Shown: piece after piece, positions 1 through 64,000 of the stretch
How the letters are laid out: the number at the start of each line of letters is the position of its first letter
How positions within the stretch are numbered: position 1 is the first letter of the stretch
Source: a virus
Lineage: Duplodnaviria; Caudoviricetes
Strand: one strand, 5' to 3'
Virus record (IMG/VR): IMGVR_UViG_3300028048_000039
Location: 256,001 to 320,000 of that record
DNA: 64,000 nt
Position numbers and translations under genes: made by a program
Notes under the pieces: model-generated
Told to the model about the DNA's origin: nothing
Seen by the model: only the letters and a program-made list of their open reading frames with translations
Database searches by the model: none

Positions 1-2
1 AA

Positions 3-146
3 GAACTCAAGAAGAAGACTATTTCAATCAATGAATCAACTTCTAAGACCGCTAAGGGAACTAAGGAACTTAACGAGAATAAGACTTACAAGTCAAATGA
101 CCTCATGAAGACCCTTGACCTTATGAAACGTGTCAATGAGTATTAA
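3..146 (+). CDS. 3' end of probable prohead scaffold/core protein (partial)
   Basis: Open frame ELKKKTISINESTSKTAKGTKELNENKTYKSNDLMKTLDLMKRVNEY* ends 33 nt before the capsid gene. It has I/L-N-E motifs and sits in the gp22-like position. Confidence 0.6.
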   Translation, partial: ELKKKTISINESTSKTAKGTKELNENKTYKSNDLMKTLDLMKRVNEY

Positions 147-179
147 TAATTGAATAATAAAATAAAACAATAGTAAATT

Positions 180-2204
180 ATGAAAGAATTTTTAGCTTCT
201 GGACAGGTTGGGAACATTGAACTCAACGAACAGAAAAGAATTAGAACTGAAATTGCTAACCGTTGGGACTCACTCGGAATGACTGAGGGTCTTAAGGGTG
301 TAGTAAAAGAGAATATTGCAATGCTTTATGAGAACGAAGCTAGACAGCTTCTTCGTGAGGCTTCTTCTTCAGAGAACAGTGGTTCTTTCGAGACTGTAGT
401 ATTCCCTATCATCCGTCGTATCTTCAGCAAGTTGCTTGCTAATGATATCGTATCCGTACAGGCAATGAACCTCCCAGTAGGTAAGTTGTTCTATATGCTT
501 CCTCAGACTTCTGAGAGAGAGTGGGAATTCCTTGGTGAGGAAGGAAGAGTAAAGAATGGTTCTGTAGGTCGCCACAAGGGACTTATGGGATACAGCCGTG
601 AAGACCGTAACAATAACGGTAGAACTAGCGGAAATAGATGGAATCGTTTCTATCTTCCTGATGAGGTAGTTAATAACATGGAGTTTGAGTATCAGAAGGC
701 TGACGGTACTTGGGAGAAAATCCCTGCTGACGGTCCAGTTGATTACACTTACTATGATGAGGCTGCTAAGGAATGGAAGACTAAACAGGGTCCAGTTGAT
801 AACTATGACTCCGCTCTTCAGTATGCAATGAATACTGCTCCAAAGATTACTCTTCCTGATGGAACAAAGGTTGCTCCTGTAGTTCGCCAGGTTAAGCCAA
901 CCGTTACTAAGTATCATAAGAGGACTCTCTATGACCTCTTCTACAATGACTTCCTTTATGACAACTCTAAGGGAAAGGTTCGTATCCGTGTTTCTGACGA
1001 GGTTGAGCCTGTTATCATGGTAGATTTTGAACCAGTTGAGCTTACTGACGATAACATTAAGCTTTATGCTGACGGTACTCTCCGTAACGTTATCCTTAAG
1101 ATAAAGGGCTTCTCTGATTACAAGCAGGGTAAGCTTATTGGTCCTGACGGAAACGAGATGGATTCTGAGGCTTTCTTGGCTTCTCTTAAGGTTTATGCAA
1201 AGGAAGATATCACTGGTGATAACACTTGCTTCGACAAGTATGAGGGAATTCCTTTCCGTGTAGTATCTCAGAGATATGGTCACGCTCTTGTAGAGGAAGG
1301 TAACTTCATTCTCCTTGACCTTGACCTTGCAAAGCCAGCTAAGAAGCAGGGTGCTTCCCTTGACGGATATCTTGGAATTGATAACCCAGGTGCTGACAAA
1401 CTTAAGGACATGTTTGAAGTAGCATGGGCACAGTATGATAGCCTTGAGCTTGAGACTGAAATTGGTGAGGTTTCTTTCGCACTCAGCAGCGTAACCGTTT
1501 CTGTAGAAGAGAGAAAACTTCGTGCAACTTGGTCTCCTGAACTTGCACAAGATGTTAGCGCTTTTCATAATATAGATGCCGAGGCTGAATTGACCGCATT
1601 GCTTTCAGAGCAGATTGCTGCTGAAATCGACCGTGAAATTCTCCGTGACCTTCGTAAGCTCGCTCCATGGCAGGCTCGTTGGGACGTTAATGGATGGAGA
1701 CGTCAGGCTGGTTTCTCAACCAACTACACTCAGAAAGACTGGAACCAGGAACTTATCACTAAGATTAACCAGGTTTCTGCTCAGATTCACAAGTCAACCC
1801 TCCGTGGTGGTGCAAACTTCATCGTAGTTTCATCTGAAATCTCTGCAGTATTTGATAACCTCGAATACTTCCATGTTTCTGATGCTAACGCTGAGGCTGA
1901 CCAGTACAACATGGGTATTGAGAGAATTGGTGCTCTCCAGAACCGTTATCAGGTTTATCGTGACCCATATTCTCCAGCATGGTCTATAATCATTGGTCAT
2001 AAAGGCAAGAGCCTTCTTGACACTGGTTACATCTATGCACCTTATATCCCTATGCAGTTGACCCCAACTATTTACAATCCTGAGAACTTCGCACCAGTAA
2101 AGGGTATCATGACTCGTTACGCTAAGAAGTGCGTTAATAACAGATTTTACGGGGCCGTCAAAGTGGATGGACTTGTACAGTGGGACCCACAGGAAATCAG
2201 ATAA
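180..2204 (+). CDS. major capsid protein (T4 gp23-like) with large central insertion
   Basis: Motifs DIVSVQAMNLPVGKLFY, RKLRATWSPELAQD, DAEAELTALLSEQIAAEIDREIL, GYIYAPYIP and KGIMTRYA match gp23-family capsids. Confidence 0.95.
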   Translation: MKEFLASGQVGNIELNEQKRIRTEIANRWDSLGMTEGLKGVVKENIAMLYENEARQLLREASSSENSGSFETVVFPIIRRIFSKLLANDIVSVQAMNLPVGKLFYMLPQTSEREWEFLGEEGRVKNGSVGRHKGLMGYSREDRNNNGRTSGNRWNRFYLPDEVVNNMEFEYQKADGTWEKIPADGPVDYTYYDEAAKEWKTKQGPVDNYDSALQYAMNTAPKITLPDGTKVAPVVRQVKPTVTKYHKRTLYDLFYNDFLYDNSKGKVRIRVSDEVEPVIMVDFEPVELTDDNIKLYADGTLRNVILKIKGFSDYKQGKLIGPDGNEMDSEAFLASLKVYAKEDITGDNTCFDKYEGIPFRVVSQRYGHALVEEGNFILLDLDLAKPAKKQGASLDGYLGIDNPGADKLKDMFEVAWAQYDSLELETEIGEVSFALSSVTVSVEERKLRATWSPELAQDVSAFHNIDAEAELTALLSEQIAAEIDREILRDLRKLAPWQARWDVNGWRRQAGFSTNYTQKDWNQELITKINQVSAQIHKSTLRGGANFIVVSSEISAVFDNLEYFHVSDANAEADQYNMGIERIGALQNRYQVYRDPYSPAWSIIIGHKGKSLLDTGYIYAPYIPMQLTPTIYNPENFAPVKGIMTRYAKKCVNNRFYGAVKVDGLVQWDPQEIR

Positions 2205-2227
2205 TTTTGAATTACTGATTGTAAAGA

Positions 2228-2260
2228 AATAAGGACTCAGAAATGGGTCCTTATTTTTTT
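2228..2260 (+). terminator. intrinsic terminator after capsid gene
   Basis: aataaggactc-agaaat-gggtccttatt hairpin followed by a T-run. Confidence 0.8.
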
Positions 2261-2280
2261 GATATTATCCAAGAATAATC

Positions 2281-2308
2281 TTGACAAATTTTCAAGATTG
2301 GTTATATT
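2281..2308 (+). promoter_or_regulatory. early/middle-type promoter
   Basis: TTGACA-N16-TATATT upstream of the ATG at 2325. Confidence 0.6.
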
Positions 2309-2324
2309 TTATAGAAAAAAGACT

Positions 2325-2441
2325 ATGAAAATGTATTCACCAATATTAGTATTAGAGAATGAAGACACAGGAAAAATAGTTAAGATATTTGGAATTACTA
2401 TTTATCGTAAAATTTACTTGCCTTCAACCAATCACAAATAA
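2325..2441 (+). CDS. small hypothetical protein (38 aa)
   Basis: ATG just downstream of the promoter; start trimmed from the ORF-track call at 2259. Confidence 0.45.
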   Translation: MKMYSPILVLENEDTGKIVKIFGITIYRKIYLPSTNHK

Positions 2442-2503
2442 CCTTCGGAATAAAATTCAGTTGGTTATATTTATGGAAAATAACCGTTATCATTTAATAT
2501 ATT

Positions 2504-2620
2504 ATGGAAGAAAAAGATTGGAACGAGAAATTTAAGAGAGCAAGAAGAATAATTAACATTCTTGGAATAATCATCGGTGTTGGCTTTATCACTGCAGCAT
2601 TGATTATTTATTTTGCTTAG
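2504..2620 (+). CDS. small single-pass membrane protein (38 aa)
   Basis: MEEKDWNEKFKRARRIINILGIIIGVGFITAALILYFA*; read directly, below the ORF-track cutoff. Confidence 0.6.
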   Translation: MEEKDWNEKFKRARRIINILGIIIGVGFITAALIIYFA

Positions 2621-2626
2621 TATATT

Positions 2627-3031
2627 ATGAAGATTATAAAATTTATTTGGCAGTTACCACAAAATCTTGCAGGGTTATTATTCTTAAAGTGCAAGAAAGG
2701 CAGAAAGAGTGTTAAGTTCTTCGATAAGACTGACTGCAAATTCTTTACTGACAATAACGGCTCAGTATCGCTTGGTGATTATATTTTCGTGCTTAACCCT
2801 AATAGTAGTGAGACTGTGAATCATGAATATGGGCACCATAAGCAGTCTCTTTACCTGGGGCCATTATACCTTTTGGTTATTGGACTTCCTTCAATCATAG
2901 GATATTGGATTGATGTTCTTTTCCATGAGAGTTGGAGTTGGATTAAGAGAGACAAGTGGTACTATAATCAACCTTGGGAAAAGTGGGCTGATAAACTCGG
3001 TAGTGTGAAGAGATACTACCCGAATATTTAA
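2627..3031 (+). CDS. small membrane-associated zinc metallopeptidase-like protein
   Basis: HEYGH zincin motif followed by hydrophobic LGPLYLLVIGLPS and a downstream E (PWEKWAD). Confidence 0.6.
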   Translation: MKIIKFIWQLPQNLAGLLFLKCKKGRKSVKFFDKTDCKFFTDNNGSVSLGDYIFVLNPNSSETVNHEYGHHKQSLYLGPLYLLVIGLPSIIGYWIDVLFHESWSWIKRDKWYYNQPWEKWADKLGSVKRYYPNI

Positions 3032-3037
3032 TAAATT

Positions 3038-3074
3038 AAAAGTCCAGACAAAAAAGTTTGGACTTCATTTTTTT
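3038..3074. terminator. terminator between convergent genes
   Basis: aagtccagac-aaaaaa-gtttggactt hairpin with flanking A/T runs. Confidence 0.65.
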
Positions 3075-3095
3075 CATTGGCAACGATGTAGCAGT

Positions 3096-3593
3096 TTACA
3101 CCAACTGGTCATTATACTCTCCATTTACCCGTGCCATCATAATTGCCCTTGTAAGCCCATTTAAATAACGGCTTTTTATCTTGCTGCTATCATATACATA
3201 TTGCATAACTTGAAATGGTGTTCCCAATTCATTTTGTCCTTTAAATGTCTGTGGAATACAAGGCGTGATTTTACAATTATCACAATTAGGCATAGTCTTG
3301 CAATCTTTGGTTATGTCTGTTCCATTATCAATAAATACTATTGAGATATTGATACAAGTTGAAGGGTCTTCTAGTCTTGTGCTATTTGACAATTCTTCTC
3401 TATCAGTCCAAGTCTTCAAATATGTTCCGTGATTTGATAATCTAATTTGAATTGCGGGCAAATCTTTTCTTTTCTGTATCAGATAAAACGAATTCCCCTT
3501 CTTGCTTGCACTAAATGAAGCCGCATGTGGATACCTTTGGCGTAAGTCCTTATACCTATTTAATATTATAGAAATAATTGAAGTTGCATTCAT
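3096..3593 (-). CDS. hypothetical protein (IRLSNH motif, Cys cluster)
   Basis: 165-aa ORF; no confident family. Confidence 0.6.
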   Translation of the reverse strand: MNATSIISIILNRYKDLRQRYPHAASFSASKKGNSFYLIQKRKDLPAIQIRLSNHGTYLKTWTDREELSNSTRLEDPSTCINISIVFIDNGTDITKDCKTMPNCDNCKITPCIPQTFKGQNELGTPFQVMQYVYDSSKIKSRYLNGLTRAIMMARVNGEYNDQLV

Positions 3594-3620
3594 AGTTGCC
3601 TTTATTTATCTTAGACTTTA

Positions 3621-4019
3621 TTATTTATTAAACCAAATTACATAAGGAAAATCTGTTCTTATGATATTTTCTGTTACGTCTGAAGGAAGGATTTCAACAT
3701 CACTTTTACTTGTCTCTGTGGCATAGTTTCCATATCCATCATCATCAATTAATGCTCTTTTTTGACACATTTCTTTAAATTCTTCTATTGTGTACATATC
3801 ACCATTCCATTCCTTTCCATATTCTATGACTGGCTCCTGTTTTACTCTTTTATACTTTGAAATAAAGTAGAGTCGTTCCAAGATATCATGTGCTCTCTCA
3901 CAATATTCAGAAAACGATTTCCCTTCCTTGAGGCATTCATCTTCTATATCCTTTCGCCTCTCTTCGAGGCGACCTTCCTCTCTAATGAGTTCTTCGTATG
4001 TATGTTTTGAATAATCCAT
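3621..4019 (-). CDS. hypothetical protein
   Basis: ORF-track 3621..4046; start trimmed to lie downstream of the promoter at 4038-4066. Confidence 0.65.
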   Translation of the reverse strand: MDYSKHTYEELIREEGRLEERRKDIEDECLKEGKSFSEYCERAHDILERLYFISKYKRVKQEPVIEYGKEWNGDMYTIEEFKEMCQKRALIDDDGYGNYATETSKSDVEILPSDVTENIIRTDFPYVIWFNK

Positions 4020-4037
4020 AATTAACATATTTCTTAT

Positions 4038-4066
4038 AATATACAAATTAAAAAAAGAAAAAGCAA
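4038..4066 (-). promoter_or_regulatory. early/middle-type promoter
   Basis: TTGCTT-N17-TATATT on the minus strand. Confidence 0.5.
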
Positions 4067-4086
4067 GAGTTTTTCTCTTGCTTTTT
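4058..4086 (-). terminator. intrinsic terminator
   Basis: aaaaagcaagag-ttttt-ctcttgcttttt perfect inverted repeat directly after the SprT stop. Confidence 0.75.
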
Positions 4087-4087
4087 A

Positions 4088-4975
4088 TTATCTAGTTACG
4101 ATTGCTAGATTATCCTTCTGAACAAAGTCATACTCGGTTTTTAGTTCATATTGGTTTATCTTCTGCATTATTTCTGGCTTATTCGATATTACCCAATATC
4201 TATACTTGCGCATAAAGTTTTTATATCCGGCATTATAAAGGTATTGTTTAAGTTCGTCATCGTCACATGTTTTAATGACCTCGTTTGTCGTATTATATCT
4301 TCTTTCCCTTGCAATTATTGCATCAGCAACTGTCCTATTTTGTGCAAAGATAAATCTTACTTCACCCTTGTTAGGCATATAAATGAACATCAACTTTGCA
4401 TTCTTCAATTTATTATCAACTTTTTTCTTATTCCTTGCTGCAATGTCACTATCCAATTCCATTTCCTGCATTTGTTCAGCGCTTGCAATTCTTTCAACAG
4501 TAAATAGGTCGTCTGACCTTTGAGAAACAATGTGTGCGATGTTCTTAAATTCAATTCCATGCATTTGTTTTGGGCAGTATCCATCATACATTGTGTAATA
4601 ATGGCACATTTCATGAAGTAATGTTGAAAGTGCGGCTTTCTCGGTCCATTTGTAGTTTCCGTTCAACTCAATCTTTGGTTTTACAACATCAACAAAAATG
4701 TTCCTTGTAACGTAAATATCTCCAGCAAATGCTGGAAGAAATATTCTTCTGTTTTTACGTTTCGCCTTAAGCCCAATTCTTGTCATTTTAAACCAACCAA
4801 GAACCCCTCCGTTGCAACCCTTACCGGTTGTGAAAATGCCCATTTCACAATCACCAAGTTCTCCATCAAATAACTTTTCATTCAATTCTTTGTACTTTTC
4901 TTTTAACCATTCAGGGGTTAATGTAATAAACTCACTTTCTTTAACTTCATTAGGTATTCTTAAACTCATTTCCAT
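4088..4975 (-). CDS. SprT-like zinc metalloprotease
   Basis: ELNEKLFDGEL N-terminus, TLLHEMCH and a downstream HG..F are the SprT signature. Confidence 0.85.
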   Translation of the reverse strand: MEMSLRIPNEVKESEFITLTPEWLKEKYKELNEKLFDGELGDCEMGIFTTGKGCNGGVLGWFKMTRIGLKAKRKNRRIFLPAFAGDIYVTRNIFVDVVKPKIELNGNYKWTEKAALSTLLHEMCHYYTMYDGYCPKQMHGIEFKNIAHIVSQRSDDLFTVERIASAEQMQEMELDSDIAARNKKKVDNKLKNAKLMFIYMPNKGEVRFIFAQNRTVADAIIARERRYNTTNEVIKTCDDDELKQYLYNAGYKNFMRKYRYWVISNKPEIMQKINQYELKTEYDFVQKDNLAIVTR

Positions 4976-5047
4976 ATTTAAAATATTATTTACAACATAA
5001 AAATAGCATTAAATAGCTGTTTTTCGCCGAAAAAGTACGTTTTCCAG

Positions 5048-5055
5048 CTATTTAT
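5048..5055 (+). promoter_or_regulatory. late promoter motif CTATTTAT (terminase)
   Basis: Recurrent intergenic motif. Confidence 0.7.
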
Positions 5056-5088
5056 TGTAAATATACAAATAAAAAATTAATTTTACAA

Positions 5089-6966
5089 ATGGTAATTGAT
5101 TACGACTATCTTGCGAGTGAATATGCGAAGTGTTGGAAAGATAAAAGTCGTATCTATATGATACAAAATTATCTAAAGACTTATGATGCAACACAGTTTA
5201 AGGAAGTACAGTTTAAACTCTTCCCTAGACAGCAAGACTTATGCCACACACTCGGTGATGCTAGTAATGTTGTGACCACCAAGCCACGTCAGGCAGGAAT
5301 TACAACAACTGCAGGTGCATTCATTGCTTGTGAAATGGTACTTGCAAGTAAAGATAGCCCACAAACGGTCCTTGCAATTGGTAATACATTGGACCTTGCA
5401 CAACAGATGCTTTTCAAGATAAGGGACTTCTTGCTTCAATTCCCATTATGGATGTGGGGTGATGAATATATTGACGGAGTAAAGAACCCATTGGAAAAAC
5501 CATCAAATAAATATGTAATTTTTAATACATGTAATTCTAAGGAACTTATTTTAAAGAATGGTTGTAAGGTTGTTGCTCGTTCATCAGGTCCTGATGCATC
5601 TCGTGGAGTCGGTGGTGTTACTTGGCTTATCTTTGATGAGGCGGCCTTCATTGAGAATGGTGTAGATGTTTATGCATCAGCACTTCCAACGGTTTCAACT
5701 GGTGGCCACATCATCATGATATCAACGCCTAACGGTAAGGACTTGCTTTATTATGAAACTTGTAGAAGAGCAGCATTGAAGGGTACTTCCGATTGGAACG
5801 GTTTTGAACTTGTTAAATTGAAATGGTACCAAGACCCAAGATATAATAAATTCCTTGAATGGACAAAGAAGAATTCTGAAACTGGTGAAGTTGAAGTAAA
5901 GAAAGAAGATTATCTTGATAAGGCTGGAAACATTAAGTATGACCAAGTACATTGGGATAAGATGATTGAAGAAGGATGGGCACCACGTAGTCCTTGGTAC
6001 ATTAAGATGTGCCAGCAATTTAATAATGACAGCCAAAAGATTGCTCAGGAATTGGATGTGTCATTCCTTGGTTCGGCTTCCAATGTTGTTGAACCAGAAT
6101 ATATTGAGATGCAAATAAAACTTAATCAAAGGGACCCACTTTATGTAGACCCAATGGTTGAAGACACTTGGATTTGGAAGGAACCAATCCCTGGCCATAG
6201 ATATATTTGCAGTTGTGATGCCTCAAGAGGTGATGCTGCTGATAGAACAGCAATCGAAATACTTGACCTTGATGGAATTGATGATGACGGAAAACCTTGT
6301 CTTGAACAAGTGCTTGAATATCACGGAAAGATGACTGGTGATGATGTCGGTGAATTAATTTTCAAATATGCTAACATGTATAATGAAGCATTTGTCGTTG
6401 TGGATTGTATTGGTGGCGTTGGTGATGCTGCGATATTGATGTTACAACGATTAAAGTATAAGAACCTTTATTATGATGATGCAGAATTGAAGAATTATAC
6501 TGCACAGAGGGAAGCGTCTTCATTAAAACCGAGGAGGGAAGATGGTAAGTTGCCGGGTTTCCATTGTAATTCAGTTCGTTTCCAGATGCTTACTCAATTT
6601 GCTTATATGGTAAAGACCAATCAATTTAAGATTAGGTCAAAGAGAGTAATCGCAGAACTTGACACTTGGATTTATAAGGGAACCGCAGCGAGAATAGACC
6701 ACCAGGATGGGTGCCATGATGATACCCTTACCTGTCTTGCAATGGGTATTTTCGTTATGAAGTATTCAATGGAAGTACAAATGAGAGCAGTTGAAAAGGA
6801 TAAGGTAATACTGAAGGCTTGGACCAGGGGAAGTGAAATACAGGACCCTAAAGCTGAAACTCACGAAATATCAATTGCACCAAAGAAGAAGTTTACAATG
6901 CCATTTTATACCGGAACTTCCTCAAATAATGATAAATTTGGTGCTTATAGGTGGTTAATAAAGTAA
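5089..6966 (+). CDS. terL: terminase large subunit (gp17-like)
   Basis: KPRQAGITT Walker A, LIFDEAAF Walker B, ISTPNG motif III, and nuclease DASRG...HDD. Confidence 0.95.
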   Translation: MVIDYDYLASEYAKCWKDKSRIYMIQNYLKTYDATQFKEVQFKLFPRQQDLCHTLGDASNVVTTKPRQAGITTTAGAFIACEMVLASKDSPQTVLAIGNTLDLAQQMLFKIRDFLLQFPLWMWGDEYIDGVKNPLEKPSNKYVIFNTCNSKELILKNGCKVVARSSGPDASRGVGGVTWLIFDEAAFIENGVDVYASALPTVSTGGHIIMISTPNGKDLLYYETCRRAALKGTSDWNGFELVKLKWYQDPRYNKFLEWTKKNSETGEVEVKKEDYLDKAGNIKYDQVHWDKMIEEGWAPRSPWYIKMCQQFNNDSQKIAQELDVSFLGSASNVVEPEYIEMQIKLNQRDPLYVDPMVEDTWIWKEPIPGHRYICSCDASRGDAADRTAIEILDLDGIDDDGKPCLEQVLEYHGKMTGDDVGELIFKYANMYNEAFVVVDCIGGVGDAAILMLQRLKYKNLYYDDAELKNYTAQREASSLKPRREDGKLPGFHCNSVRFQMLTQFAYMVKTNQFKIRSKRVIAELDTWIYKGTAARIDHQDGCHDDTLTCLAMGIFVMKYSMEVQMRAVEKDKVILKAWTRGSEIQDPKAETHEISIAPKKKFTMPFYTGTSSNNDKFGAYRWLIK

Positions 6967-6975
6967 AGAAAAAAA

Positions 6976-6983
6976 CTATTTAT
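6976..6983 (+). promoter_or_regulatory. late promoter motif CTATTTAT
   Basis: Recurrent intergenic motif. Confidence 0.7.
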
Positions 6984-6999
6984 CTAAAAATATTTGACA

Positions 7000-8139
7000 A
7001 TGACTAAGATAACAGATGAAATAAAAGAATTGTTTAAGACCGTGAGAAACCTTCTCGGTGCTGGCGTTAGAGCTGTAGAGCTTACAGATGAACAGTTATG
7101 TTCACTCTTGTCAGTAGCCATTGGTGATTATGGTGAAAGGGTAAAAAATGAGGTTATAGCTAACTCCTGGGCTGGTTTTTATGGAAAGAACACAGCAAAT
7201 TCTCTCGAACTTGCACAGGCATTCATGACACGTAGCCTTGACCTTACTAAGGAGTATTCCTACTGGTTTTCAAAGCAGGTAGGACTTCAACAAAACGGTC
7301 CTTGGGAGCTTAAGAAAGACTTTATAACTATTGAGAGGGGAAAGCAGGTGTATGTAATCCCTGCTGGACGTGTCGTTAATAAAGTTATGTATGTTAATCC
7401 TCCAATGACTGACACTGCCATGTTTGCTAATTACATGGGTGGTGGTGTTGGTTTCATGCCTGGTCTTGGTCAGGTTGGTGCTGGTTATGGTTATGGTGCT
7501 GGTATGGGTGGTTTCTACACTACTCAAGCTGCCGACGTTGCTTATATGGCCGCCGACCTTAACTTCAAGAGCAGATTATTCAGAGGTGACCTCACTTACA
7601 AGGTTACTGCTGGACCAGATGGAACTCACTTACTTCACCTTATGTCAACTCCTGGAAGTAAATTAGCATTCGGATTCTCAGGTTTAATGAATGGAAGTAT
7701 TGGACTCGTTGGTTGCCAGGTTTGGTACACCTACTATGATACAACAGATGCTGATGATGCTGATGAATGCATGAGGTATCACGCTGATGATGTAATCTTG
7801 TCGCCAGACCAAGTTCCAATTGAAACTATGGATTATCACTTCCTTAATGAACCAGCAAAGGTAATTGTCCGTCAGTTACTTGTTGCAAAGGCTAAGGAAT
7901 TGCTTGGCCTTATTCGTGGTAAATTTAGTGGTAAAGTAAATATTCCTCAGGCTGAAATGAGTATGGACTATCAAATGCTTATTCAGCAGGGTAAGGAGGA
8001 ATATGATAAAGTTATGGAGAACTTGATGAAACGTCTTGAAAGAATGCGTCCAGTTAATATGATGAAGGAACAGGCAGACCTCGCTGAAAGTCTTAACAAA
8101 CTACAGAGTTATACTCCACTTGGAATATATGTAATTTAA
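7000..8139 (+). CDS. neck/head-tail adaptor protein (gp13-like)
   Basis: LGAGVRAVELTDEQL N-terminus and AKAKELLGLIRGKF..IP C-terminus; ATG at 7000. Confidence 0.8.
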   Translation: MTKITDEIKELFKTVRNLLGAGVRAVELTDEQLCSLLSVAIGDYGERVKNEVIANSWAGFYGKNTANSLELAQAFMTRSLDLTKEYSYWFSKQVGLQQNGPWELKKDFITIERGKQVYVIPAGRVVNKVMYVNPPMTDTAMFANYMGGGVGFMPGLGQVGAGYGYGAGMGGFYTTQAADVAYMAADLNFKSRLFRGDLTYKVTAGPDGTHLLHLMSTPGSKLAFGFSGLMNGSIGLVGCQVWYTYYDTTDADDADECMRYHADDVILSPDQVPIETMDYHFLNEPAKVIVRQLLVAKAKELLGLIRGKFSGKVNIPQAEMSMDYQMLIQQGKEEYDKVMENLMKRLERMRPVNMMKEQADLAESLNKLQSYTPLGIYVI

Positions 8140-8142
8140 ATT

Positions 8143-9093
8143 ATGAAACACTTAAAAGTATTTAATACAAAGGAACAGTACAATCAGTATAAGCAAGCAG
8201 GTAACATTGAATACCCGCTTACTTCCTATATTGAAGAAACAAGGGAAACACTCTTTGATTATTGGGTACCTAACAATGTTATCATATATTTAGATGACTT
8301 TGGTGAAAAAGATGGTAACTGTCCGCCAGAAGAAATCCAATGGTTTATAGATAATGGCTATCACACAAATCCATATTATTTTGTAGATGAAATATTTTAT
8401 GATGGTAAATATTTTTGGTTATGGTATCATCCAGATTATGAAGAATATATTTTAAGCTACTGTTTTAATAATTTTGATGATTTATATCAACATAGTATCT
8501 ATTATAACATTGAGCTTAAATATAGTCCTATTGTTTGCCGACTAACAAAAGATTTTAATGAGTTTGATTATGATGATGTAGAAGGGTTTAACAATTTTAA
8601 CTATACCAAGGATGTGTTGCTTGATGTTGTACAAGAGCAATATTCTCCAATATCATTACCAGTAACAAGCCCCTATAATAGTAAAATCCCAGCCCCAACA
8701 ATGCGCATGGTAACAGGGGACGATGAAAATATGTGGCGCTCTTATTTTGAGGAAAGAGACCAACGTGGTGATATCTTTAATTTGGTTGATAATGATTTCA
8801 ATTATAAAGAATTTCATCATTGCTGTTTGTGGCACATGGACAACGACCACATGGGTAATAATTGGAATAACCCAATTTATATTTTAACCACTCAAGTACC
8901 AAAGGGCTATGATAAATATAATAGTGATTGCTCTGTTACTTATTATCCTGTTTTAGCAAAGTTTTCAGAGGATAGAGATATGGAATATATAACTAATATG
9001 CAGCAATACCATAATGACGTACTAATTTACGTAGCAAACAATGGAAGCTATATAGAATTAGACAGTTATAGCTTTGTTGAAAATTTTAGATAA
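8143..9093 (+). CDS. hypothetical protein with two internal ~110-aa repeats
   Basis: LW..YIL..YSPIV..KDVLLDV versus LW..YIL..YYPVL..NDVLIYV; Tyr/Asn-rich. Confidence 0.7.
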   Translation: MKHLKVFNTKEQYNQYKQAGNIEYPLTSYIEETRETLFDYWVPNNVIIYLDDFGEKDGNCPPEEIQWFIDNGYHTNPYYFVDEIFYDGKYFWLWYHPDYEEYILSYCFNNFDDLYQHSIYYNIELKYSPIVCRLTKDFNEFDYDDVEGFNNFNYTKDVLLDVVQEQYSPISLPVTSPYNSKIPAPTMRMVTGDDENMWRSYFEERDQRGDIFNLVDNDFNYKEFHHCCLWHMDNDHMGNNWNNPIYILTTQVPKGYDKYNSDCSVTYYPVLAKFSEDRDMEYITNMQQYHNDVLIYVANNGSYIELDSYSFVENFR

Positions 9094-9112
9094 TAAAGCA
9101 AAAGAGTAAATT

Positions 9113-9141
9113 AAGGCCGTAGGATTTCCTGCGGCTTTTTT
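9113..9141 (+). terminator. intrinsic terminator
   Basis: aaggccgtagg-attt-cctgcggcttt followed by a T-run. Confidence 0.8.
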
Positions 9142-9175
9142 CTTATCCAATTTTCATAGAAACTTAAATACAAAA

Positions 9176-9183
9176 CTATTTAT
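9176..9183 (+). promoter_or_regulatory. late promoter motif CTATTTAT (portal)
   Basis: Recurrent intergenic motif. Confidence 0.65.
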
Positions 9184-9255
9184 AGGAAATAATAGTGCCC
9201 AAAAATCTTTATTTTTTTGAGGTAAAACGTTATATTTTAATTAAAACTTTTAATT

Positions 9256-11373
9256 ATGGCTGAAAGAAATCAAACTATATTTCAAAGACTGAATAACATA
9301 TTCAGGTCATCTGGGAGAAGCGGTTCAATTGCAGATAATATGATTACCACACCAGCAAGTGATGTGGCTGAAAGAAATCGTGTCTTGTATACTACAAATG
9401 ACAAGGCGGATTATGAGAAAAAACTTAAGTCACTCCAGCAGCAGAAGTACCTCGCTTATCAATGGAAGAAGGCTGGTGCTGAAAATGCAATGGAGAGTCT
9501 TGCTGGCTATAACGCAGTTAAACTGATGTATAGGGATGTTGACCTTATGGATGGTTGCCCTGAAATTGGTACAGCACTTGACATTATTTCAGAAGAATGT
9601 TGTCCATTGACCAGCGATGGAAATATGCTAACAGTATCATCTCGTTCTCAGAGAGTTAAATCAATTCTCGAAGACTTGTTTGTTAATAGGCTTCATGTAT
9701 ATACAGAATTACCAATGATTGCAAGACATGTGACAAAGTATGGAAATACATTCATGCTTCTTAATCTTGACAAGGACAATGGTGTAATGGGTTGGATGAT
9801 GATGCCAGTTTATGAAGTTGATAGAGAAGAAAATGGTTATAGTGCATCTTACACAACAACAATGACGACAGGAAATGACCTTAAACCAGATGAAACAAGG
9901 TTTATTTGGAGAGGTCACAACGGTGATAACCCATACATGAATTGGCAAGTAGCACACTTCAGATTGTTAGAAGACTCATTCTTCCTTCCTTATGGTGTGT
10001 CAATGCTTCACAAGGCTAGACGTGCTTGGAGAATGTGGTCAATGATGGAAGACGCAATGCTCATTTGGAGACTTGATAAGGCTATCGAGCGTAGGGTGTT
10101 CAAGATATTTGTCGGTGGAATTGATGACGCTGACGTTCCTGCATATGTAAATCAGATTGCAGATAACTTTAAAAGAACACCAATTGTCGACCCAGGAACA
10201 GGCCAGATTGACCTTAGAAAGAACTTCATAGATGTTACTGGTGACTTCTTTATCCCTGTTAGAAGGGAAGACGCACCAACCCCAATTGAGAACCTTGCTT
10301 CACCTAATAGCCAGGTACAGATGGAAGATATTGAGTATATGCAGAATAAGATGCTTACCGCAATGAGAGTTCCAAAGACCTTCCTTAACTTCCAAGAAGC
10401 ACAGGGAAAGGGCCAGAACTTATCATTTATGGATGTTAGGTTCTCAAGAATGATAAATCGTATTCAGCAGTTCCTCCTTATGGAACTTAATAAGATTGCG
10501 ATGATACACTTGTTCCTCCTTGGTCTTAGAGATGAAATTGGAAACTTTACTCTTTCACTTAATAATCCTTCTTCTAACATTAAATCACAGGAACTTGACG
10601 ACCTTTCAAAGAAGCTTCAGGCATTACAGACTGCAGTTACCGACCCAGGTATTGGTATGCCGGTAATGTCACTTCATAAGGCATTGAAAGACATTATGGG
10701 TTATAGCGACTCAGAAATCAAGGATATGCTTAATGAAATTCGTCTTGAAAAGGCAATGGCAGCAGAACTTCAACAAACTGCGGCAATTATTAAAAAGACG
10801 GGAATATTTGATACCGTTGATAGAATATATGGTGATGTAGATGCACTTAATGCACCGCAGCAAGGACAACAGCAAGGACAAGGTGAAGAAGGTTTAGGTG
10901 GTGGAGGCAGCCTTGGTGGAGGCGGTGGCCTTGGAGGTGGCTTAGGTGGCGACCTTGGCGGAGAAGACCTCGGTGGTGAGGGTGACCTTGGTGGTGAGGG
11001 TGACCTTGGTGGTCTTGGTGAACCTGGTGGAGAAACAGGGCCAGATATTGGTGGAGCACCCGGCGAAACTGATATGGGTGGAGCACCAGCGGCAGATATG
11101 GGTGCGCCGTTAAGTGAAGCAAGAAAGAGAGCTAAGTCTTTTACCCAGCAATATCTTGAAATGCTTGCAGAGAATGAGATTAAGAGAGGCGAAGCACCAG
11201 AGAAGATTGAGGAGCCATTTGACTTCGACGAAAAGAACTCTCTCATGGAACATAGCATAAACAAGTTGTTTGACAAGATAGACACTCTTGTTGATGAAGA
11301 CGAAATGGAAAGAGAGAGAATATTAAACGAAGCAAAAGAGATTGAAAAAGTAGGTAAAAAAAGGAAAAAATAA
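9256..11373 (+). CDS. portal protein (gp20-like) with Gly/acidic C-terminal extension
   Basis: PEIGTALDII.EE, PYGVSMLHKARR, MMEDAMLIWR..AIERRVFKI and DFFIPVR are gp20 motifs. Confidence 0.93.
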   Translation: MAERNQTIFQRLNNIFRSSGRSGSIADNMITTPASDVAERNRVLYTTNDKADYEKKLKSLQQQKYLAYQWKKAGAENAMESLAGYNAVKLMYRDVDLMDGCPEIGTALDIISEECCPLTSDGNMLTVSSRSQRVKSILEDLFVNRLHVYTELPMIARHVTKYGNTFMLLNLDKDNGVMGWMMMPVYEVDREENGYSASYTTTMTTGNDLKPDETRFIWRGHNGDNPYMNWQVAHFRLLEDSFFLPYGVSMLHKARRAWRMWSMMEDAMLIWRLDKAIERRVFKIFVGGIDDADVPAYVNQIADNFKRTPIVDPGTGQIDLRKNFIDVTGDFFIPVRREDAPTPIENLASPNSQVQMEDIEYMQNKMLTAMRVPKTFLNFQEAQGKGQNLSFMDVRFSRMINRIQQFLLMELNKIAMIHLFLLGLRDEIGNFTLSLNNPSSNIKSQELDDLSKKLQALQTAVTDPGIGMPVMSLHKALKDIMGYSDSEIKDMLNEIRLEKAMAAELQQTAAIIKKTGIFDTVDRIYGDVDALNAPQQGQQQGQGEEGLGGGGSLGGGGGLGGGLGGDLGGEDLGGEGDLGGEGDLGGLGEPGGETGPDIGGAPGETDMGGAPAADMGAPLSEARKRAKSFTQQYLEMLAENEIKRGEAPEKIEEPFDFDEKNSLMEHSINKLFDKIDTLVDEDEMERERILNEAKEIEKVGKKRKK
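10860..11105 (+). repeat. Gly-rich low-complexity coding repeats (GGEGDL, GGGL, DMGGAP)
   Basis: Tandem ggtggtgagggtgacctt units inside the portal tail. Confidence 0.8.
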
Positions 11374-11375
11374 CA

Positions 11376-11383
11376 CTATTTAT
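11376..11383 (+). promoter_or_regulatory. late promoter motif CTATTTAT
   Basis: Recurrent intergenic motif. Confidence 0.7.
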
Positions 11384-11397
11384 TAGAAAAAAATGTT

Positions 11398-12303
11398 ATG
11401 GCTATAAACGAGATAAATAAATTGAAGACCATTAAGGAAGTAGAAGAGTACAAGAAGTCTATGAACGAGGCTTGTGATAAGAGAATGGAGTTCATTAACG
11501 CATGTGTAAAAGCTGATGAACTTTCAAAGAAATCCTTCGGTTATATCAAGGAAGCCTTTGAGTCAATTTCTCCAATGCTCTTTGAAACAGCACAGGGAAA
11601 GAAAATAATCAACAAGTACACTAAGGCAATACGTGAAAATAAAAATCTTTCCTCTCTTCAAACAATATACGAGAACATTAGAAAATCTAATAAGAATACT
11701 GACATTGATTTCTTTGTAAATTCAATTGCAAATGAGAACTGGGAAGTAAATAAGAAGGACATTGACAAGGATACTTATTCAGTTGGTAGAATTCTTGCTG
11801 AGGCTTACCTTTATCTTGGCAAAGACGCTGACGAGATATTACCTGAGGAAAATCAGGAACTTTACACCGCAGTTAAGTATATTACAGAGAATAAGAAGGG
11901 GAGGAAGAACCTTTCAGAGTATGGAAATGCAGTTAAGGTTATTAGAGAAAACGTTGAGAAAAACGAAGGAACTGCTTCAATGGTAAGTGAGAGCCTTGAT
12001 AAGCTTGCTGAGCGCTTGCTTAGAGAATTTAATGAGAAGTATTCTGGCGAACTTACTGAGGAAGAAGTAAATCTCTTAAAGGAGGTTTCAAAGTCAAATG
12101 ACAAAGAGAAGCTGTTTAATGAATATAAGGAACAGTGCAAGGCAAAGATTTCTGAAGCCAGGGCAAACTTTGAAAAGAGTGGTGATAGTAAATCTTCAGA
12201 GAGGCTTGCTGTTGTATTAGAACAAGTTTCAAATAAGCAATATTCTTCTGATACAATCAGTAATGATATCTGTGCATTGTTAGAAATTAGCAACATATTT
12301 TAG
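11398..12303 (+). CDS. helical prohead-core-like hypothetical protein
   Basis: Follows the portal, carries the late motif, and is helical Glu/Lys-rich with several I/L-x-E sites. Confidence 0.55.
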   Translation: MAINEINKLKTIKEVEEYKKSMNEACDKRMEFINACVKADELSKKSFGYIKEAFESISPMLFETAQGKKIINKYTKAIRENKNLSSLQTIYENIRKSNKNTDIDFFVNSIANENWEVNKKDIDKDTYSVGRILAEAYLYLGKDADEILPEENQELYTAVKYITENKKGRKNLSEYGNAVKVIRENVEKNEGTASMVSESLDKLAERLLREFNEKYSGELTEEEVNLLKEVSKSNDKEKLFNEYKEQCKAKISEARANFEKSGDSKSSERLAVVLEQVSNKQYSSDTISNDICALLEISNIF

Positions 12304-12305
12304 CC

Positions 12306-13037
12306 ATGAAAATTATATTGAACGAACAACAGTTTAATAGATTAGTTACTGAGGAGGTAATGATAAGCGTCCTTAATGAGTCTATTTTTGAAAAGGGCGA
12401 CCTTAAGCTTGCATTAAAGAGTATTAGAAATGCAATCATTGGTGGTGTTGCTGCTGCTACAATCATAGCTGCCATTGGACGTGCGAACATGCCAAGCGAA
12501 CAAAAGGATAGGCTTGTTGATGAAGTTAATAAAATTGAAATGGCAATTAACGGAGAAAAACAAGAGAATACAGCAAACTTAGAAGAAAAGATTAGGGCTT
12601 GTGAGGAATATATGGCTTACGCACTTAAGAACCAGGGCTATACCCTTAAATCCACCAAGTTAAAACCAGAAACACTTGTTAAGGTTGCAACAGAAAATAA
12701 TTTTGACCTCCCGTTCTTGATGGCTGCTGCTCATGATGAAAGCTGCTTTGGTGCTAACAAGAGGGCACAGAGAACAAATAGTGTGTTCTCAGTCGGTTCC
12801 TATGATGATGGAAGAAATGTTGTGACATATTCCGACCCTAATGATAGTGTTGCTGATTATATTAGTCTTCTTGAAAGACGTTATTTACGTAACGGCAAAA
12901 CTATCTTTGACCTTCTGGTTCCTGGTCAATTCGTTGACGTTGATGGCCATCGTTATGCAGGCAACAAAAATTATGAAAACGAATTAAAGAGCATAAGAAA
13001 TAGAATTTTAAAGATGTTCCCGGTGCTGGGTTCTTAA
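12306..13037 (+). CDS. lysozyme-fold (GH73/glucosaminidase-like) peptidoglycan hydrolase with N-terminal cargo-like leader
   Basis: FLMAAAHDESCFG...NSVFSVG...RYAG..YE motifs; hydrophobic segment near residues 44-57. Confidence 0.7.
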   Translation: MKIILNEQQFNRLVTEEVMISVLNESIFEKGDLKLALKSIRNAIIGGVAAATIIAAIGRANMPSEQKDRLVDEVNKIEMAINGEKQENTANLEEKIRACEEYMAYALKNQGYTLKSTKLKPETLVKVATENNFDLPFLMAAAHDESCFGANKRAQRTNSVFSVGSYDDGRNVVTYSDPNDSVADYISLLERRYLRNGKTIFDLLVPGQFVDVDGHRYAGNKNYENELKSIRNRILKMFPVLGS

Positions 13038-13052
13038 AAAAATGTTAATATT

Positions 13053-14132
13053 ATGAAGAAGAAACGTATTATAAAAGAAAGTCATATCAGAAAGATGGTT
13101 AAGGAGTGTGTTCAGCTTCTTACTGAGGAAAGGTATGATAAAATTAAACCAAGAGTGTTCCAAGTGTTTAAGGATTACTTTACTGGAGAAAAATTTGCAA
13201 GAAAGAATAGAGGTTATGCGTTCCAAGAAAATACACTTTTACACAGGGAATTTGAACACGTAGATAATCCACAGCACTTTACATATATCGAATACATGAT
13301 ACATCAATTCGAGGAAACATTCTTCCATGATGAAAAGTTTAGAGATTGTGCAGTTGCTAGATTAGCCCCTATGATTGCAAGGATGGCTCTAGAAGATGGT
13401 AATTTTCAACAATTGGGATATAACTGTTGGGTAACTGCTAGGTTGAGTAAGATACTTGGTCTTCTCTACCTCATGCAGAAAAATGGTCAAATAAAACTTG
13501 AAAAGGCTTTTCCTGATAACGTTATTGATACAATGACATTTGAAGAACTCAATGCAAAATATGGTCCAGTACTTGATGAACAATTAAGAAAGATGCGTGA
13601 GCAAATTAGGGAGAAGGCAGCTTCTTATACAGGTCAAAGCGACTATGAATTAATTGAAGATGTTGACTTTAATACTGCAAGGGAAATTGGTCAACATTCC
13701 GGTATTAATGGTAATGGTGCCATCTGTTACGCCACCCAGCCAATTACTTGGAGTAATTATACTGCTGATGGAAAATATAAGGTTTACGTCCTTCTTAAGA
13801 AAGGATGGAGGGATATTCCGGCAGAACATGATGATGAAACTAAGTCGCCTTATGATACTTATGGTATGAGTATGATTTTTGTTGGTGTTGCACCAGATAA
13901 AGAATACACTGGTGATGGAGAAATCGCTTTCTGTAATACAAGATGGAATCACGCCGCAAAGTACACACCTGAGAAACCAATGGATTACGCATTAGATGAA
14001 TTAGACCTTAGTAATTTAGTACAGAAACCATTTAATGATGTATTTACACCTTATACAAAGGAAGAACTTCGTGCAAAGGGGCTTCTTGATGATGAAAATG
14101 AGGAGGATGACAAATATGAAGATTTCGATTAA
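13053..14132 (+). CDS. hypothetical protein, Cys/RWNH-domain family paralog 1
   Basis: Leader IIKESHIRKMVKECVQLLTEE; ICY...YDTYGMSMIFV...NTRWNH. Confidence 0.8.
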   Translation: MKKKRIIKESHIRKMVKECVQLLTEERYDKIKPRVFQVFKDYFTGEKFARKNRGYAFQENTLLHREFEHVDNPQHFTYIEYMIHQFEETFFHDEKFRDCAVARLAPMIARMALEDGNFQQLGYNCWVTARLSKILGLLYLMQKNGQIKLEKAFPDNVIDTMTFEELNAKYGPVLDEQLRKMREQIREKAASYTGQSDYELIEDVDFNTAREIGQHSGINGNGAICYATQPITWSNYTADGKYKVYVLLKKGWRDIPAEHDDETKSPYDTYGMSMIFVGVAPDKEYTGDGEIAFCNTRWNHAAKYTPEKPMDYALDELDLSNLVQKPFNDVFTPYTKEELRAKGLLDDENEEDDKYEDFD

Positions 14133-15078
14133 GGAAAAGGACGTTAGAAAGATGGTTAATGAATGTCTTAATGTCATTCTTGAAAACCGTGCTCAAACTG
14201 CAAGGAAACGTGTTGAAGCTGTCATTAGGAGCCGCTTTGGTGGGTTTCCATTAGATAGAGTACACCCAAATAGAGAGGAAAACCCACACGGACTTACCTT
14301 ACTTGAACTTGTGGTTGAAACTTTCTTTGGTGAATTCTTCTCGGTAAGTGATATGGAGAATACTCCAGTTATAAGACTTGCCCCAATGATTATGAGAATA
14401 GCATTTGACCTTGGCTATCAAACGCCACAGGGAGATGCAGAGAAGTTGGAGAGACTTAGACAAATTGTGTTCTACCTCTACCTCGAATATAAATATGGTA
14501 GAATTGACCTTGCAAAGACATTCCCTGAAGGTTCATTAGAAACTGTTACATACGATGAACTGAACCGTACATTTGGAAGAAAGGTCGATGAAAAGTTTGC
14601 CGAGGAAGATGATGAGATTGAAAAGACTGATTTTAGTGGAAATAATGATTATGAAATTCTTGAAGATGTAGATTATAATACAGCACATGAGTTAGGCAGA
14701 CATTCTTGCCCAACAAGTATCATTTGCTACACTTCAAATCAATTTGTGTGGAATTATTATACAAACGGCGGAAGAAATAAGGTATATGTTCTCTTGAAAC
14801 CAGGTTGGAGGGACCTTAAGCCAGTTCATGATGACGGAAAGGAGAAGGGTAGTGCTTATGATACCTACGGACTTTCAATGATATTTGTAATCATTGCCCC
14901 ATCGGGAAAGATTGCTTGTGTAAATACTAGATGGAACCACATGGCAACATTTAAAGAAGGTTGTTGCTGTAATCAGGACCTTACGAGGTTAGACTTAAGC
15001 AAATTAGTTCATGATAAATTTAGTAACGTATTTAAACCATATACTCCAGAAGAATTAAGGAGAAAGGGTTTGAGGTAA
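14116..15078 (+). CDS. hypothetical protein, Cys/RWNH-domain family paralog 2
   Basis: Start reset to ATG 14116 (MKISIKEKDVRKMVNECLNVILE); colinear with paralog 1. Confidence 0.8.
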   Translation: MKISIKEKDVRKMVNECLNVILENRAQTARKRVEAVIRSRFGGFPLDRVHPNREENPHGLTLLELVVETFFGEFFSVSDMENTPVIRLAPMIMRIAFDLGYQTPQGDAEKLERLRQIVFYLYLEYKYGRIDLAKTFPEGSLETVTYDELNRTFGRKVDEKFAEEDDEIEKTDFSGNNDYEILEDVDYNTAHELGRHSCPTSIICYTSNQFVWNYYTNGGRNKVYVLLKPGWRDLKPVHDDGKEKGSAYDTYGLSMIFVIIAPSGKIACVNTRWNHMATFKEGCCCNQDLTRLDLSKLVHDKFSNVFKPYTPEELRRKGLR

Positions 15079-15109
15079 AAAAAGAAGCAGAGGTTTTCCT
15101 CTGCTTTTT
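15077..15109. terminator. bidirectional terminator
   Basis: aagcagagg-tttt-cctctgctt between convergent genes. Confidence 0.75.
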
Positions 15110-15494
15110 ACTTTATAATGACCCTAAGGTCTTCTTCAATCGGTACCTTTAAGTTTCCCGTAGGATATTCAACACCGTCAGATGTCAAGTCCCCATTGAA
15201 CTTAATTTCAAACCACGCTTTATAATATCCCTCCCTAGCAACATCCCTCTTGGTCCATGGATATTGGAGAATGTACTTTTCTTCGCACCCCTCACCACTG
15301 GCAAGTACGACATTTGCTGGGGCATTTGCTACCTTTAAAATCCCGGTTTCTTCATCTATCATTGAAAAGGTTACGATGCTATCTTGTAATGCATCGTTCA
15401 TAAGAGACTTCTGGAAGTCATATCTTCCATCCTTAATGAGTTCCATTTCCAAGACAGGGTTTAACGAACCTTTATTTATAAAAAATTCTTGCAT
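15108..15494 (-). CDS. BppU-like Ig-fold virion protein
   Basis: FFINKGSLNPVLE...ILQYPW...DVAREGYYKAWFEIKF pattern; late motif upstream. Confidence 0.55.
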   Translation of the reverse strand: MQEFFINKGSLNPVLEMELIKDGRYDFQKSLMNDALQDSIVTFSMIDEETGILKVANAPANVVLASGEGCEEKYILQYPWTKRDVAREGYYKAWFEIKFNGDLTSDGVEYPTGNLKVPIEEDLRVIIK

Positions 15495-15510
15495 AATCTT
15501 CTTTTTACTG

Positions 15511-15518
15511 ATAAATAG
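15511..15518 (-). promoter_or_regulatory. late promoter motif CTATTTAT
   Basis: ATAAATAG on the + strand. Confidence 0.7.
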
Positions 15519-15520
15519 TC

Positions 15521-15985
15521 CTATTTCTTTGTTTTATAGATACTGAAGCCTTGTTTATTTATCATTTCCTTAAATTTTGGAAGTAAATTAGATACTATTC
15601 GTGAAATCTCATCATAATATTCCTTAAAACCACTGATGTTCCTTCCAATGTTTAATTTTTTTGGCTGGAAAAATATCTGAAATGAGAAACAGGACCTCTT
15701 TCCTTGTGATATGTGGTCCTCAGCGATTTCAAAATTGCTTACATACTTTGCGTCGCTGGTCAATGCAACGTTCTTGAAAATACCACATATTTCCTTATTA
15801 ATTGAATTCACCAAATCCTTTACACTTGATGAATAATTTTCTCTTGAGAAATTAGGCATTAGATAACAACTGCCTTCGATGTAGACAACACCCATAATCT
15901 TCTTATCTGTTGTCCCAACTTTTAACTTAAATAAATCATCCGAAATGGCCTTTTCGCTATTAATTTTTTTCATTCTTTCATCCAT
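15521..15985 (-). CDS. hypothetical protein
   Basis: 154-aa ORF with its own promoter. Confidence 0.7.
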   Translation of the reverse strand: MDERMKKINSEKAISDDLFKLKVGTTDKKIMGVVYIEGSCYLMPNFSRENYSSSVKDLVNSINKEICGIFKNVALTSDAKYVSNFEIAEDHISQGKRSCFSFQIFFQPKKLNIGRNISGFKEYYDEISRIVSNLLPKFKEMINKQGFSIYKTKK

Positions 15986-15993
15986 TTATTAAC

Positions 15994-16021
15994 AATATAA
16001 GGATTTTTTCAAAAAAGTCAA
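15994..16021 (-). promoter_or_regulatory. early/middle-type promoter
   Basis: TTGACT-N16-TATATT. Confidence 0.6.
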
Positions 16022-16036
16022 GAGGTGGGGGTAAAT

Positions 16037-16140
16037 AAAAAAAGGGACCTTGCGCATAGGTCCCTATTGCGGCTAACCTTGTGGCCTCACAGCGAGACTT
16101 GGGCGAGTGCCGCTATCTAATGTCACAACATTTCCCAATC
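16037..16140 (-). ncRNA. candidate ~100-nt structured non-coding RNA
   Basis: GC-rich island between a minus-strand late motif (16146-16153) and an 8-bp hairpin plus U7 terminator (16037-16065). No ORF; several stems. Confidence 0.6.
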
Positions 16141-16145
16141 TATAT

Positions 16146-16153
16146 ATAAATAG
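16146..16153 (-). promoter_or_regulatory. late promoter motif CTATTTAT driving the ncRNA candidate
   Basis: AACTATTTATATATA on the minus strand with no downstream ORF before the terminator. Confidence 0.6.
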
Positions 16154-16207
16154 TTTGTTAGGCTTATTTCGCTGTAAAATAAGAAAAAAATATTTCCTTA
16201 TTCCAGA

Positions 16208-16215
16208 CTATTTAT
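16208..16215 (+). promoter_or_regulatory. late promoter motif CTATTTAT
   Basis: Recurrent intergenic motif. Confidence 0.7.
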
Positions 16216-16235
16216 AAGTAATAAAAAGATTGAAA

Positions 16236-17705
16236 ATGATTAGGCATTTTTTCCTCGATAAGACAAATAGTATTTTTGAAGGTTCCTTACAGAACGTTGG
16301 GATAAACCCTGTTTTGCACATTGGCTACGGAAAGAGTTTAATGAGGGGACTGTTACATTTCGACACTTGTCAGGTGGGAGAGCTTATTAAAGATAAAACT
16401 TTTGCTAACATTGAAAAGTTAAAGATAACCCTTAAGATGACCAACTGTTTCTCAATTGATGGACTTCCTTATGAAAAGAACTTAATAAATCCATTAACCA
16501 GGAGAGCAGCGTCATTTGACCTTATGCTAACCAAGCTGCCTTGCGACTGGGATGCCGGAAGAGGGTTTGATTTTATCAGTGATTTTTGGGTGAAAAACAA
16601 CCGTTCATACTCACAGGAAGCCTCCAACTGGTATTGTCCAAAAGACGGCCTATTATGGCCTTATGAAGCTGACTTATTAGACCTCAATAACCCCGAACTT
16701 AATTGGGCTGAATTTAAGATAAACAAATTCGGCGCAAAGGGTGGTGTATATCCAATGATTATGTTAAAGGAAGAATATGAAAAATATCTTGACGGAGAAG
16801 ACTCACTTGTAGTGGGAGTACAGCACTTTGACTTCGGTAATGAAAACCTCGAAATTGATGTTACTGATTATGTAATGGGTGCAATAAAGTCTGGCAATAA
16901 TCCAGGACTTCTCCTTTCCTTTACTCCTAGGTTTGAGAATATGAACTTGGATAACGAAGAATATGTTGGTTTCGTTACTGATAAAACTAACACTTTCTTC
17001 CATCCTTATATAGAAGTTGAATATGATGATTTTATTTCAGATGATAGGGAGTCGTTCACAATAGGAAAGAAAAATAAACTTTGCCTTTATGTTTCTGATA
17101 ACGGTGAAATGGTTAACTTAGATGAGGTTCCTACTTGTTCAGTTAATGGAACCGAGGCTGAGGTTAGGCAAATTACAAAGGGCGTTTATGAAGCTACCGT
17201 TTCTTCTGATGGAATGTCTGAGAATGCAATTTATTATGACACTTGGTCTAACATCTTACTTGATGGTGAAGAACAGGATGATATTGAGCTTGAATTTGCA
17301 ACAAATCCTAAGGAGAGGAAGATTAAGATAGGAACTAATGTTGATATTAAGAGAAACTTCGTTCCTTCAATATACGGAATTAATGACGATGAAAAACTTG
17401 GAAGGGGTGAAACGAGGGAAGTTACTGTTGACTTCAGGAAGCAATATGAAACAGAGAAGAGAGAATTAATTGACGGCGCAATGTTCCGTCTCTACGTGAA
17501 AGATGCTGATAGGGACATTGATATCATAAATTATCATCCAATTGAAAAAGGTTTCTTGTATAACTACTTCATGATACATACAGAGGACCTTATTCCAAAT
17601 GAATATTACATTGATATAAGAATAAAGACTGGTCGTGAAATAAAATACTTCAAGAGAGTATTGAAATTTACGGTTGTAAGTAATGTAACTGAGAGATATA
17701 ATTAA
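16236..17705 (+). CDS. probable virion structural protein (beta-sandwich, DNRLRE-like RGLLHFD motif)
   Basis: Late motif upstream; RGLLHFD..., EIDVTDYV...NPGLLL, HPYIEVEY. Confidence 0.55.
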   Translation: MIRHFFLDKTNSIFEGSLQNVGINPVLHIGYGKSLMRGLLHFDTCQVGELIKDKTFANIEKLKITLKMTNCFSIDGLPYEKNLINPLTRRAASFDLMLTKLPCDWDAGRGFDFISDFWVKNNRSYSQEASNWYCPKDGLLWPYEADLLDLNNPELNWAEFKINKFGAKGGVYPMIMLKEEYEKYLDGEDSLVVGVQHFDFGNENLEIDVTDYVMGAIKSGNNPGLLLSFTPRFENMNLDNEEYVGFVTDKTNTFFHPYIEVEYDDFISDDRESFTIGKKNKLCLYVSDNGEMVNLDEVPTCSVNGTEAEVRQITKGVYEATVSSDGMSENAIYYDTWSNILLDGEEQDDIELEFATNPKERKIKIGTNVDIKRNFVPSIYGINDDEKLGRGETREVTVDFRKQYETEKRELIDGAMFRLYVKDADRDIDIINYHPIEKGFLYNYFMIHTEDLIPNEYYIDIRIKTGREIKYFKRVLKFTVVSNVTERYN

Positions 17706-17707
17706 GT

Positions 17708-20041
17708 ATGACACTATTTGAAGATATATGCCTTGACCTGCTTCTTGAAGGAAAGACACCAGAAGAAATACTTGCAATGCTAAAGTATAAATTCAAGGAT
17801 ATTCCTGAAGATATAATTGATAAAATCTTTACCATTGATGAGACAAAGAAGAAGTCTTATACCCAGTGGGTGCTTTCACATTGGAAAAACGAGAGTGAAT
17901 TGATTAAACAACTCCTTGATAATGGTAAGATGAAGGCTATGTTTGATTACATCAAGGAAAAACATGATGTTCAGATACAGCAATATAAGACTGTGCAGGA
18001 AATGTTTGATGACCTTAAGCTTAAACTTCCAGCAGATGCTGAGGGCATAGATTTACTTAAAAAAGATGGTGATGGCCCAGAAAACGATTTCGACATATTA
18101 TATAACGATGAAAATTGGGCAATCGTTACTCCAAATACATATCCAGCTTCACATAAGTTAGGTGTTGGTACTGCTTGGTGTACTGCCGGATGGAAATGGG
18201 ATAGAGGTGAATATTATTATAACAATTATCTTCAGAGGGGAGGAAAATATTACATCAACTTTGACAAGAGAGAAAGTGAAACGGATAGAGACGGAAATGA
18301 GAGACCTTATAAGAGATATCAATTCCACTTTGAATCAAACCAGTTTATGGACATTGAGGATGACCCAGTAGACATTAATGACCTCGATATGCCAGAAGGT
18401 GTGGTTCAATTCTATGAAGATGCCGGTTATGATGTAAATGATATTGAAAATGATGAAGAACGTTATGAACGTTATTCCAATGCAAGATATGATGACGGAA
18501 CACGTCTCTTTGGTGATTACTGGCTCTTATGTGACTTTGACGATGATTATGATGTTGATACTATAGGTGATGGCGGATACAGAATTTATGACGTCTCTAA
18601 TGACGATAGAGATAGTGAGTTTCCTAGACTCTATTTTAACGATAACCCTCTTTACATTGGTGATAGGATAATAATCTTAAATCAAAATTATCGTAGCCAT
18701 AATGATACTAATGTAAGTAGATTTATATCTGAAAGGGGTGAGACGGCTAGTCCGTGTATCTTTAATTACGAAGAAGGTAGTGGAAGGTATGGTAGCGGAA
18801 GTATAGGTCTCATTGGTGGCGAAGATGAAGACATTGAATATTATGATGTTATGGATGAATGGAACATTGTATGGGCTGGTGATTATAATATTCATTTTGG
18901 CGACCTGGATTACATTGAATATCCTAATGGTTGTGATAGATTAGTTAATTGTATTTCTATCGATTACCTTGATGACAAATATTATTATGAATGCATCTGG
19001 GATAATGGTGAACATTCATTAATTGTTTTTGATTCATATAATGAGAGTGCTAAGTATGTGATAACACTTGACCAACCTAAGGACGGTGAAAGATTTACCA
19101 TTGAAGAAGATGAAGATGGAGATTACTTTGTCGAAGGAAGACGCAGCACTTATTATTTAGATGAAGACAATTATGAACAAAAGGGAAAACAAAATATTCA
19201 AATCATCAGGAAGGTCCAATTTAATGCTGGTGATTATTATATTGTAAGGCTTAGTGATAGTAGTGTGAATGTCTATGATGCTGAAGAGAGAAGATTAATC
19301 TTTAAAGAGAATTTTTATAACATTTATGATTTAAAGGATTTTACTGAAGATACTGGTGTTGTTTATTGTGCTAATTGGGAAGAAAATACTAAGCTTTATC
19401 TTTATTCAATTACAACCGGTAAAGAAATTTGGGATAAGCCGATTTGGAAGGCTGAGCCAATAAATGGCGGTTTATTGATACAAACATCTGTAGATAATAA
19501 TCTGGTGTTAATGGATAAAACTCTTTATAGATACGAAGCTAAGTATATAAACCCAACAGAAAGTTGGGACCATGCAACTTTCATTTGTAGAAATAAGAAA
19601 GGTGGTTGGACTCTTTATAGTAAAAGGTATGGTCCAGTCGTTGACGGTATAATTGGGGCTAGTACTTATCTTGACAAATCCGCTAGTTGTGCCGTATATA
19701 AATTAGCAAATGGGAAGTTTAATATCTATAAAGATGCAATAAATGGTAAAATATTTGATGTTGATGTAGATAAAATGGCAACCTTCCAAAAGAGATATAG
19801 TGTTTATATATTTTCCTTAATTGGGGAAGAGTATTACTTATATTGGTGGCAAGGTTGTGAAACATATAAATTAGGAAAATATGATGAAGCAATTGAAGCA
19901 TTAAAGAAAATAACATTGGAAAGTGAAAGAGAAGAGTTTATAAATAAATTTAATGAATTTGCAGGGAAACCAAAACAGGCAACTGCAGTAACCGAAAACT
20001 TTAATAGATTTTTAAAGAGAATAAATGACGTAGAATTTTAA
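17708..20041 (+). CDS. large acidic protein with AWCT domain and beta-repeat C-terminus
   Basis: Leader MTLFEDICLDLLLE; ASHKLGVGTAWCTA..YNNY..GKYYI..RYQFHFESNQFMD. Confidence 0.75.
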   Translation: MTLFEDICLDLLLEGKTPEEILAMLKYKFKDIPEDIIDKIFTIDETKKKSYTQWVLSHWKNESELIKQLLDNGKMKAMFDYIKEKHDVQIQQYKTVQEMFDDLKLKLPADAEGIDLLKKDGDGPENDFDILYNDENWAIVTPNTYPASHKLGVGTAWCTAGWKWDRGEYYYNNYLQRGGKYYINFDKRESETDRDGNERPYKRYQFHFESNQFMDIEDDPVDINDLDMPEGVVQFYEDAGYDVNDIENDEERYERYSNARYDDGTRLFGDYWLLCDFDDDYDVDTIGDGGYRIYDVSNDDRDSEFPRLYFNDNPLYIGDRIIILNQNYRSHNDTNVSRFISERGETASPCIFNYEEGSGRYGSGSIGLIGGEDEDIEYYDVMDEWNIVWAGDYNIHFGDLDYIEYPNGCDRLVNCISIDYLDDKYYYECIWDNGEHSLIVFDSYNESAKYVITLDQPKDGERFTIEEDEDGDYFVEGRRSTYYLDEDNYEQKGKQNIQIIRKVQFNAGDYYIVRLSDSSVNVYDAEERRLIFKENFYNIYDLKDFTEDTGVVYCANWEENTKLYLYSITTGKEIWDKPIWKAEPINGGLLIQTSVDNNLVLMDKTLYRYEAKYINPTESWDHATFICRNKKGGWTLYSKRYGPVVDGIIGASTYLDKSASCAVYKLANGKFNIYKDAINGKIFDVDVDKMATFQKRYSVYIFSLIGEEYYLYWWQGCETYKLGKYDEAIEALKKITLESEREEFINKFNEFAGKPKQATAVTENFNRFLKRINDVEF

Positions 20042-20064
20042 TAATACTACAAATACATATAAGC

Positions 20065-20316
20065 ATGGAAGAAGATGTGTTTAAGTCTGCTATTGCAGCA
20101 ATATCTTCCAATGAGTTTTCTGAAGAAGATGTTAAGACTGTAAAGAAATGGCTCGAAACGCTGAAAACAAAAGAAAACGCAGTAAAGCGAAAGATTGAGC
20201 AAGAGAAAAACACGTTTGTAAAGAATAAGAGTAAAAACAACTCAAAACTAAAAGAAATTAGAAGTGAAATTAAGACAATAAAGAACATACTTAAAAATAG
20301 TAATGGGGACCGTTAA
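20065..20316 (+). CDS. small coiled-coil hypothetical protein
   Basis: 83-aa ORF. Confidence 0.55.
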   Translation: MEEDVFKSAIAAISSNEFSEEDVKTVKKWLETLKTKENAVKRKIEQEKNTFVKNKSKNNSKLKEIRSEIKTIKNILKNSNGDR

Positions 20317-20329
20317 AGTCCCCATTTTT
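20302..20329. terminator. terminator between convergent genes
   Basis: aatggggac-cgttaaa-gtccccatt followed by a T-run. Confidence 0.7.
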
Positions 20330-20333
20330 ATTA

Positions 20334-21209
20334 TTAATTAATTCTTATGCCGTCTGATAATAATCGTTGAGAGTCTAGAAGTTCTGCCTTCTCCGCTAAT
20401 AATTCAGGCACCCTAGTTCCGGCAATCACTGGTTTCCTCATAACATATGAATGTGTATGTGTAATAAACGCATCAATAAATACGCTTAAGAGTTTTACAA
20501 GCTTCTCTCCGTAAGGTATTCTATAATAATCTTTCAATACTTCATTAAGTTTCTCATCAGTTATAAGCTCATCTGGGTCTATATTTCCAAGTGGTTTATC
20601 ATTTGAATGTGTGCTTAACAAGTTTATCTTATCCGCAACAATTGTGGCAGTACTATTGACACGATTATCTAATGGGGTATAGTGATATTTCATCTTAATA
20701 AATGCTGGGTTCTTTTGATTAAAAGTAAGTAAGTATTGATTATCAGCAGTAATCTTTCTTATTCCAGCCTTAATTCTAACATCATCATCAGTAAATTGCA
20801 TCTCAGCACTCTTACGACCCCTAACAACAACATCCTCATCTCTTGGCAAGATTTTTTTGACATTATCGTGGTCAATTAAATAAGGATTAACGTCAGAACC
20901 TTCTTTATAGGCTTTCATCGCTGGATTATTGTCAGCGCTTTCGTTTATTAACTTATGTTCCTGCGAAATGATTGGGCCGATATAATATGCTGGTGATTGT
21001 TCATCAGAACCATCGGTATGAAAGATAAATACACCCTCATTAACCTTTGGTTTTACATGAAAGACCTTAGGAAGAAGTGGAAAGGCATAAAAATTTTTAT
21101 CACCATCTTCTTTAGCCCCGAATGGCGCAACGAGTATTTGCCCACGACCTTGGTCGTCTTTAACGTCCAATACCTTACAATAACTTACACCTGGATTTTT
21201 TTGTGCCAT
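20334..21209 (-). CDS. baseplate central spike (gp5/gpV-like OB-fold)
   Basis: KVLDVKDDQGRGQI...PLLPKVFHVKPKVNEGV OB-fold; C-terminal HTH (HxH) spike-tip motif. Confidence 0.7.
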   Translation of the reverse strand: MAQKNPGVSYCKVLDVKDDQGRGQILVAPFGAKEDGDKNFYAFPLLPKVFHVKPKVNEGVFIFHTDGSDEQSPAYYIGPIISQEHKLINESADNNPAMKAYKEGSDVNPYLIDHDNVKKILPRDEDVVVRGRKSAEMQFTDDDVRIKAGIRKITADNQYLLTFNQKNPAFIKMKYHYTPLDNRVNSTATIVADKINLLSTHSNDKPLGNIDPDELITDEKLNEVLKDYYRIPYGEKLVKLLSVFIDAFITHTHSYVMRKPVIAGTRVPELLAEKAELLDSQRLLSDGIRIN

Positions 21210-21210
21210 G

Positions 21211-21396
21211 TTAATTCAAAATATTTTTTCTTATTTTTAATTCTTGTTCTGCCTTTGTATATTCGTTCTCTAATTCCTCCATTTCTTTGCAGATTGAAAC
21301 AACCTTACTCTTCTTTGCTTCATATTCATTCTTCAACGTTTCGAGGGCAAGGCGTATTTCAGAATTACTCATATTACTATAATCTTTCTTTTCCAT
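21211..21396 (-). CDS. small coiled-coil protein
   Basis: 61-aa ORF tightly coupled within the operon. Confidence 0.65.
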   Translation of the reverse strand: MEKKDYSNMSNSEIRLALETLKNEYEAKKSKVVSICKEMEELENEYTKAEQELKIRKNILN

Positions 21397-21408
21397 ATTT
21401 CAAATTTT

Positions 21409-21801
21409 TTACTGAATTATACCACTTGCTATTGAGTCTAAAAGGTTAGTACCAGTACAGGTGACTGGCCCTCCAGCATTACCACCTGTTGCCTGGATTA
21501 ATAGGCTCTGCATTGGAATTGCCGTCGTAACCTTTGCGTCATATCTTATAGCCTCAAAAATATTTTTAACTATAGCATATATTTGGATATTGTTAAGGTT
21601 CGGAGAACCATCTGGATTTGGGCCAGTTGGAATTCCCGCTGCCTGAACATCTTCAATTATTTTAGCCGTTGTATTATATGCTGAAAGACCAGTCCTCTTT
21701 AATGAGAGGCATTTCAAAATTGGTGCTGGGAGAACATTTAATGGTGTTTTCCCAGAATCCATTGTATCACTAATCTTTTTAACTACTGTACTAATATTCA
21801 T
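21409..21801 (-). CDS. hypothetical (possible baseplate/spike accessory) protein
   Basis: ATGGNAGGPVTCTG beta-rich C-terminus; lies in the spike operon. Confidence 0.55.
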   Translation of the reverse strand: MNISTVVKKISDTMDSGKTPLNVLPAPILKCLSLKRTGLSAYNTTAKIIEDVQAAGIPTGPNPDGSPNLNNIQIYAIVKNIFEAIRYDAKVTTAIPMQSLLIQATGGNAGGPVTCTGTNLLDSIASGIIQ

Positions 21802-21808
21802 AATAAAA

Positions 21809-24520
21809 CTAACATTCTGATGAGGTTTCAGGAATGTCTTGTGTTTCCTCTGTGATTATATCAGCATAATCAACATCATCAATTCCATTCTGAATACCAT
21901 TATTTCTTCCATTAAAGAGGCTTGCAACTCCGCTAATACATGATGCTGCCTGTTCCAATAATTTCCTCCATGCCTTAAGCTGTTCCATCATCTTCAACCC
22001 TTCCCACATGAGAAGTATTATTGCGATAGTTTCCTTAAAAAGTTTTAACAGTTCAGTAATAATTATATTTTTTACAAATATAATGATAGACTTAAGCAAA
22101 CCAAGAAGTTTATTCAACATTACATTGATAAGTTTTCCGGCATCGATTCCAAAGAAATCACTACTCTTAACCATACCAGTAAGATTAAAGTTAATATAAA
22201 GTAGCAACATTACTTGTGGCGTGAATAATGCCTCAGCAATCGGTTCTGTTATTCCCCAAAGGAGTTCTTTAAGAATGTTTCCATCAAAATTAGCCTTCAC
22301 GCCATAATCAATTGTAGATTCGATTCCTGGGTCGACTGTAACGTCAGTTACCAATTTTTGAATTGCCTCAACACTACCCTCTGGTGTTGCGGTCGCATTA
22401 ACCTTATCTATTGAACTTAAATAACTATTAATATCATGAGTTCTCACAATGGAATTTTCGCCACCATAATATGTAGCATTATACTTACTAAGGAGTGTTT
22501 CTTCCATCATTTGATTAAATTCATCATTTGTGAATGTGAAGTAACAATCCTCGACTTCCATATCATTAGCCTCTACAATATTTTTAATCGCTTTTGAAAG
22601 TTTGCCCTGGATTATGCTCTTTGTCAATGTTACATTTAACATGTCATTTGTTGAAAGTGAGAAACCTAATAGGTATTCGCACATCTTGACAAGCAACAAT
22701 TTAGGATGAAGTATTCTAATACTTTGAAGATAATCCCAATCAAACTTATAAACACTTGCGTTGAGGTAAGGCATTCTCCTTGTAATTGTCTTGCCATCTA
22801 TAACCCTCTTTCTTATTCCGGGAGCAAAGTATCTTTGTGCTGGCATGTGAAGCTTGAGTACCCCCTTTCCTTCAGCTTCCATCTGTAAGATTGGATAAAG
22901 ATTATCTGGCTGCTGACCATAAAGTGAAAATTCACCATCAGGAAACTTTAAACCAGGTGTTGAGTCTAGTGCCTTTGATTCATACCACTTGTTCCAATCA
23001 CGTGGCGTTTGTCTATCGGTTTTTGTGTCCTTAGCAAGTAACCTACTATCCCACATCATGTGATTATATTCAATATAAGGAGTCTTGGAACCCATATTAA
23101 GAACATACCAAATAAATGCGTTCATATCCCTCGTCTGATATAGCGTTTGTGGCATTAGGCCATCATAGCAAACAATATATTCTGGGTCTTCTTCAGTAGT
23201 ACTCTTATAAGATGGAATAGCACTTACACGAGTAAATGTTTCACCAGAAGGGATTGCATTTCTATCACACTCGACATATTCAAGAACTTTTTTCTTTTCA
23301 TTTTTAGTATATACTTCTCCTTCTTGCTTCTCCTCCTTAGTAATTTTTGGTATTGTCTCGGCATTAACCTCAGAACCTGGGCCTAAGAATAAGTCACTGT
23401 TTTCCCACCCATTTTTAAACCAATCTTCACCGACAACTTCTTCAACTCCCTCACTATCAAAGAAAACTCTTGTCCTTTCCGTTGTGGAAGAACCTGTACC
23501 AATCTCAGTAAATTTACTGTCATCATTTACATACAATTTTTTAATCCATGTATAAATACGAAAATTAACAGTAGATGACACATCATTTTGGGTGAATGGA
23601 TGCATTTCAAATTCTTCTGAATCCAGTTCGCCAGCCTTAATTGTTACTTCTTTTTCCACTAAGGGCGCCTTATAAATTGGTGGTTCATAATAAATGTGAA
23701 TACGAAGGTCGGCGTCAACAACATCTGAAAGTGTAAAATACCATCTATGTGAATTCTGCGCACTGGCTTTAGCTATTTTGATACTCACATTTTGAGCATA
23801 CTTTGGTACTTCTGAAATTACTTCCTTTACACCACTAGTCTTAGCTGATGTTTCGATTGGTATATCCTTTTCAACTTCTTCCTTGTGATAATATTTGTTC
23901 CTACCCTCAACCGCATAATACAATAAACCTTCTTCTGACACTGGGTTTATATTAAGCATGCCAGTTTTATCTATTAATCTAACAGGTATCCTCAAGGGAA
24001 ATTCTGGTCTTCCATCAAAAACCCTATTATCAATCAAATCCTTTAGTTTAACCTTCTGTGGTATATTATACTCTTGGTTCATTAACACACCAGTTACGCC
24101 AGAAAGATTACTTGAGTCAAATACTTGATTTGGAAGAATTGGGAGAGCAGAGCACGAATAGAGGCTAGTTAAAAGTCCCATAAGCACTTCTTTAATGCCA
24201 TACTCCAATGTGTTAAGGAATGTACTCTGTTCAAATTCCTCAAAGCTTTTATCGCTTAAAAACCCAGATGTTTCATCCCAAAGTTCATCTTTTGACTTTT
24301 CCTTAACACCAAATACTTTAACAATGAGCCATTTTATAAGTTCATCAGTAGTAAGACCACATGACTTCAAGACATCCATTAAGAAGTCAAATACTGAAGA
24401 GTATGGCCCCTCAGTATTTAAGTCTAAACCATCAAATAATGACATAGGGAACTTTTCGACAAGTGTTTTCATTGTCGAAATATCTGCTAAAACTTCTTTA
24501 CATGTCTTGGTTGTTGCCAT
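21809..24520 (-). CDS. large hypothetical probable virion protein
   Basis: 903 aa in a late operon; hydrophobic helical C-terminus and a central insertion. Confidence 0.6.
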   Translation of the reverse strand: MATTKTCKEVLADISTMKTLVEKFPMSLFDGLDLNTEGPYSSVFDFLMDVLKSCGLTTDELIKWLIVKVFGVKEKSKDELWDETSGFLSDKSFEEFEQSTFLNTLEYGIKEVLMGLLTSLYSCSALPILPNQVFDSSNLSGVTGVLMNQEYNIPQKVKLKDLIDNRVFDGRPEFPLRIPVRLIDKTGMLNINPVSEEGLLYYAVEGRNKYYHKEEVEKDIPIETSAKTSGVKEVISEVPKYAQNVSIKIAKASAQNSHRWYFTLSDVVDADLRIHIYYEPPIYKAPLVEKEVTIKAGELDSEEFEMHPFTQNDVSSTVNFRIYTWIKKLYVNDDSKFTEIGTGSSTTERTRVFFDSEGVEEVVGEDWFKNGWENSDLFLGPGSEVNAETIPKITKEEKQEGEVYTKNEKKKVLEYVECDRNAIPSGETFTRVSAIPSYKSTTEEDPEYIVCYDGLMPQTLYQTRDMNAFIWYVLNMGSKTPYIEYNHMMWDSRLLAKDTKTDRQTPRDWNKWYESKALDSTPGLKFPDGEFSLYGQQPDNLYPILQMEAEGKGVLKLHMPAQRYFAPGIRKRVIDGKTITRRMPYLNASVYKFDWDYLQSIRILHPKLLLVKMCEYLLGFSLSTNDMLNVTLTKSIIQGKLSKAIKNIVEANDMEVEDCYFTFTNDEFNQMMEETLLSKYNATYYGGENSIVRTHDINSYLSSIDKVNATATPEGSVEAIQKLVTDVTVDPGIESTIDYGVKANFDGNILKELLWGITEPIAEALFTPQVMLLLYINFNLTGMVKSSDFFGIDAGKLINVMLNKLLGLLKSIIIFVKNIIITELLKLFKETIAIILLMWEGLKMMEQLKAWRKLLEQAASCISGVASLFNGRNNGIQNGIDDVDYADIITEETQDIPETSSEC

Positions 24521-24525
24521 TTCTC

Positions 24526-24930
24526 TTAGTTCTTCTTAATATTATATACGTCAGCGTCACCGCCTTCATCGTTAATAGCGGCCTTAAGGTCGTCAAGCCT
24601 TAATGCTGTTCTCTTGACAAAGTTTTTGTCACTAACAACATCAGAGGCGTTACCATTATGCTTTATTACTTCACCGAGAAATTTAGCAATTTCAAACTTT
24701 GAAGCAATGGCCTTTCTCTTATCATCTAAAAAATTGTGAATGGCGGTTGCATACTTAGTTTTTTCTTCCATGGTAACACCATCGGCAGCTAAGTTTGTTG
24801 AGTTTGTAATCTTGTTTTTCTCATTATCAATCTCATTTATCTGCCTACAAGCCTGGTCATAAATCTCCTGGAGAAGTTCTTCGAGCTTTTCTGTTGAATT
24901 TAATCTTACCTTGTACCTTTTAGTTTCCAT
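24526..24930 (-). CDS. hypothetical helical protein
   Basis: First gene after the late motif at 24947. Confidence 0.65.
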   Translation of the reverse strand: METKRYKVRLNSTEKLEELLQEIYDQACRQINEIDNEKNKITNSTNLAADGVTMEEKTKYATAIHNFLDDKRKAIASKFEIAKFLGEVIKHNGNASDVVSDKNFVKRTALRLDDLKAAINDEGGDADVYNIKKN

Positions 24931-24946
24931 AGTAAATTATTTTCTC

Positions 24947-24954
24947 ATAAATAG
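24947..24954 (-). promoter_or_regulatory. late promoter motif CTATTTAT
   Basis: ATAAATAG on the + strand. Confidence 0.7.
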
Positions 24955-24967
24955 CAGTAAGCCATTT

Positions 24968-25867
24968 TTATTCTTCTAATTCTTTCTTCTTCAACTGGAA
25001 ATAAAGTTCATAATATTTTTTCATATTGTCCCTAATTTCCTTTGTTGTCATCATTGTTTCTTCCCTAAGGAAGTAAAGAATTGTACTCTTTTGAAGTTTA
25101 TTGCTTCCTTCAGGGAGTACCTTGTCCCAATTACGGAATAAGTTTACCAATGCCATACCAACGGTCACCTCTTCCTCGTCCAAGTGATATTCCTCAGCAT
25201 TTTCTATCATCTTTTCAATACCATCTGATACTTTAACGAGCACTTTCTCAGAAATGCCAAAGTGTTCATCTTCTTCTGTTGAGTATTTTGAATTATTATT
25301 CAGTTCCTCAAACATTGTATCATAGGACATATTTCTCTTTCTCTTTTTACTGTATTGGCTACATTTATACATAAGGTAGTTCCTGCATACGGTTCCACAA
25401 TATGAGTAAGCTTTATATCTTTTTTTAACTTTTTTGTAGTTTTTCTCAGTTGTTTCTCCAGTTTCCATGTCAGTGAAGATTACCTTTATATATTCAGGGT
25501 CCGCATCTGTTGCACCGTTTTTCTCTAGGTCGTGAAGCTCAGCGTCAGTTAAAATTGTAAAAGTTTTACCAGCAGCTTCTTCTACTGGAATTTCCTCATA
25601 CTCGTTTATTACTGGTTTATAATGGCTAATCTTCGTTAAAAGATAGGAGATTGTATCATTAAAGTTCTGATAGAACTCTTCATCCGGGACAAATAATTTA
25701 TAGCGTCTTATAATTGATTCTATCATCTTAGTAAGTGCTGGCTGGAGAATGGTGTTGAATATAGCATTTCTATCATCTTCACTACCAGCATTTATGTAAT
25801 TTACGACTGCTTGTTCTTCTTTTTCACGGAAATAATTTTTTTCCTTTGGTTTTCTTCCTCTTTTCAT
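24968..25867 (-). CDS. phage late-transcription sigma factor (gp55-like)
   Basis: KNYF..E, TKMIESIIRRY, TKISHYKP...KAYSYCGTVCRNYL resemble the gp55 region-2 core. Confidence 0.7.
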   Translation of the reverse strand: MKRGRKPKEKNYFREKEEQAVVNYINAGSEDDRNAIFNTILQPALTKMIESIIRRYKLFVPDEEFYQNFNDTISYLLTKISHYKPVINEYEEIPVEEAAGKTFTILTDAELHDLEKNGATDADPEYIKVIFTDMETGETTEKNYKKVKKRYKAYSYCGTVCRNYLMYKCSQYSKKRKRNMSYDTMFEELNNNSKYSTEEDEHFGISEKVLVKVSDGIEKMIENAEEYHLDEEEVTVGMALVNLFRNWDKVLPEGSNKLQKSTILYFLREETMMTTKEIRDNMKKYYELYFQLKKKELEE

Positions 25868-26005
25868 TTTTTTGCTGTAGTTAATCCCTACTTAGCAAAC
25901 ATCACTTCTACATTATAAAAATGTACTTTCCAAATATCACACTAAAAAGCAAGTGTCTTTCCTTTGATGTTCGGGGAGTGTTACCTCCCCGTTAAGCATC
26001 TTAGG
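25868..26005 (-). promoter_or_regulatory. structured intercistronic leader of sigma gene (4 hairpins)
   Basis: Stems gatg..cggggag/ctccccg..catc, acact/agtgt, tacatt/aatgta and tttgct..gtag/ctac.agcaaa; the last abuts the ATG. Confidence 0.45.
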
Positions 26006-26776
26006 TTATTCTTCATATTCATAGTGTGATAGGTCTCTCTGACGTAAGAAGAAGTAATCCTTTTTAGCCAGTTCAATCCACCACTCTGCCTCATTATCAC
26101 TTATTTCCTTATTATATCTCTCAGAAATTGAGTTAGGCCTACCCATTCTGTGTATGTAACCAATCTTTGGAATGACATACATCTTCTTTCCCTTGTAGAG
26201 GGCTCTAAGTATGAATTCATACCAGAACACTAACTTGATTGCTGGTTTAAGCTCTCCAAGTGTCTTAAAATCTTCGGTTCTAAAGATTGCACCTGAAACG
26301 TTGAAGTTAAAGTAGTCCATAAATGAGTTAAGGTCGAGATAACCAACTTCCTCAGAGAAAGACGTTGCCCAATATGCCTCATTTGCAAAACCAACCTCTC
26401 TTCCGGTAGCGTCATCAAGTACTGTAGTTAATGGGAGATATGCAAACATGTTCTCAATATCATTATTGATATATTTCTCAACGTTCTTAAACCAAATTGG
26501 ACTGTATCTATCATCAAATTCAAGTACTGAGAAATACTTTGTCTTAACATTTTCCACTGCATAATTGACTTGTGATGGATATGAAAAATCATTTGTTTTA
26601 TTTTCAAGCAATTCAAGACCGTCGGCATTCTCAACGGTTTTAAGTGCGTCTGCACTACCCACTACAAGTATCTTCTCGGCGTTTCCCTTAGCACTTTCAA
26701 CTGCTGAAGTAAATAGCTGTTTTGTTGTAGTGTCATTAAGTTCTATAATTGGTATAATAATAGTAAGGTCTTTCAT
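26006..26776 (-). CDS. glycosyltransferase family 2 (GT-A)
   Basis: LTIIIP N-terminus, NYAVENVKTKYFSVLEFDD. Confidence 0.8.
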   Translation of the reverse strand: MKDLTIIIPIIELNDTTTKQLFTSAVESAKGNAEKILVVGSADALKTVENADGLELLENKTNDFSYPSQVNYAVENVKTKYFSVLEFDDRYSPIWFKNVEKYINNDIENMFAYLPLTTVLDDATGREVGFANEAYWATSFSEEVGYLDLNSFMDYFNFNVSGAIFRTEDFKTLGELKPAIKLVFWYEFILRALYKGKKMYVIPKIGYIHRMGRPNSISERYNKEISDNEAEWWIELAKKDYFFLRQRDLSHYEYEE

Positions 26777-26779
26777 CTC

Positions 26780-27886
26780 TTATTCCTCCTTAGCTTTAAT
26801 AACATTATTTTCTACATCAATTCTCACTTCCTCAAACTCCTTAAGTCGTCTTTCGAAGAACCCCTTGACGTAAACTTCCTCAATTTCTTTTTCCTGAGCT
26901 TCCTCTGAATAAAGGCCAAATGTCTCCTTTGCGCCATCATGAACTTCTGCGGGAACCTTATCGGTAATCCAGGTCTGAACGACATTTGGAAGAATGTTTG
27001 AAAGTTCATCAACATTATTAAACCATAATACTGATTTACTAATCTCACCGTCCTTAACCATCCAATCTGATAATTCATTAGGTACTTTTGCCAATACAAT
27101 ACCACCGCATCTAAGTGCTTCAAGGAGTGAATAACCAAATGTTGTAGAGTCATCATCCCAAATGGTGATTGCGGCTTCTCTCAATGCTTCAGCAAATGTT
27201 TCCTGTGAAAGGCCTCTCAATTCACGGAAAGATACCCACTTATACTCAGGATTTTTCCAGTAGAAAGGTTTAACTATTCTATTCATTTCACTCTGGTCCT
27301 TGCAGATGACGTTGATAATCATCTTTCTTGGGGTTGTTTCATTGTCCCTAAACACTTTCTTAATAGAAGGTGAAACAATGTGGGTTCTAAGTGTAGGAAA
27401 ATACTCCTTAATTCTATTCTCCTGCCCCTTAGTGGTTACAACAGCATCTATAATATTAACAGTATCAAATGTGTGCGAAATTGGAAGAAACTCGGTTACG
27501 TGATAAGCATTTTGAACAATTGCGACTCTCTTGCAAGAGAGGGTCTTTGTCTGTATCATTACATTTGCAAATATTTCAGGAATGAAGATAAAGTCACAAG
27601 GACCAATCTCAACATTGTCAGTTTCGATATTAGAATGTTTCAATTCAGCATATTCCTTGCCGAGCCAATCACCAACACCGACAAAGTCCTTTTCCTGATG
27701 GAGCATGGTTACGTCATAACCCTTCTTTGATAGAACTAATGCGGTTTGGTAAATATATTCCAATGCACTGGAAGGATTTCCCTTTGTATCAAGAATAAAG
27801 AAAAATATCTTGAATGTCTTGTTTTTTAATTTTGAGATGTTTTCATCTGTTATTTTCAGCATCTCACTCTTAGTTAATTCTGCCAT
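26780..27886 (-). CDS. GT-B fold glycosyltransferase-like protein
   Basis: DFIFIPEIF; FGYSLLEALRCGGIV GT-B C-terminal motif. Confidence 0.7.
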   Translation of the reverse strand: MAELTKSEMLKITDENISKLKNKTFKIFFFILDTKGNPSSALEYIYQTALVLSKKGYDVTMLHQEKDFVGVGDWLGKEYAELKHSNIETDNVEIGPCDFIFIPEIFANVMIQTKTLSCKRVAIVQNAYHVTEFLPISHTFDTVNIIDAVVTTKGQENRIKEYFPTLRTHIVSPSIKKVFRDNETTPRKMIINVICKDQSEMNRIVKPFYWKNPEYKWVSFRELRGLSQETFAEALREAAITIWDDDSTTFGYSLLEALRCGGIVLAKVPNELSDWMVKDGEISKSVLWFNNVDELSNILPNVVQTWITDKVPAEVHDGAKETFGLYSEEAQEKEIEEVYVKGFFERRLKEFEEVRIDVENNVIKAKEE

Positions 27887-27905
27887 ATCTTATAGTTTAA
27901 TCATA

Positions 27906-28274
27906 TTATTCATTTACTTCTTCTAAAACTCCCCATGAAATTAATGTATTAGCTGCAAGTGCGAGGCTAAATGTCCATTCAAAGTCACCTTCAGGGGCTG
28001 CATTGTCTAACAATGATAAAATGAGAAGTTTTACAAAATCATAGATAATCATATCATTTTGCGGATTTCCCTGCGTCTTTGTCTCATGTTCAACCTTAGA
28101 TGCCAATGCAAATTCACCGTTCTCCTGTGCCTCATAAGCTTGAGAGATTTCCATTTCACTAGTACCACCACTCTTTGAAGAACTAAGACAGATTTCCGTT
28201 AGTTTCTGAAGATTTAATGCATATTTCTTTCCTTTAAAAGAAATATATTTCTCGTTTTTGTTAAAAAGTTTCAT
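27906..28274 (-). CDS. hypothetical protein
   Basis: 122-aa ORF in the operon. Confidence 0.7.
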   Translation of the reverse strand: MKLFNKNEKYISFKGKKYALNLQKLTEICLSSSKSGGTSEMEISQAYEAQENGEFALASKVEHETKTQGNPQNDMIIYDFVKLLILSLLDNAAPEGDFEWTFSLALAANTLISWGVLEEVNE

Positions 28275-28867
28275 TTTTCAAATAGTTTTATTGTATTATC
28301 TTTATTCTTTAAGAATGAACTTAAACTCTTATAAGAATAATCAGCCTCAGCATCCTTATTATAATCAGTACTTATCTTAATTGCCGTCTTTCCCTCTGGC
28401 TTAATCGCTAATAAGTCTGGGTTTGCAGTAATTAGGATATCGCATTTATCCCAAATTGTCTTTGAATCTGTTGGAAGATAAACCTCTCTTATCTTAGTTC
28501 CTAATTTTGAAAGGAAAAAGTAAGTATTCCCAATTGATAGGCCATATTCCTTAGTTGATACAAATAACAACTCAATATCTTCGTCAGTATCAATGTCCTT
28601 GAGCGTCTGTTCAGTCCATTCATTAAGCTCGGTAGCCGTCTTCCTCGAACAAGTACCGCACTTTCCAAAGAGTTCAAACGCATAGTCAGCATATACAAAA
28701 TTATTATATGATGCTTCACTCTTAAATGGAAAAACAGCAGACATATCATTACTCCAAAACTCGAAGTCTGAGAGGTCAAATTCATGATTATAGCTTTCCA
28801 AATAATACTTTATGAAGTTATTTGAAAAATCCCTCACAACATCGTTTAAATCAATTGCTATTCTCAT
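28271..28867 (-). CDS. HAD-superfamily 5'(3')-nucleotidase-like protein (degenerate motifs)
   Basis: MRIAIDLNDVVRD motif I; CDILITAN in place of motif IV DD; ..YN.. tail. Confidence 0.7.
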   Translation of the reverse strand: MRIAIDLNDVVRDFSNNFIKYYLESYNHEFDLSDFEFWSNDMSAVFPFKSEASYNNFVYADYAFELFGKCGTCSRKTATELNEWTEQTLKDIDTDEDIELLFVSTKEYGLSIGNTYFFLSKLGTKIREVYLPTDSKTIWDKCDILITANPDLLAIKPEGKTAIKISTDYNKDAEADYSYKSLSSFLKNKDNTIKLFEK

Positions 28868-29855
28868 TTGTTATTTTCAGTATTGTTTTTTCAAAATTAT
28901 TTTTTTCTTCTTCTCTCTTCTGTCTTCTCATGAGAGTACCTAAGTCGATACCATCACGTTTAGGGGCCTCAGATTTATATTTTTCAGTTAATTCTTTCTT
29001 TTCAAACTTCTTAGGAATATAAGTTCCGTCCTCTACTATGTTACAATCAAATGTAATGACAAAATGCCCGTCAAACCTGTTAATACTTTCTGGCTTAATG
29101 TCATCATATACAAATCGGCAGAGGTCCTTACTGTTCCACGCCTTATAAGAAACCCATGACATTTCATCAAAGTTAATTATATCAGACCTGAAATTCTTGG
29201 TTTCCTCGATGGTATGGAGGTTAGAAATTAATATCGCATCAATTTTACCAAACTGGCTTGCCATGATTGGTAGGTAAAGGTCAACCTTAGCTCTCTTAGC
29301 CCCTTCTTCTTGTCTTACAACCATCTTGAGGACAAACTTCTCAATTTCAAACCTTGAAATAAAGCCATTTCTCTTAATTGTAAGCGTTGTGTCATAGTCA
29401 TAGAGTCCATTTGGCATCTCTGCATTGTAAATCATTGTATGTTTTGCAGTATCAAAGTTGTCCTGAATTGTCCTTACCGGGAGTTCATCTTCACCATAGA
29501 CTTTTATTCTCTTTTCAAAGTCTAACTTTGTTTTTTTCTTCATCTTCTTGTCAGCACCGATGAATTCTAATTCACCATCAGGACGTTCTACCATAGTAAT
29601 TGTTGAGGTATCTACATTCTTTGATTCTTCATAAACACGATAGTGCTTATCACGAACCTCTTCCACTTCTTGTGTTACCTTTTGCTCAAGCAAGTCATTC
29701 ATAACGCCCCCAGACCGTAGATTTTGGTTAATTTCAACGTCACTATCCTTTCTATCGGAAGTTCCATTAAAAATCTTATCTGCGGATATCATACCTTGGA
29801 AAAAGGAAAACCAGAGTAATGTAAAAAACCTCTTTATCTTACTTATTATCTTCAT
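28851..29855 (-). CDS. hypothetical protein with N-terminal hydrophobic anchor
   Basis: RFFTLLWFSFFQGM N-terminus. Confidence 0.7.
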   Translation of the reverse strand: MKIISKIKRFFTLLWFSFFQGMISADKIFNGTSDRKDSDVEINQNLRSGGVMNDLLEQKVTQEVEEVRDKHYRVYEESKNVDTSTITMVERPDGELEFIGADKKMKKKTKLDFEKRIKVYGEDELPVRTIQDNFDTAKHTMIYNAEMPNGLYDYDTTLTIKRNGFISRFEIEKFVLKMVVRQEEGAKRAKVDLYLPIMASQFGKIDAILISNLHTIEETKNFRSDIINFDEMSWVSYKAWNSKDLCRFVYDDIKPESINRFDGHFVITFDCNIVEDGTYIPKKFEKKELTEKYKSEAPKRDGIDLGTLMRRQKREEEKNNFEKTILKITNENSN

Positions 29856-30045
29856 CTATTACCTTATCAAGTTCTTTTTCAAGCTTATTTAAGATTTCTG
29901 AATAAAATTTGTTATATTTTTCAAACTTCTTATTAAGTTCACTATCTTCCTTAATGGTCCAGTCATAGTTTCTTAATGACCTTTCATATTTCTGGCAAAC
30001 AATTCTCGCTGCCTTCTCTTGTTTCAATAATTCTTCTAACTTCAT
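29839..30045 (-). CDS. small hypothetical protein
   Basis: 68-aa first gene of the operon. Confidence 0.6.
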   Translation of the reverse strand: MKLEELLKQEKAARIVCQKYERSLRNYDWTIKEDSELNKKFEKYNKFYSEILNKLEKELDKVIDEDNK

Positions 30046-30059
30046 GATTTTTTATTAAA

Positions 30060-30088
30060 AAAATAAATGCGGATAAATAAAAAGTCAA
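30060..30088 (-). promoter_or_regulatory. early/middle-type promoter of glycosyltransferase-sigma operon
   Basis: TTGACT-N17-TATTTT. Confidence 0.5.
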
Positions 30089-30097
30089 GATTTTATA

Positions 30098-30105
30098 CTA
30101 TTTAT
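30098..30105 (+). promoter_or_regulatory. late promoter motif CTATTTAT
   Basis: Recurrent intergenic motif. Confidence 0.7.
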
Positions 30106-30125
30106 AAAAAAGTATTTTTTAAAAG

Positions 30126-30587
30126 ATGTTAATTTCAGAAGAAAAGTTAAAAAATATAATAGCTGAGAGTATTGCTGAGGAGTTGGACGAGTCACTTTTT
30201 ACACAAAAACTTGGTGGTGCAATTAGAAAAGGTGTAAATTGGGCTGGAAATGCCTATAATAAGACAAAAAACTTCTTAAGGAATGGATATAATGACTTTA
30301 AGAAGGGTTATGGTGTTCAACAAAACACGCAAAGACATACTAATGCTACACCTCAGCAGCAACAAACAGTTGATTTAAGTAAGCCACATCAGTTGCCAAA
30401 CTTGCTTCAAAACCCAGTTGTCAAGAGACAGAGGACACGTAAGCAGCAGCCAGCACAGCAGACACAACAAAACCAAAACACCCAGCAACCACAGCAGCCA
30501 ATACAGCAAGGACCAACATTTACTAATCAAAACGATAATAAAAACTTTGGTGGCGGTTATGGAATGGATTATGGTACTGAAGAATAA
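30126..30587 (+). CDS. Gln-rich protein with cargo-like leader
   Basis: MLISEEKLKNIIAESIAEELDES followed by a Q/P/T low-complexity region. Confidence 0.75.
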   Translation: MLISEEKLKNIIAESIAEELDESLFTQKLGGAIRKGVNWAGNAYNKTKNFLRNGYNDFKKGYGVQQNTQRHTNATPQQQQTVDLSKPHQLPNLLQNPVVKRQRTRKQQPAQQTQQNQNTQQPQQPIQQGPTFTNQNDNKNFGGGYGMDYGTEE

Positions 30588-30605
30588 TTTTTTTAACTTA
30601 TTAAA

Positions 30606-30613
30606 CTATTTAT
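30606..30613 (+). promoter_or_regulatory. late promoter motif CTATTTAT
   Basis: Recurrent intergenic motif. Confidence 0.7.
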
Positions 30614-30639
30614 TAACAGTAAAAAAAAAACAATGTATT

Positions 30640-30792
30640 ATGGCAAGTTCAAGGAAAGGGAGTTCTGCAGCTAAACGAGTAACATCTGTTAAACAAGTTG
30701 TTAAAAGACCATTAGCAACTAGGACCGCTGCTACAAAGAAACCACAACAAAGGAGGGTCACAAAGAGAATAATCTATAAGAGGTATATTTAA
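30640..30792 (+). CDS. small highly basic protein (50 aa)
   Basis: MASSRKGSSAAKRVTSVKQVVKRPLATRTAATKKPQQRRVTKRIIYKRYI; own late motif and terminator. Confidence 0.7.
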   Translation: MASSRKGSSAAKRVTSVKQVVKRPLATRTAATKKPQQRRVTKRIIYKRYI

Positions 30793-30795
30793 GAA

Positions 30796-30824
30796 ATAAG
30801 GCGCAAATTCTGCGCCTTATTCTT
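30796..30824. terminator. bidirectional terminator
   Basis: aataaggcgca-aattc-tgcgccttatt. Confidence 0.75.
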
Positions 30825-31146
30825 TATGTATATCTATTCTAATCCTCGCCATTACAGGCTCGGCATCTTTCTTGACCTCTTCTATAAATAATTCACTCGG
30901 TAATTCAAAGGAAAAAGCTCTTGGCGGGCAATGCCAACTAACTGAATCCTTTTCCGTTGGCTTCTCGGTATATAAGGCAAGGCCAACCTCATCCCTAGCG
31001 AGGTAGCAAAAGTCCATAGTAGCTGATTTGACATTTTCTCCATCGTCTTGAAGCGCTAACAACTCAGCTAGCTCCTGTTTGCTTTTCCTAAGGTACATAT
31101 TTACCTTATCATTAAATGTCTGTGGAACTTCAGTATAATAATTCAT
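30817..31146 (-). CDS. hypothetical protein
   Basis: 109-aa ORF coupled to the upstream gene. Confidence 0.65.
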   Translation of the reverse strand: MNYYTEVPQTFNDKVNMYLRKSKQELAELLALQDDGENVKSATMDFCYLARDEVGLALYTEKPTEKDSVSWHCPPRAFSFELPSELFIEEVKKDAEPVMARIRIDIHKE

Positions 31147-31736
31147 TATTCAGCGGCTTTAATTTTCTTATATTTTTCCTTTTCAATGGCGTATGCAAGT
31201 TCATTTGCCTGACGAATAATGGTCGTTATGATGTTCTTGAACCCATTCTTCGTGACATCTTCTTGTTCATCGAGAGCCTTTACTGCCTCAAATTCAATTG
31301 GAGTAATCTTAACACCATTATTTAATGCTTCAAGGAGGCTTCTCTCACCACCCTTAAGTACTCCTTCGTTTTTGTCGTTAAACTTGAATAACAATCCACG
31401 GTTATTAGCTTCCCATTCATTGTCATTTTCAACAAACATAAAACGTTTTGAGAGGTGAATGATACAACAGCATTTCAATAATGTTGGGATGTCAATGTCA
31501 AATGTTCCAGAAATCATCTTCGCCATCCTCTGTGCAATGGCAATAAACATATTGATATGCATTAGGAGAGCGCCCTTGTACGCAACACCAGAGTCTTCGT
31601 TTAAACCACAAGGAGCGTTGGTAAGCTCTTCTCTAAGCTTATCAACATCATAAAATTTATCCAGCCCAACGCTTTCAAAAGTTTTATAAAATTTGACCCA
31701 TTCGTTAATGGCTACTTCTTCTGTTAATTTTCTCAT
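31146..31736 (-). CDS. HD-domain-like protein with lost metal ligands
   Basis: AYKGALLMH...IIHLSK...GGERSL...IRQANE versus canonical H..GGL..H / HDLGK / HGERS / HQAD. Confidence 0.65.
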   Translation of the reverse strand: MRKLTEEVAINEWVKFYKTFESVGLDKFYDVDKLREELTNAPCGLNEDSGVAYKGALLMHINMFIAIAQRMAKMISGTFDIDIPTLLKCCCIIHLSKRFMFVENDNEWEANNRGLLFKFNDKNEGVLKGGERSLLEALNNGVKITPIEFEAVKALDEQEDVTKNGFKNIITTIIRQANELAYAIEKEKYKKIKAAE

Positions 31737-31765
31737 ATCTTCACGTTTTTTCCCAATTCGATAGC

Positions 31766-31794
31766 AATATATAAAAAAAATACTAGAAAAACAA
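31766..31794 (-). promoter_or_regulatory. early/middle-type promoter
   Basis: TTGTTT-N17-TATATT. Confidence 0.5.
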
Positions 31795-31804
31795 ACTTTT
31801 AAGA

Positions 31805-31812
31805 CTATTTAT
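31805..31812 (+). promoter_or_regulatory. late promoter motif CTATTTAT
   Basis: Recurrent intergenic motif. Confidence 0.7.
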
Positions 31813-31833
31813 GTAGAAAAATAGGCCTAAGAG

Positions 31834-33924
31834 ATGAGAGTTGCAATAAATGAAAACGACATAAGACGAATGGTGAGTGAGTGTGTGAGATTATTGACTG
31901 AAGACAGAGAAGGAAAGAATATAAATCTTGCAAGAAAGTTCCTTGAAACGAGGGGTATTGATGACTTAGAGAGAAGACAAGAGATACTTGATGATGTTCG
32001 TAGGGCAATACCTAACTCAAGGTTGGCAAAGTGTAAATTCTTACTTGGCGTCACAAGGATGTATGTCGATAAAGAATTAAATGCTAGAGTTAAGGATAGA
32101 TTAAATCAGACACTTGAAATTATTGCGTCAGATGCACACGTTAATGAATATGACAGTAACCTCAATGGTGAGAAAGCAATAACACTTATAGATAGGTTTA
32201 GCACTGCAATAGCTAGTGAACTTTCAAAGGCAAAGGCAGCTTCAGATGCCCAGGAGAGAGTTAGAAATGAAAATTATAGGATAATTCCAATAGATACCCC
32301 ACAGGCTGCCGCTCAATACGGGAAGTACACCAGTTGGTGTGTTACTCATAGTAGTAGTATGTATAATCATTATACAAAGGAAGGCCTTGGACGTTTCTAC
32401 TTCTGCCTCAGGAATGGTTTTGAAAGAGAACCAGAAGTTAAGGGTGATGGGTGTCCACTTGATAGTTATGGATTGTCAATGATTGCTGTATCAGTTAATT
32501 CTGATGGTTCTGTTAACACAATTACTTGTCGCTGGAATCATGCCAATGGTGGAAACGACAATATAATGAAGGTCGGGCAACTTGAGGACCTTCTTGGTGT
32601 AAACTTCTATAAGACATTTGTACCTTATAGTAGCCAAGAACTTCGTCAAAAGGGAGTAATTCCACTCGAAGAAATACAACAAGAACTAGATAATGGTGCT
32701 GACCCTAATAGTCTTTTCAAGTCTATTTCTAATTTTACTAATGGATATGCTGTTGTTGAAACAAGAAGTAGTCGTAAATACAACTTCATGTCAAAAGATA
32801 AGAAGATTCTATTTCCTGACAGGTGGTTTGATTACGCTACCGCATTTAAGAAGGGACTATCAAAGGTTACTATTAATTGGAGACGTAATATAATATCTAA
32901 GGAAGGGAAGTGTTTCATAGGTGATTTCAATGATATTGATACCTGGCCAAGAGAAATTTACGGCTTCCATGAGGGATTTGCTAGAATAACTTTCTACGGG
33001 CAAGAAGAATATGGTTGGAAGGAAAATTATGTAAATGAAAAGGGGAAACTCTTATATGGCACATTTGATGATAAGAAAGACTGGTTTGACACCGCAAGAA
33101 CATTCTCAGGCGGTTTGGGTAAGGTTAGGAAGAAAAATAAGTACAACTTCATAAAACCTAATGGTAAGTTTTTACTTAAAGTTTGGGTGAACACATACCA
33201 GAAACTTTATGTTGGTAGTAACAAGTATAATGCACTTATAAAGGTAGGAAGTAAGGGTAATATTCTCACCAGTGATAATAAAATGGTATTTAAGAATTGG
33301 TTTGATGGTTTAAAGAAAATAAGCTATATAGAACCAGGCCAATGGTCCAGAACACAAGGTCTGATAATTAAGACAAAGGGAAAGATGAATATTTTTTATC
33401 CTGCAACCGAAAGTTTTCTCTTTGGGAATAAGAAGATTAGTACTTGGCCAAAGGACATAAAATATGTTGATGATGCAAATAGTTACTGGGGTGATAGAGT
33501 AATTATTGGTGTTCGTCAAACTGATAGAGATAAATATAAATTAATATCCTTAAAAGATAAAAAAGAATGCCCTTACCTTGTTGATAATTTTGAAAAAATT
33601 AATAATTATTTTTACTTTGTAACAAAGGATGGTGTCAAAAATATAATGCGTAAAAGCGATTTTCATATTGAACTAGATAGGTGGGTTGATAGTAAAAGCA
33701 TTATAGCAATAAAAACTTGGTGGCGTGAATACTTGTTTATAAAAAATGGGGATGTTTTTGACCTTTTTGAAATCTCTAGTAATAAGCTAACAAAACCTTT
33801 GGATAATATTTCTGAAATAGAAAAAATAGAAGATGGAGAAGGAAGGGGAGATATTGCAAGAATAAAGTATAAAGATGTGGATGGCTATTATTATCTAGAT
33901 TATAGAGGTAATATACATAGATAA
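31834..33924 (+). CDS. Cys/RWNH-domain family paralog 3 with WG-like beta repeats
   Basis: Leader INENDIRRMVSECVRLLTE; SWCVT...DSYGLSMIAV...TCRWNH; F.NGYAVV...YNF repeats. Confidence 0.8.
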   Translation: MRVAINENDIRRMVSECVRLLTEDREGKNINLARKFLETRGIDDLERRQEILDDVRRAIPNSRLAKCKFLLGVTRMYVDKELNARVKDRLNQTLEIIASDAHVNEYDSNLNGEKAITLIDRFSTAIASELSKAKAASDAQERVRNENYRIIPIDTPQAAAQYGKYTSWCVTHSSSMYNHYTKEGLGRFYFCLRNGFEREPEVKGDGCPLDSYGLSMIAVSVNSDGSVNTITCRWNHANGGNDNIMKVGQLEDLLGVNFYKTFVPYSSQELRQKGVIPLEEIQQELDNGADPNSLFKSISNFTNGYAVVETRSSRKYNFMSKDKKILFPDRWFDYATAFKKGLSKVTINWRRNIISKEGKCFIGDFNDIDTWPREIYGFHEGFARITFYGQEEYGWKENYVNEKGKLLYGTFDDKKDWFDTARTFSGGLGKVRKKNKYNFIKPNGKFLLKVWVNTYQKLYVGSNKYNALIKVGSKGNILTSDNKMVFKNWFDGLKKISYIEPGQWSRTQGLIIKTKGKMNIFYPATESFLFGNKKISTWPKDIKYVDDANSYWGDRVIIGVRQTDRDKYKLISLKDKKECPYLVDNFEKINNYFYFVTKDGVKNIMRKSDFHIELDRWVDSKSIIAIKTWWREYLFIKNGDVFDLFEISSNKLTKPLDNISEIEKIEDGEGRGDIARIKYKDVDGYYYLDYRGNIHR

Positions 33925-33959
33925 TAAAAAAGGTGAGATTAATTCTCACCTTTTTTATT
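33922..33959. terminator. bidirectional terminator
   Basis: taataaaaaaggtgag-attaatt-ctcaccttttttatta. Confidence 0.8.
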
Positions 33960-35180
33960 AATTTCTTTATACCACTCAGCCCTTCGCTTAGTGACGTTCC
34001 TGATATCATACTTATCTTTAACTGTTTCATAAAGATTATCTGTCATCATTTTAACATATTCAGGATGTTCAACAAGCTTCTTAATTGCTTGTGCCCAGGC
34101 TTTATGCTTTTTAGATGGGTCAATTAACATACAATTTCCTTCAGGGTCAATCTCCCCGCCAAACTTAATGAGCGGCTTTGTTCCAATTGTATATGGGCCA
34201 AACTTAGTACAAATAACGGCAGTCTTAGTAAATCCACCTTCAATGAGTTTCAATTCAGACTTGACCTCGTTAAAACTATTACACTCAAGTGGGGCAAAGA
34301 GAACATCAAGGTTACGATAATGCATTGCAAAGTCTGAAACGTCCTTAGTCCATTCCCTCCTGTATGGTTCATCTTCAACCATAGGCCATTGAACACCTTT
34401 CATAAACTTCATAAGGAAGTCCTTATACATAGGGGAACAAATCTTGTAATTATCGGTACAAGTCTTTTCATAGGAATACCAAACTGACTCCTCTGGCTTA
34501 ATTGGCCTCTGTCCAGTCATCTTTCCGTCCTTTCCAATAATATTTACCGTACCTCTAAGGTCATAACCACAAAGTACAATCTGAATTTTATCTAGGATGT
34601 CCTTTCCAAGTACATTTACAACACCCTTGAATTGTTCCATATCCTTTTCGTGAGCACTTCCCATAACGAAACCAAAGCGGAGGCGCTTAGACGGGTTCTT
34701 TGTTGGTTGATACTGTTCCTCAGTAGGGTCAATAGCATTTTCAAAAACAAAGACATTTTGATTATACTTCCTTATCTTCTCGGCAAAAATTGGGGTTGTT
34801 GTTGTTACATAGTCAAACCTCTTTATATTCTCAATTATCTTTTCTGGAATACCAAGCGACTTATTTGTAAGATAAAGTGGGTGCTGAGGACCAACATCCC
34901 AATTATCATCGAGGTCAAGAACTGTGGTTATATTGTTTTTCTTGCAATAATCAAGAAATGCCCAAAAGATATTCATATTAGTACAAAGTCCCTTATGAAC
35001 GTGAATGATATTATATTTATCAAATGAATGAAAGTCCCCCCAATTTGGAGAATAATTGATTTCAACATCAAATTCATCGTGAAATTCCTTATCAAGATGC
35101 ACATGAGGGCTTACAGAACGATATAAGCCTACACCGAAACGGTCACTTGGCACCACTAAAACACTAATCTTTTCTGCCAT
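33939..35180 (-). CDS. GT-B (GT4-like) glycosyltransferase
   Basis: GVGLYRS..PH, DLDDNW, VTTTTP, FENAID, APLE..FNEVKSELKLIEGG. Confidence 0.85.
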   Translation of the reverse strand: MAEKISVLVVPSDRFGVGLYRSVSPHVHLDKEFHDEFDVEINYSPNWGDFHSFDKYNIIHVHKGLCTNMNIFWAFLDYCKKNNITTVLDLDDNWDVGPQHPLYLTNKSLGIPEKIIENIKRFDYVTTTTPIFAEKIRKYNQNVFVFENAIDPTEEQYQPTKNPSKRLRFGFVMGSAHEKDMEQFKGVVNVLGKDILDKIQIVLCGYDLRGTVNIIGKDGKMTGQRPIKPEESVWYSYEKTCTDNYKICSPMYKDFLMKFMKGVQWPMVEDEPYRREWTKDVSDFAMHYRNLDVLFAPLECNSFNEVKSELKLIEGGFTKTAVICTKFGPYTIGTKPLIKFGGEIDPEGNCMLIDPSKKHKAWAQAIKKLVEHPEYVKMMTDNLYETVKDKYDIRNVTKRRAEWYKEINKKGEN

Positions 35181-35267
35181 ATTATCTAATTTTTATAAAA
35201 TAATTTTCTTTATGAAGAAGATATACTCATTTTTAGAAAAAGTAAAGAGAAAAATCTATTTAATAAA

Positions 35268-35275
35268 CTATTTAT
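35268..35275 (+). promoter_or_regulatory. late promoter motif CTATTTAT
   Basis: Recurrent intergenic motif. Confidence 0.7.
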
Positions 35276-35296
35276 ATGAAAAAATAGGGTTTTATT

Positions 35297-35668
35297 ATGA
35301 AAAAAGAGTATATAGATTTCGTTTGTGCCTTGCATGGATACCTTATTAGGTCAAAGGAAATACATTGGAACACAAATTCTAATGCAGAGCACCTATTATC
35401 TGATGACTTCCATGCTGACCTCCTTGAATGTGAGGATAAGTTTATGGAATGCTGTATGGGTATGGAGGGAAAACATTTTCAGTTAGGCAAATTACTTCCA
35501 ATGGTACCTAATGCTGAAGCGTTTATACCAATGTTGAAAGAATTGGAACGTGATATTCTTGATATGAAGAAGAAATGTACTGCACCAACTGATGGTGGCC
35601 TTAACAATATCCTTGATGATATGTTAGAGTGTGTTAATAAGTACAAATATAGAGCAACACAGAAGTAA
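35297..35668 (+). CDS. ferritin/Dps-like four-helix protein (DUF5856-like)
   Basis: KEIHWNT.S.AEH...D......D.F.E..MG ferroxidase-type pattern. Confidence 0.7.
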   Translation: MKKEYIDFVCALHGYLIRSKEIHWNTNSNAEHLLSDDFHADLLECEDKFMECCMGMEGKHFQLGKLLPMVPNAEAFIPMLKELERDILDMKKKCTAPTDGGLNNILDDMLECVNKYKYRATQK

Positions 35669-35669
35669 T

Positions 35670-36317
35670 ATGAGGAAAACTCTAATTATAACAGAAAAAC
35701 AGCTTGATGAAATATGTGGCGGTAACGGTGCATACCTAGATAATCTTGCTATAAAGCCAGATGTTGGCGGTGACTTTGCTAATAAAGTTACTACTGGTGG
35801 TGAGAATAAGGAAGGCTATTCAAAACCACTTACTGGCGACGACTTTGTTAAGGATGTTGGTGCTGCTAATAACTGGAGGTTATACACTAGAAGTACATTA
35901 AACCGTGGACCTATGGCTGGAACAATGTCCCCTGCGGTATGCGAAATGACAAAGCGTGAGTGGGAAGAGAAAATTTTAGAGGCCCATGGAAACAAGAGAC
36001 TAAATGATAGAACATTTGATGGCCAAAGTTATGGCGCAGCAACAGTTGCTAAGTGTAGAATGAATAAAGCCATTAAAAAAACGGCTTCACTGGACCCAGA
36101 AACCAGAAAAGAGGGATTAAGGACACTTAGTAAAATGAAGACAAATGGTGTTAAAAACCTTGAAGCCGCACAGGGTCTTGATAAAATCATACAAGATAAT
36201 AAGCCAGAGGGTGAAAAGATAACCTCAGCACCTAAGACATATGGAAATAATGGTGCTCATAGTAAGAAGACTCCAGGTGTATTCCTGAACGAGCATAAAA
36301 AGAATAAAATAAAATAA
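35670..36317 (+). CDS. hypothetical protein with short cargo-like leader
   Basis: Start reset to MRKTLIITEKQLDEI. Confidence 0.7.
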   Translation: MRKTLIITEKQLDEICGGNGAYLDNLAIKPDVGGDFANKVTTGGENKEGYSKPLTGDDFVKDVGAANNWRLYTRSTLNRGPMAGTMSPAVCEMTKREWEEKILEAHGNKRLNDRTFDGQSYGAATVAKCRMNKAIKKTASLDPETRKEGLRTLSKMKTNGVKNLEAAQGLDKIIQDNKPEGEKITSAPKTYGNNGAHSKKTPGVFLNEHKKNKIK

Positions 36318-36329
36318 AAACAATATATT

Positions 36330-36698
36330 ATGCAAACTTGTCTAGAGAAAAAAGGTATTGAAGCAAGAAATGAAACTATCGTAAGAAATGATTATCTTAA
36401 AACAGATGAATATTCTGCAACACACCCAGATGCATTAAGTGATGGTGACCCTCAGGGTAAGGGTACTGGCCATGGTGGTCATACTTGGTCTACTCCTGAT
36501 TGTACCCGTCCTACCGGTATCAGTTATGCAAACTTTGATACTGAAAATGGTGGTGGTCTGTATGACATCGAAGGAAGAAATGGCATTGGTGGACGTAATT
36601 TCCTCATGAACATTTCAGTTTATAATAAAAATAAGGAGTATGGCCCAAACTTAGTTGATACTGCACTTAACGTAGCTGATGGTCAGATTAGGATTTAA
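36330..36698 (+). CDS. hypothetical probable virion protein
   Basis: Gly-rich HPDALSDGDPQGKGTG; late operon. Confidence 0.65.
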   Translation: MQTCLEKKGIEARNETIVRNDYLKTDEYSATHPDALSDGDPQGKGTGHGGHTWSTPDCTRPTGISYANFDTENGGGLYDIEGRNGIGGRNFLMNISVYNKNKEYGPNLVDTALNVADGQIRI

Positions 36699-37528
36699 TG
36701 AGTTTATTTAAAGACATAGCAAAGCAAACCCTACTTCTTGAACTTACAGATAGCCAAGAAAGGGATAAGGACATTGAAAACGCAATTAATAATGTCCTTA
36801 GGGTAAGAATTGGCTATGACGATGAACAGGGTGGCAAGGGTAAAAATCTTCGTTACATTCTTCCAGTTGCATTTGGACTGAGCAAGAGTGGAAATAAGGT
36901 AATTCGTGCTTACCAACCTTCTGGTTCATCAAAACGTGGTGTCCCTAACTGGAAACTTTTCCGTATGGATAGGATTTATTCATGGGATAATGGAAAAAAG
37001 ACGTTTAAGGACTATAAAGATAAACTTATTGATTTAGGTTTGAATACACATGGTGATAATAGCATGACAAAACTATTTGCAATTACACCGTTTGCCAATG
37101 ATGATGTACAGGTTGCTGATACAACAACACAAATTGGGCCAAATCCAGTTGTAAAGGCTGATATTAATCCTACAAATAAATTGCAAAATCCAACAATTAA
37201 CAAAGATAAAGAGAATTTTACTCCAAGCGGAGTAATAAATCAGCAAAAACCTATTGACAAAACCGCCCCAACTTCTTACTTTAAAGATAAAGCGGAGGCT
37301 CCTGATACGAAACCAGTATATAAACAGGATGTTAATCCACAAGATGTTCAACCTACAGAGCCTAATGTTGGACCTGAGACAGGAAAAATTGAAAGTCCAG
37401 CAACTGAACCAGTTACAAGGGATGACATTCAGAACAATGAGTTTACAAGGACTTATAGGGACCTTACTGATAGGATGAACAATCTTTATAAAGATAATGA
37501 AGAAGAAAACGAAGAAGGAGAAGAATAG
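36698..37528 (+). CDS. WYL-domain protein with low-complexity tail
   Basis: AINN..RVRIGY...RYILPVAFG....IRAYQ...WKLFRMDRI is a WYL signature. Confidence 0.75.
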   Translation: MSLFKDIAKQTLLLELTDSQERDKDIENAINNVLRVRIGYDDEQGGKGKNLRYILPVAFGLSKSGNKVIRAYQPSGSSKRGVPNWKLFRMDRIYSWDNGKKTFKDYKDKLIDLGLNTHGDNSMTKLFAITPFANDDVQVADTTTQIGPNPVVKADINPTNKLQNPTINKDKENFTPSGVINQQKPIDKTAPTSYFKDKAEAPDTKPVYKQDVNPQDVQPTEPNVGPETGKIESPATEPVTRDDIQNNEFTRTYRDLTDRMNNLYKDNEEENEEGEE

Positions 37529-37531
37529 AAT

Positions 37532-38134
37532 ATGGGACAACTTTCAACACAAGAAATTGCCGCTGTTTTAAATAACAGGACAGTACAATTAACAAAACAA
37601 CAAGGTAGTCAGCCAAGAAGAGCAGCACAAAGCTTAGACGAAGATGCTGCTGTTGCTAGAGGTGATAAATTCCTAGAAACACTTGGTTTTGATGGTGACG
37701 GTGATAGTGAATATGCTTCACATCCAGTTTCCATAAATGAAATACAAGAAGATATGTCAATTAGTCAGGAAGCTCTTAAGAAGAGCAAGATGAATCCCGC
37801 AATCAAGAACATGTTAATGGAAACAAGTAAGGTGGAGCAGTCTAAAATTACTGATAACTTCAGTGGGGACAGGCTTAACAAGATGAAGGCCCTTATGAAA
37901 GAGGACGGAAGAAAGGTAAGTTCTGCAGGTTCATCTTCAATTGACTATAGTGTCATTAAGGCGATAGTAAATGAATGTTTAAATGAATATTTTTCAAAGA
38001 ATAAACTTAATGAAAGCGCAAATCTTACCGGAGTAACAATTAAAGATAATAAAATTTCATTGGTAGATGGTAAGGGAAATGTTTTTAGAGCAAAACTTGA
38101 ATTTGTTGGAAATAAAAATGACAAAAGGAAGTAG
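37532..38134 (+). CDS. hypothetical protein
   Basis: Internal IDYSVIKAIVNECLNEY..LNES motif. Confidence 0.7.
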   Translation: MGQLSTQEIAAVLNNRTVQLTKQQGSQPRRAAQSLDEDAAVARGDKFLETLGFDGDGDSEYASHPVSINEIQEDMSISQEALKKSKMNPAIKNMLMETSKVEQSKITDNFSGDRLNKMKALMKEDGRKVSSAGSSSIDYSVIKAIVNECLNEYFSKNKLNESANLTGVTIKDNKISLVDGKGNVFRAKLEFVGNKNDKRK

Positions 38135-38142
38135 AAGTGAAG

Positions 38143-38171
38143 ATGGGGTGAAAAAATCACCCCATTCTTTT
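38143..38171. terminator. terminator between convergent genes
   Basis: tggggtga-aaaaa-tcacccca followed by a T-run. Confidence 0.7.
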
Positions 38172-41100
38172 TATACTTCATATTCCTCAACCTCTTCTGA
38201 ACGGTTTTCTACTGCATCATACAAGTCATAGAGTGTTCCAATTATAATATCTGGGTATTCTTTTGAAACAAAGTTTCCTGTATTTGGGTCAACATCAACA
38301 ATTCTCTCCAACTCAGCAGGAAGTTCTCCTTCCTCAATCTTTTCAAGGCCCTCACTTGTAAGTCCATCAAGGAACTTGTTGAATGCGTTACGGATACTCT
38401 CTATTCCAAGGTCCTTCTCCCTCTGAATACGTGCATCATAATCGTTTACAATCTTTTCCCAATCCATACCACATTCTTTTAAGAATGGAATTTCCCATTG
38501 TGGATGATTTTTCCAAAATCTAATCTCCTTATCCTCCATTGTCATGAGTTGTTCGTATGTATCCTGGTCACTTGCCTTGTTAGGATAACCACCGCAAAGC
38601 TCACATTCTTCCTTTGTAAAATATTTTCTCTCGTCTGGCTTTGCTACTAATATATTATTTCTAACTTCTGGCTTAAAACATACTAACAATGGTGTAATTC
38701 TCTTATTAAACTGGTCGATGTACTTTGGAACATTATATTCCTGACCTTCCTCACATAATACATCATTATCGATATCAATAATATTTTGTGGAACAAGCTC
38801 GCAATTAAGTATTATTTCTTCTTCAATACTAACATCTGGATGATGCTTCTTCACAAAGTCATTAAATGATAACTTCTTTCCATCTGGAGCTAGCTTACCA
38901 TCAACATTATCTTTTTTCCATTCCTTTTCTAACGTCGTCCTAACATCCTTCTTTTCATTGAAAAGTCCATCGCCACTCTTGAAATAATGCGTAACCTTCT
39001 TTACATCAGCCTGTGACTTCGATTTACCAGTGTTGATGTAATAAACGACCTCGCCCATATTAGCATTGACGTTATTCTTCAATAATAGTTCCATCCAAGC
39101 CTGTCTTGACTTTGGTCTGCCTGCCTTTGTAATTGTTTTACAATCTTCAACATATTCCTTAAGCGTTTTTTTAACTTTACCCTTTGAAGCTATCTGTTTC
39201 AACGGAATTTGATAATTGTAAATTTTCTCAATATAAGCATAATACTCGTCTATAAATTCCTGACCCTTATTTTGAAGAAGAAGTCGCACACCTTTATTAA
39301 TAAAGTTCTCAATATAAACTGGCATCTTCTTACTCTTAACTGTATTTCCCACAATTTTAACGTCCTTCGGAAATGGCTTCTCTGGGAAGTAATCAATATA
39401 GTTCTTTCTTGAGATATTCAATGAACCTGCAATCTTTTCGTCAAGACCACAACCCATCTTATTAATACCTTTCGGACTATAATGTTTATCACACATATAA
39501 ATGTCATTAAATTCCGCAAGGTCAGCCTCGAATTCTGTATATTCCTTACCTTCCTTTGTTTCCCTCGAAAGACCTGGGCTTACATATGGATGTTCCTTTG
39601 TATATCTATACTTTTCTGGTAATCTAAAGTTAAAACCATCGGTATCACCAACAATTGGTTCATAATTATATTCTTCACCTAATCCATTATCAGTTCCAAG
39701 TTTTGCAAAATGACTAATCATAAGCCTCAGTGACTGTCTTCCCGTACAAGTTGTACGTTCTGCGCAATCCACAGATTTCCACGGATAAACCGAGCCTACA
39801 TTACTACCATAAGAACCAAAGAACGAGTTACAAAATACCTTTCTAACTGCCTGCATATTATCTGCAACAGCATAATCACTCAATGCTTTGTCATAATCAG
39901 CCTGTTCTTCGGCAGTTAACTTCTCCCCACTGTTCATTTTTTCTTCATATTTTTCAACAATCTTGTTTGCCGCCTTCTTCAGTCCCTTATAATGCTCTCT
40001 TGATGTCAAGAAAAAGTTCAAGAATTTCAAGGTTGCACCAGAAATATCCTTTGTATCCTCAATTCCCCAAGTTAAGATAATTGACGGGTAAAGTGAGTTA
40101 TAATCAAGTTTTACAAGGCCCCTACTACCAGTACTTCCAACCTTTAAAAGTCTTGAAAGACCACCAGTGAATGCGCCTGTATTCTCAGAATATGGAATTG
40201 CTAAGTTATTTTCATAACTCCATGCAAGCATCAATGCTTTCCACTGACCTGCGGTTCCCATTGTACAACACTTCTGAAACGGTAATGGAAGACATTTACA
40301 AATGTTAAATGCACTCTGATTAAGTGCTAACTCAACCTTATCGCACTCCCAAAGGTCATCAAGAAGATAACGCTCTACAATATATCTTCCAGTCTTAAGA
40401 ACATAGCCCTCAGCTAAATTATTAAATATTGGGATAAAGTTTCTCTTTGTTTTCCCATCAAATGAAAAACTTTTTTCGCAATTTTCATCTAAAAGATACC
40501 AATCACCATTATCATTATTAAATGCATAATGTGAAACATTATCATTAAATACACTTGAAATTTTAGCACCCGGAACATACACACGATTGTCCTTTTTAAG
40601 GTCAAGATATGCCGTTGCATATTTCAAATTTGCCTCTTTAAAGTTTGAATCCACTGCCTGTGCCCTTCTCACTGCATGAAGTGAATCTGTTATCACTGTA
40701 TATGGAACGATTGTTTGATGAAAAGTTTCTACCTCGCCACCAAGTTTGAGAATTGTTTCTTTATCATTCTTCACAATTCCCCTTCCATCAAAATATTTTT
40801 TTGAAAGGTCCTCCAATGTTGTTCCAAGACGTTTGCAAGCACCAATAATCAAGTTCCAGTCGAATGCCTCTCCATTATGTGCTGTAATAATATCTGGCTT
40901 AAACGTATAAATTATTTTCAAGAATGTTTCTATATTTTTCAACTCAGAAGCATCCTTTTCTTCCTTAGTTTCACCTTCAGTTGTATAAATCTTCTCAAAA
41001 ATATACTTTTTACCGTGATAGATTACTGGACGATTAAACCTTATACCAAACTGTTCTATTCTATCTTTTTCAGTATTAAGACCTGTTGACTCCAAGTCAA

Positions 41101-41647
41101 ATACCATTCTTAAAAGTTGGTCATAATCTTCAAGACCCTTGAAAAATCTCTTTCCTGTTGATATTAAAAACTGTTCCTGAGGTGTAACACAAAGATATTG
41201 TTTACTATCGCTCTTTTTATCTTTCTTATCTGAATAAACTGGGTTCCTTGCTTCACGAAAAAATGATAGGAAGTCTGAATAACTCATTGGCCCTAATGCA
41301 AAAAACATAAAAGTATAACCATTGAGAATTTCCGGCACAACCTCACCCTCTGTATTTGTTGTATCAAGTGCCTTTACTCCAATTCTCTTTCTCCTCATAA
41401 GGTCCTTGAGTTCTTCTCTATCACCATCACATAACTTTACACACGCACTCTTCTTTGCCCAGAGAAATGGGATAAATGGATGCGTTGTCATACATTTTTC
41501 ATCATTTTCATTGCGATAATATACTTTTATGAAGTCGTCTTTATAAGAATATTCAAGATTGACAATCCCCTTCTGAGGGTCATTACCCTCGATAAATGAG
41601 TTTATAACATTTGTTGTTATTTCTTTTTTAATAAATTTTTGTGGCAT
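38171..41647 (-). CDS. family B DNA polymerase
   Basis: Exonuclease motifs DLESTG / HNGEAFD / YLLDD; polymerase motifs LDYNSLYPS, KVFCNSFFG, GDTDG. Confidence 0.95.
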   Translation of the reverse strand: MPQKFIKKEITTNVINSFIEGNDPQKGIVNLEYSYKDDFIKVYYRNENDEKCMTTHPFIPFLWAKKSACVKLCDGDREELKDLMRRKRIGVKALDTTNTEGEVVPEILNGYTFMFFALGPMSYSDFLSFFREARNPVYSDKKDKKSDSKQYLCVTPQEQFLISTGKRFFKGLEDYDQLLRMVFDLESTGLNTEKDRIEQFGIRFNRPVIYHGKKYIFEKIYTTEGETKEEKDASELKNIETFLKIIYTFKPDIITAHNGEAFDWNLIIGACKRLGTTLEDLSKKYFDGRGIVKNDKETILKLGGEVETFHQTIVPYTVITDSLHAVRRAQAVDSNFKEANLKYATAYLDLKKDNRVYVPGAKISSVFNDNVSHYAFNNDNGDWYLLDENCEKSFSFDGKTKRNFIPIFNNLAEGYVLKTGRYIVERYLLDDLWECDKVELALNQSAFNICKCLPLPFQKCCTMGTAGQWKALMLAWSYENNLAIPYSENTGAFTGGLSRLLKVGSTGSRGLVKLDYNSLYPSIILTWGIEDTKDISGATLKFLNFFLTSREHYKGLKKAANKIVEKYEEKMNSGEKLTAEEQADYDKALSDYAVADNMQAVRKVFCNSFFGSYGSNVGSVYPWKSVDCAERTTCTGRQSLRLMISHFAKLGTDNGLGEEYNYEPIVGDTDGFNFRLPEKYRYTKEHPYVSPGLSRETKEGKEYTEFEADLAEFNDIYMCDKHYSPKGINKMGCGLDEKIAGSLNISRKNYIDYFPEKPFPKDVKIVGNTVKSKKMPVYIENFINKGVRLLLQNKGQEFIDEYYAYIEKIYNYQIPLKQIASKGKVKKTLKEYVEDCKTITKAGRPKSRQAWMELLLKNNVNANMGEVVYYINTGKSKSQADVKKVTHYFKSGDGLFNEKKDVRTTLEKEWKKDNVDGKLAPDGKKLSFNDFVKKHHPDVSIEEEIILNCELVPQNIIDIDNDVLCEEGQEYNVPKYIDQFNKRITPLLVCFKPEVRNNILVAKPDERKYFTKEECELCGGYPNKASDQDTYEQLMTMEDKEIRFWKNHPQWEIPFLKECGMDWEKIVNDYDARIQREKDLGIESIRNAFNKFLDGLTSEGLEKIEEGELPAELERIVDVDPNTGNFVSKEYPDIIIGTLYDLYDAVENRSEEVEEYEV

Positions 41648-41716
41648 AAATTAACTTTCCTTTTTTTTATCTTATTTTTCCATCCTAAATCACTTAGGAT
41701 ATTTTCTCCGATGGTA

Positions 41717-41745
41717 AATATACAAAAGTTTTAAGAAAAAAACAA
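41717..41745 (-). promoter_or_regulatory. early/middle-type promoter (DNA polymerase)
   Basis: TTGTTT-N17-TATATT. Confidence 0.55.
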
Positions 41746-41775
41746 GCCCAGCCACGAAAAACATGACTGGACTTT
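41736..41775 (-). terminator. intrinsic terminator
   Basis: Minus strand aagtccagtcatg-ttttt-cgtggctgggctt followed by a T-run. Confidence 0.7.
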
Positions 41776-41819
41776 GAAAAGTATTATTTTCACAACAAAA
41801 CCATGGCTGTACCCATAAT

Positions 41820-42206
41820 TTATTTTCTAAATTTCCATTGATATAATGCCAATTTTTTTTCAATTTCTTCCATTTCTTCCCCAAAATACATTGCCAACCT
41901 CCCAAATTCTGGGTATTCCTCAAGATTTTCAATATCAATCCATGCGAGCGGAAAAATCTTATATGTTGTATATTCCATAGAATAACAAGTCGTTTCTTGA
42001 AATGTCTTAAGCGGTAAGTCAGTCTTAACACGATAGACAGTTGAATAAGTTGTCTGGTCGGGAGTAATGTCACCTAATGATGAAGGGTTTACTTCGTCCC
42101 AGAATGGTCCCCAAACGTACTCAGGGGTGTCTGAAAAGAAGAAATCGTACTCATAAGTACCATCAGTATCCTTGCAAATTGGCTTTATGTATGCTAATAC
42201 ACTCAT
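41820..42206 (-). CDS. acidic hypothetical protein (paralog of adjacent gene)
   Basis: L.YI..I....DG.Y.Y.F.F.....VWG pattern shared with 42206..42670. Confidence 0.75.
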   Translation of the reverse strand: MSVLAYIKPICKDTDGTYEYDFFFSDTPEYVWGPFWDEVNPSSLGDITPDQTTYSTVYRVKTDLPLKTFQETTCYSMEYTTYKIFPLAWIDIENLEEYPEFGRLAMYFGEEMEEIEKKLALYQWKFRK

Positions 42207-42670
42207 TATTCTTCAAAATTTTCATCTGGTATAGAATCAATGAGGTCGTCAATGGCTGTATCATCACCCTTTTCAACTTCCTCAAAGTCAGTTAATTCAA
42301 TTCCAACCTTATTAAGCTTCTCTTTTACTGTGTCAATTGGTTCTCCAAACCTTAAGAAGAACGGAACATCATCAATTGAGAGTCCGTCTTTCTTAATTTC
42401 AGAAAATATTAATGGGGTAAGCCCATCAATACAATCTTGAATGGAGAAACAAAAACTTTTCTTTGCAATAATCATTTCACAAGGAAAAATAGCTCTAGCT
42501 GTCAATGAAAGACAATTTTTCTCAGGACGAAGGTCAGGAATAATGACAGATGGGACAACGTTAAAGAAGTCACCCCATACAACATCAGTATCTTCAGTGA
42601 AGTCAAACCTGTAAAGATACTTTCCGTCAACTGTCCGTCCTATTTCATCAACAAATGCTAAATATTCCAT
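42206..42670 (-). CDS. acidic hypothetical protein (paralog of adjacent gene)
   Basis: LAFVDEIGRTVDGKYLYRFDF...VWG...FGE..D.V.EKL. Confidence 0.75.
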   Translation of the reverse strand: MEYLAFVDEIGRTVDGKYLYRFDFTEDTDVVWGDFFNVVPSVIIPDLRPEKNCLSLTARAIFPCEMIIAKKSFCFSIQDCIDGLTPLIFSEIKKDGLSIDDVPFFLRFGEPIDTVKEKLNKVGIELTDFEEVEKGDDTAIDDLIDSIPDENFEE

Positions 42671-42674
42671 ATCC

Positions 42675-43340
42675 TTATACTGGTTGTTCTGGTTGCATTA
42701 TACCAATAAATTCTCCAGGAGTTATAACGTGCATAACAGTATCCCTAATTGTCTTTGATGAAAATACTTGATAGAAGTTGTAGTCAGCCTTAGGTGGATA
42801 ATATAGGTCATTTGAGTCACCATCATATTGGAGTATGCCACAGCCACAGTCGGTATCGACAACAAAGTAAGTTATATTCTGTTCTCTCAGCATCGGAATA
42901 ACTTTCCATACACTTCCGTTCCAAACAAGAGTATGTCTATTCTCGTCCTGAGCATCTTCATCAGCAGGAAGGCAGTCATGGACTACAATACAACCACCCT
43001 TATTAAGGTGTTTAAAACTGTTTATAATATCTCTAGACACCTGTTCCTCAAAGTGAAGTCCATCAATGAAAATGATGTCATATTTCTTATCTGGAGGACA
43101 CATTTCAAAAAACTCGTCAGATGTCATCTTATATGTAAGAATATTGTCCTCTATATATTTCTTGATTGACAGGTCATATCCACAGTCATTACCAATATTA
43201 GGCTCATAAGGGTCCACACACTCTTTATATTTGCAGTTAATCCTCATAAAGTTGAACTCAGGCTCTGCAATACCTATCTCAAGATAAGATTGATAGTTAA
43301 ACTTGTCAATCAACATGTTAATGATGTCGGTTCTTTCCAT
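42675..43340 (-). CDS. class I SAM-dependent methyltransferase (Methyltransf_24-like)
   Basis: SYLEIG, VDP, TSDEFF, YDIIFIDGLH, GGCIVVHDC. Confidence 0.85.
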   Translation of the reverse strand: MERTDIINMLIDKFNYQSYLEIGIAEPEFNFMRINCKYKECVDPYEPNIGNDCGYDLSIKKYIEDNILTYKMTSDEFFEMCPPDKKYDIIFIDGLHFEEQVSRDIINSFKHLNKGGCIVVHDCLPADEDAQDENRHTLVWNGSVWKVIPMLREQNITYFVVDTDCGCGILQYDGDSNDLYYPPKADYNFYQVFSSKTIRDTVMHVITPGEFIGIMQPEQPV

Positions 43341-43343
43341 AAT

Positions 43344-43607
43344 TTATGCTTTTTTAAAATCTAATATTCCTAACTCCCAATCCTTAAATTTAGCACGATA
43401 CTGTGATTGGTAAGTAACACCAAACCCTACATTAGCAGTAAAGGCGCAATAAAATTCATTTCCCTTATTATACATATACCTCTTATCTGGAATATGTGGA
43501 GAAGCATAATATTCTCCATGTTTAAAGTAAAAATTCCTTTTTCTCCAACCTTTAATAGCCATAAGCCATTTTAATGCATAATATTTAAATGCTCTACTCC
43601 GTTTCAT
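43344..43607 (-). CDS. small basic hypothetical protein
   Basis: 87-aa ORF after a promoter. Confidence 0.55.
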   Translation of the reverse strand: MKRSRAFKYYALKWLMAIKGWRKRNFYFKHGEYYASPHIPDKRYMYNKGNEFYCAFTANVGFGVTYQSQYRAKFKDWELGILDFKKA

Positions 43608-43653
43608 TTTTATTGATACTTGTTTTATTTATTTTTCATCTTCTTTCTTAATA

Positions 43654-43682
43654 ATTTTATTAATATTTAGCTCCTTTGTCAA
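43654..43682 (-). promoter_or_regulatory. early/middle-type promoter
   Basis: TTGACA-N17-TAAAAT. Confidence 0.55.
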
Positions 43683-43684
43683 GA

Positions 43685-44683
43685 CTAAATCCCAGATTTT
43701 TTCATATCATCTTTAATATCTTTTATCATTTCTTCATAGGAATGATAAAGTTTTTTACCTAAAAAGGTATTTTCTTTAAAATTACTAAAATAGAAGAGTT
43801 TTATACCATTAGTTTTACATTTATTTAATTTTCTTATATCTCTTTCTTGTATTTCTTTTAAAATTTGTTTTCCTTCAGTTTCCTTTTGGCCTTTATGAAA
43901 ATATTTAGGTATAAAATGTTGTACACCTTGAATTTCAATTCCTATTTTATATTTTGGAAAAAATATATCAATTTCTTGAAGTCCTAAAATATCTTTGTTT
44001 TTATAGTTTCTAATACATTCCTCATTATTAAAATCCTTTTTAATCATCATAAAAATATCAGTTTCCATAAGGTGTCCCTTTTTATCACATTCAGGGCAGC
44101 CATGACCTTGTAGGTGTTTATCTGGTGTTTGCCAAAACTCTCCATGTTCAGGGCAAATTATACAAACTTTGGTCTTATATCCATTATAATTAACTTTACT
44201 ATAATCGTATTTTTTGTTTTGTATTTTCTTTGCTTTTTTAATAAAAGTACTATTGGTTACCCTTCCTCGTGTATTCCACATATCTATTTTACCACATTTA
44301 GGACAACCAGCACCGCTTAAGTGACTATGGGGTGTTTGCCAAAACTCTCCATGTTCAGGGCAAATTATACAAACTTTGGTCTTATTGTTATAATATGTAA
44401 CATTAGAATAATCATATTTATTTTTATGAATTTTTTTGGACATGTTTATAAAATTTTCTAAAGTTGAAGAACATCTATTATGTGTATGTTGGCTTTTACA
44501 TTTAGGGCAACCTTGTCCTCTTAAATGTTTATCTGGCGTTTGCCAAAACTCTCCATGTTCAGGACAAATTATACAAACTTTAGTTTTACAACCTTTATAT
44601 TCTACTTTAGAATAATCGTATTTATAACAATGTATGGTATTTGCCTTTTCTTTAAAAAGGTCTATTGTGTATTTTAACGGCAT
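43685..44683 (-). CDS. putative homing endonuclease: 3 zinc-ribbon repeats + PD-(D/E)xK nuclease
   Basis: 3x YDYS...KVCIICPEHGEFWQTP..HL.G.GCP; EIDIFFPKYKIGIEIQGVQH. Confidence 0.8.
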   Translation of the reverse strand: MPLKYTIDLFKEKANTIHCYKYDYSKVEYKGCKTKVCIICPEHGEFWQTPDKHLRGQGCPKCKSQHTHNRCSSTLENFINMSKKIHKNKYDYSNVTYYNNKTKVCIICPEHGEFWQTPHSHLSGAGCPKCGKIDMWNTRGRVTNSTFIKKAKKIQNKKYDYSKVNYNGYKTKVCIICPEHGEFWQTPDKHLQGHGCPECDKKGHLMETDIFMMIKKDFNNEECIRNYKNKDILGLQEIDIFFPKYKIGIEIQGVQHFIPKYFHKGQKETEGKQILKEIQERDIRKLNKCKTNGIKLFYFSNFKENTFLGKKLYHSYEEMIKDIKDDMKKSGI

Positions 44684-47600
44684 TTATTTATCTTTTTCTG
44701 TTTTTATTACTGCATTTATAACAAGTTCCTTTCTTAATACAACATCCCATATTTTTTCATATTGAGTATTTCTGAATATCTGATAATAGATATCCACGTC
44801 CTTTGTCTGCCCAATTCTGTAGCATCTATCCTCAAACTGTCTACAGGCTGAAGGTACGTAGTCAATGTCGTTGAATATAATAATATGAGAAGCAATAAGA
44901 TTTATACCAACGCCAGCAGCAATTATCTGTCCAATAAATACCATTACATTTGGGTCGTTGGTAAATGCTTCCTGTGCCGCATCTTTCTGCTTTGAGTTCA
45001 TCTTGCCATTATAAACAACACACTTATCTCCAAAATGCTCTTTGAGAATATTTAACTCATCATCATAGCAAGTTGCAATTACTACTTTTTCACCGTTTTT
45101 AATAAATTTTTCAGCAAGTTTTATTGTATTAGGAACCATTTGGTTAGAGCAGTATCTTCTGTAGATAGCACCTTCAAGAAGGTCTTTGTTTATTTCCTTC
45201 GTTGGGTCTGTTTCGAGTTGTGCTCTTTCATATTCTTCCCAAAGACGTTCATATTCCATTGTCTGTTGCATATCAAAGTCGTAACGGAGTTCGTGAAGTA
45301 TTTTTTTCGGCAGTCCTTCGTTTATTTCTTCTTTTATTCTACGGAGGTAAATACTTGAAATGATGCTTTTTAGTTCATCCAAATTTGATGCTCCATTAGT
45401 TATAGTTATCATTCTTGCATTTCTTCTGATATAATCTTTAAGTTCTTCTTTTTCGTTATCTGTTAACTCAAACCAATTATTTTTATGTTTATTTTTTAAA
45501 TAAATAGTAGTTAATCGGTTTTTTTCGCCTTTTGCGGGTATTTTTTTACTATCACAAAATCTACTCATGTAATATTCCCAATCTTCAGCAATATAATGTC
45601 CTATTAATTGGAGAAGACAGTACAGATTTTGAGGACTATTTGTAATCGGAGTGCCGGTAGCAAGGTAAATGCTGTCAGGATTACCTCTCTTGATGAGGTC
45701 CTTGATGATTTTATATCTTATGGAAGTATTATTTGACAATCTATGTGCCTCATCTATAATGATAAGTGACTTCCGATTGAATATATATCTTAACAATGGA
45801 CTATTTTGGAAAGCAATTTCAACGTTTTCCTTGCTTCTTGTTTTAGGGATTTCATAAAATTTATCAAGAATGTCAAAATTAATAATAATGAAACGATTTT
45901 CTTTCCAATTTCCTTGTTCTAATGCTTCTTTTCTTAATTCTTCAACCGAGAGGCCACTTTTTCCTTCTGCATAACCAAGAAATTTTTCAAGGTCACCCTT
46001 AGTTTTTCCATTAAAAGAGTCAATTAATGTTATATCACGCTCTGGAACATACCACATAAGTTCCCTTTTCCAATTTGTCTTAAGAGAAGCAGGACAGATA
46101 ATCAAAATTGAGTCAAAATTCCCTTCAACAGCGGCAACGGAAAGTTCATTGGTGTTATGAGTAACTATATAATTTTTACTTGTTAAATAAGTATGTTCTG
46201 AATAATCTACCATAAGACATCTAGCATCTCCGTTACGTACATATTCTGCAGAAACAATATATTTAGAGCAGTATTTTAAAAAAGTTGGATGATATTTTTC
46301 CGCTTTTCGTTTTAGATAAAATGGGTTAAATTTTACTTGTATTCTAACTTGATATTCAGGATTTATTTTACCTTTATGAATATATTTTCCTACTCTTGCA
46401 ACACCTCCAAGTGAAAAGACTAATTCGGCGATATCTTTTGCTAAAAGTTCAGAATTAGTAGAAAACGTTATCCTATTTTGTTTTCCAATAGTTCCATCAG
46501 TATCCATCAATCCCCTTAATAAGTCAATTCTTTGTTCTACAGAGCCAAATTTATATTCATCAGGAATAAATTTTTTAATCCCTACTATATTTAACCCAAG
46601 CCTTTTAATTTCAGTATAAAATTTGTTTTCATGCTGCCTTATTTTATGCTGTATTCTATATCTTGGACAAGAACTACTTCTATCTTCTTTGAGAATCATA
46701 TCTTCATTTAACAGTAAAGAAATACGCTCTGATGTTTCTCGTTCATTATCTGGTATCGAAATATTTATACTGCCACTGCATAAATTTCCATCTCCTATAC
46801 AAGCCCCAAGAATATAAGGATGTATTAAATATTTTTTTTCTTCGTATTCTACGGCATTTGAAACAGGAATTTCATATTTACTTCTTGGTTTCAGACCTTG
46901 TTTAATGCGATATTCATCAGAATATTGCAAACCGCTTTCAATCATTTCTTTTAAAGACATTGTCTTCCATCCCTGTTTCCTTTGGACCATATTTTTTGTT
47001 CTAACTTTCCATAAATGGTCAAGACCGCATTCGACTTGTGTTCCATCACTAAATTTAACTAAATATATTTCTTTATCTTTATGTTCAAAGATTTTAGTAA
47101 TTGGATGCGTCTTTCCGTCTTCACCGTAGATAAGGTCACCTATTTTAAGGTCCCCCATTAGTTTAAAGCCTTCTGTAGTGGGTATTAAAGAAGTAATTGG
47201 CTCCATTTTACCCAATCCCATGTCATCTGCCAATATACACTTTTTGCGGGATAATAAAAATTTTATAGCCTCCTTCTGGTGGTCCTTCAGCTTCCTGTTA
47301 GGGTCTTTCGCTGAGGAAAGTCTATCATAACGGTCAAAATCAACATTAACATTATGAAAATCTTCAACAAGAAAGTTATTAAGCACTGCCTTTTTAGGAA
47401 TAAAGAGCCTCAGCGGGTTCATGTTCTGCCTATATTTAACAATACAATGAAAAGCCCCATCTGTTACGGCCAATAATGTAAAGATTTTTAACTTTTTAGG
47501 AATGAATTCTATATCATATTCTTCCTGAAGCTTCTTTCCAAAGAAATCAACGATGTCAATAGTCTTGTTAATGGTTAGCGGGGTGAAGTTATGGTTCTTC

Positions 47601-47743
47601 AAGATATAATCAACATTAAATTCAGTAAGCAATGAAGTCCTACCCAATAGAAAAACATCCCTTTGCATCTCCAGGAGATGAGGGTTATTGCCTTTGTAAT
47701 TTCTTAAAAGGTCTATTGCTTCATTTTTTGCTTTATTCGTCAT
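44684..47743 (-). CDS. SNF2/HARP-family helicase (intein-containing)
   Basis: LADDMGLGK|T, IICPASLK.NW, IIDEAH, ATGTP, GVGINL, QFEDRCYRIGQ. Confidence 0.92.
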   Translation of the reverse strand: MTNKAKNEAIDLLRNYKGNNPHLLEMQRDVFLLGRTSLLTEFNVDYILKNHNFTPLTINKTIDIVDFFGKKLQEEYDIEFIPKKLKIFTLLAVTDGAFHCIVKYRQNMNPLRLFIPKKAVLNNFLVEDFHNVNVDFDRYDRLSSAKDPNRKLKDHQKEAIKFLLSRKKCILADDMGLGKMEPITSLIPTTEGFKLMGDLKIGDLIYGEDGKTHPITKIFEHKDKEIYLVKFSDGTQVECGLDHLWKVRTKNMVQRKQGWKTMSLKEMIESGLQYSDEYRIKQGLKPRSKYEIPVSNAVEYEEKKYLIHPYILGACIGDGNLCSGSINISIPDNERETSERISLLLNEDMILKEDRSSSCPRYRIQHKIRQHENKFYTEIKRLGLNIVGIKKFIPDEYKFGSVEQRIDLLRGLMDTDGTIGKQNRITFSTNSELLAKDIAELVFSLGGVARVGKYIHKGKINPEYQVRIQVKFNPFYLKRKAEKYHPTFLKYCSKYIVSAEYVRNGDARCLMVDYSEHTYLTSKNYIVTHNTNELSVAAVEGNFDSILIICPASLKTNWKRELMWYVPERDITLIDSFNGKTKGDLEKFLGYAEGKSGLSVEELRKEALEQGNWKENRFIIINFDILDKFYEIPKTRSKENVEIAFQNSPLLRYIFNRKSLIIIDEAHRLSNNTSIRYKIIKDLIKRGNPDSIYLATGTPITNSPQNLYCLLQLIGHYIAEDWEYYMSRFCDSKKIPAKGEKNRLTTIYLKNKHKNNWFELTDNEKEELKDYIRRNARMITITNGASNLDELKSIISSIYLRRIKEEINEGLPKKILHELRYDFDMQQTMEYERLWEEYERAQLETDPTKEINKDLLEGAIYRRYCSNQMVPNTIKLAEKFIKNGEKVVIATCYDDELNILKEHFGDKCVVYNGKMNSKQKDAAQEAFTNDPNVMVFIGQIIAAGVGINLIASHIIIFNDIDYVPSACRQFEDRCYRIGQTKDVDIYYQIFRNTQYEKIWDVVLRKELVINAVIKTEKDK
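46154..47206 (-). mobile_element. class-3 intein with LAGLIDADG endonuclease (351 aa) in helicase Walker A
   Basis: Starts MEPITS after GLGK and ends IVTHN before T. Block B HLW, block F ARCLMV, block G THN; LLRGLMDTDG. Confidence 0.88.
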
Positions 47744-47774
47744 CTTGAGTAACTACATAATTTAGGTTATTGTA

Positions 47775-47803
47775 AATATATAATTTTTTTATTTTAAAAA
47801 CAA
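47775..47803 (-). promoter_or_regulatory. early/middle-type promoter (helicase)
   Basis: TTGTTT-N17-TATATT. Confidence 0.5.
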
Positions 47804-47902
47804 ATATTATTAATAATTTTTATATTATTTAAATTATTATAATATTATTATATAATATTATTTTATTAAAATAATTATCACGCATGCGTGCGTGCGTGTG
47901 AG
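47804..47902. other. pure-AT tract next to alternating purine-pyrimidine palindrome (possible origin)
   Basis: About 75 nt of only A/T, then cacgcatgcgtgcgtgcgtgtg, at a divergent strand switch. Confidence 0.35.
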
Positions 47903-47920
47903 GTTTTTTGTTTCTGAGAA

Positions 47921-47928
47921 CTATTTAT
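47921..47928 (+). promoter_or_regulatory. late promoter motif CTATTTAT
   Basis: Recurrent intergenic motif. Confidence 0.7.
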
Positions 47929-47948
47929 GAAAAATAAAACAACTAGAG

Positions 47949-48488
47949 ATGGCTCTTCAAAATAAAGATAAAAAGAAAAAGGTACCTGTTACGAGGAATA
48001 ATAAGTTCTTCAGTGGGGAAGATTTTGCCCTTGAACTGGATTTTGCTACTGAATATTTGGAACAAGATGCAAACCAGACAATAATTCTTTATCGTGTGGA
48101 CCTTGAAAAGACAAAAGTAAGTGACATTTACCATGAAGCAAAGAAAGATGCTGTTCGTTTCCTTCCACCAATAGAATTACCTGTTATCTTTGAGGTTGAA
48201 GATGCTGAATTAAAGGCATATAATACTAAATTACAGAAAGGTATGTATGCTCAAACTGGTAAATTAAAATTTAGTGTATTATTAAGGACCCTTGAGGAAA
48301 ATAACTGTGACATAAGTCGTGGTGATTACATTGGTGTCCAAATTACGCCAGAACATCGTGAGTATTTTACTGTTTCTGATGATGGAAGAGTTGAAATGAC
48401 CGCAAATAAGATGACGATGTACGGTACTATGCCTTATGCAAGGACAATTACCTGTGCTTCTGTCGATGCTAATGAATTTGAAGGATAA
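47949..48488 (+). CDS. head closure/neck protein (gp14-like)
   Basis: QTIILYRVD..KT..DIYHEA....F.PPIEL; DISRGDYI; lies before the tail terminator and sheath. Confidence 0.6.
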   Translation: MALQNKDKKKKVPVTRNNKFFSGEDFALELDFATEYLEQDANQTIILYRVDLEKTKVSDIYHEAKKDAVRFLPPIELPVIFEVEDAELKAYNTKLQKGMYAQTGKLKFSVLLRTLEENNCDISRGDYIGVQITPEHREYFTVSDDGRVEMTANKMTMYGTMPYARTITCASVDANEFEG

Positions 48489-48495
48489 TTGAGAT

Positions 48496-49584
48496 ATGAG
48501 TAGAGAGTATAAAAATGTCCTTGACCTACGAAATGAGGCTTATGGTCCTGAGAGGAGAAGAAATATAGCAAAGGAAATGCTTAAGGACTCCACTCCGTTT
48601 CCAAATCCGCTAGAATATAAAGATATTGATGAGGAATTTAGGAGATGGGTTGAAGAGGACCTTGATATTTCTTATGACGGGGAACGCCTTCCTACCATTG
48701 CATTATTCTCCAACCAGAGATTTTCTGAATATATGCAGTCTTGGGCTAGCGTAGATGTAAAGAAGAACATATTGCTCAATTTTAAGACCATCACAAGGGA
48801 AAATAATCCAAAGGGTGGTTCCATCCTTGGTCAGACCAGAAACATTCCAGGAGATAAGACCTTTTTAATGCAGAGAGTAGAGCGTCAGGACGATGCCGGC
48901 AGAAAATATTATATTGATTATCGAGTAAAACAGCCGTTTGCAATTGATATGCTTTACACAATAAGCATTGTTACTAACAAGTATGAATTACTTAATGAGT
49001 TTAACCAGAAGGTAAATGATAAATTTAAAGCAATTGACTGCTACATTAGACCAAAGGGACACTTTATTCCAATGAAACTTACTGATATTTCCGATGAATC
49101 AGAATATAGCATTGATAACAGGCAGTTCTATTCCCAATCCTATGCTGTGACGGTGATGGCTTATATAGTTCCTGAGGATAGTTTTGAGGTTAAGGAGCAA
49201 CCAAGGCTTGCATTTTTGGGTTACGAAGGGGACGATTTGAGAACATCTTACGCTGACATCGAAGAATTACCTTGTGATTATGACGAAAAATGCCCTTATG
49301 GTTATGTTCCAACTGATATTACTATTCACTTTGGAAAGTGTGATAGTTCCTATAAATTTAAAATAGATACTGACTTTAATACTAAAAGTTTTGAATTAAA
49401 AAACGTCAGAAGCTTTAAAATGTATGTAAATGATACAGAAGTAGAGCTAAATGATAACCTTAAGGTAAAAAAGAATGATGAAATAAAGATTAAAGGTTTA
49501 AAAAAGACAAATCCTTATGAGGATTCTGAGATAAAGATAGCTGGTTATTGTCCAAGTGAAACCTATGAAATGGAAAAAGCCTAA
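48496..49584 (+). CDS. tail terminator/sheath stabiliser-like protein (gp15-like)
   Basis: DIDEEF, P.AIDMLYTISI.T, RQFYSQSY.VTV.AY; position upstream of the sheath. Confidence 0.55.
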   Translation: MSREYKNVLDLRNEAYGPERRRNIAKEMLKDSTPFPNPLEYKDIDEEFRRWVEEDLDISYDGERLPTIALFSNQRFSEYMQSWASVDVKKNILLNFKTITRENNPKGGSILGQTRNIPGDKTFLMQRVERQDDAGRKYYIDYRVKQPFAIDMLYTISIVTNKYELLNEFNQKVNDKFKAIDCYIRPKGHFIPMKLTDISDESEYSIDNRQFYSQSYAVTVMAYIVPEDSFEVKEQPRLAFLGYEGDDLRTSYADIEELPCDYDEKCPYGYVPTDITIHFGKCDSSYKFKIDTDFNTKSFELKNVRSFKMYVNDTEVELNDNLKVKKNDEIKIKGLKKTNPYEDSEIKIAGYCPSETYEMEKA

Positions 49585-49622
49585 TATTTTAGCTCAAAAA
49601 AAGATTTTTTGAAATATTTAAT

Positions 49623-49630
49623 CTATTTAT
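49623..49630 (+). promoter_or_regulatory. late promoter motif CTATTTAT (sheath)
   Basis: Recurrent intergenic motif. Confidence 0.7.
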
Positions 49631-49664
49631 TAGAAAATAATAAAGTTAAAAATAAGTTTAGAAT

Positions 49665-52466
49665 ATGATTAGTGATGCAAGAGGTGGCCACGTTTCACCT
49701 GGTATTTACACAGAGGAGAAAGATGTTACCTATTCAGTCAAGAGTCTTGGTATAACAAGTCTTGGACTTGTTGGTGAAACTCTTTACGGACCAGCATTTG
49801 AAAATGTAGAAATCAAGGATTGGTCTGAGTTTGTTGACTACTTTGGTGGTACATCTCCTGAGAAATTCAAGGGTAATGGCCTTCCAAAATATGAATTACC
49901 TTATATAGCAAAGAGCTATCTTGAACAATCAAAGAGTCTTAACGTTGTACGTGTTCTTGGTCTCTCTGGTTATGACGCAGGAAAGGCTTATGTTATTAAG
50001 TCAACCAATACTGGAAATCCAGCTATCATCCTTAGAAGTAAGATGACATATGATTTTAATCCAAGCGATATTTGCAACCCTAACCCAGACGATAAACCTT
50101 CTGAGGTTGTTGAGAGTATTGAAATAGGACCTTATACACCAGTTGTTTATAATTCAGTATGTCTCCCAGAGAACAGTAAAAGTGAAAAAATTAATGCAGA
50201 CGGTAAGTTCAGCATTATAGTTAATTGTGTTAGTGGATTTGGATATTCAGATAAATATGTTTATAATGTTTCATTGAATTCAAGTGATAGTGATTACATT
50301 TATAGAGTAATTAGTAGTGACCCTTCAACTGGTACTACCCCAATCTACATTGAGGCTGTTTATGAGAGTTCATTTGAAAATAATTATGAATATTATGAAG
50401 TACTTTCAGCAGGCACTGAAGTTTCTGGTAAAACTGAAGTTCATTGGGAATTTAATTGTACTAAGATTGATGAACTTCCATCAGGTGCGACTAATATTTT
50501 CGAAACAACTGATTTTGAAAGTCATAAACTGAATAGTTCTTCTTCTACAAAGCCTTATGACTACGTTATTTATGAAATAGTTGATAAGGTTGACCAGGAA
50601 ATACTTCCATTAGATGATGAAAAGTTCTGGAACTTTAAGGAAGAATATCGTCCAGCCCAGACCCCTTGGTTCGTATCTGAGGCGTATGCTTCTACTGAAG
50701 GTGACGGAGAGTCTGCAGCCACAAAGGTTACAATGAAGAAACTCTTCAAGTTTATAACAATTTCTGATGGTGATGCCGCTAACTATCAAGTTAAGGTTTC
50801 AATTCAGAATATTAAACCTGAAGATGGTACATTTGACGTAGTAGTTCGTGACTTCAACGATACTGACGTAGCACCAATAATTCTTGAGAGATTTACAAGG
50901 TGTTCATTAGCAGAAGGAAGTTCTTCTTATCTTGCTTACAAGATTGGTAGCTTCGACGGTGGTTATGTTTCAAAGTCTAAGTTCATTACCGTTGAGATGG
51001 CAGACCAGGAAGACCTTTCAGGTTCAGTACCTTGCGGTATAATTGGTTATCCAATTCCTGAGTATGTAGAAGGAAAGACAGTAAAAGTTGGTTACAATAC
51101 AGTATTTAACCCATCACTTAAGGCTAAGAGACAGTATTTTGGCGGAATGGATGACATAGACATAATCAAGTACAAGGGTAAATATGCTTATGATAACCAG
51201 GGTGATGCAGACCCAGATAAGATTACTAATGGTTTCCACATGGACTCCATTATTTCTCACGCTACTTCTGCAACAGTTTATGTTGACGGCGTTAATAATT
51301 ATGTATTTGATACTGTTTCAGTTAATAAGGTTACTTCCGATGATTATGAACCAAGAATGATTAATGCTTCTTATATTAACAACACAATTTATAAGGACAT
51401 TAACACTCGTAAATTTACCGTTTATTTCTACGGCGGTTTCGATGGTTGGGACATTAATCGTGAAGCTCGTACAAATACTGACGATTACAAGGCTACTAAG
51501 TATGCTGTAACAAATTCCGACGTATTTACAAATGTTGAAACAAATGGTCTTAATAGAGCACTTGACCTTCCTTCAACCGCAATTACCAGTGACTACTATG
51601 CATACCTTGCAGGTTACAGAGTATTTGCTAATCCTCAGGATGTCGACATTAACTTGTTAGCAACTCCTGGTATTGACTGGTATAATAACAATCTCCTTGT
51701 TGAGGACGTTATTGACATCGTTGAAGATAGGGATAACCGTGGTGGTGACGTACTTTATGTAATGAATTCACCATTCGTTGTAGATGGCGAAATGCTTTCT
51801 CCAAGTGAACTTGCAGACGAGTTTGTTTCAAGAGAAATTGATTCATCATACGTATGTACATATTATCCTTGGATAATGTATTACGATAGCTCTAACAAGA
51901 GATACGTAAATCTTTCTCCAACCAAGGACGTTGTTCGTGATATGGCCGAAACTGATAACAATTTCTTCCCTTGGTTTGCACCAGCAGGTATGCAGCGTGG
52001 TGAAGTAAATTGTATCAAGGCTGCCTTCAAGACCACTCTTGATGATGAAGATACTCTTTATGAGAATATGATTAACCCAGTAAAGACATTTGCTAAGGAC
52101 GGTGTTAAGATTTGGGGTAACAAGACTGCTTACAGAGCAGAGAGCCCACTTAACAGAATTAATGTTCGTAGACTTATGATTAGGGTTAAGAAGCTCGTAA
52201 CTGAGGCAGCTAAGGACCTTATCTTCGAACAGTATGATGACACTCTTGAAAAGCAATTCAGAGGCCTTGTAGAGCCTATTCTCGCAGACGTTAAGTCTAA
52301 CAGAGGTATCTACGATTACAGAGTAATCACCGAGGTAACTGAAGAAACAAGAGACCAACACATACTTCCTGCAAAGATACTTATCAAACCTACACCAACT
52401 CTCGAATACATCAGTATATCATTTGTTGTATACCCAGAGAGTGTATCTTTCGAAAGTGAGTCTTAG
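49665..52466 (+). CDS. tail sheath protein (gp18-like)
   Basis: VSPGIYTEEKD, GETLYGPAFE, PWFAPAG..RG, IWGNKT, LNRINVRRL, LIFEQ. Confidence 0.95.
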   Translation: MISDARGGHVSPGIYTEEKDVTYSVKSLGITSLGLVGETLYGPAFENVEIKDWSEFVDYFGGTSPEKFKGNGLPKYELPYIAKSYLEQSKSLNVVRVLGLSGYDAGKAYVIKSTNTGNPAIILRSKMTYDFNPSDICNPNPDDKPSEVVESIEIGPYTPVVYNSVCLPENSKSEKINADGKFSIIVNCVSGFGYSDKYVYNVSLNSSDSDYIYRVISSDPSTGTTPIYIEAVYESSFENNYEYYEVLSAGTEVSGKTEVHWEFNCTKIDELPSGATNIFETTDFESHKLNSSSSTKPYDYVIYEIVDKVDQEILPLDDEKFWNFKEEYRPAQTPWFVSEAYASTEGDGESAATKVTMKKLFKFITISDGDAANYQVKVSIQNIKPEDGTFDVVVRDFNDTDVAPIILERFTRCSLAEGSSSYLAYKIGSFDGGYVSKSKFITVEMADQEDLSGSVPCGIIGYPIPEYVEGKTVKVGYNTVFNPSLKAKRQYFGGMDDIDIIKYKGKYAYDNQGDADPDKITNGFHMDSIISHATSATVYVDGVNNYVFDTVSVNKVTSDDYEPRMINASYINNTIYKDINTRKFTVYFYGGFDGWDINREARTNTDDYKATKYAVTNSDVFTNVETNGLNRALDLPSTAITSDYYAYLAGYRVFANPQDVDINLLATPGIDWYNNNLLVEDVIDIVEDRDNRGGDVLYVMNSPFVVDGEMLSPSELADEFVSREIDSSYVCTYYPWIMYYDSSNKRYVNLSPTKDVVRDMAETDNNFFPWFAPAGMQRGEVNCIKAAFKTTLDDEDTLYENMINPVKTFAKDGVKIWGNKTAYRAESPLNRINVRRLMIRVKKLVTEAAKDLIFEQYDDTLEKQFRGLVEPILADVKSNRGIYDYRVITEVTEETRDQHILPAKILIKPTPTLEYISISFVVYPESVSFESES

Positions 52467-52491
52467 TAGTTAAAAGATTTTGCAAAATGAA

Positions 52492-52522
52492 GAAATCCGT
52501 ACAGAAATGTGCGGATTTTTTT
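52492..52522 (+). terminator. intrinsic terminator
   Basis: aaatccgtaca-gaaa-tgtgcggattt followed by a T-run. Confidence 0.8.
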
Positions 52523-52591
52523 ATCTAAATTGGTCTTTATAAAAACAAAGTTTTTATGTATTTAAAAACTCGGCAATTTAAGACTTGCTTA

Positions 52592-52599
52592 CTATTTAT
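52592..52599 (+). promoter_or_regulatory. late promoter motif CTATTTAT
   Basis: Recurrent intergenic motif. Confidence 0.7.
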
Positions 52600-52624
52600 G
52601 TAAAAAATAGTCTATTCTATTGCA

Positions 52625-53230
52625 ATGAGAGTATATAATAAACGAAGCAACATATTACAAAATAACGAACCAGTACTTCCCGCCCCATCTTCATTGGAAT
52701 ATGGCGAGTTGTCAATTAATTATGCTGCAGGGCATGAAACAATAGCAATAAAGAACGATAATAACGAGATTATAACCTTTTTACCTGGTAAACAGGGTCC
52801 TCAAGGTCCTCAGGGAGAACAAGGAGAAGTTGGAGTACAAGGACCGCAGGGGATAGGTGGTGCTCAGGGACCACAGGGTGCTGATGGTACAAGCGGTGAT
52901 GAAGGAAAGCAAGGACCTCAAGGTGCTAACGGTTCTAATGGAACTGATGGTAAGCAAGGCCCACAGGGTGCCGATGGTATAAATGGAAAACAGGGTCCTC
53001 AGGGAGTAAATGGTTCTAACGGAACCAACGGTACTAATGGAAAGCAAGGACCTCAAGGTCCAGAAGGGCCAAGCACAATTCCTACAATTGGAACAGGAGA
53101 TGAAGGAAAGGTACTTAAGGTGGTAAACGGCATTTGGGCATTAGTTACACCAATTAATGTATATTCAGGTTCAGGAACCCCTCCTGCATCTGTAGGAATT
53201 GGCGGAGATTTATATTTACAGACAAGTTAG
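52625..53230 (+). CDS. collagen-like fibre protein
   Basis: About 31 Gly-X-Y triplets (GKQGPQG); N-terminal [10 protein letters not shown] fibre-anchor motif. Confidence 0.8.
52786..53070 (+). repeat. collagen Gly-X-Y coding repeats
   Basis: Repeated ggtaagcaaggacctcaaggt-like units. Confidence 0.85.
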
Positions 53231-53313
53231 TTCTTAGATAAGGAAAATAAATATTGGGATAGTAAATCTTGTGTAAGCAAGCATATTATTACTTATTAAA
53301 AAAAATTGTTACT

Positions 53314-54615
53314 ATGTCGTATTTTATTAAGATAGATAATATATGGACAAAAATATTGACTTGCTATAAGAGAGAAAATAATGTATGGCTTGAAATAAAT
53401 CAGGCTGAACTTACTCAATATTTAAATACTAATATTTCCTTTTATGCAGGACATATTAGTGGTGACCATACCCTATCGGTAGTAGGCGCTACAAATGTCA
53501 GTGGAGAGACAAGTTCTTATATTGCATTATATGATGGCCGTTATGACGTTACAAGTGCCGCAATTTGGCTTATCTTAACGGGTAGTACATATGCAACCAT
53601 TGGGGAGCATACAGGTATTGTAACAATATTATCATCAGCAACTGCATCTAATGTTTCGATAGGGGCATCTTATCAGGGATTAACTGATGTTAAAGACTTA
53701 GTTCTTACTTATAAATCAGGAAGTAGTGCCCATACCGACGTGGAAGTTATTGTTGATGAAAGTGGTAACACAGAAACAACCACAATTACAGTAATTGAAA
53801 ATGAAGATGGAAGTTCAAATACAACTTCAACCACAATTATTACCGATGAAAGCGGAAATACCATTGGTTCGCAGAAATCTGAAACAAATACCAACGCTGA
53901 TGGCTCTTATAATGGGTCCACTACCAACTATAATGAAAATGGTGAAGCAACTGATACAACCAACGTTACTGGCGATACCCAAGGAAACGTTGACACTCAG
54001 GATATCGTTTACGATGACCAAGGTGTTCCTACGGTAACTGGATATACCATTGATACTTCTAATAATCCTGAAGGAAGTAAAGACATTACAGGTGACGGAG
54101 TTAATACGGGGTTCTATCCGTTTGATGGCGGAGACGGATTTGAACTACACATTAAGTTTAGGTCAGCAAAGTTAGAACAGCCAAATCCACCACTTGTTGA
54201 GGATACAGAAGATAAAGGTAGCAACTATCACTTTACTATCTTGTGTTCCAAAGACCCACGTTCTCCTTATCCAGGATTCCACATACGGTGGACACTTTCT
54301 AAAACCAACTACAATTCAGGAAACCTTGTTTTTGGATACAGAGGAAGAACGGGAAGTTCAACAAACAGAAGTCTTGCACTATCCAAGCATGACAATTTGT
54401 ACGAATACCGTATTGTCTATGACCCTGAATTGAAGAAGTATCCTAGTAAGTTTAGGTGTGAAGACCTTCTAAACGGTGCTGCTACAATTTCGTTGAATAT
54501 CGACTTTAATCCACTCAACTACGGACTTACCTTAGGTTACAACATTAACATGTCTGGAGAGCCTTACAGATATTCTAATGTAGATATTCTTGAATTTAGT
54601 GTTACAAAACTATAG
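53314..54615 (+). CDS. fibre/decoration protein with Ig-like domain and Thr-rich repeats
   Basis: Start reset to ATG 53314; Ig-like W..LTGS.YATI..TG segment; repeated T..T..DE.GN / N.DGS hairpins. Confidence 0.6.
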   Translation: MSYFIKIDNIWTKILTCYKRENNVWLEINQAELTQYLNTNISFYAGHISGDHTLSVVGATNVSGETSSYIALYDGRYDVTSAAIWLILTGSTYATIGEHTGIVTILSSATASNVSIGASYQGLTDVKDLVLTYKSGSSAHTDVEVIVDESGNTETTTITVIENEDGSSNTTSTTIITDESGNTIGSQKSETNTNADGSYNGSTTNYNENGEATDTTNVTGDTQGNVDTQDIVYDDQGVPTVTGYTIDTSNNPEGSKDITGDGVNTGFYPFDGGDGFELHIKFRSAKLEQPNPPLVEDTEDKGSNYHFTILCSKDPRSPYPGFHIRWTLSKTNYNSGNLVFGYRGRTGSSTNRSLALSKHDNLYEYRIVYDPELKKYPSKFRCEDLLNGAATISLNIDFNPLNYGLTLGYNINMSGEPYRYSNVDILEFSVTKL

Positions 54616-54693
54616 CAAAAATTTTCCCATTTTTGGCGATTGTTTATGCAATAAAATTCTCGAATTTGAAGTACATAAATTGTATTTTTTTTA

Positions 54694-54701
54694 CTATTTA
54701 T
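54694..54701 (+). promoter_or_regulatory. late promoter motif CTATTTAT
   Basis: Recurrent intergenic motif. Confidence 0.7.
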
Positions 54702-54719
54702 AAGAAAAAGAGGACTGTT

Positions 54720-55064
54720 ATGAAAAAATTCGTTTTACTTTTATTTTTTGCCTCAATAGTAGGTAGCTGTTGTTTATTCCGTCATGGTCATAAAGACAAA
54801 GATGGAGTAATCTCTGGTGCTAGTATGAGGACAGAGTTCTCATTTGAGGCTACTATGCAGCAAGTTGACTCTGTATGCATAGCTGATACACTTCCGACAC
54901 TTAATAAGTGGCTTTCAAGAAAGTTTGAAGACTTTGAAACCGGGTTCATTAATGAAAAACTCATGTATATCAAAGTTTTGAATAATAAGAAAGAGGTAAT
55001 CTACATTCTTCTCATTGATAAAGAAGAACCTTACCCATTTGAGAAAAGAGTTGCGGAGAAATAG
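54720..55064 (+). CDS. putative lipoprotein
   Basis: MKKFVLLLFFASIVGSC signal peptide with lipobox; start reset to 54720. Confidence 0.7.
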   Translation: MKKFVLLLFFASIVGSCCLFRHGHKDKDGVISGASMRTEFSFEATMQQVDSVCIADTLPTLNKWLSRKFEDFETGFINEKLMYIKVLNNKKEVIYILLIDKEEPYPFEKRVAEK

Positions 55065-55066
55065 TT

Positions 55067-55696
55067 ATGAGAAAGAAGAATTTAGTCTTAGGTTGTACAC
55101 CATCAGTCCTCGATGGAACAGAATATCACTTTACAGGTGACTCACAGCAGGAATTACCAACAAATTATTCTTATAGAGAATATCTTCCACCAATACTCAA
55201 TCAGGGTGAACAGTCAATTTGCGTTCCATGTTCAGTTTCTGCATATCTTAATTGGAAGGAAAACCTCAAGGATGGGTCAACAAAGGATAATAAAGTTGCC
55301 TTAATGGACATTTATAACAGTAGGCCTAATAATACCAATGGTATGACCTTTAAGGATGCTCTCAATTTTCTTAGACATAAGGGAGTAAAGAGCAAGGCTG
55401 GTAAATTAATGATAGATACTTATTCACTTGTTCATAGAGTTAGGGACCTTCAGTATGCAATTGTAATGAATGGCCCTTGTCTTGGTGCTCTCCCAGTATG
55501 GTCCAATACCGATGATTTCTGGAAGGATGATAATGCTAATAATTTTTATGGTTATCACGCAATTTCCATTGTAGGTTATGATGAAGAAGGCTTCATTATT
55601 AGGAATTCCTGGGGAAAAAGTTATGGTGATGGTGGTTATTATAAGGTGCCATACTCTGACTTCCTTAAATTTGTGGAAATTTGGACAATAGTTTAA
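55067..55696 (+). CDS. papain-like cysteine peptidase (C1 family)
   Basis: NQGEQSIC, GYHAISIVGYD, IIRNSWG..YG..GY. Confidence 0.9.
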   Translation: MRKKNLVLGCTPSVLDGTEYHFTGDSQQELPTNYSYREYLPPILNQGEQSICVPCSVSAYLNWKENLKDGSTKDNKVALMDIYNSRPNNTNGMTFKDALNFLRHKGVKSKAGKLMIDTYSLVHRVRDLQYAIVMNGPCLGALPVWSNTDDFWKDDNANNFYGYHAISIVGYDEEGFIIRNSWGKSYGDGGYYKVPYSDFLKFVEIWTIV

Positions 55697-55704
55697 GTAA
55701 ATCA

Positions 55705-55733
55705 TTGATTTTTTAACAATTTTTCGTTATTTT
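55705..55733 (+). promoter_or_regulatory. early/middle-type promoter
   Basis: TTGATT-N17-TATTTT. Confidence 0.45.
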
Positions 55734-55756
55734 CTCTTAAAAGAAGTTTAAGAGAT

Positions 55757-56674
55757 ATGAAAACTATTTTAGTTACTGGAGGAGATGGCCAGTTAGGACT
55801 TACATTATTTGAACAATCAGTGCTTTTAGGCAAACCTGAGGATAATTATGTCTTTCTTGGACATAAAGACCTTGATATTACCAGTAAAAAGTCAATAGAG
55901 GAAGCATTTAAGAAGTATAAACCAGACATTGTAATCAATTGTGCTGCATTTACCAATGTAGAGAGTGCTGAAACAAAGAAAAAAGAGGCATATAATATTA
56001 ATAGCACGGCAGTTGAAAATTTAAAGAAGGCATGTAAGAAGCATAATGCCTTTCTTTTCCATTTTTCAACTGATTATGTTTATGACGGTACAAAGAATAC
56101 CCCATACACAGAGGAAGATGATGTAAATCCATTAAATATCTACGGTTCTTCTAAACTTCTTGGTGATATGATGCTCTTAGGTAATGAAAACGTCATAATA
56201 TTTAGAGTTTCATGGCTATATTCCAATTATGGTAACAATTTCTTCAAGAAAGTTATGGAATTTGTCAAAGAAGGCAAGCAAATGAGTGTGGTTATCGACC
56301 AAATTGGTACCCCTACTTACGCTAGAGACCTTGCAAATACCATTATATTCATAATAAATGATGAAAAATATATTGGTAAGTCAGGAATATATAATTTTTC
56401 AGAAGAGGGAACGTGTTCTTGGTATGACTTTGCAAAGGCGATAGAACTACTTGCAAGAGAACATCAGTATGGTCCATTAAATAATAGTATTTTTAACCCA
56501 TTTATCATTCCTTGCAAAACTGCAAGCAGAAAAGATAAAGCAAAACGTCCAAGTTATAGCGTTTTAGACAAAAGTAAGTTTTATGAAGACTTTCATTTTT
56601 TAAAAAGGCCGCATTGGCTTGAGGCACTTAATATATGTATGAATATTGAGCTGTCAAAAATGGTATTAAATTAG
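55757..56674 (+). CDS. rfbD: dTDP-4-dehydrorhamnose reductase
   Basis: ILVTGGDGQLG, INCAAFT.V..AE, STDYVYDG, YGSSK, DQIGTPTYA.DLA, AKRP.YSVLD. Confidence 0.93.
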   Translation: MKTILVTGGDGQLGLTLFEQSVLLGKPEDNYVFLGHKDLDITSKKSIEEAFKKYKPDIVINCAAFTNVESAETKKKEAYNINSTAVENLKKACKKHNAFLFHFSTDYVYDGTKNTPYTEEDDVNPLNIYGSSKLLGDMMLLGNENVIIFRVSWLYSNYGNNFFKKVMEFVKEGKQMSVVIDQIGTPTYARDLANTIIFIINDEKYIGKSGIYNFSEEGTCSWYDFAKAIELLAREHQYGPLNNSIFNPFIIPCKTASRKDKAKRPSYSVLDKSKFYEDFHFLKRPHWLEALNICMNIELSKMVLN

Positions 56675-58317
56675 GGTGTCCAAACATATTTTATAAGTCC
56701 ACAGTCATATATTTTAACATAACCGAGACTATTAGTCATTTCAGTTTCTGTCATAGTTAATGGTAGTCCATACTTTTTATGGAGTGTCTGTTTTCTAAAG
56801 CCGAATTTATGTTGTCTTTTAGCTCCATCATAAGGGCTATAATATCTATATTCTGCCGGCGTATAGCCACAAAACTTAAAACCTATTTTAGTATATAGAT
56901 TATCACTTTCATTTATTGTCCATCTTCTGTCAGCGAATGATTTTACTTCGCTTGGGGCATATTCTTTTGTGAAAAACTTAAATATTTTTCCACCAATTCC
57001 TTGACAAACGACATTATTTTTACTTGCAAACCTTGTAAGTTCCCACTTATCTTCGCCGTCTTTTTTAAAAGTCATTACTGCAACGAGTTCTTCAGAAGAA
57101 AATGCTCCAAGATATATGCTTGAGCCAACAAATCCTTGTATGTGATTTTTTTCAAGAAATACTTTTGCTGTTTCTTTATCTATTTTCTTGACGATGCATT
57201 TTCTTGCCATTATTTTCTCTGCATTTTCATATTTTTTTAGAATATGCCTTATTTTTGATAGCACGACATCTTTTGCATTTATATATTCATCTTCGAAAAT
57301 CTGTAACAGCCCAATTCCCCTTTCCTTACATTTTTCTGTTTTTGATAAGTGGTAGTTTTTGTCTTTATTATGCCAATAAAGGCCATTATATTCAATGGCA
57401 ACATTGAGAGATGGAATAAATATGTCAAGCTCTTTTCCATCTAAGACATTTCTATCGTGTTCTATAACATTTTCTTCCCCTATAAGCGTCTTGACATAGT
57501 TAAGTATCTCTATTTCATTCTTTGAGAATGGCTGAGTACATTTTGGACAGCCATTTCCTTGAAGATGCTTATCTGGCGTCTGCCAAAATTCTCCATGCTT
57601 AGGGCAAATTATACAAACCTTATTTTTGGCAGTGACATATTTCACTTTTGAGTAGTCATATTTATCACCATGTATCTCCTTAGCACGTTTTAAAAAATCA
57701 ATATTTGTTAATCTTCTACTTTTTGCGTTAATTTCTTTTGCACACTTTGGACACAATGTACCATTAATATGAATGTATGGGTTTTGCCGAAATTCACCAT
57801 GTTCAGGACAGATAATTTTTACTTTTTTATTCATCCCGTTATATGTGGTTTCAGAATAGTCATATTTATCGCCATGTACTTCTTTTGCTGCTGCAATAAA
57901 AGTTTGTGTTGTGTATTTTTGTGGCCTTTTAATAGATTTAGAACAACTAGGACAACCTTTTCCCTTCAAATGGTTATGCGGGTCTTGCCAAAATTCACCA
58001 TGTTCAGGACAAATTATGCATACTTTGGTGGTATTGTTAATATACTTCACTTTTGAATAGTCATACTTGTTGCCATGTACTTTAATGGCATCAGAAATAA
58101 AGCGCTCTAGGTCTTTTTTCTTATTCCCGTAGCAATCTGGACACCCCTGCCCAGCAAGGTGCTTATCTGGCGTCTGCCAAAATTCTCCATGCTCAGGACA
58201 GATGATACATACTTTTGTCTTATTACTAATATAATTTACTTTTGAATAGTCGTATTTATTTCCGTGAATTTGCCTTGCTTCATTTTTAAATTCTTCAGTT
58301 GTCTTTTTTTTACTCAT
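56671..58317 (-). CDS. putative homing endonuclease: 4 zinc-ribbon repeats + nuclease + GNAT-like C-terminal domain
   Basis: 4x CPEHGEF.Q repeats; ELDIFIP..NVAIEYNGLYWH; NHIQG...WELTRFAS...SFADRRW...IYDCG. Confidence 0.8.
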   Translation of the reverse strand: MSKKKTTEEFKNEARQIHGNKYDYSKVNYISNKTKVCIICPEHGEFWQTPDKHLAGQGCPDCYGNKKKDLERFISDAIKVHGNKYDYSKVKYINNTTKVCIICPEHGEFWQDPHNHLKGKGCPSCSKSIKRPQKYTTQTFIAAAKEVHGDKYDYSETTYNGMNKKVKIICPEHGEFRQNPYIHINGTLCPKCAKEINAKSRRLTNIDFLKRAKEIHGDKYDYSKVKYVTAKNKVCIICPKHGEFWQTPDKHLQGNGCPKCTQPFSKNEIEILNYVKTLIGEENVIEHDRNVLDGKELDIFIPSLNVAIEYNGLYWHNKDKNYHLSKTEKCKERGIGLLQIFEDEYINAKDVVLSKIRHILKKYENAEKIMARKCIVKKIDKETAKVFLEKNHIQGFVGSSIYLGAFSSEELVAVMTFKKDGEDKWELTRFASKNNVVCQGIGGKIFKFFTKEYAPSEVKSFADRRWTINESDNLYTKIGFKFCGYTPAEYRYYSPYDGAKRQHKFGFRKQTLHKKYGLPLTMTETEMTNSLGYVKIYDCGLIKYVWTP

Positions 58318-58351
58318 ATAACAGTTCTTTTAGGGTCTGATATTTTTTATA

Positions 58352-58380
58352 AATATACAAATAAATAGAAAGAAAAACAA
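58352..58380 (-). promoter_or_regulatory. early/middle-type promoter with nested late motif (58361-58368)
   Basis: TTGTTT-N17-TATATT with CTATTTAT in the spacer. Confidence 0.5.
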
Positions 58381-58412
58381 AAAAAACGTGCATAAATTTA
58401 TGCACGTTCTCT
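58379..58412 (-). terminator. intrinsic terminator after tail tube
   Basis: aacgtgcataa/ttatgcacgtt inverted repeat with an A-run on its left. Confidence 0.75.
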
Positions 58413-58431
58413 TTTTCAGATAAATTGTAGA

Positions 58432-58920
58432 TTAGTAGCAAAGTATGCAATAATCTGGACGGAGTGTAACTGCGATTGTAGCAATATCATCCTGGCTATA
58501 ACTCAAATCATTGAAGTTAATGTTGGTAATGAAGCAACCCTTAAGAAGCCACTTCTGTACAACAGCACCTGTTGGGTCAAGAAGGTCCAACTCAACATCG
58601 CGTTTGTAACCTGCAGCATAACCCTGACGTCCAGTAACTGTTTCTGAACCAAGTCTAACCCACTCCATCAATGCCTGAGATGTTGAAGGTCCGATTGGGT
58701 CACGGAAAGTTAACTGCATTTCCTGCCAAGTATATCTACCAAGAACCCATGTTGAGGTGTTCAAGAACTGAATTTCAGTTGCGTTCTGGTTCAAGTTTGG
58801 ACGAGCACCAGATTCAACGGTCCACTCCTGAATACCGAGGTCTGAAGGAAAACGGAAGATAAATCTATTTTTCCTTAAGGGTTCTATCTGATTCGGCATT
58901 TTAAGTAATAAATCACTCAT
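58432..58920 (-). CDS. tail tube protein (gp19-like)
   Basis: EPLRKNRF, GRYTWQEM..TFRDPI.PS..QA.MEW, GY...YKRD..L..LDP.G.VV.KW.LKG.F. Confidence 0.92.
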   Translation of the reverse strand: MSDLLLKMPNQIEPLRKNRFIFRFPSDLGIQEWTVESGARPNLNQNATEIQFLNTSTWVLGRYTWQEMQLTFRDPIGPSTSQALMEWVRLGSETVTGRQGYAAGYKRDVELDLLDPTGAVVQKWLLKGCFITNINFNDLSYSQDDIATIAVTLRPDYCILCY

Positions 58921-58951
58921 ATACGTATATTATTTAATCGATTATTTTATA

Positions 58952-58959
58952 ATAAATAG
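58952..58959 (-). promoter_or_regulatory. late promoter motif CTATTTAT (tube)
   Basis: ATAAATAG on the + strand. Confidence 0.7.
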
Positions 58960-58983
58960 TGTTATTTTATTTTTTTAGTTTTG

Positions 58984-59736
58984 TTACAATAATTTAATAT
59001 TAAAGTACAAAAGGTGGTCTGAGTGCTTGTTGAGGTCATAATAATCATCAAGCATACCTTGTATTTCTTTATCAGCCTCTTCTCTGCTTACTTTTCCGCC
59101 ATCTTCTCTTGAAACACATATTTTAGCATTGAAACATGCCTCTTCAACTTCCTCATCATCGTACTCATCATTGTAATCTGGGTCTATAGTGCTCATTGGT
59201 GTTGATGCTGCAGCCTTAGCGGCCTCTCTTGCCCTGTCAGCCATTGTATTGATATCATCAATATTGGCATCTTCTTTTAAGGTTTTTTTTCTTGACTTCT
59301 TGGTCTTTCTTCCTTCATAAACGCCGTCTTTTCCGTACATTAATTTTGCCTTATATGTGCGCAATGTTTCGGTTGCCATGGCGATAGGCCCCTCATGAGC
59401 ATCAAGTGCTTCAAGCTTCTCAAGGTCCTTATCAAGTTTATAGTGTTCCCATGCGTCTATGTTTCCTGGTTTTACGATGTCGTTATAGACATTGTTAAGA
59501 TAAAGTGCAACGTCTCGGTCACTAGCAGTTCCGTCTAATGTCTTTTTTCTTGCTTCTTCCACTTCAGGAATTCCAGCAGGAACGTAATCTGGGTCAGCTT
59601 CATCATCACCATCTTCTTTATCCATGAAGAAATATTCGTTAAGTTTTAACCCACTATCTTCTTTCAACACTCTCTTTACGCTTTCAGCAACAATTTTCCT
59701 GAGAGTGGCCTCGTTTATTTTAACTCTCTTTTTCAT
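58984..59736 (-). CDS. acidic protein with cargo-like leader
   Basis: MKKRVKINEATLRKIVAESVKRVLKED plus further LNE/LKE sites. Confidence 0.75.
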   Translation of the reverse strand: MKKRVKINEATLRKIVAESVKRVLKEDSGLKLNEYFFMDKEDGDDEADPDYVPAGIPEVEEARKKTLDGTASDRDVALYLNNVYNDIVKPGNIDAWEHYKLDKDLEKLEALDAHEGPIAMATETLRTYKAKLMYGKDGVYEGRKTKKSRKKTLKEDANIDDINTMADRAREAAKAAASTPMSTIDPDYNDEYDDEEVEEACFNAKICVSREDGGKVSREEADKEIQGMLDDYYDLNKHSDHLLYFNIKLL

Positions 59737-59738
59737 AA

Positions 59739-60107
59739 TTATTTCATTTGCTGTGGATTATTCTTTTCTTGCTCTGGCTTACGGTCTGTCATGCTCCACA
59801 CTTTCTTAAGCATAATGTAGTTTTCGTCCTCAGGTGTGTCAGCTAATTCAGCCATTGCTCTCAATGACATCTTTCTAATATCATCAATAAGTTTCCTTGC
59901 TTTCTCACTAGCATTTCCGTTTCCAGTTTCAGGTTCCACTTCCGTGGTTTCCATTGGTTCCTCGTGCTCATCACTAGGCATAAGGTCCTCATCTCTCTCT
60001 TCATAAGGTTCATCATTGAAGTGAAGTGCCTCGTTAATAGTCTTAGGCATCTTCTTTGATAACTTCCTTATAGCAGAAACGTTCTCTTTTAATGTATGTT
60101 TTTTCAT
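59739..60107 (-). CDS. acidic hypothetical (prohead-core-like) protein
   Basis: LKE and INE sites; late motif upstream. Confidence 0.7.
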   Translation of the reverse strand: MKKHTLKENVSAIRKLSKKMPKTINEALHFNDEPYEERDEDLMPSDEHEEPMETTEVEPETGNGNASEKARKLIDDIRKMSLRAMAELADTPEDENYIMLKKVWSMTDRKPEQEKNNPQQMK

Positions 60108-60126
60108 AGTACTGCAATATTTTTAT

Positions 60127-60134
60127 ATAAATAG
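60127..60134 (-). promoter_or_regulatory. late promoter motif CTATTTAT
   Basis: ATAAATAG on the + strand. Confidence 0.7.
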
Positions 60135-60153
60135 TTATAAAAATCGTTTTTTC

Positions 60154-60182
60154 TTGACAAAAAACCAATAGTTTCTTATATT
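60154..60182 (+). promoter_or_regulatory. early/middle-type promoter
   Basis: TTGACA-N17-TATATT. Confidence 0.6.
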
Positions 60183-60238
60183 TTTAGAAAATGTCGACTG
60201 ACATATTTATTTTTGAATAAGATTTAATATAATTAGAT

Positions 60239-60877
60239 ATGGTTGAAGAAAAAAAGTGTATTGAAAACGAAAAGAAAAAGCGTAACATTGAGGCAACAAT
60301 TAAAATGATTGATAAAACCCTCTCAGAAATGAGGGAACGCCAAAAAAATGGAACCACAAGTGACATGGCAATTAAGATTGTTGAGGATGAAAAGAAACAA
60401 TTAGAAATGGAACTCTCCGTACTTGAATCACCGATAAATGATTGTGAACAACGTAGTGAGTACCCAGAAACTAAGTCTAACAGCCCTAAGGCTTATGTAA
60501 TTAACAAGGAATACCTCCCAAAAGTAGATGACATTACCCTTAAGTATGAACCAATATTTTCAAATATGTTCTATTTTAAGTATGAGGACGTTCCGGAATA
60601 TTTTGTTAAGGAAGCTAGGGTAGTTGATGACAAGCATGAACTCATTGTTACATATAATGAGGCAGTTGAGTTCGACGCATTCAATTATTTTTTAAATTTA
60701 AAGCGACTTAATAAGGAAGGAACAGCAACATTAGAAAAACTAAACAGGGAAGGTAAAGTTGTTAGGGCAGATAAGTGGAATTGTGTTGTATCTAAGGTCT
60801 TCCCGGCAATTCATTCTTATGCCAAGGAAGATGTATTAACGACAACCATTCTTTTTAAGATAAAAAATAGACTATAA
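60239..60877 (+). CDS. coiled-coil + degenerate tail-tube-like domain protein
   Basis: C-terminal half aligns by eye to the 58432..58920 tube protein. Confidence 0.6.
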   Translation: MVEEKKCIENEKKKRNIEATIKMIDKTLSEMRERQKNGTTSDMAIKIVEDEKKQLEMELSVLESPINDCEQRSEYPETKSNSPKAYVINKEYLPKVDDITLKYEPIFSNMFYFKYEDVPEYFVKEARVVDDKHELIVTYNEAVEFDAFNYFLNLKRLNKEGTATLEKLNREGKVVRADKWNCVVSKVFPAIHSYAKEDVLTTTILFKIKNRL

Positions 60878-61398
60878 TGGCATTACAACCAATAAAGAAA
60901 AGCGGACCTTATCAAAAACCAAGGTCCAAGACAGTAAAAAAGAGAAAAACGACAGCCCAACCTTCAAAGAAGAAGACAACAACTAAGAAAACCACTAGGT
61001 CACACCCTAAATATGGAACTTCAAAGCTGGAAAAGAGATTTGAAAATGACTTTTTAAAGAAGTTGGGCGTGAAGTATGAAAGACAATTTTATGCACCAGA
61101 CATTAAACGATATTATGACTTTTATCTTCCTGAGAAGAACGTTATAATTGAGGTTGATGGAACATATTACCACTCCTTTGGGCTAGTTTATGAGCAAATG
61201 AGTCCAATGCAAAAGAGAAATCATCGTGTTGATGAAATAAAGAACGAGTGGGCAGCAATGCATGGCTATGCGTTGTTAAGGATTTGGGAGCATGACATTA
61301 ATAATAACCCAGTTAAGGTTATGGAAATGCTCAAGGAATTCTTGGGTGTGCAGGAAAAGAAAAATTTAATAAAGGAAAATAAGAAAAAAAGACATTAA
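60877..61398 (+). CDS. Vsr/DUF559-like endonuclease with basic N-terminus
   Basis: YDFYLP...IIEVDG.YYH...D..K...A...GY.LLRIWE. Confidence 0.8.
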   Translation: MALQPIKKSGPYQKPRSKTVKKRKTTAQPSKKKTTTKKTTRSHPKYGTSKLEKRFENDFLKKLGVKYERQFYAPDIKRYYDFYLPEKNVIIEVDGTYYHSFGLVYEQMSPMQKRNHRVDEIKNEWAAMHGYALLRIWEHDINNNPVKVMEMLKEFLGVQEKKNLIKENKKKRH

Positions 61399-61409
61399 TA
61401 GAGAGAGAT

Positions 61410-62738
61410 ATGCCAGAAAGAAATGAAAAAATGCTCAAACAGCTAAAGAGCAATTATGAAATGTACGAGAGGACAAAGAAGGAAACGGAGAAGAATATGC
61501 GTCGTGCCGAAAATCCTGATGGTACAAAGAGATTTACCGAGGAAAAGATTAAGGAAAATCTTGCCCTTATTTCTGAAGCTGAAAAAGATATAATTGAACA
61601 GTTTAAGAACTTCGGAGGTACAATGGAAGAACTAACCGGGAAGCAACAGGAAGTGAGGATTGAGATTACCCCTAATAGAGTTGAACCAACACCAGCCATA
61701 AAGAAGGAAGACATTGACAATGAAACACTCATGAAGGCGAAGGCTTCACTTGAGGAAGCTGAACGTCAGCGCAAGGAGATAATCGAGTCACAGGAGAGTG
61801 CAACCGCAACAAGATTGGAGCAGACTTATATTCCGCCAAAGGACACTTATAGCCGTGAGGAAGCATTTGACGTAATTCCACTCCCTTCAAAGGGTGAGGC
61901 TTATAAGGAGAAAATTGCAAAGGTATCAGTTGCATACCTTACTGCTTATGATGAAAACATGATTGTTTCTCCAAACCTTTATCGTGATAATCTCATTCTT
62001 GACTATATTATCAATGAAAAGCTTCTTAGCAAGGAAATAGACCCAATGGACCTTCTTGAGGGTGACAGGGAAGCTATCTTGTTATTCCTTAGGGCTACTG
62101 GTTATGGTAATGAATATCCAATTACAGCAACCGATGCTGCAACTGGAAAGGATTTTGACACGATAATTGACCTTTCAAAGCTGGAATATAAAGATTTTAA
62201 ACTTAAGGGTGACAGTAATGGTTGGTTCCCATTCACACTTCCAGTAAGTAAGAAAGAGATTAAATTTAGGTTTCCAACACATAGAGATACCGTACTCTTG
62301 GAGAAGATGCAGGAAGCTGAGGAACCAAGAATTATGAAGGAAACAATAAGTAACTATGTTGAAACACTTGATAAGTACATCGATGATGAAAAGGAACTTC
62401 CGAAGGACCAAAAGGCGAAGGTTCGCCAGGCAATTGCCACAATTACCAAGTGGGGTGAAGATATGCCATCAGAGAATTCACTTAAATTCAACCATGCATT
62501 GACTAATAGACTTAACCTCTTGATTATGGCAGTTGATGGTATTACCGATAAGAAGTACATCGCAGACTTTGTTAGGACAATGAATGTTAGAGATTCTTCT
62601 GCGTTGAGGAAGTATATGACACAAAATGAGCCAGGTGTTAATTATAACATTACAATCAATAGACCTGAGGAGTTGGGAGGTGGCTCCATGACTACGTTTC
62701 TGCAATTTGACAAATTTCTATTTCTTAATATCACCTAG
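61410..62738 (+). CDS. baseplate hub/tail assembly chaperone (gp26-like)
   Basis: IPLPSKG..Y, YLTAYDE, LL.GDR.AILLFLR..GYG, FTLP.SK..IKFR, M..RDS.ALRKY. Confidence 0.75.
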   Translation: MPERNEKMLKQLKSNYEMYERTKKETEKNMRRAENPDGTKRFTEEKIKENLALISEAEKDIIEQFKNFGGTMEELTGKQQEVRIEITPNRVEPTPAIKKEDIDNETLMKAKASLEEAERQRKEIIESQESATATRLEQTYIPPKDTYSREEAFDVIPLPSKGEAYKEKIAKVSVAYLTAYDENMIVSPNLYRDNLILDYIINEKLLSKEIDPMDLLEGDREAILLFLRATGYGNEYPITATDAATGKDFDTIIDLSKLEYKDFKLKGDSNGWFPFTLPVSKKEIKFRFPTHRDTVLLEKMQEAEEPRIMKETISNYVETLDKYIDDEKELPKDQKAKVRQAIATITKWGEDMPSENSLKFNHALTNRLNLLIMAVDGITDKKYIADFVRTMNVRDSSALRKYMTQNEPGVNYNITINRPEELGGGSMTTFLQFDKFLFLNIT

Positions 62739-62988
62739 TGAATATGAAAAGAACCTTAGGGATGAGATTTATGGCTGTATGAAGCACATTGGAATGTCCT
62801 ATGACATGATAATGAAGCTGCCAATTCAGGACCGAAAGGCAATAATTCACAAGCATAACTTAGAGCAGGAACAGATTGATGCCAGAATTCATGATAATGG
62901 CCAGTCTTCAACTGAAAGACACTATGAAGGAGAACAACTTAACGATTTCGCAAGACTTGAACAAATGCGAAGAAAAAATGGGGGCTAA
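62707..62988 (+). CDS. small tail-assembly protein (gp51/GT-like), probably reached by frameshift or non-ATG start
   Basis: EY...L.DEI....KHIGMSY..IM.LPI.DRK motif begins before the first ATG; +1 frame overlap. Confidence 0.6.
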   Translation: MTNFYFLISPSEYEKNLRDEIYGCMKHIGMSYDMIMKLPIQDRKAIIHKHNLEQEQIDARIHDNGQSSTERHYEGEQLNDFARLEQMRRKNGG

Positions 62989-63006
62989 GCCTCCATTTTT
63001 CTTTTT
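62973..63006 (+). terminator. intrinsic terminator
   Basis: aaaaatgggggc-taa-gcctccattttt. Confidence 0.7.
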
Positions 63007-63023
63007 AGAAAAATCACATAATA

Positions 63024-63031
63024 CTATTTAT
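63024..63031 (+). promoter_or_regulatory. late promoter motif CTATTTAT
   Basis: Recurrent intergenic motif. Confidence 0.7.
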
Positions 63032-63058
63032 TTGTGATAAAATGCTTAAACGTTAAAT

Positions 63059-64000
63059 ATGGCAGAATTAGATGACTTACTAAGGTCGCAAAAAGAAACT
63101 AATGACCTTTTAAAAGAATTAATTAAAGGTGGTGGCTATTCTAAAGATAGTGGCCGCATCTCATTTGGTGATATCTATCGTCCTAGTTCTGATTTTGATA
63201 AAAAATCATTTAAGGAAAGAAAAGAGGAAATTAGGAAATTATATGAGGAAGAAAAGGAAATTGAAGAAGCTTCACTTCGTAGACAGAGGCAAATTTTAAA
63301 GGAAAAGAGGGCCCAGAATGACGCAGATTTAAAGAGGTTAGAAAAAGAAATTGAGAGAGGGGAAAGGCGAATCAAGCAATTAGAAAAAGAAGTGGAGCTT
63401 GAAAAAGATGCTGCAAAGGCAGCAGAAAAGAAAGCTCAACTCCAAAAGGAAAGGGAAGACCAGGCCAAAAAGGAAAAGGAGTATATAGACGATGCCAGAA
63501 AAGAGGCGGAGCTTGATAGAAATATTGAAAGAACAAAGAAAAGCTTTCAAGACACACTTAAGACAATAAAAAGTAGTATAGATAGTGCCGTAAGTGGCGT
63601 AAGGTCTTTTAATGAGGCTTGGGCAAAGGCAGACCATGCTGCCGCTAGTTATGCCAGGACCATTGGTGGTACCGCAGCCGCAATGGAAAAACTCCGCAAG
63701 CAAGGCATTAATACTGTTGTACATAGTAAGATTGGCATTAAGTATGACATGTCAATTGATGAACTCCTTAAGGCACAAGAAGCATATTCCAAGGCGATAG
63801 GAAGAAACATCATGGTTGATGTTACCCAACAGGAGAGTATTGCCGCTATGTCTAAGATAATGGGCCCTGAAGGTGCAAATCAATTAGCAACAGCGTATGA
63901 AAACTTTGGTCTTAGCCTTAATGGGACAGCGAAACATGCCGGAAGGATGTTTAAGGAGGCTGCTGAGGCCGGTATTTCATTTGACAAACTTTCACAGAAT
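63059..64000 (+). CDS. tape measure protein, 5' part (runs off window)
   Basis: Open frame MAELDDLLRSQKET... with coiled-coil then Ala-rich helices (WAKADHAAASYARTIGG); follows the tail chaperone. Confidence 0.75.
   Translation, partial: MAELDDLLRSQKETNDLLKELIKGGGYSKDSGRISFGDIYRPSSDFDKKSFKERKEEIRKLYEEEKEIEEASLRRQRQILKEKRAQNDADLKRLEKEIERGERRIKQLEKEVELEKDAAKAAEKKAQLQKEREDQAKKEKEYIDDARKEAELDRNIERTKKSFQDTLKTIKSSIDSAVSGVRSFNEAWAKADHAAASYARTIGGTAAAMEKLRKQGINTVVHSKIGIKYDMSIDELLKAQEAYSKAIGRNIMVDVTQQESIAAMSKIMGPEGANQLATAYENFGLSLNGTAKHAGRMFKEAAEAGISFDKLSQN

Follow-up and report, generated by a model that had tools for sequence, protein, structure and literature searches.

[quoted passage not shown] These propeptides, 10–19 residues in length, target the internal proteins to the core before gp21 cuts them off; the internal proteins co-purify with gp22, and Alt is processed at both ends (PMC9026906). 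The giant phages SPN3US and phiKZ are described as having large capsids and many ejection proteins, several of which are cut by the prohead protease during head maturation (PMC5694885, PMC7411985, PMC10052503). Here we analyzed an uncultured, T4-related phage of 344,580 bp (~345 kb) with Prevotella-type host bacteria of the rumen, focusing on a window of 64,000 nucleotides (positions 256,001 to 320,000 of IMGVR_UViG_3300028048_000039; coordinates are those of the window unless given as genome positions). In this window, a first-pass annotation had noticed a related leader on several late proteins and proposed a plug-and-play packaging signal for the capsid.

An iterated HMM search of 1,260 ORFs revealed 17 strong copies of this tag genome-wide (domain E 4e-12 to 2e-6), with the profile consensus MKKxIRLTESDLxxIVKESVxRVLKE; the regular expression of the first-pass annotation matches 12 ORFs across the whole genome. 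Blind clustering of all N-termini recovered the tagged group as the largest cluster, and the HMM scan of the genome and its relatives, a check which that annotation had suggested, confirmed that the motif is real, far beyond chance. The tag is a single long amphipathic helix of 22–26 residues with three nested h-x-E motifs, one terminal and two internal. Based on the alignments, hydrophobic residues make up roughly half of the helix surface, and a small residue (Ser/Cys/Ala) occupies the center. Given its near-invariant central Glu-Ser/Cys, the tag could be read as a RiPP-like leader that is recognized by a modifying enzyme. This is scarcely credible, as relatives frequently have Ala, Gly, Thr or Asn at the central position, which points to a packing role more than to a chemical one, and as the tagged genes are dispersed over at least 10 loci of the genome with no recurrent neighboring gene family.

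Five strong tags lie inside the window, at 13053, 14116, 30126, 31834 and 59736 (minus strand). The tag MKKKRIIKESHIRKMVKECVQLLTE (aa 1–25, 13053..13127, + strand, HMM E 6e-11) opens a 359-aa protein (13053–14132, +), the cargo of which is an RWNH domain according to the cargo family alignment, and an AF2 model places a helix at residues 9–24, with a mean pLDDT of 79.5. The same alignment identifies the next gene (14116–15078, +; 320 aa) as an RWNH-domain paralogue, with the translated tag MKISIKEKDVRKMVNECLNVILE at aa 1–23 (14116..14184, +, HMM E 5e-10); an ATG at 14035 was rejected as its start because it lies inside the preceding gene, and the true start is 14116. A third RWNH domain, here combined with WG repeats (PF14903, WG_beta_rep), belongs to the 696-aa protein encoded at 31834–33924 (+), with the tag MRVAINENDIRRMVSECVRLLTE (aa 1–23, 31834..31902, +, HMM E 7e-11) and a candidate late promoter at 31805. 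The cargo domains of these three proteins share an invariant C, D-x-Y-G-x-S and R-W-N-H. The tag MLISEEKLKNIIAESIAEELDE (aa 1–22, 30126..30191, +, HMM E 2e-6) is found on a 153-aa protein with Gln-rich cargo (30126–30587, +; candidate late promoter at 30098), for which Pfam and PHROG searches returned no family. On the minus strand, MKKRVKINEATLRKIVAESVKRVLKE (aa 1–26, 59659..59736, HMM E 7e-12) begins a 250-aa protein with acidic cargo (58984–59736), second in the operon behind the candidate late promoter at 60134.

The first-pass annotation had listed eight items in the window, three of them beyond these five. One, MKIILNEQQFNRLVTEEVMISVLNE (12306..12380, +), is a divergent tag with a one-residue insertion (HMM E 0.11–0.15), followed in its 243-aa protein (12306–13037, +) by a hydrophobic segment and then a glucosaminidase-like domain. 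This cargo scores 27.3 bits with PF01832, below the cut-off of 30.2 bits, and matches the endolysin family phrog_25820 at 8e-6; the gene lies two genes past the portal gene. Another, MRKTLIITEKQLDE (35670..35711, +, HMM E 5.2; gene 35670–36317), is a short form rather than a full tag, since only the first ~9 residues, about the first third, match; its gene is homologous at the N-terminus to a gene of the head module (genome position 251116), and the two form an N-terminal cluster of their own. The last, an internal copy in gene 37532, was discarded as not significant (HMM E 5.6, 11 residues). Elsewhere in the genome, three paralogues have the tag at the C-terminus and one protein has it internally, copies which the earlier annotation had overlooked.

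The downstream domains had been described as unrelated. This does not apply to 13053, 14116 and 31834, which have one common cargo domain, but it does apply more widely: 79 cargos of the source phage and ten relatives fall into 64 BLAST clusters, and among homologous cargos, some have an N-terminal tag, some a C-terminal one and others none. Some cargos are large (700–860 aa). Related jumbo phages encode 4–16 tags each. A library-wide search revealed 9,221 protein clusters with the tag, which have diverged while keeping the same residue pattern, and no tag carrier among cultured phages. Some metagenomic proteins contain 2–4 tags, and many copies are internal or C-terminal; a simple leader would not require tags at C-termini, between modules or in such numbers per protein. 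It could be argued that the shared N-terminus is functionless in itself and reflects a mobile cassette comprising the promoter and first codons of a gene, or a mere recombination joint, given that the tag usually stands at a fixed distance behind the same promoter motif and that fused multi-tag ORFs often keep a translated spacer and Met before the internal tag. We consider this very improbable, as the residues are kept in the 9,221 diverged clusters while codons are nearly randomized (identical residues share a codon 456 times versus 414 expected, and Ser uses both codon families), indicating selection at the protein level. In addition, many copies have neither a Met nor a promoter-derived spacer in front, 97 of them internal (no Met) and 22 C-terminal.

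The motif CTATTTAT occurs in 78 copies genome-wide, 58 of which precede the start of a gene on their own strand by no more than 120 nt, and the genes it precedes include those for terminase, portal, sheath and the head polyprotein. We take it as a candidate late promoter, a class inferred from this gene context. In the window, the copy at 11376..11383 (+) heads the operon 11398 > 12306 > 13053 > 14116, and further copies are located at 30098, 31805 and 35268 (+) and 60134 (−). All 17 tagged genes belong to units with this motif, 10 of them directly behind a copy, so that the earlier claim of late-motif operons holds for every tagged gene. None of the 17 lies between 135 and 180 kb of the genome. 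In relatives, 23 of 76 tags are found within 15 kb of the capsid gene in comparison to 8.6 expected, a significance inflated by tag clustering.

The head module is of T4 type, with capsid protein, terminase, portal and gp21-family protease all present. The major capsid protein of the Gp23 family is encoded at 180..2204 (+; PF07068, 8e-74), and the protease at genome position 253468–254034 (Peptidase_S77, PF03420, 99.1 bits). A putative maturation site, which had been noted as LRE|A, was found as LLRE|A at aa 57–60 of the capsid protein (nt 348–359) and is kept as L-[LI]-x-E|[AST] in 70 relatives. [LIVM]-N-E motifs are also numerous in head proteins and polyprotein linkers. The final residues fit [LIVM]-x-E in 89% of 390 distinct tags, with sequence conservation ceasing immediately behind the Glu. 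Members of the RWNH cargo family show an h-[LI]-x-E column in front of the conserved cargo, be it preceded by a complete tag, a truncated leader or the linker of a polyprotein. Tags at positions other than the N-terminus have a cut motif in front in 28% of cases versus a background of 34%, i.e., with no enrichment, and a C-terminal tag may therefore stay on its protein.

An acidic protein is encoded between the protease and capsid genes in the source phage and 12 relatives. The putative scaffold protein was assigned only by gene order, composition and conservation, and a PHROG search matched no family to it. Its N-terminal helix is the closest relative of the tag within the proteome (hhalign P 1.7e-4 over 21 columns; controls 0.078 and 0.047). 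The score of 21.3 compares with a mean of 8.0 and a maximum of 14.2 in 150 column shuffles, and with 11.9 for the reversed alignment. When the N-terminal scaffold profile was searched against all 1,260 ORFs, the three best non-self matches were tagged proteins; in the forward search of these ORFs with the tag profile, the scaffold reached no E better than about 11.

The helix might also be a retained docking or oligomerization module, which is not removed and uses its wide hydrophobic face to pack against similar helices or against a hub of a late structure outside the head interior (tail, fibers, head surface or a cytoplasmic late complex). The half-hydrophobic surface with a small central residue is typical of packed helix interfaces, several tags per protein at either end would be acceptable, the WG repeats of some cargos could be binding modules, and the AF2 model predicts the tag as a regular helix that continues into a helical N-domain. 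We regard this as possible but doubtful, because it leaves unexplained why conservation ends abruptly at h-L-x-E and why this motif is also present at the cargo boundary when the helix is absent; moreover, most cargos are small and non-repetitive, unlike fiber or tail proteins, and the tag resembles the scaffold N-terminus and no tail protein.

We favor the explanation that the tag is a capsid-loading signal which mimics the scaffold and is cut by the head protease, with a helix that either descended from the one at the scaffold N-terminus or came to resemble it by convergence. Judged from sequence comparison, we assign this joint reading a probability of roughly 55%. Late in infection, the tagged proteins would be made alongside the head proteins, and the helix would co-assemble with the scaffold core inside the prohead. 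The gp21-family protease could then cleave behind the [VI]-L-x-E at the end of the tag, with the two internal h-x-E motifs as possible additional sites, freeing the cargo inside the head while the scaffold is degraded. Tags between the modules of longer proteins might serve as both loading sites and cleavable joints. The cargo may exit with the DNA at the next infection; that it is delivered together with the DNA, we purely infer. The proposal of a plug-and-play address label agrees with the gp21-family protease, the candidate late promoters, the end motif, the unrelated cargos and the proximity to head genes, while C-terminal, internal and multiple copies, as well as chromosomal copies associated with IS1595, do not fit a simple leader. 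Taken together, it is the best reading and not an established one.

Tagged genes are also present in many MAGs and in chromosomes of cultured Prevotella/Segatella isolates; in the latter, no capsid is made, which counts against capsid loading. At 23 of 37 such bacterial loci, the tagged gene adjoins a putative IS1595-type transposase. Only a minority of tagged genes in phages have this neighbor; in the source phage, it is one of 17 (genome position 11173–12096, beside the transposase at 12466–13452). The helix could be a shared effector module acting in the cell, for example by binding a single factor of the host or the phage, on which the variable domains then act as modifiers or regulators. 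Such a role would account for the persistence of transposon-borne copies, and it is in line with enzyme-like cargos, including those with the phosphatase motif HCxxGxxRS and inorganic pyrophosphatase. We find it unlikely, as a candidate target is lacking, the protease motif and the scaffold likeness are unexplained, and at least two of three examined isolate copies keep the phage late-type promoter ~25–30 nt upstream. The promoter kept on chromosomal copies suggests phage genes moved by transposons rather than host-adapted genes. A more elaborate and quite improbable scenario is that mobile elements exploit the tag, which would be a copy of scaffold sequence serving as a portable entry ticket to the capsid. 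Tagged genes, together with their phage late promoters, would reach Prevotella chromosomes as passengers of IS1595 transposons and would be silent there until a related jumbo phage infects; the phage late machinery would then express them, and the products would be loaded into progeny heads, either as selfish hitch-hikers or as a "Trojan horse" by which the host sabotages the phage.

If capsid loading is correct, a clade of rumen and gut jumbo phages loads a very large, fast-changing set of proteins via one scaffold-derived helix. The tag would then provide a sequence handle for candidate injected effectors (anti-defense, host-takeover) in uncultured phages, as well as a natural candidate for loading foreign proteins into large capsids. 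It would also lead to the testable idea that capsid-targeting signals may arise by copying the scaffold's own assembly helix. Given the transposon-borne chromosomal copies, one may ask whether this ticket is also used by hosts or mobile elements. Should the helix instead be a retained docking element, it would still rank among the largest short modules of gut phage proteins that have no annotation.

SPN3US and phiKZ are not close relatives of the source phage; to our knowledge, no common short tag has been described in them, and their cleavage motif is different. Encapsulin cargo-loading peptides and P22 scaffold fusions offer an analogy of mechanism, with no homology claimed: a short helical peptide or a piece of scaffold, at either terminus, directs unrelated cargo into an HK97-fold shell. 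In those systems, the peptide makes direct contact with the shell protein and no protease removes it, in contrast to the clipping proposed here. Another known case, in which phage-specific cargo genes are rapidly exchanged behind a conserved leader, has been interpreted as an arms-race toolkit; the cargo genes of the source phage differ in being dispersed over the genome, in the large size of some and in the transport of some as IS1595 passengers. The T4 CTS shares more features with the tag. In both cases, the head genes are of T4 type and include a protease of the gp21 family, and the short leader common to otherwise unrelated, non-essential-looking late proteins ends in (L/I)-x-E. The processing of Alt at both ends is a further parallel. 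However, the minimal CTS has 10 residues in comparison to an amphipathic helix of 22–26 residues with three nested h-x-E motifs, and the tag departs from a strictly N-terminal leader of 10–19 residues, since it also occupies C-termini and sites between modules, with some proteins having more than one copy. Furthermore, it has 17 carriers here and thousands of clusters in metagenomes, and it resembles the N-terminus of the scaffold itself. Based on these comparisons of sequence features, the tag is most likely a longer version of the T4 signal to load into the capsid and then clip.

The virus record, which is linear, 344,580 bp long and estimated to be 93% complete, encodes in the window a major capsid protein of the Gp23 family (180-2204; PF07068, 8e-74), together with a large terminase, portal, tail sheath, DNA polymerase and helicase. 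A prohead protease of the Peptidase_S77 (T4 gp21) family (99 bits) is encoded directly upstream of the window, and the gene for an acidic protein of 625 aa lies between the protease and capsid genes, a position kept in 12 relatives. Since genes 21, 22 and 23 follow one another in T4, this acidic protein (genome 254269-256146) was taken, by analogy, as the putative scaffold; a PHROG comparison of it matched no family. The terminase is only ~27% identical to those of the nearest cultured relatives, and 20 kb of window sequence compared by megablast gave no match to cultured phages; hundreds of uncultured relatives are present in IMG/VR, with 596 matches to the capsid gene. The whole genome contains 78 copies of the motif (A)CTATTTAT, of which 58 are located 6-120 nt upstream of a same-strand gene start, mostly 22-30 nt before the ATG; copies in the window include those at 11376, 30098, 31805, 35268 and 60134(-). 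Because of the genes that it precedes, including those for terminase, portal, sheath and head polyprotein, we think that CTATTTAT probably serves this phage clade as its late promoter.

The first-pass annotation had proposed that several late genes in the window begin with a related leader, hereafter the tag; it is 22-26 residues long, is predicted to form a helix and in most copies ends in [LIVM]-x-E. The leader proved to be real: the proposed pattern matches 12 ORFs across the genome, and an iterated HMM retrieved 17 carriers among 1,260 ORFs, with E-values from 4e-12 to 2e-6. When the first 32 residues of all genes were clustered blind, the tag group formed the largest N-terminal cluster; the same clustering in G010, a tag-less relative, produced nothing comparable and no N-terminal tag family. 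Among the genes originally named, which are designated by their window start positions, 13053, 14116, 30126, 31834 and 59736(-) are strong carriers and 12306 is divergent, but 35670 has only the first ~9 residues, and the internal copy claimed for 37532 is not significant by the tag HMM. Elsewhere in the genome, C-terminal tags are found in three tandem paralogues of 814-859 aa, and one protein has an internal tag after a DUF3008 domain. The carriers do lie in units with the late motif, ten of the 17 directly behind a CTATTTAT copy and seven as downstream genes of such units. Identical tag residues use the same codon in 456 cases versus 414 expected from codon usage, and the tag Ser is encoded by both AGY and TCN. 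The tag is thus conserved at the protein level, and a nucleotide-level element is ruled out by the codon analysis. The codon data, together with the positions at which tags occur, contradict a functionless cassette carried at gene starts, which we regard as highly improbable.

Several genes in and around these units deserve separate description. The third gene after the portal gene (window 12306-13037) encodes, besides the divergent tag, a glucosaminidase-like domain that falls just under the Pfam cut-off and, at aa ~44-58, a hydrophobic segment; its product might be carried in the virion to degrade the wall, or be a membrane-anchored lysin. The products of window 35670-36317 and genome 251116-251766 have just a short leader in common, M-[KR]-x-x-x-I-I-T-x-K-Q-L-[ND]-E, which may be a second targeting leader of T4 length; the second of the two genes sits within the head module, a short distance upstream of the protease gene. 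The late operon containing 35670 opens with window 35297-35668, which matches phrog_858, 'starvation-inducible transcriptional regulator' (E 4e-11).

Tags were present in 10 of 12 large related phage genomes, at 4-16 per genome. The other two, the more distant G010 (345 kb) and G012 (158 kb), encode capsid proteins that are ~59-61% identical and differ in their scaffold N-termini; since they have no tag, its expansion is specific to one sub-clade. The downstream domains had been described as different from one another, and this holds broadly, with 79 tag-stripped cargos from this phage and its relatives falling into 64 BLAST clusters, but 13053, 14116 and 31834 share a domain, here called RWNH. 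This family comprises seven genes (these three and four more) and two modules of a 1999-aa polyprotein, located at window 13053-15078 and 31834-33924 and at genome 181797-183932, 216373-223856 and 242640-248639. Its invariant residues are a Cys, D-x-Y-G-x-S and R-W-N-H, and WG repeats often follow the domain. Conservation of Cys, His and Asp suggests an enzyme; the AF2 model has a mean pLDDT of 79.5, Foldseek against the PDB found no match at E <= 0.001, and the wide VIA-align search gave only generic helical matches (best Z 4.9). Within the family the tag is N-terminal, C-terminal, shortened or absent, which is direct evidence that it is a separable module.

When 1.84 billion representative proteins were searched with the tag profile, 9,221 matched at E <= 0.001; the best-scoring of these carry 2-4 tags each, located at both termini and between modules. 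In the metagenomic proteins P0001-P0150, the 2-4 tags of a natural protein separate different small modules, and many internal tags keep a Met and a translated spacer ('...NESKNMNKK...'), a pattern resembling the fusion of adjacent tagged genes through loss of a stop codon. Among these 150 proteins, seven have matches to PF25734, a putative antitoxin family, and a single one is an inorganic pyrophosphatase. Searches of Pfam and PHROGs gave no family for the tag or most cargos, with a Pfam family in almost no cargo; the tag profile found only a chance match among PDB sequences (E 1.7), the ESM Atlas returned only unnamed viral clusters, and tblastn of a two-tag protein against cultured phages gave no tag match. 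No paper matched the tag strings in a full-text literature search, and jumbo-phage reviews and the Jug-phage paper mention no such tag. Tagged genes have no recurrent neighbour. A locally encoded partner gene was rejected for this reason, and the same observation counts against the tag being the recognition site of a modifying enzyme, a reading to which we give very little credence. One tagged protein of 749 aa (genome 130955-133204, minus strand; locus L015) carries a protein-phosphatase signature, HCHQGKSRSG, with weak DSPc and Y_phosphatase3 matches, and its C-terminal stretch IIFDDNISGGATL resembles a phosphoribosyltransferase motif, making it a candidate effector enzyme.

The capsid protein had been noted to contain a T4-like cleavage motif, and 70 relatives indeed keep L-[LI]-x-E followed by Ala, Ser or Thr where T4 gp23 has its maturation site. 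[LIVM]-N-E is abundant in head proteins and polyprotein linkers. Across 390 distinct tags, [LIVM]-x-E occurs in 85-89% at each of three registers and conservation stops directly after the last Glu; in the RWNH family, an h-[LI]-x-E column stands ahead of the conserved cargo regardless of the sequence upstream. These data fit the predicted cleavage at the end of the tag; a docking or oligomerisation helix, which would be retained on the protein, is an unlikely alternative to such removal. A cut site generally preceding non-N-terminal tags was rejected (28% versus 34% background), and the VNE, VNE and VRE before the three C-terminal tags represent one paralogous family only.

The N-terminal helix of the putative scaffold terminates in L-R-E, after which comes an acidic stretch; the scaffold N-terminus aligned with the tag by hhalign at P 1.7e-4 over 21 columns (score 21.3). 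The controls gave P 0.078 for the scaffold C-terminal domain and P 0.047 for the capsid N-terminal region; the reversed scaffold N-terminus scored 11.9, and 150 column shuffles had a mean score of 8.0 and a maximum of 14.2. When a profile of the scaffold N-terminus was compared with the whole proteome, the top three non-self matches were tagged proteins, and eight tagged proteins were among the roughly thirty matches listed. The forward search, with the tag profile, failed to retrieve the scaffold, which makes the likeness a moderate one. Among relatives, 23 of 76 tags lie near the head module, within 15 kb of the capsid gene, versus 8.6 expected, a proximity whose significance is overstated because tagged genes cluster. 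Complex prediction of the tag with the N- and C-terminal regions of the scaffold scored 0.00, which speaks neither for nor against binding. We put the probability at roughly 55% that the tag is a scaffold-mimicking helix that loads proteins into the capsid and is removed by the head protease.

Scanning 185,579 species genomes for the tag pattern identified 37 tagged bacterial loci (L142-L178), mostly in Prevotellaceae MAGs, with isolates represented by Segatella bryantii DSM 11371, Prevotella sp. MA2016 and Prevotella sp. tf2-5 (tagged genes at L154:5998-6261, L159:5395-6423 and L160:5614-6435). These matches suggest that the hosts are Prevotellaceae of the rumen and gut. An IS1595-type transposase gene abuts the tagged gene, tail-to-tail, in 23 of the 37 loci, and in this phage one carrier (genome 11173-12096) adjoins such a gene. 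Of the three isolate copies examined, at least two retain a phage late-type promoter, ACTATTTAT or GATATTTAT, ~25-30 nt ahead of the ATG. Many bacterial copies have an additional in-frame N-terminal part of ~170-200 aa ahead of the tag. The simplest view is that they are phage genes moved by a transposon. They do not fit capsid loading neatly. It is improbable that the tag is a shared effector module with a role inside the cell.

Under the capsid-loading reading, the tag helix, whose hydrophobic face covers about half of its surface and whose polar face is salt-bridged, would bundle with scaffold helices, so that tagged proteins would be built into the prohead core; the protease would then remove the helix and the scaffold, and the cargo would remain in the head. 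In T4, internal proteins are directed to the core by propeptides of 10-19 residues, which gp21 cleaves off, and they co-purify with gp22; both termini of Alt are trimmed, and fusing the signal to foreign proteins leads to their packaging and delivery (PMC9026906). A capsid-targeting leader on exchangeable cargo is a known concept in T4-like phages. The greater length of the tag, its C-terminal and internal copies and the multi-tag proteins sit less easily with the capsid-loading reading. New here are the long helical form of the tag, its resemblance to the N-terminus of the scaffold itself, its placement at N- or C-termini and at the joints between modules, the size of the metagenomic family, and the transposon-borne copies in host chromosomes.

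Follow-up and report, generated by a model that had tools for sequence, protein, structure and literature searches.

Comparison with its relatives identifies the minus strand of positions 16037-16153 as a genuine RNA gene which, as far as can be judged from sequence, exists in single copy, has a fold, a strand, a promoter motif and a terminator of its own, and has persisted over a long time despite being lost repeatedly. All positions refer to the window, i.e. the whole stretch of 64,000 nucleotides that was analysed (bases 256001-320000 of a 344.6-kb IMG/VR virus record; 37% GC). The earlier note had proposed here a structured RNA that stands free and is provided with a late-type promoter and a terminator of its own, and the relatives bear this out: of the 40 aligned homologues, 37 keep the promoter motif and all 40 have the terminator hairpin, and the helices show covariation.

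The RNA is located in an intergenic region between two divergent genes. The gene on the plus strand (16230-17705) codes for a 491-aa protein and is preceded by a copy of the motif CTATTTAT (16208-16215, plus strand); both are divergent to the RNA and are mentioned only as context. The model of the 491-aa protein shows tandem beta-sandwiches, a fold that is not informative, and the protein has approximately 490 homologues with 50-70% identity in metagenome assemblies. The GC content of the island between the genes is 46-48% vs. 23-32% in the flanks. Read on the minus strand, the island consists of CTATTTAT (16153-16146), ATATA, the sequence starting with GAUUGGGAAAUGUUGUGA, a hairpin and seven U residues. 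The 5' end of the RNA is predicted to be at G16140, and the length of the RNA is about 105 nt.

The claim that the island contains no meaningful open reading frame was found to be correct, its ATGs either read M-L-stop or fall inside the terminator loop. There is no conserved ORF among the homologues, the longest open stretch switches strand and frame, and the lengths of loops and spacers are not multiples of three. We also considered the mini-ORF after the 5' module (M-L-stop in this phage) and rejected it: it is not conserved, several members lack the start codon or read on. In line with the statement that the RNA is not a tRNA, ARAGORN detected no tRNA or tmRNA gene in the window. A check against the covariance models of Rfam, suggested in the earlier note, showed that the RNA fits no known family: the whole window had no match to Rfam 15 at the gathering thresholds, and a search of 15950-16250 at E<=10 returned only four chance-level matches (12-18 bits vs. 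thresholds of 39-56). When the region was compared by BLAST to 50,697 phage records, nothing near was found, and the distant mode gave only chance matches of 30-40 nt; the window is without a close relative among deposited phage genomes. Literature searches returned no description of the RNA.

The motif CTATTTAT of the RNA (16146-16153, minus strand) points into the GC-rich non-coding island, as had been claimed. There are 22 copies of it in the window vs. 5.6 expected, a number reached in none of 100 shuffles, and 78 copies in the genome, nearly all of them 10-45 nt 5' of start codons and in the right orientation. Because the copies stand upstream of start codons on the correct strand, we regard CTATTTAT as a real promoter-type signal of the phage. 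In the homologues that keep it, the motif is at a constant distance from the RNA. It probably defines the late class, judging from the portal gene (T4-like, 9256-11373 in the window) and the other presumably structural genes that it precedes. A putative sigma factor (24968-25867) was also considered, Pfam gave no support for it. In the whole window the start codons are preceded by A/U-rich leaders without a Shine-Dalgarno sequence. The motif analysis supports the coexistence in this phage of a phage-specific promoter class (CTATTTAT) with host-type TTGAC/TATATT promoters.

As to the host, a pattern scan of GTDB gave one real match, in a contig binned in an uncultured Bacteroidales MAG (L130), and three matches that were at chance level and were discarded. 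This single binned contig is a weak hint at a Bacteroidales host. We note that, despite this contig, the early-type promoters have the canonical form TTGAC-N17-TATATT, unlike the TTTG/TAnnTTTG type of Bacteroidetes.

The 3' end of the unit is formed by an intrinsic terminator (16037-16065, minus strand) with an 8-bp hairpin, a 7-nt loop and U7. The hairpin is present as claimed, AGGGACCU-AUGCGCA-AGGUCCCU at 16065-16043 followed by T7, and a terminator scan found exactly this one site (8 pairs, loop of 7) in the kilobase. Its stem covaries in all seven modelled pairs, and the median dG of the hairpin among the 40 homologues is -13.2 kcal/mol. The next 8 nt contain at least five U in 24 of the 40; the U-tract is weak in about 16 of the 40, thus in these read-through may be substantial. 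The loop (16051-16057) carries the palindrome UGCGCA. Roughly half of the homologues have a 6-nt self-complementary loop, which varies yet stays palindromic (UGCGCA, UGUACA, GUAUAC, GUGCAC), although the palindromes are individually only weakly significant (p 0.05-0.2 per loop). Because the loop varies and remains self-complementary, kissing dimers or oligomers could form, and the palindrome could be a kissing-loop dimerisation site or a palindrome at the DNA level.

Early scans of viral contigs found no relatives with a single-protein query and no match to one exact pattern; the two matches to a second exact pattern were in unrelated coding sequence and were rejected. Three contigs fetched via the 491-aa protein kept the same gap of about 250 nt, in which a core (...AGCGGC-ACU-GCCCAAGUCUCG...GAGGCCACAAGGUUA-GCCGC...) and the next hairpin were conserved far above the flanks. 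The core is more conserved than the flanks even in relatives whose 491-aa marker protein is only 50-68% identical. A protein alignment (A2) supplied 120 further loci from JGI metagenomes and IMG/VR, and RNA homologues were searched for with nhmmer, then with a covariance model (R1). The model gave one full-length match per locus (E 1e-9 to 1e-18), without exception on the strand that does not code for the 491-aa protein. More distant phages have weaker yet clearly homologous copies, and the total is about 45 distinct homologues in metagenomic jumbo-phage contigs. Collecting homologues and testing them for covariation had been recommended in the earlier note; the outcome is that the RNA is conserved, with compensatory changes, in about 45 relatives.

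The core of the RNA is a rod (16069-16113, minus strand) with three covarying helices: P1 of 5 bp (GCGGC/GCCGC, 16113-16109 / 16073-16069), P1b (GCC/GGU, 16104-16102 / 16078-16076, with C opposite A in the fourth position) and P2 of 6 bp (GUCUCG/UGAGGC, 16098-16093 / 16089-16084). The rod had been described before with P1 and P2, which are right, the third, short helix P1b had been missed. The covariation statistics were obtained from a model-based alignment (A6) of 40 sequences with 21 pairs, and were compared to 500 shuffles. In this alignment 91.7% of the cells are paired vs. 72.9% in the shuffles, the number of double-change cells is 157 vs. 43.7 expected, 18 of the 21 pairs have changed on both sides, and no shuffle reached any of the observed pairing or covariation measures. 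When, as a control, the partners were slid by 1-3 columns, pairing fell to 33-52%. RNAalifold, run on an independent MAFFT alignment, detected compensatory changes in 12 of 13 pairs. P1 has fully changed in far members (GCGGC to GAAAAACUA). P1b, nearly invariant within A6, is compensated in distant members (AGU/ACU in L057 and L112, GCUU/AAGU in L027, GCCG/CGGU in L009). The A-U, U·G and C-G pairs at the base of P2 are almost invariant, and the rod has two conserved asymmetric internal loops, ACU(C)/UA and (C)AA/CACA(A). A linker of 3-7 nt separates it from the terminator. Two G·U pairs are near-invariant (34/40 and 35/40 sequences); on the other strand they would be C·A, therefore the functional strand is the minus strand, and the earlier remark that the G-U pairs work on this strand only proved to be well founded.

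The pseudoknot suggested as an alternative fold (GAUUGGG/CCCAAGUC) did not stand up to the same comparison. Its pairing is 82.7% vs. 82.8% in shuffles, it does not covary, the partner positions vary without compensation, and the 5' arm is absent in 14/40. That it can be formed in many members is due only to the conservation of both sides. Folding of the single sequence is unremarkable (z = -1.7; opposite strand z = -2.2), and the fold supported by the relatives, at -29.6 kcal/mol, is not the same as the computed minimum of -34.1 kcal/mol. The evidence for the structure comes from the relatives, not from thermodynamics.

Between the predicted 5' end and the rod there is a 5' module (16114-16140, minus strand) consisting of GAUUGGGAAAUGUUG and a variable spacer, which is present in most homologues and is probably single-stranded or a weak hairpin. 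The segment AGAUUGGGAAAUAUGUUG of the module is conserved in the alignments, and no covariation was found between module and rod. The module is missing in 9-14 of the 40 homologues, including a subfamily (L105, L120, L033, L035 and others) that keeps the rod and in which the RNA would be about 75 nt long; in another subfamily the module is replaced by AAAUGGAAAAAC. A different arrangement was observed 5' of the 148-aa homologue in L125 and L126, where CTATTTAT and a module-like AGAGUAGGAAUUU are kept and a single GC hairpin stands in place of the rod; the RNA may here have been reduced or replaced.

In about 43 of 45 loci the RNA is followed, 40-65 nt downstream and in the same orientation, by a homologue of a conserved gene for a protein of about 148 aa. 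In the window this gene is a 154-aa ORF (15521-15985, minus strand); the homologues all begin with MKKINSE, which makes the ATG at 15973, four codons past the first ATG, the probable true start. A sigma-70-type promoter, TTGACT-N16-TATATT (15994-16021, minus strand), precedes the gene outside the RNA and is given as context; it matches 10 of 12 positions of the sigma-70 consensus. The sequence TTGACTT-N16/17-TATATT is conserved in relatives with and without the RNA. Its distance from the terminator is 3-26 nt in the relatives, and in L023 it overlaps the hairpin. In many relatives the 148-aa gene is preceded by this promoter with no space left for the RNA, and two relatives rated 100% complete keep the gene with no match to R1 anywhere at E<=0.1. 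The persistence of the promoter in RNA-less relatives, these two complete genomes included, indicates that the RNA is an accessory, self-contained unit and not an obligatory leader. We found no difference between the 5' UTRs of the 148-aa gene in relatives with and without the RNA.

Neither the insertion of genes that separate the RNA from the 491-aa gene (L016, G005) nor, in one subfamily, the presence of a co-oriented 243-aa gene just upstream disrupts the linkage to the 148-aa gene, which is seen in no fewer than four different settings on the upstream side. In L060 a different gene comes after the promoter-RNA-terminator unit, and in L015 the terminator is not followed by TTGACTT up to the end of the contig. 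That the 148-aa gene has its own promoter and that the RNA stands before another gene in L060 also fits the notion of a free-standing unit; judged by sequence, the RNA has a promoter and a terminator of its own and is independent of the flanking genes, as is expected of an independent sRNA gene. The AF2 model of the 148-aa protein (pLDDT 86) has an alpha/beta fold. In a fold search the best PDB hit had a Z of 7.7, which is background, the atlas neighbours were unnamed viral clusters, and Pfam and PHROGs gave no match. The homologues are mildly basic with a median pI of 8.9.

Each of the six genomes that were searched whole contains exactly one copy of the RNA. The clade consists of uncultured jumbo phages of 200-390 kb. 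In a tree of the 491-aa marker, made by a quick IQ-TREE search, the RNA occurs from the deepest branch (L112/L057) to the clade of the window, with lineages that lack it scattered in between. At least 7-8 label changes are required on this tree, implying that the RNA has an old origin and was lost several times. An underpowered co-occurrence screen, made for ORFs of this genome that are found in four genomes with the RNA and absent from two complete genomes without it, yielded only one paralogous family that tracks the RNA, phrog_13450. This family has at least ten small proteins of about 130-150 aa with the pattern MCL...CYKV...GFHSF...C.IP.G (genome 144968-173511 and 223933-224364; L240-L242). 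The link between phrog_13450 and the RNA may be only phylogenetic.

What could be the role of such an RNA? The reading that we prefer, and to which we give about even chances, is that it is a late, discrete, trans-acting RNA that binds protein. According to this model the minus strand would be transcribed from the phage's own CTATTTAT promoter, and transcription would stop at the intrinsic terminator, just before the sigma-70-type promoter of the 148-aa gene. The coaxial helices P1, P1b and P2 would form a rod displaying the two asymmetric internal loops and the two G·U pairs, and a protein partner would recognise the RNA through the conserved internal loops. The RNA would then be active in trans during late infection, serving as a scaffold that binds protein specifically or as a sponge. 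As a side effect, the terminator could insulate the early-promoted 148-aa gene from late transcription. Late timing, discrete termination, the protein partner and action in trans are all features that we infer. We favour trans action by protein binding because the invariant internal loops sit on a rod that covaries freely, because the rod does not overlap the terminator, because the neighbouring gene is served by a promoter of its own whether the RNA is present or not, and because the unit can move. It must be noted that one observation speaks against this reading, since it fits a role in cis as well: the RNA has stayed close to the 148-aa gene, and in the same orientation, while several rearrangements took place upstream. 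By a rough estimate there is much less space for insertions between terminator and promoter than upstream of the RNA promoter, therefore the restriction of the rearrangements to the upstream side is not significant alone, and by the same rough estimate the linkage could be historical.

The linkage speaks for a cis-acting leader or attenuator with a leaky terminator, the main rival reading, which we consider possible though rather doubtful. In such a leader most late CTATTTAT transcripts would stop at the hairpin, and read-through would be tuned by a factor that binds to the rod, be it a small ligand, the 148-aa protein or some other protein of the phage, providing the early-promoted 148-aa gene with a second, regulated, late mode of expression. 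Besides the position of the RNA, 5' of the same gene family in the same orientation and at short distance in nearly all loci and in several upstream contexts, this is consistent with the occurrence of the gene without the RNA and almost never of the RNA without the gene, with the imperfect U-tracts of the terminator in many members, and with the invariant internal loops on a covarying rod, which resemble a ligand- or protein-binding aptamer. However, a riboswitch or attenuator is expected to control a gene that lacks a downstream promoter of its own, whereas here a complete, conserved promoter lies between terminator and gene and serves the gene alone in RNA-less relatives, whose 5' UTRs are the same. 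Inspection by eye revealed no antiterminator pairing that overlaps the terminator, rod and terminator being separated by the linker, and the alternative pairing offered by the pseudoknot shows no covariation. The arrangements in L060 (another gene after the unit) and in L015 (no TTGACTT between the terminator and the contig end) do not fit a leader either.

Alternatively, the 5' module AGAUUGGGAAAUAUGUUG could be the seed of a base-pairing sRNA directed against a host or phage mRNA, with the rod and the terminator as a stabilising or chaperone-binding body. The module is conserved in sequence and gives no sign of being paired, and 5' seed, structured body and terminator, in this order, is the usual layout of trans-acting sRNAs in enterobacteria. 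Nevertheless we think this unlikely: a whole subfamily lacks the module and keeps the rod, the most conserved nucleotides are within the internal loops of the rod, and a search of the phage's own 345-kb genome for sites complementary to the conserved segments, with up to 2 mismatches allowed, gave none that was convincing. It is very improbable that the RNA is a partner or antidote of the 148-aa protein, either in a type III toxin-antitoxin-like system or in a dedicated RNP, with the terminator setting the ratio of RNA to protein. The order of promoter, RNA, terminator and protein gene is that of type III systems, the adjacency to the gene is near-constant, and the protein is mildly basic; but no tandem RNA repeats occur in 15800-16400, where the only tandem repeat is an A-rich run of 19 nt outside the RNA, a separate promoter serves the protein gene, and the protein is retained without detectable RNA in the two 100%-complete genomes and at many other loci. 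The persistence of the protein without the RNA and the lack of repeats make an antitoxin-like partnership unlikely, and the antitoxin-mimic function proposed in the earlier note is thus disfavoured. The other functions suggested there, a defence decoy and a packaged or assembly RNA, are hypothetical. Finally, we give almost no credence to the idea that the island is not an RNA gene, and that it represents either an element acting at the level of DNA (operator, palindrome, origin) or the decayed start of a gene. The terminator region is indeed an inverted repeat in DNA beside a promoter, many loops contain 6-nt palindromes, and the 5' module resembles real late genes in having an ATG downstream of the promoter. 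But the helices covary instead of conserving their sequence, the G·U pairs would be C·A mismatches in DNA or on the other strand, and promoter motif and terminator bracket the element in 37-40 of 40 members.

A more speculative extension, decidedly unlikely in our opinion, would make the RNA the representative of a new late class that depends on self-association for its function, in which the loop palindromes lead to kissing dimers or oligomers that serve as a structural or assembly cofactor or a packaged component in the morphogenesis of the jumbo phage, in analogy to the pRNA of phi29 but without kinship to it; or else the rod would be an aptamer for a new ligand or protein that sets late read-through.

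Some other places in the genome are candidates for small RNAs. A copy of CTATTTAT at 2398-2405 (plus strand) is followed by approximately 220 nt without a listed ORF until the gene at 2627; the span 2398-2626 is a candidate for an unusually long late leader, or for a small gene or RNA that has escaped annotation. A sigma-70-like promoter that contains an inverted repeat, TCTTGACAAATTTTCAAGATTGGTTATATTT, has three identical copies in the genome (window 2276-2330, plus strand; genome 12458, minus strand; genome 172895, plus strand), two of which precede GC-rich, hairpin-forming non-coding sequence. Similar units of promoter plus GC-rich sequence are at genome positions 86109 and 20205 (both plus strand). 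These units are candidates for further small RNAs.

To our knowledge, the non-coding RNAs of large uncultured phages are almost unexplored. An orphan RNA family that is well bounded by a promoter and a terminator, has a fold backed by covariation, occurs in single copy and is present in a deep clade could seed an Rfam family. It also offers a concrete handle on what RNA may do in the late phase of jumbo phages, whether as a protein sponge, as an assembly cofactor or as a regulated leader.

It is instructive to compare the RNA with known phage and bacterial systems. In the leader of the lambda PR' transcript ('6S RNA') a late-class promoter is followed after about 100-200 nt by an intrinsic terminator, which gives a short abundant transcript upstream of genes. 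The unit described here has the same order of late-class promoter and intrinsic terminator, with genes further downstream. The lambda transcript is, however, a substrate of Q antitermination and not a conserved covarying fold, whereas in the present unit selection acts on the RNA fold as such, a further promoter lies beyond the terminator, and we identified no Q-like system. The C4 RNA of P1/P7 and the CI RNA of P4 are structured RNAs of about 77-80 nt, which base-pair with sites in the downstream transcript and function in the immunity of temperate phages. They resemble our RNA in being small structured phage RNAs, directly upstream of and co-oriented with genes, on which C4 and CI act; in our case, however, no complementarity to the downstream transcript was found, and neither C4 nor CI is part of a late-promoter unit. 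The pRNA of phi29 (120-174 nt, early) forms a ring on the portal by means of two different complementary loops. Both are structured phage RNAs, ours among presumably structural genes, with helices that carry conserved internal loops; the pRNA loops pair between molecules, and about half of the terminator loops in our family have 6-nt palindromes. Our RNA shares no sequence or Rfam similarity with pRNA, and its association with a portal is hypothetical. Type III toxin-antitoxin loci likewise have a promoter, a non-coding RNA, a terminator and a protein gene in one orientation, but ToxI is a tandem array of 36-nt repeats, which is processed by its toxin, while the RNA described here has no repeats, and the protein next to it has an independent promoter and persists without the RNA. 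Non-coding transcripts have reportedly been mapped in Pseudomonas phages by transcript-end sequencing; those sRNAs belong to other phages, have no sequence relation to ours and are defined by their expression, whereas the present family is defined by comparative structure. A small structured RNA encoded by a phage is of a known kind; what is new is this RNA family, together with its fold and the late-promoter setting in which it is found in jumbo phages.
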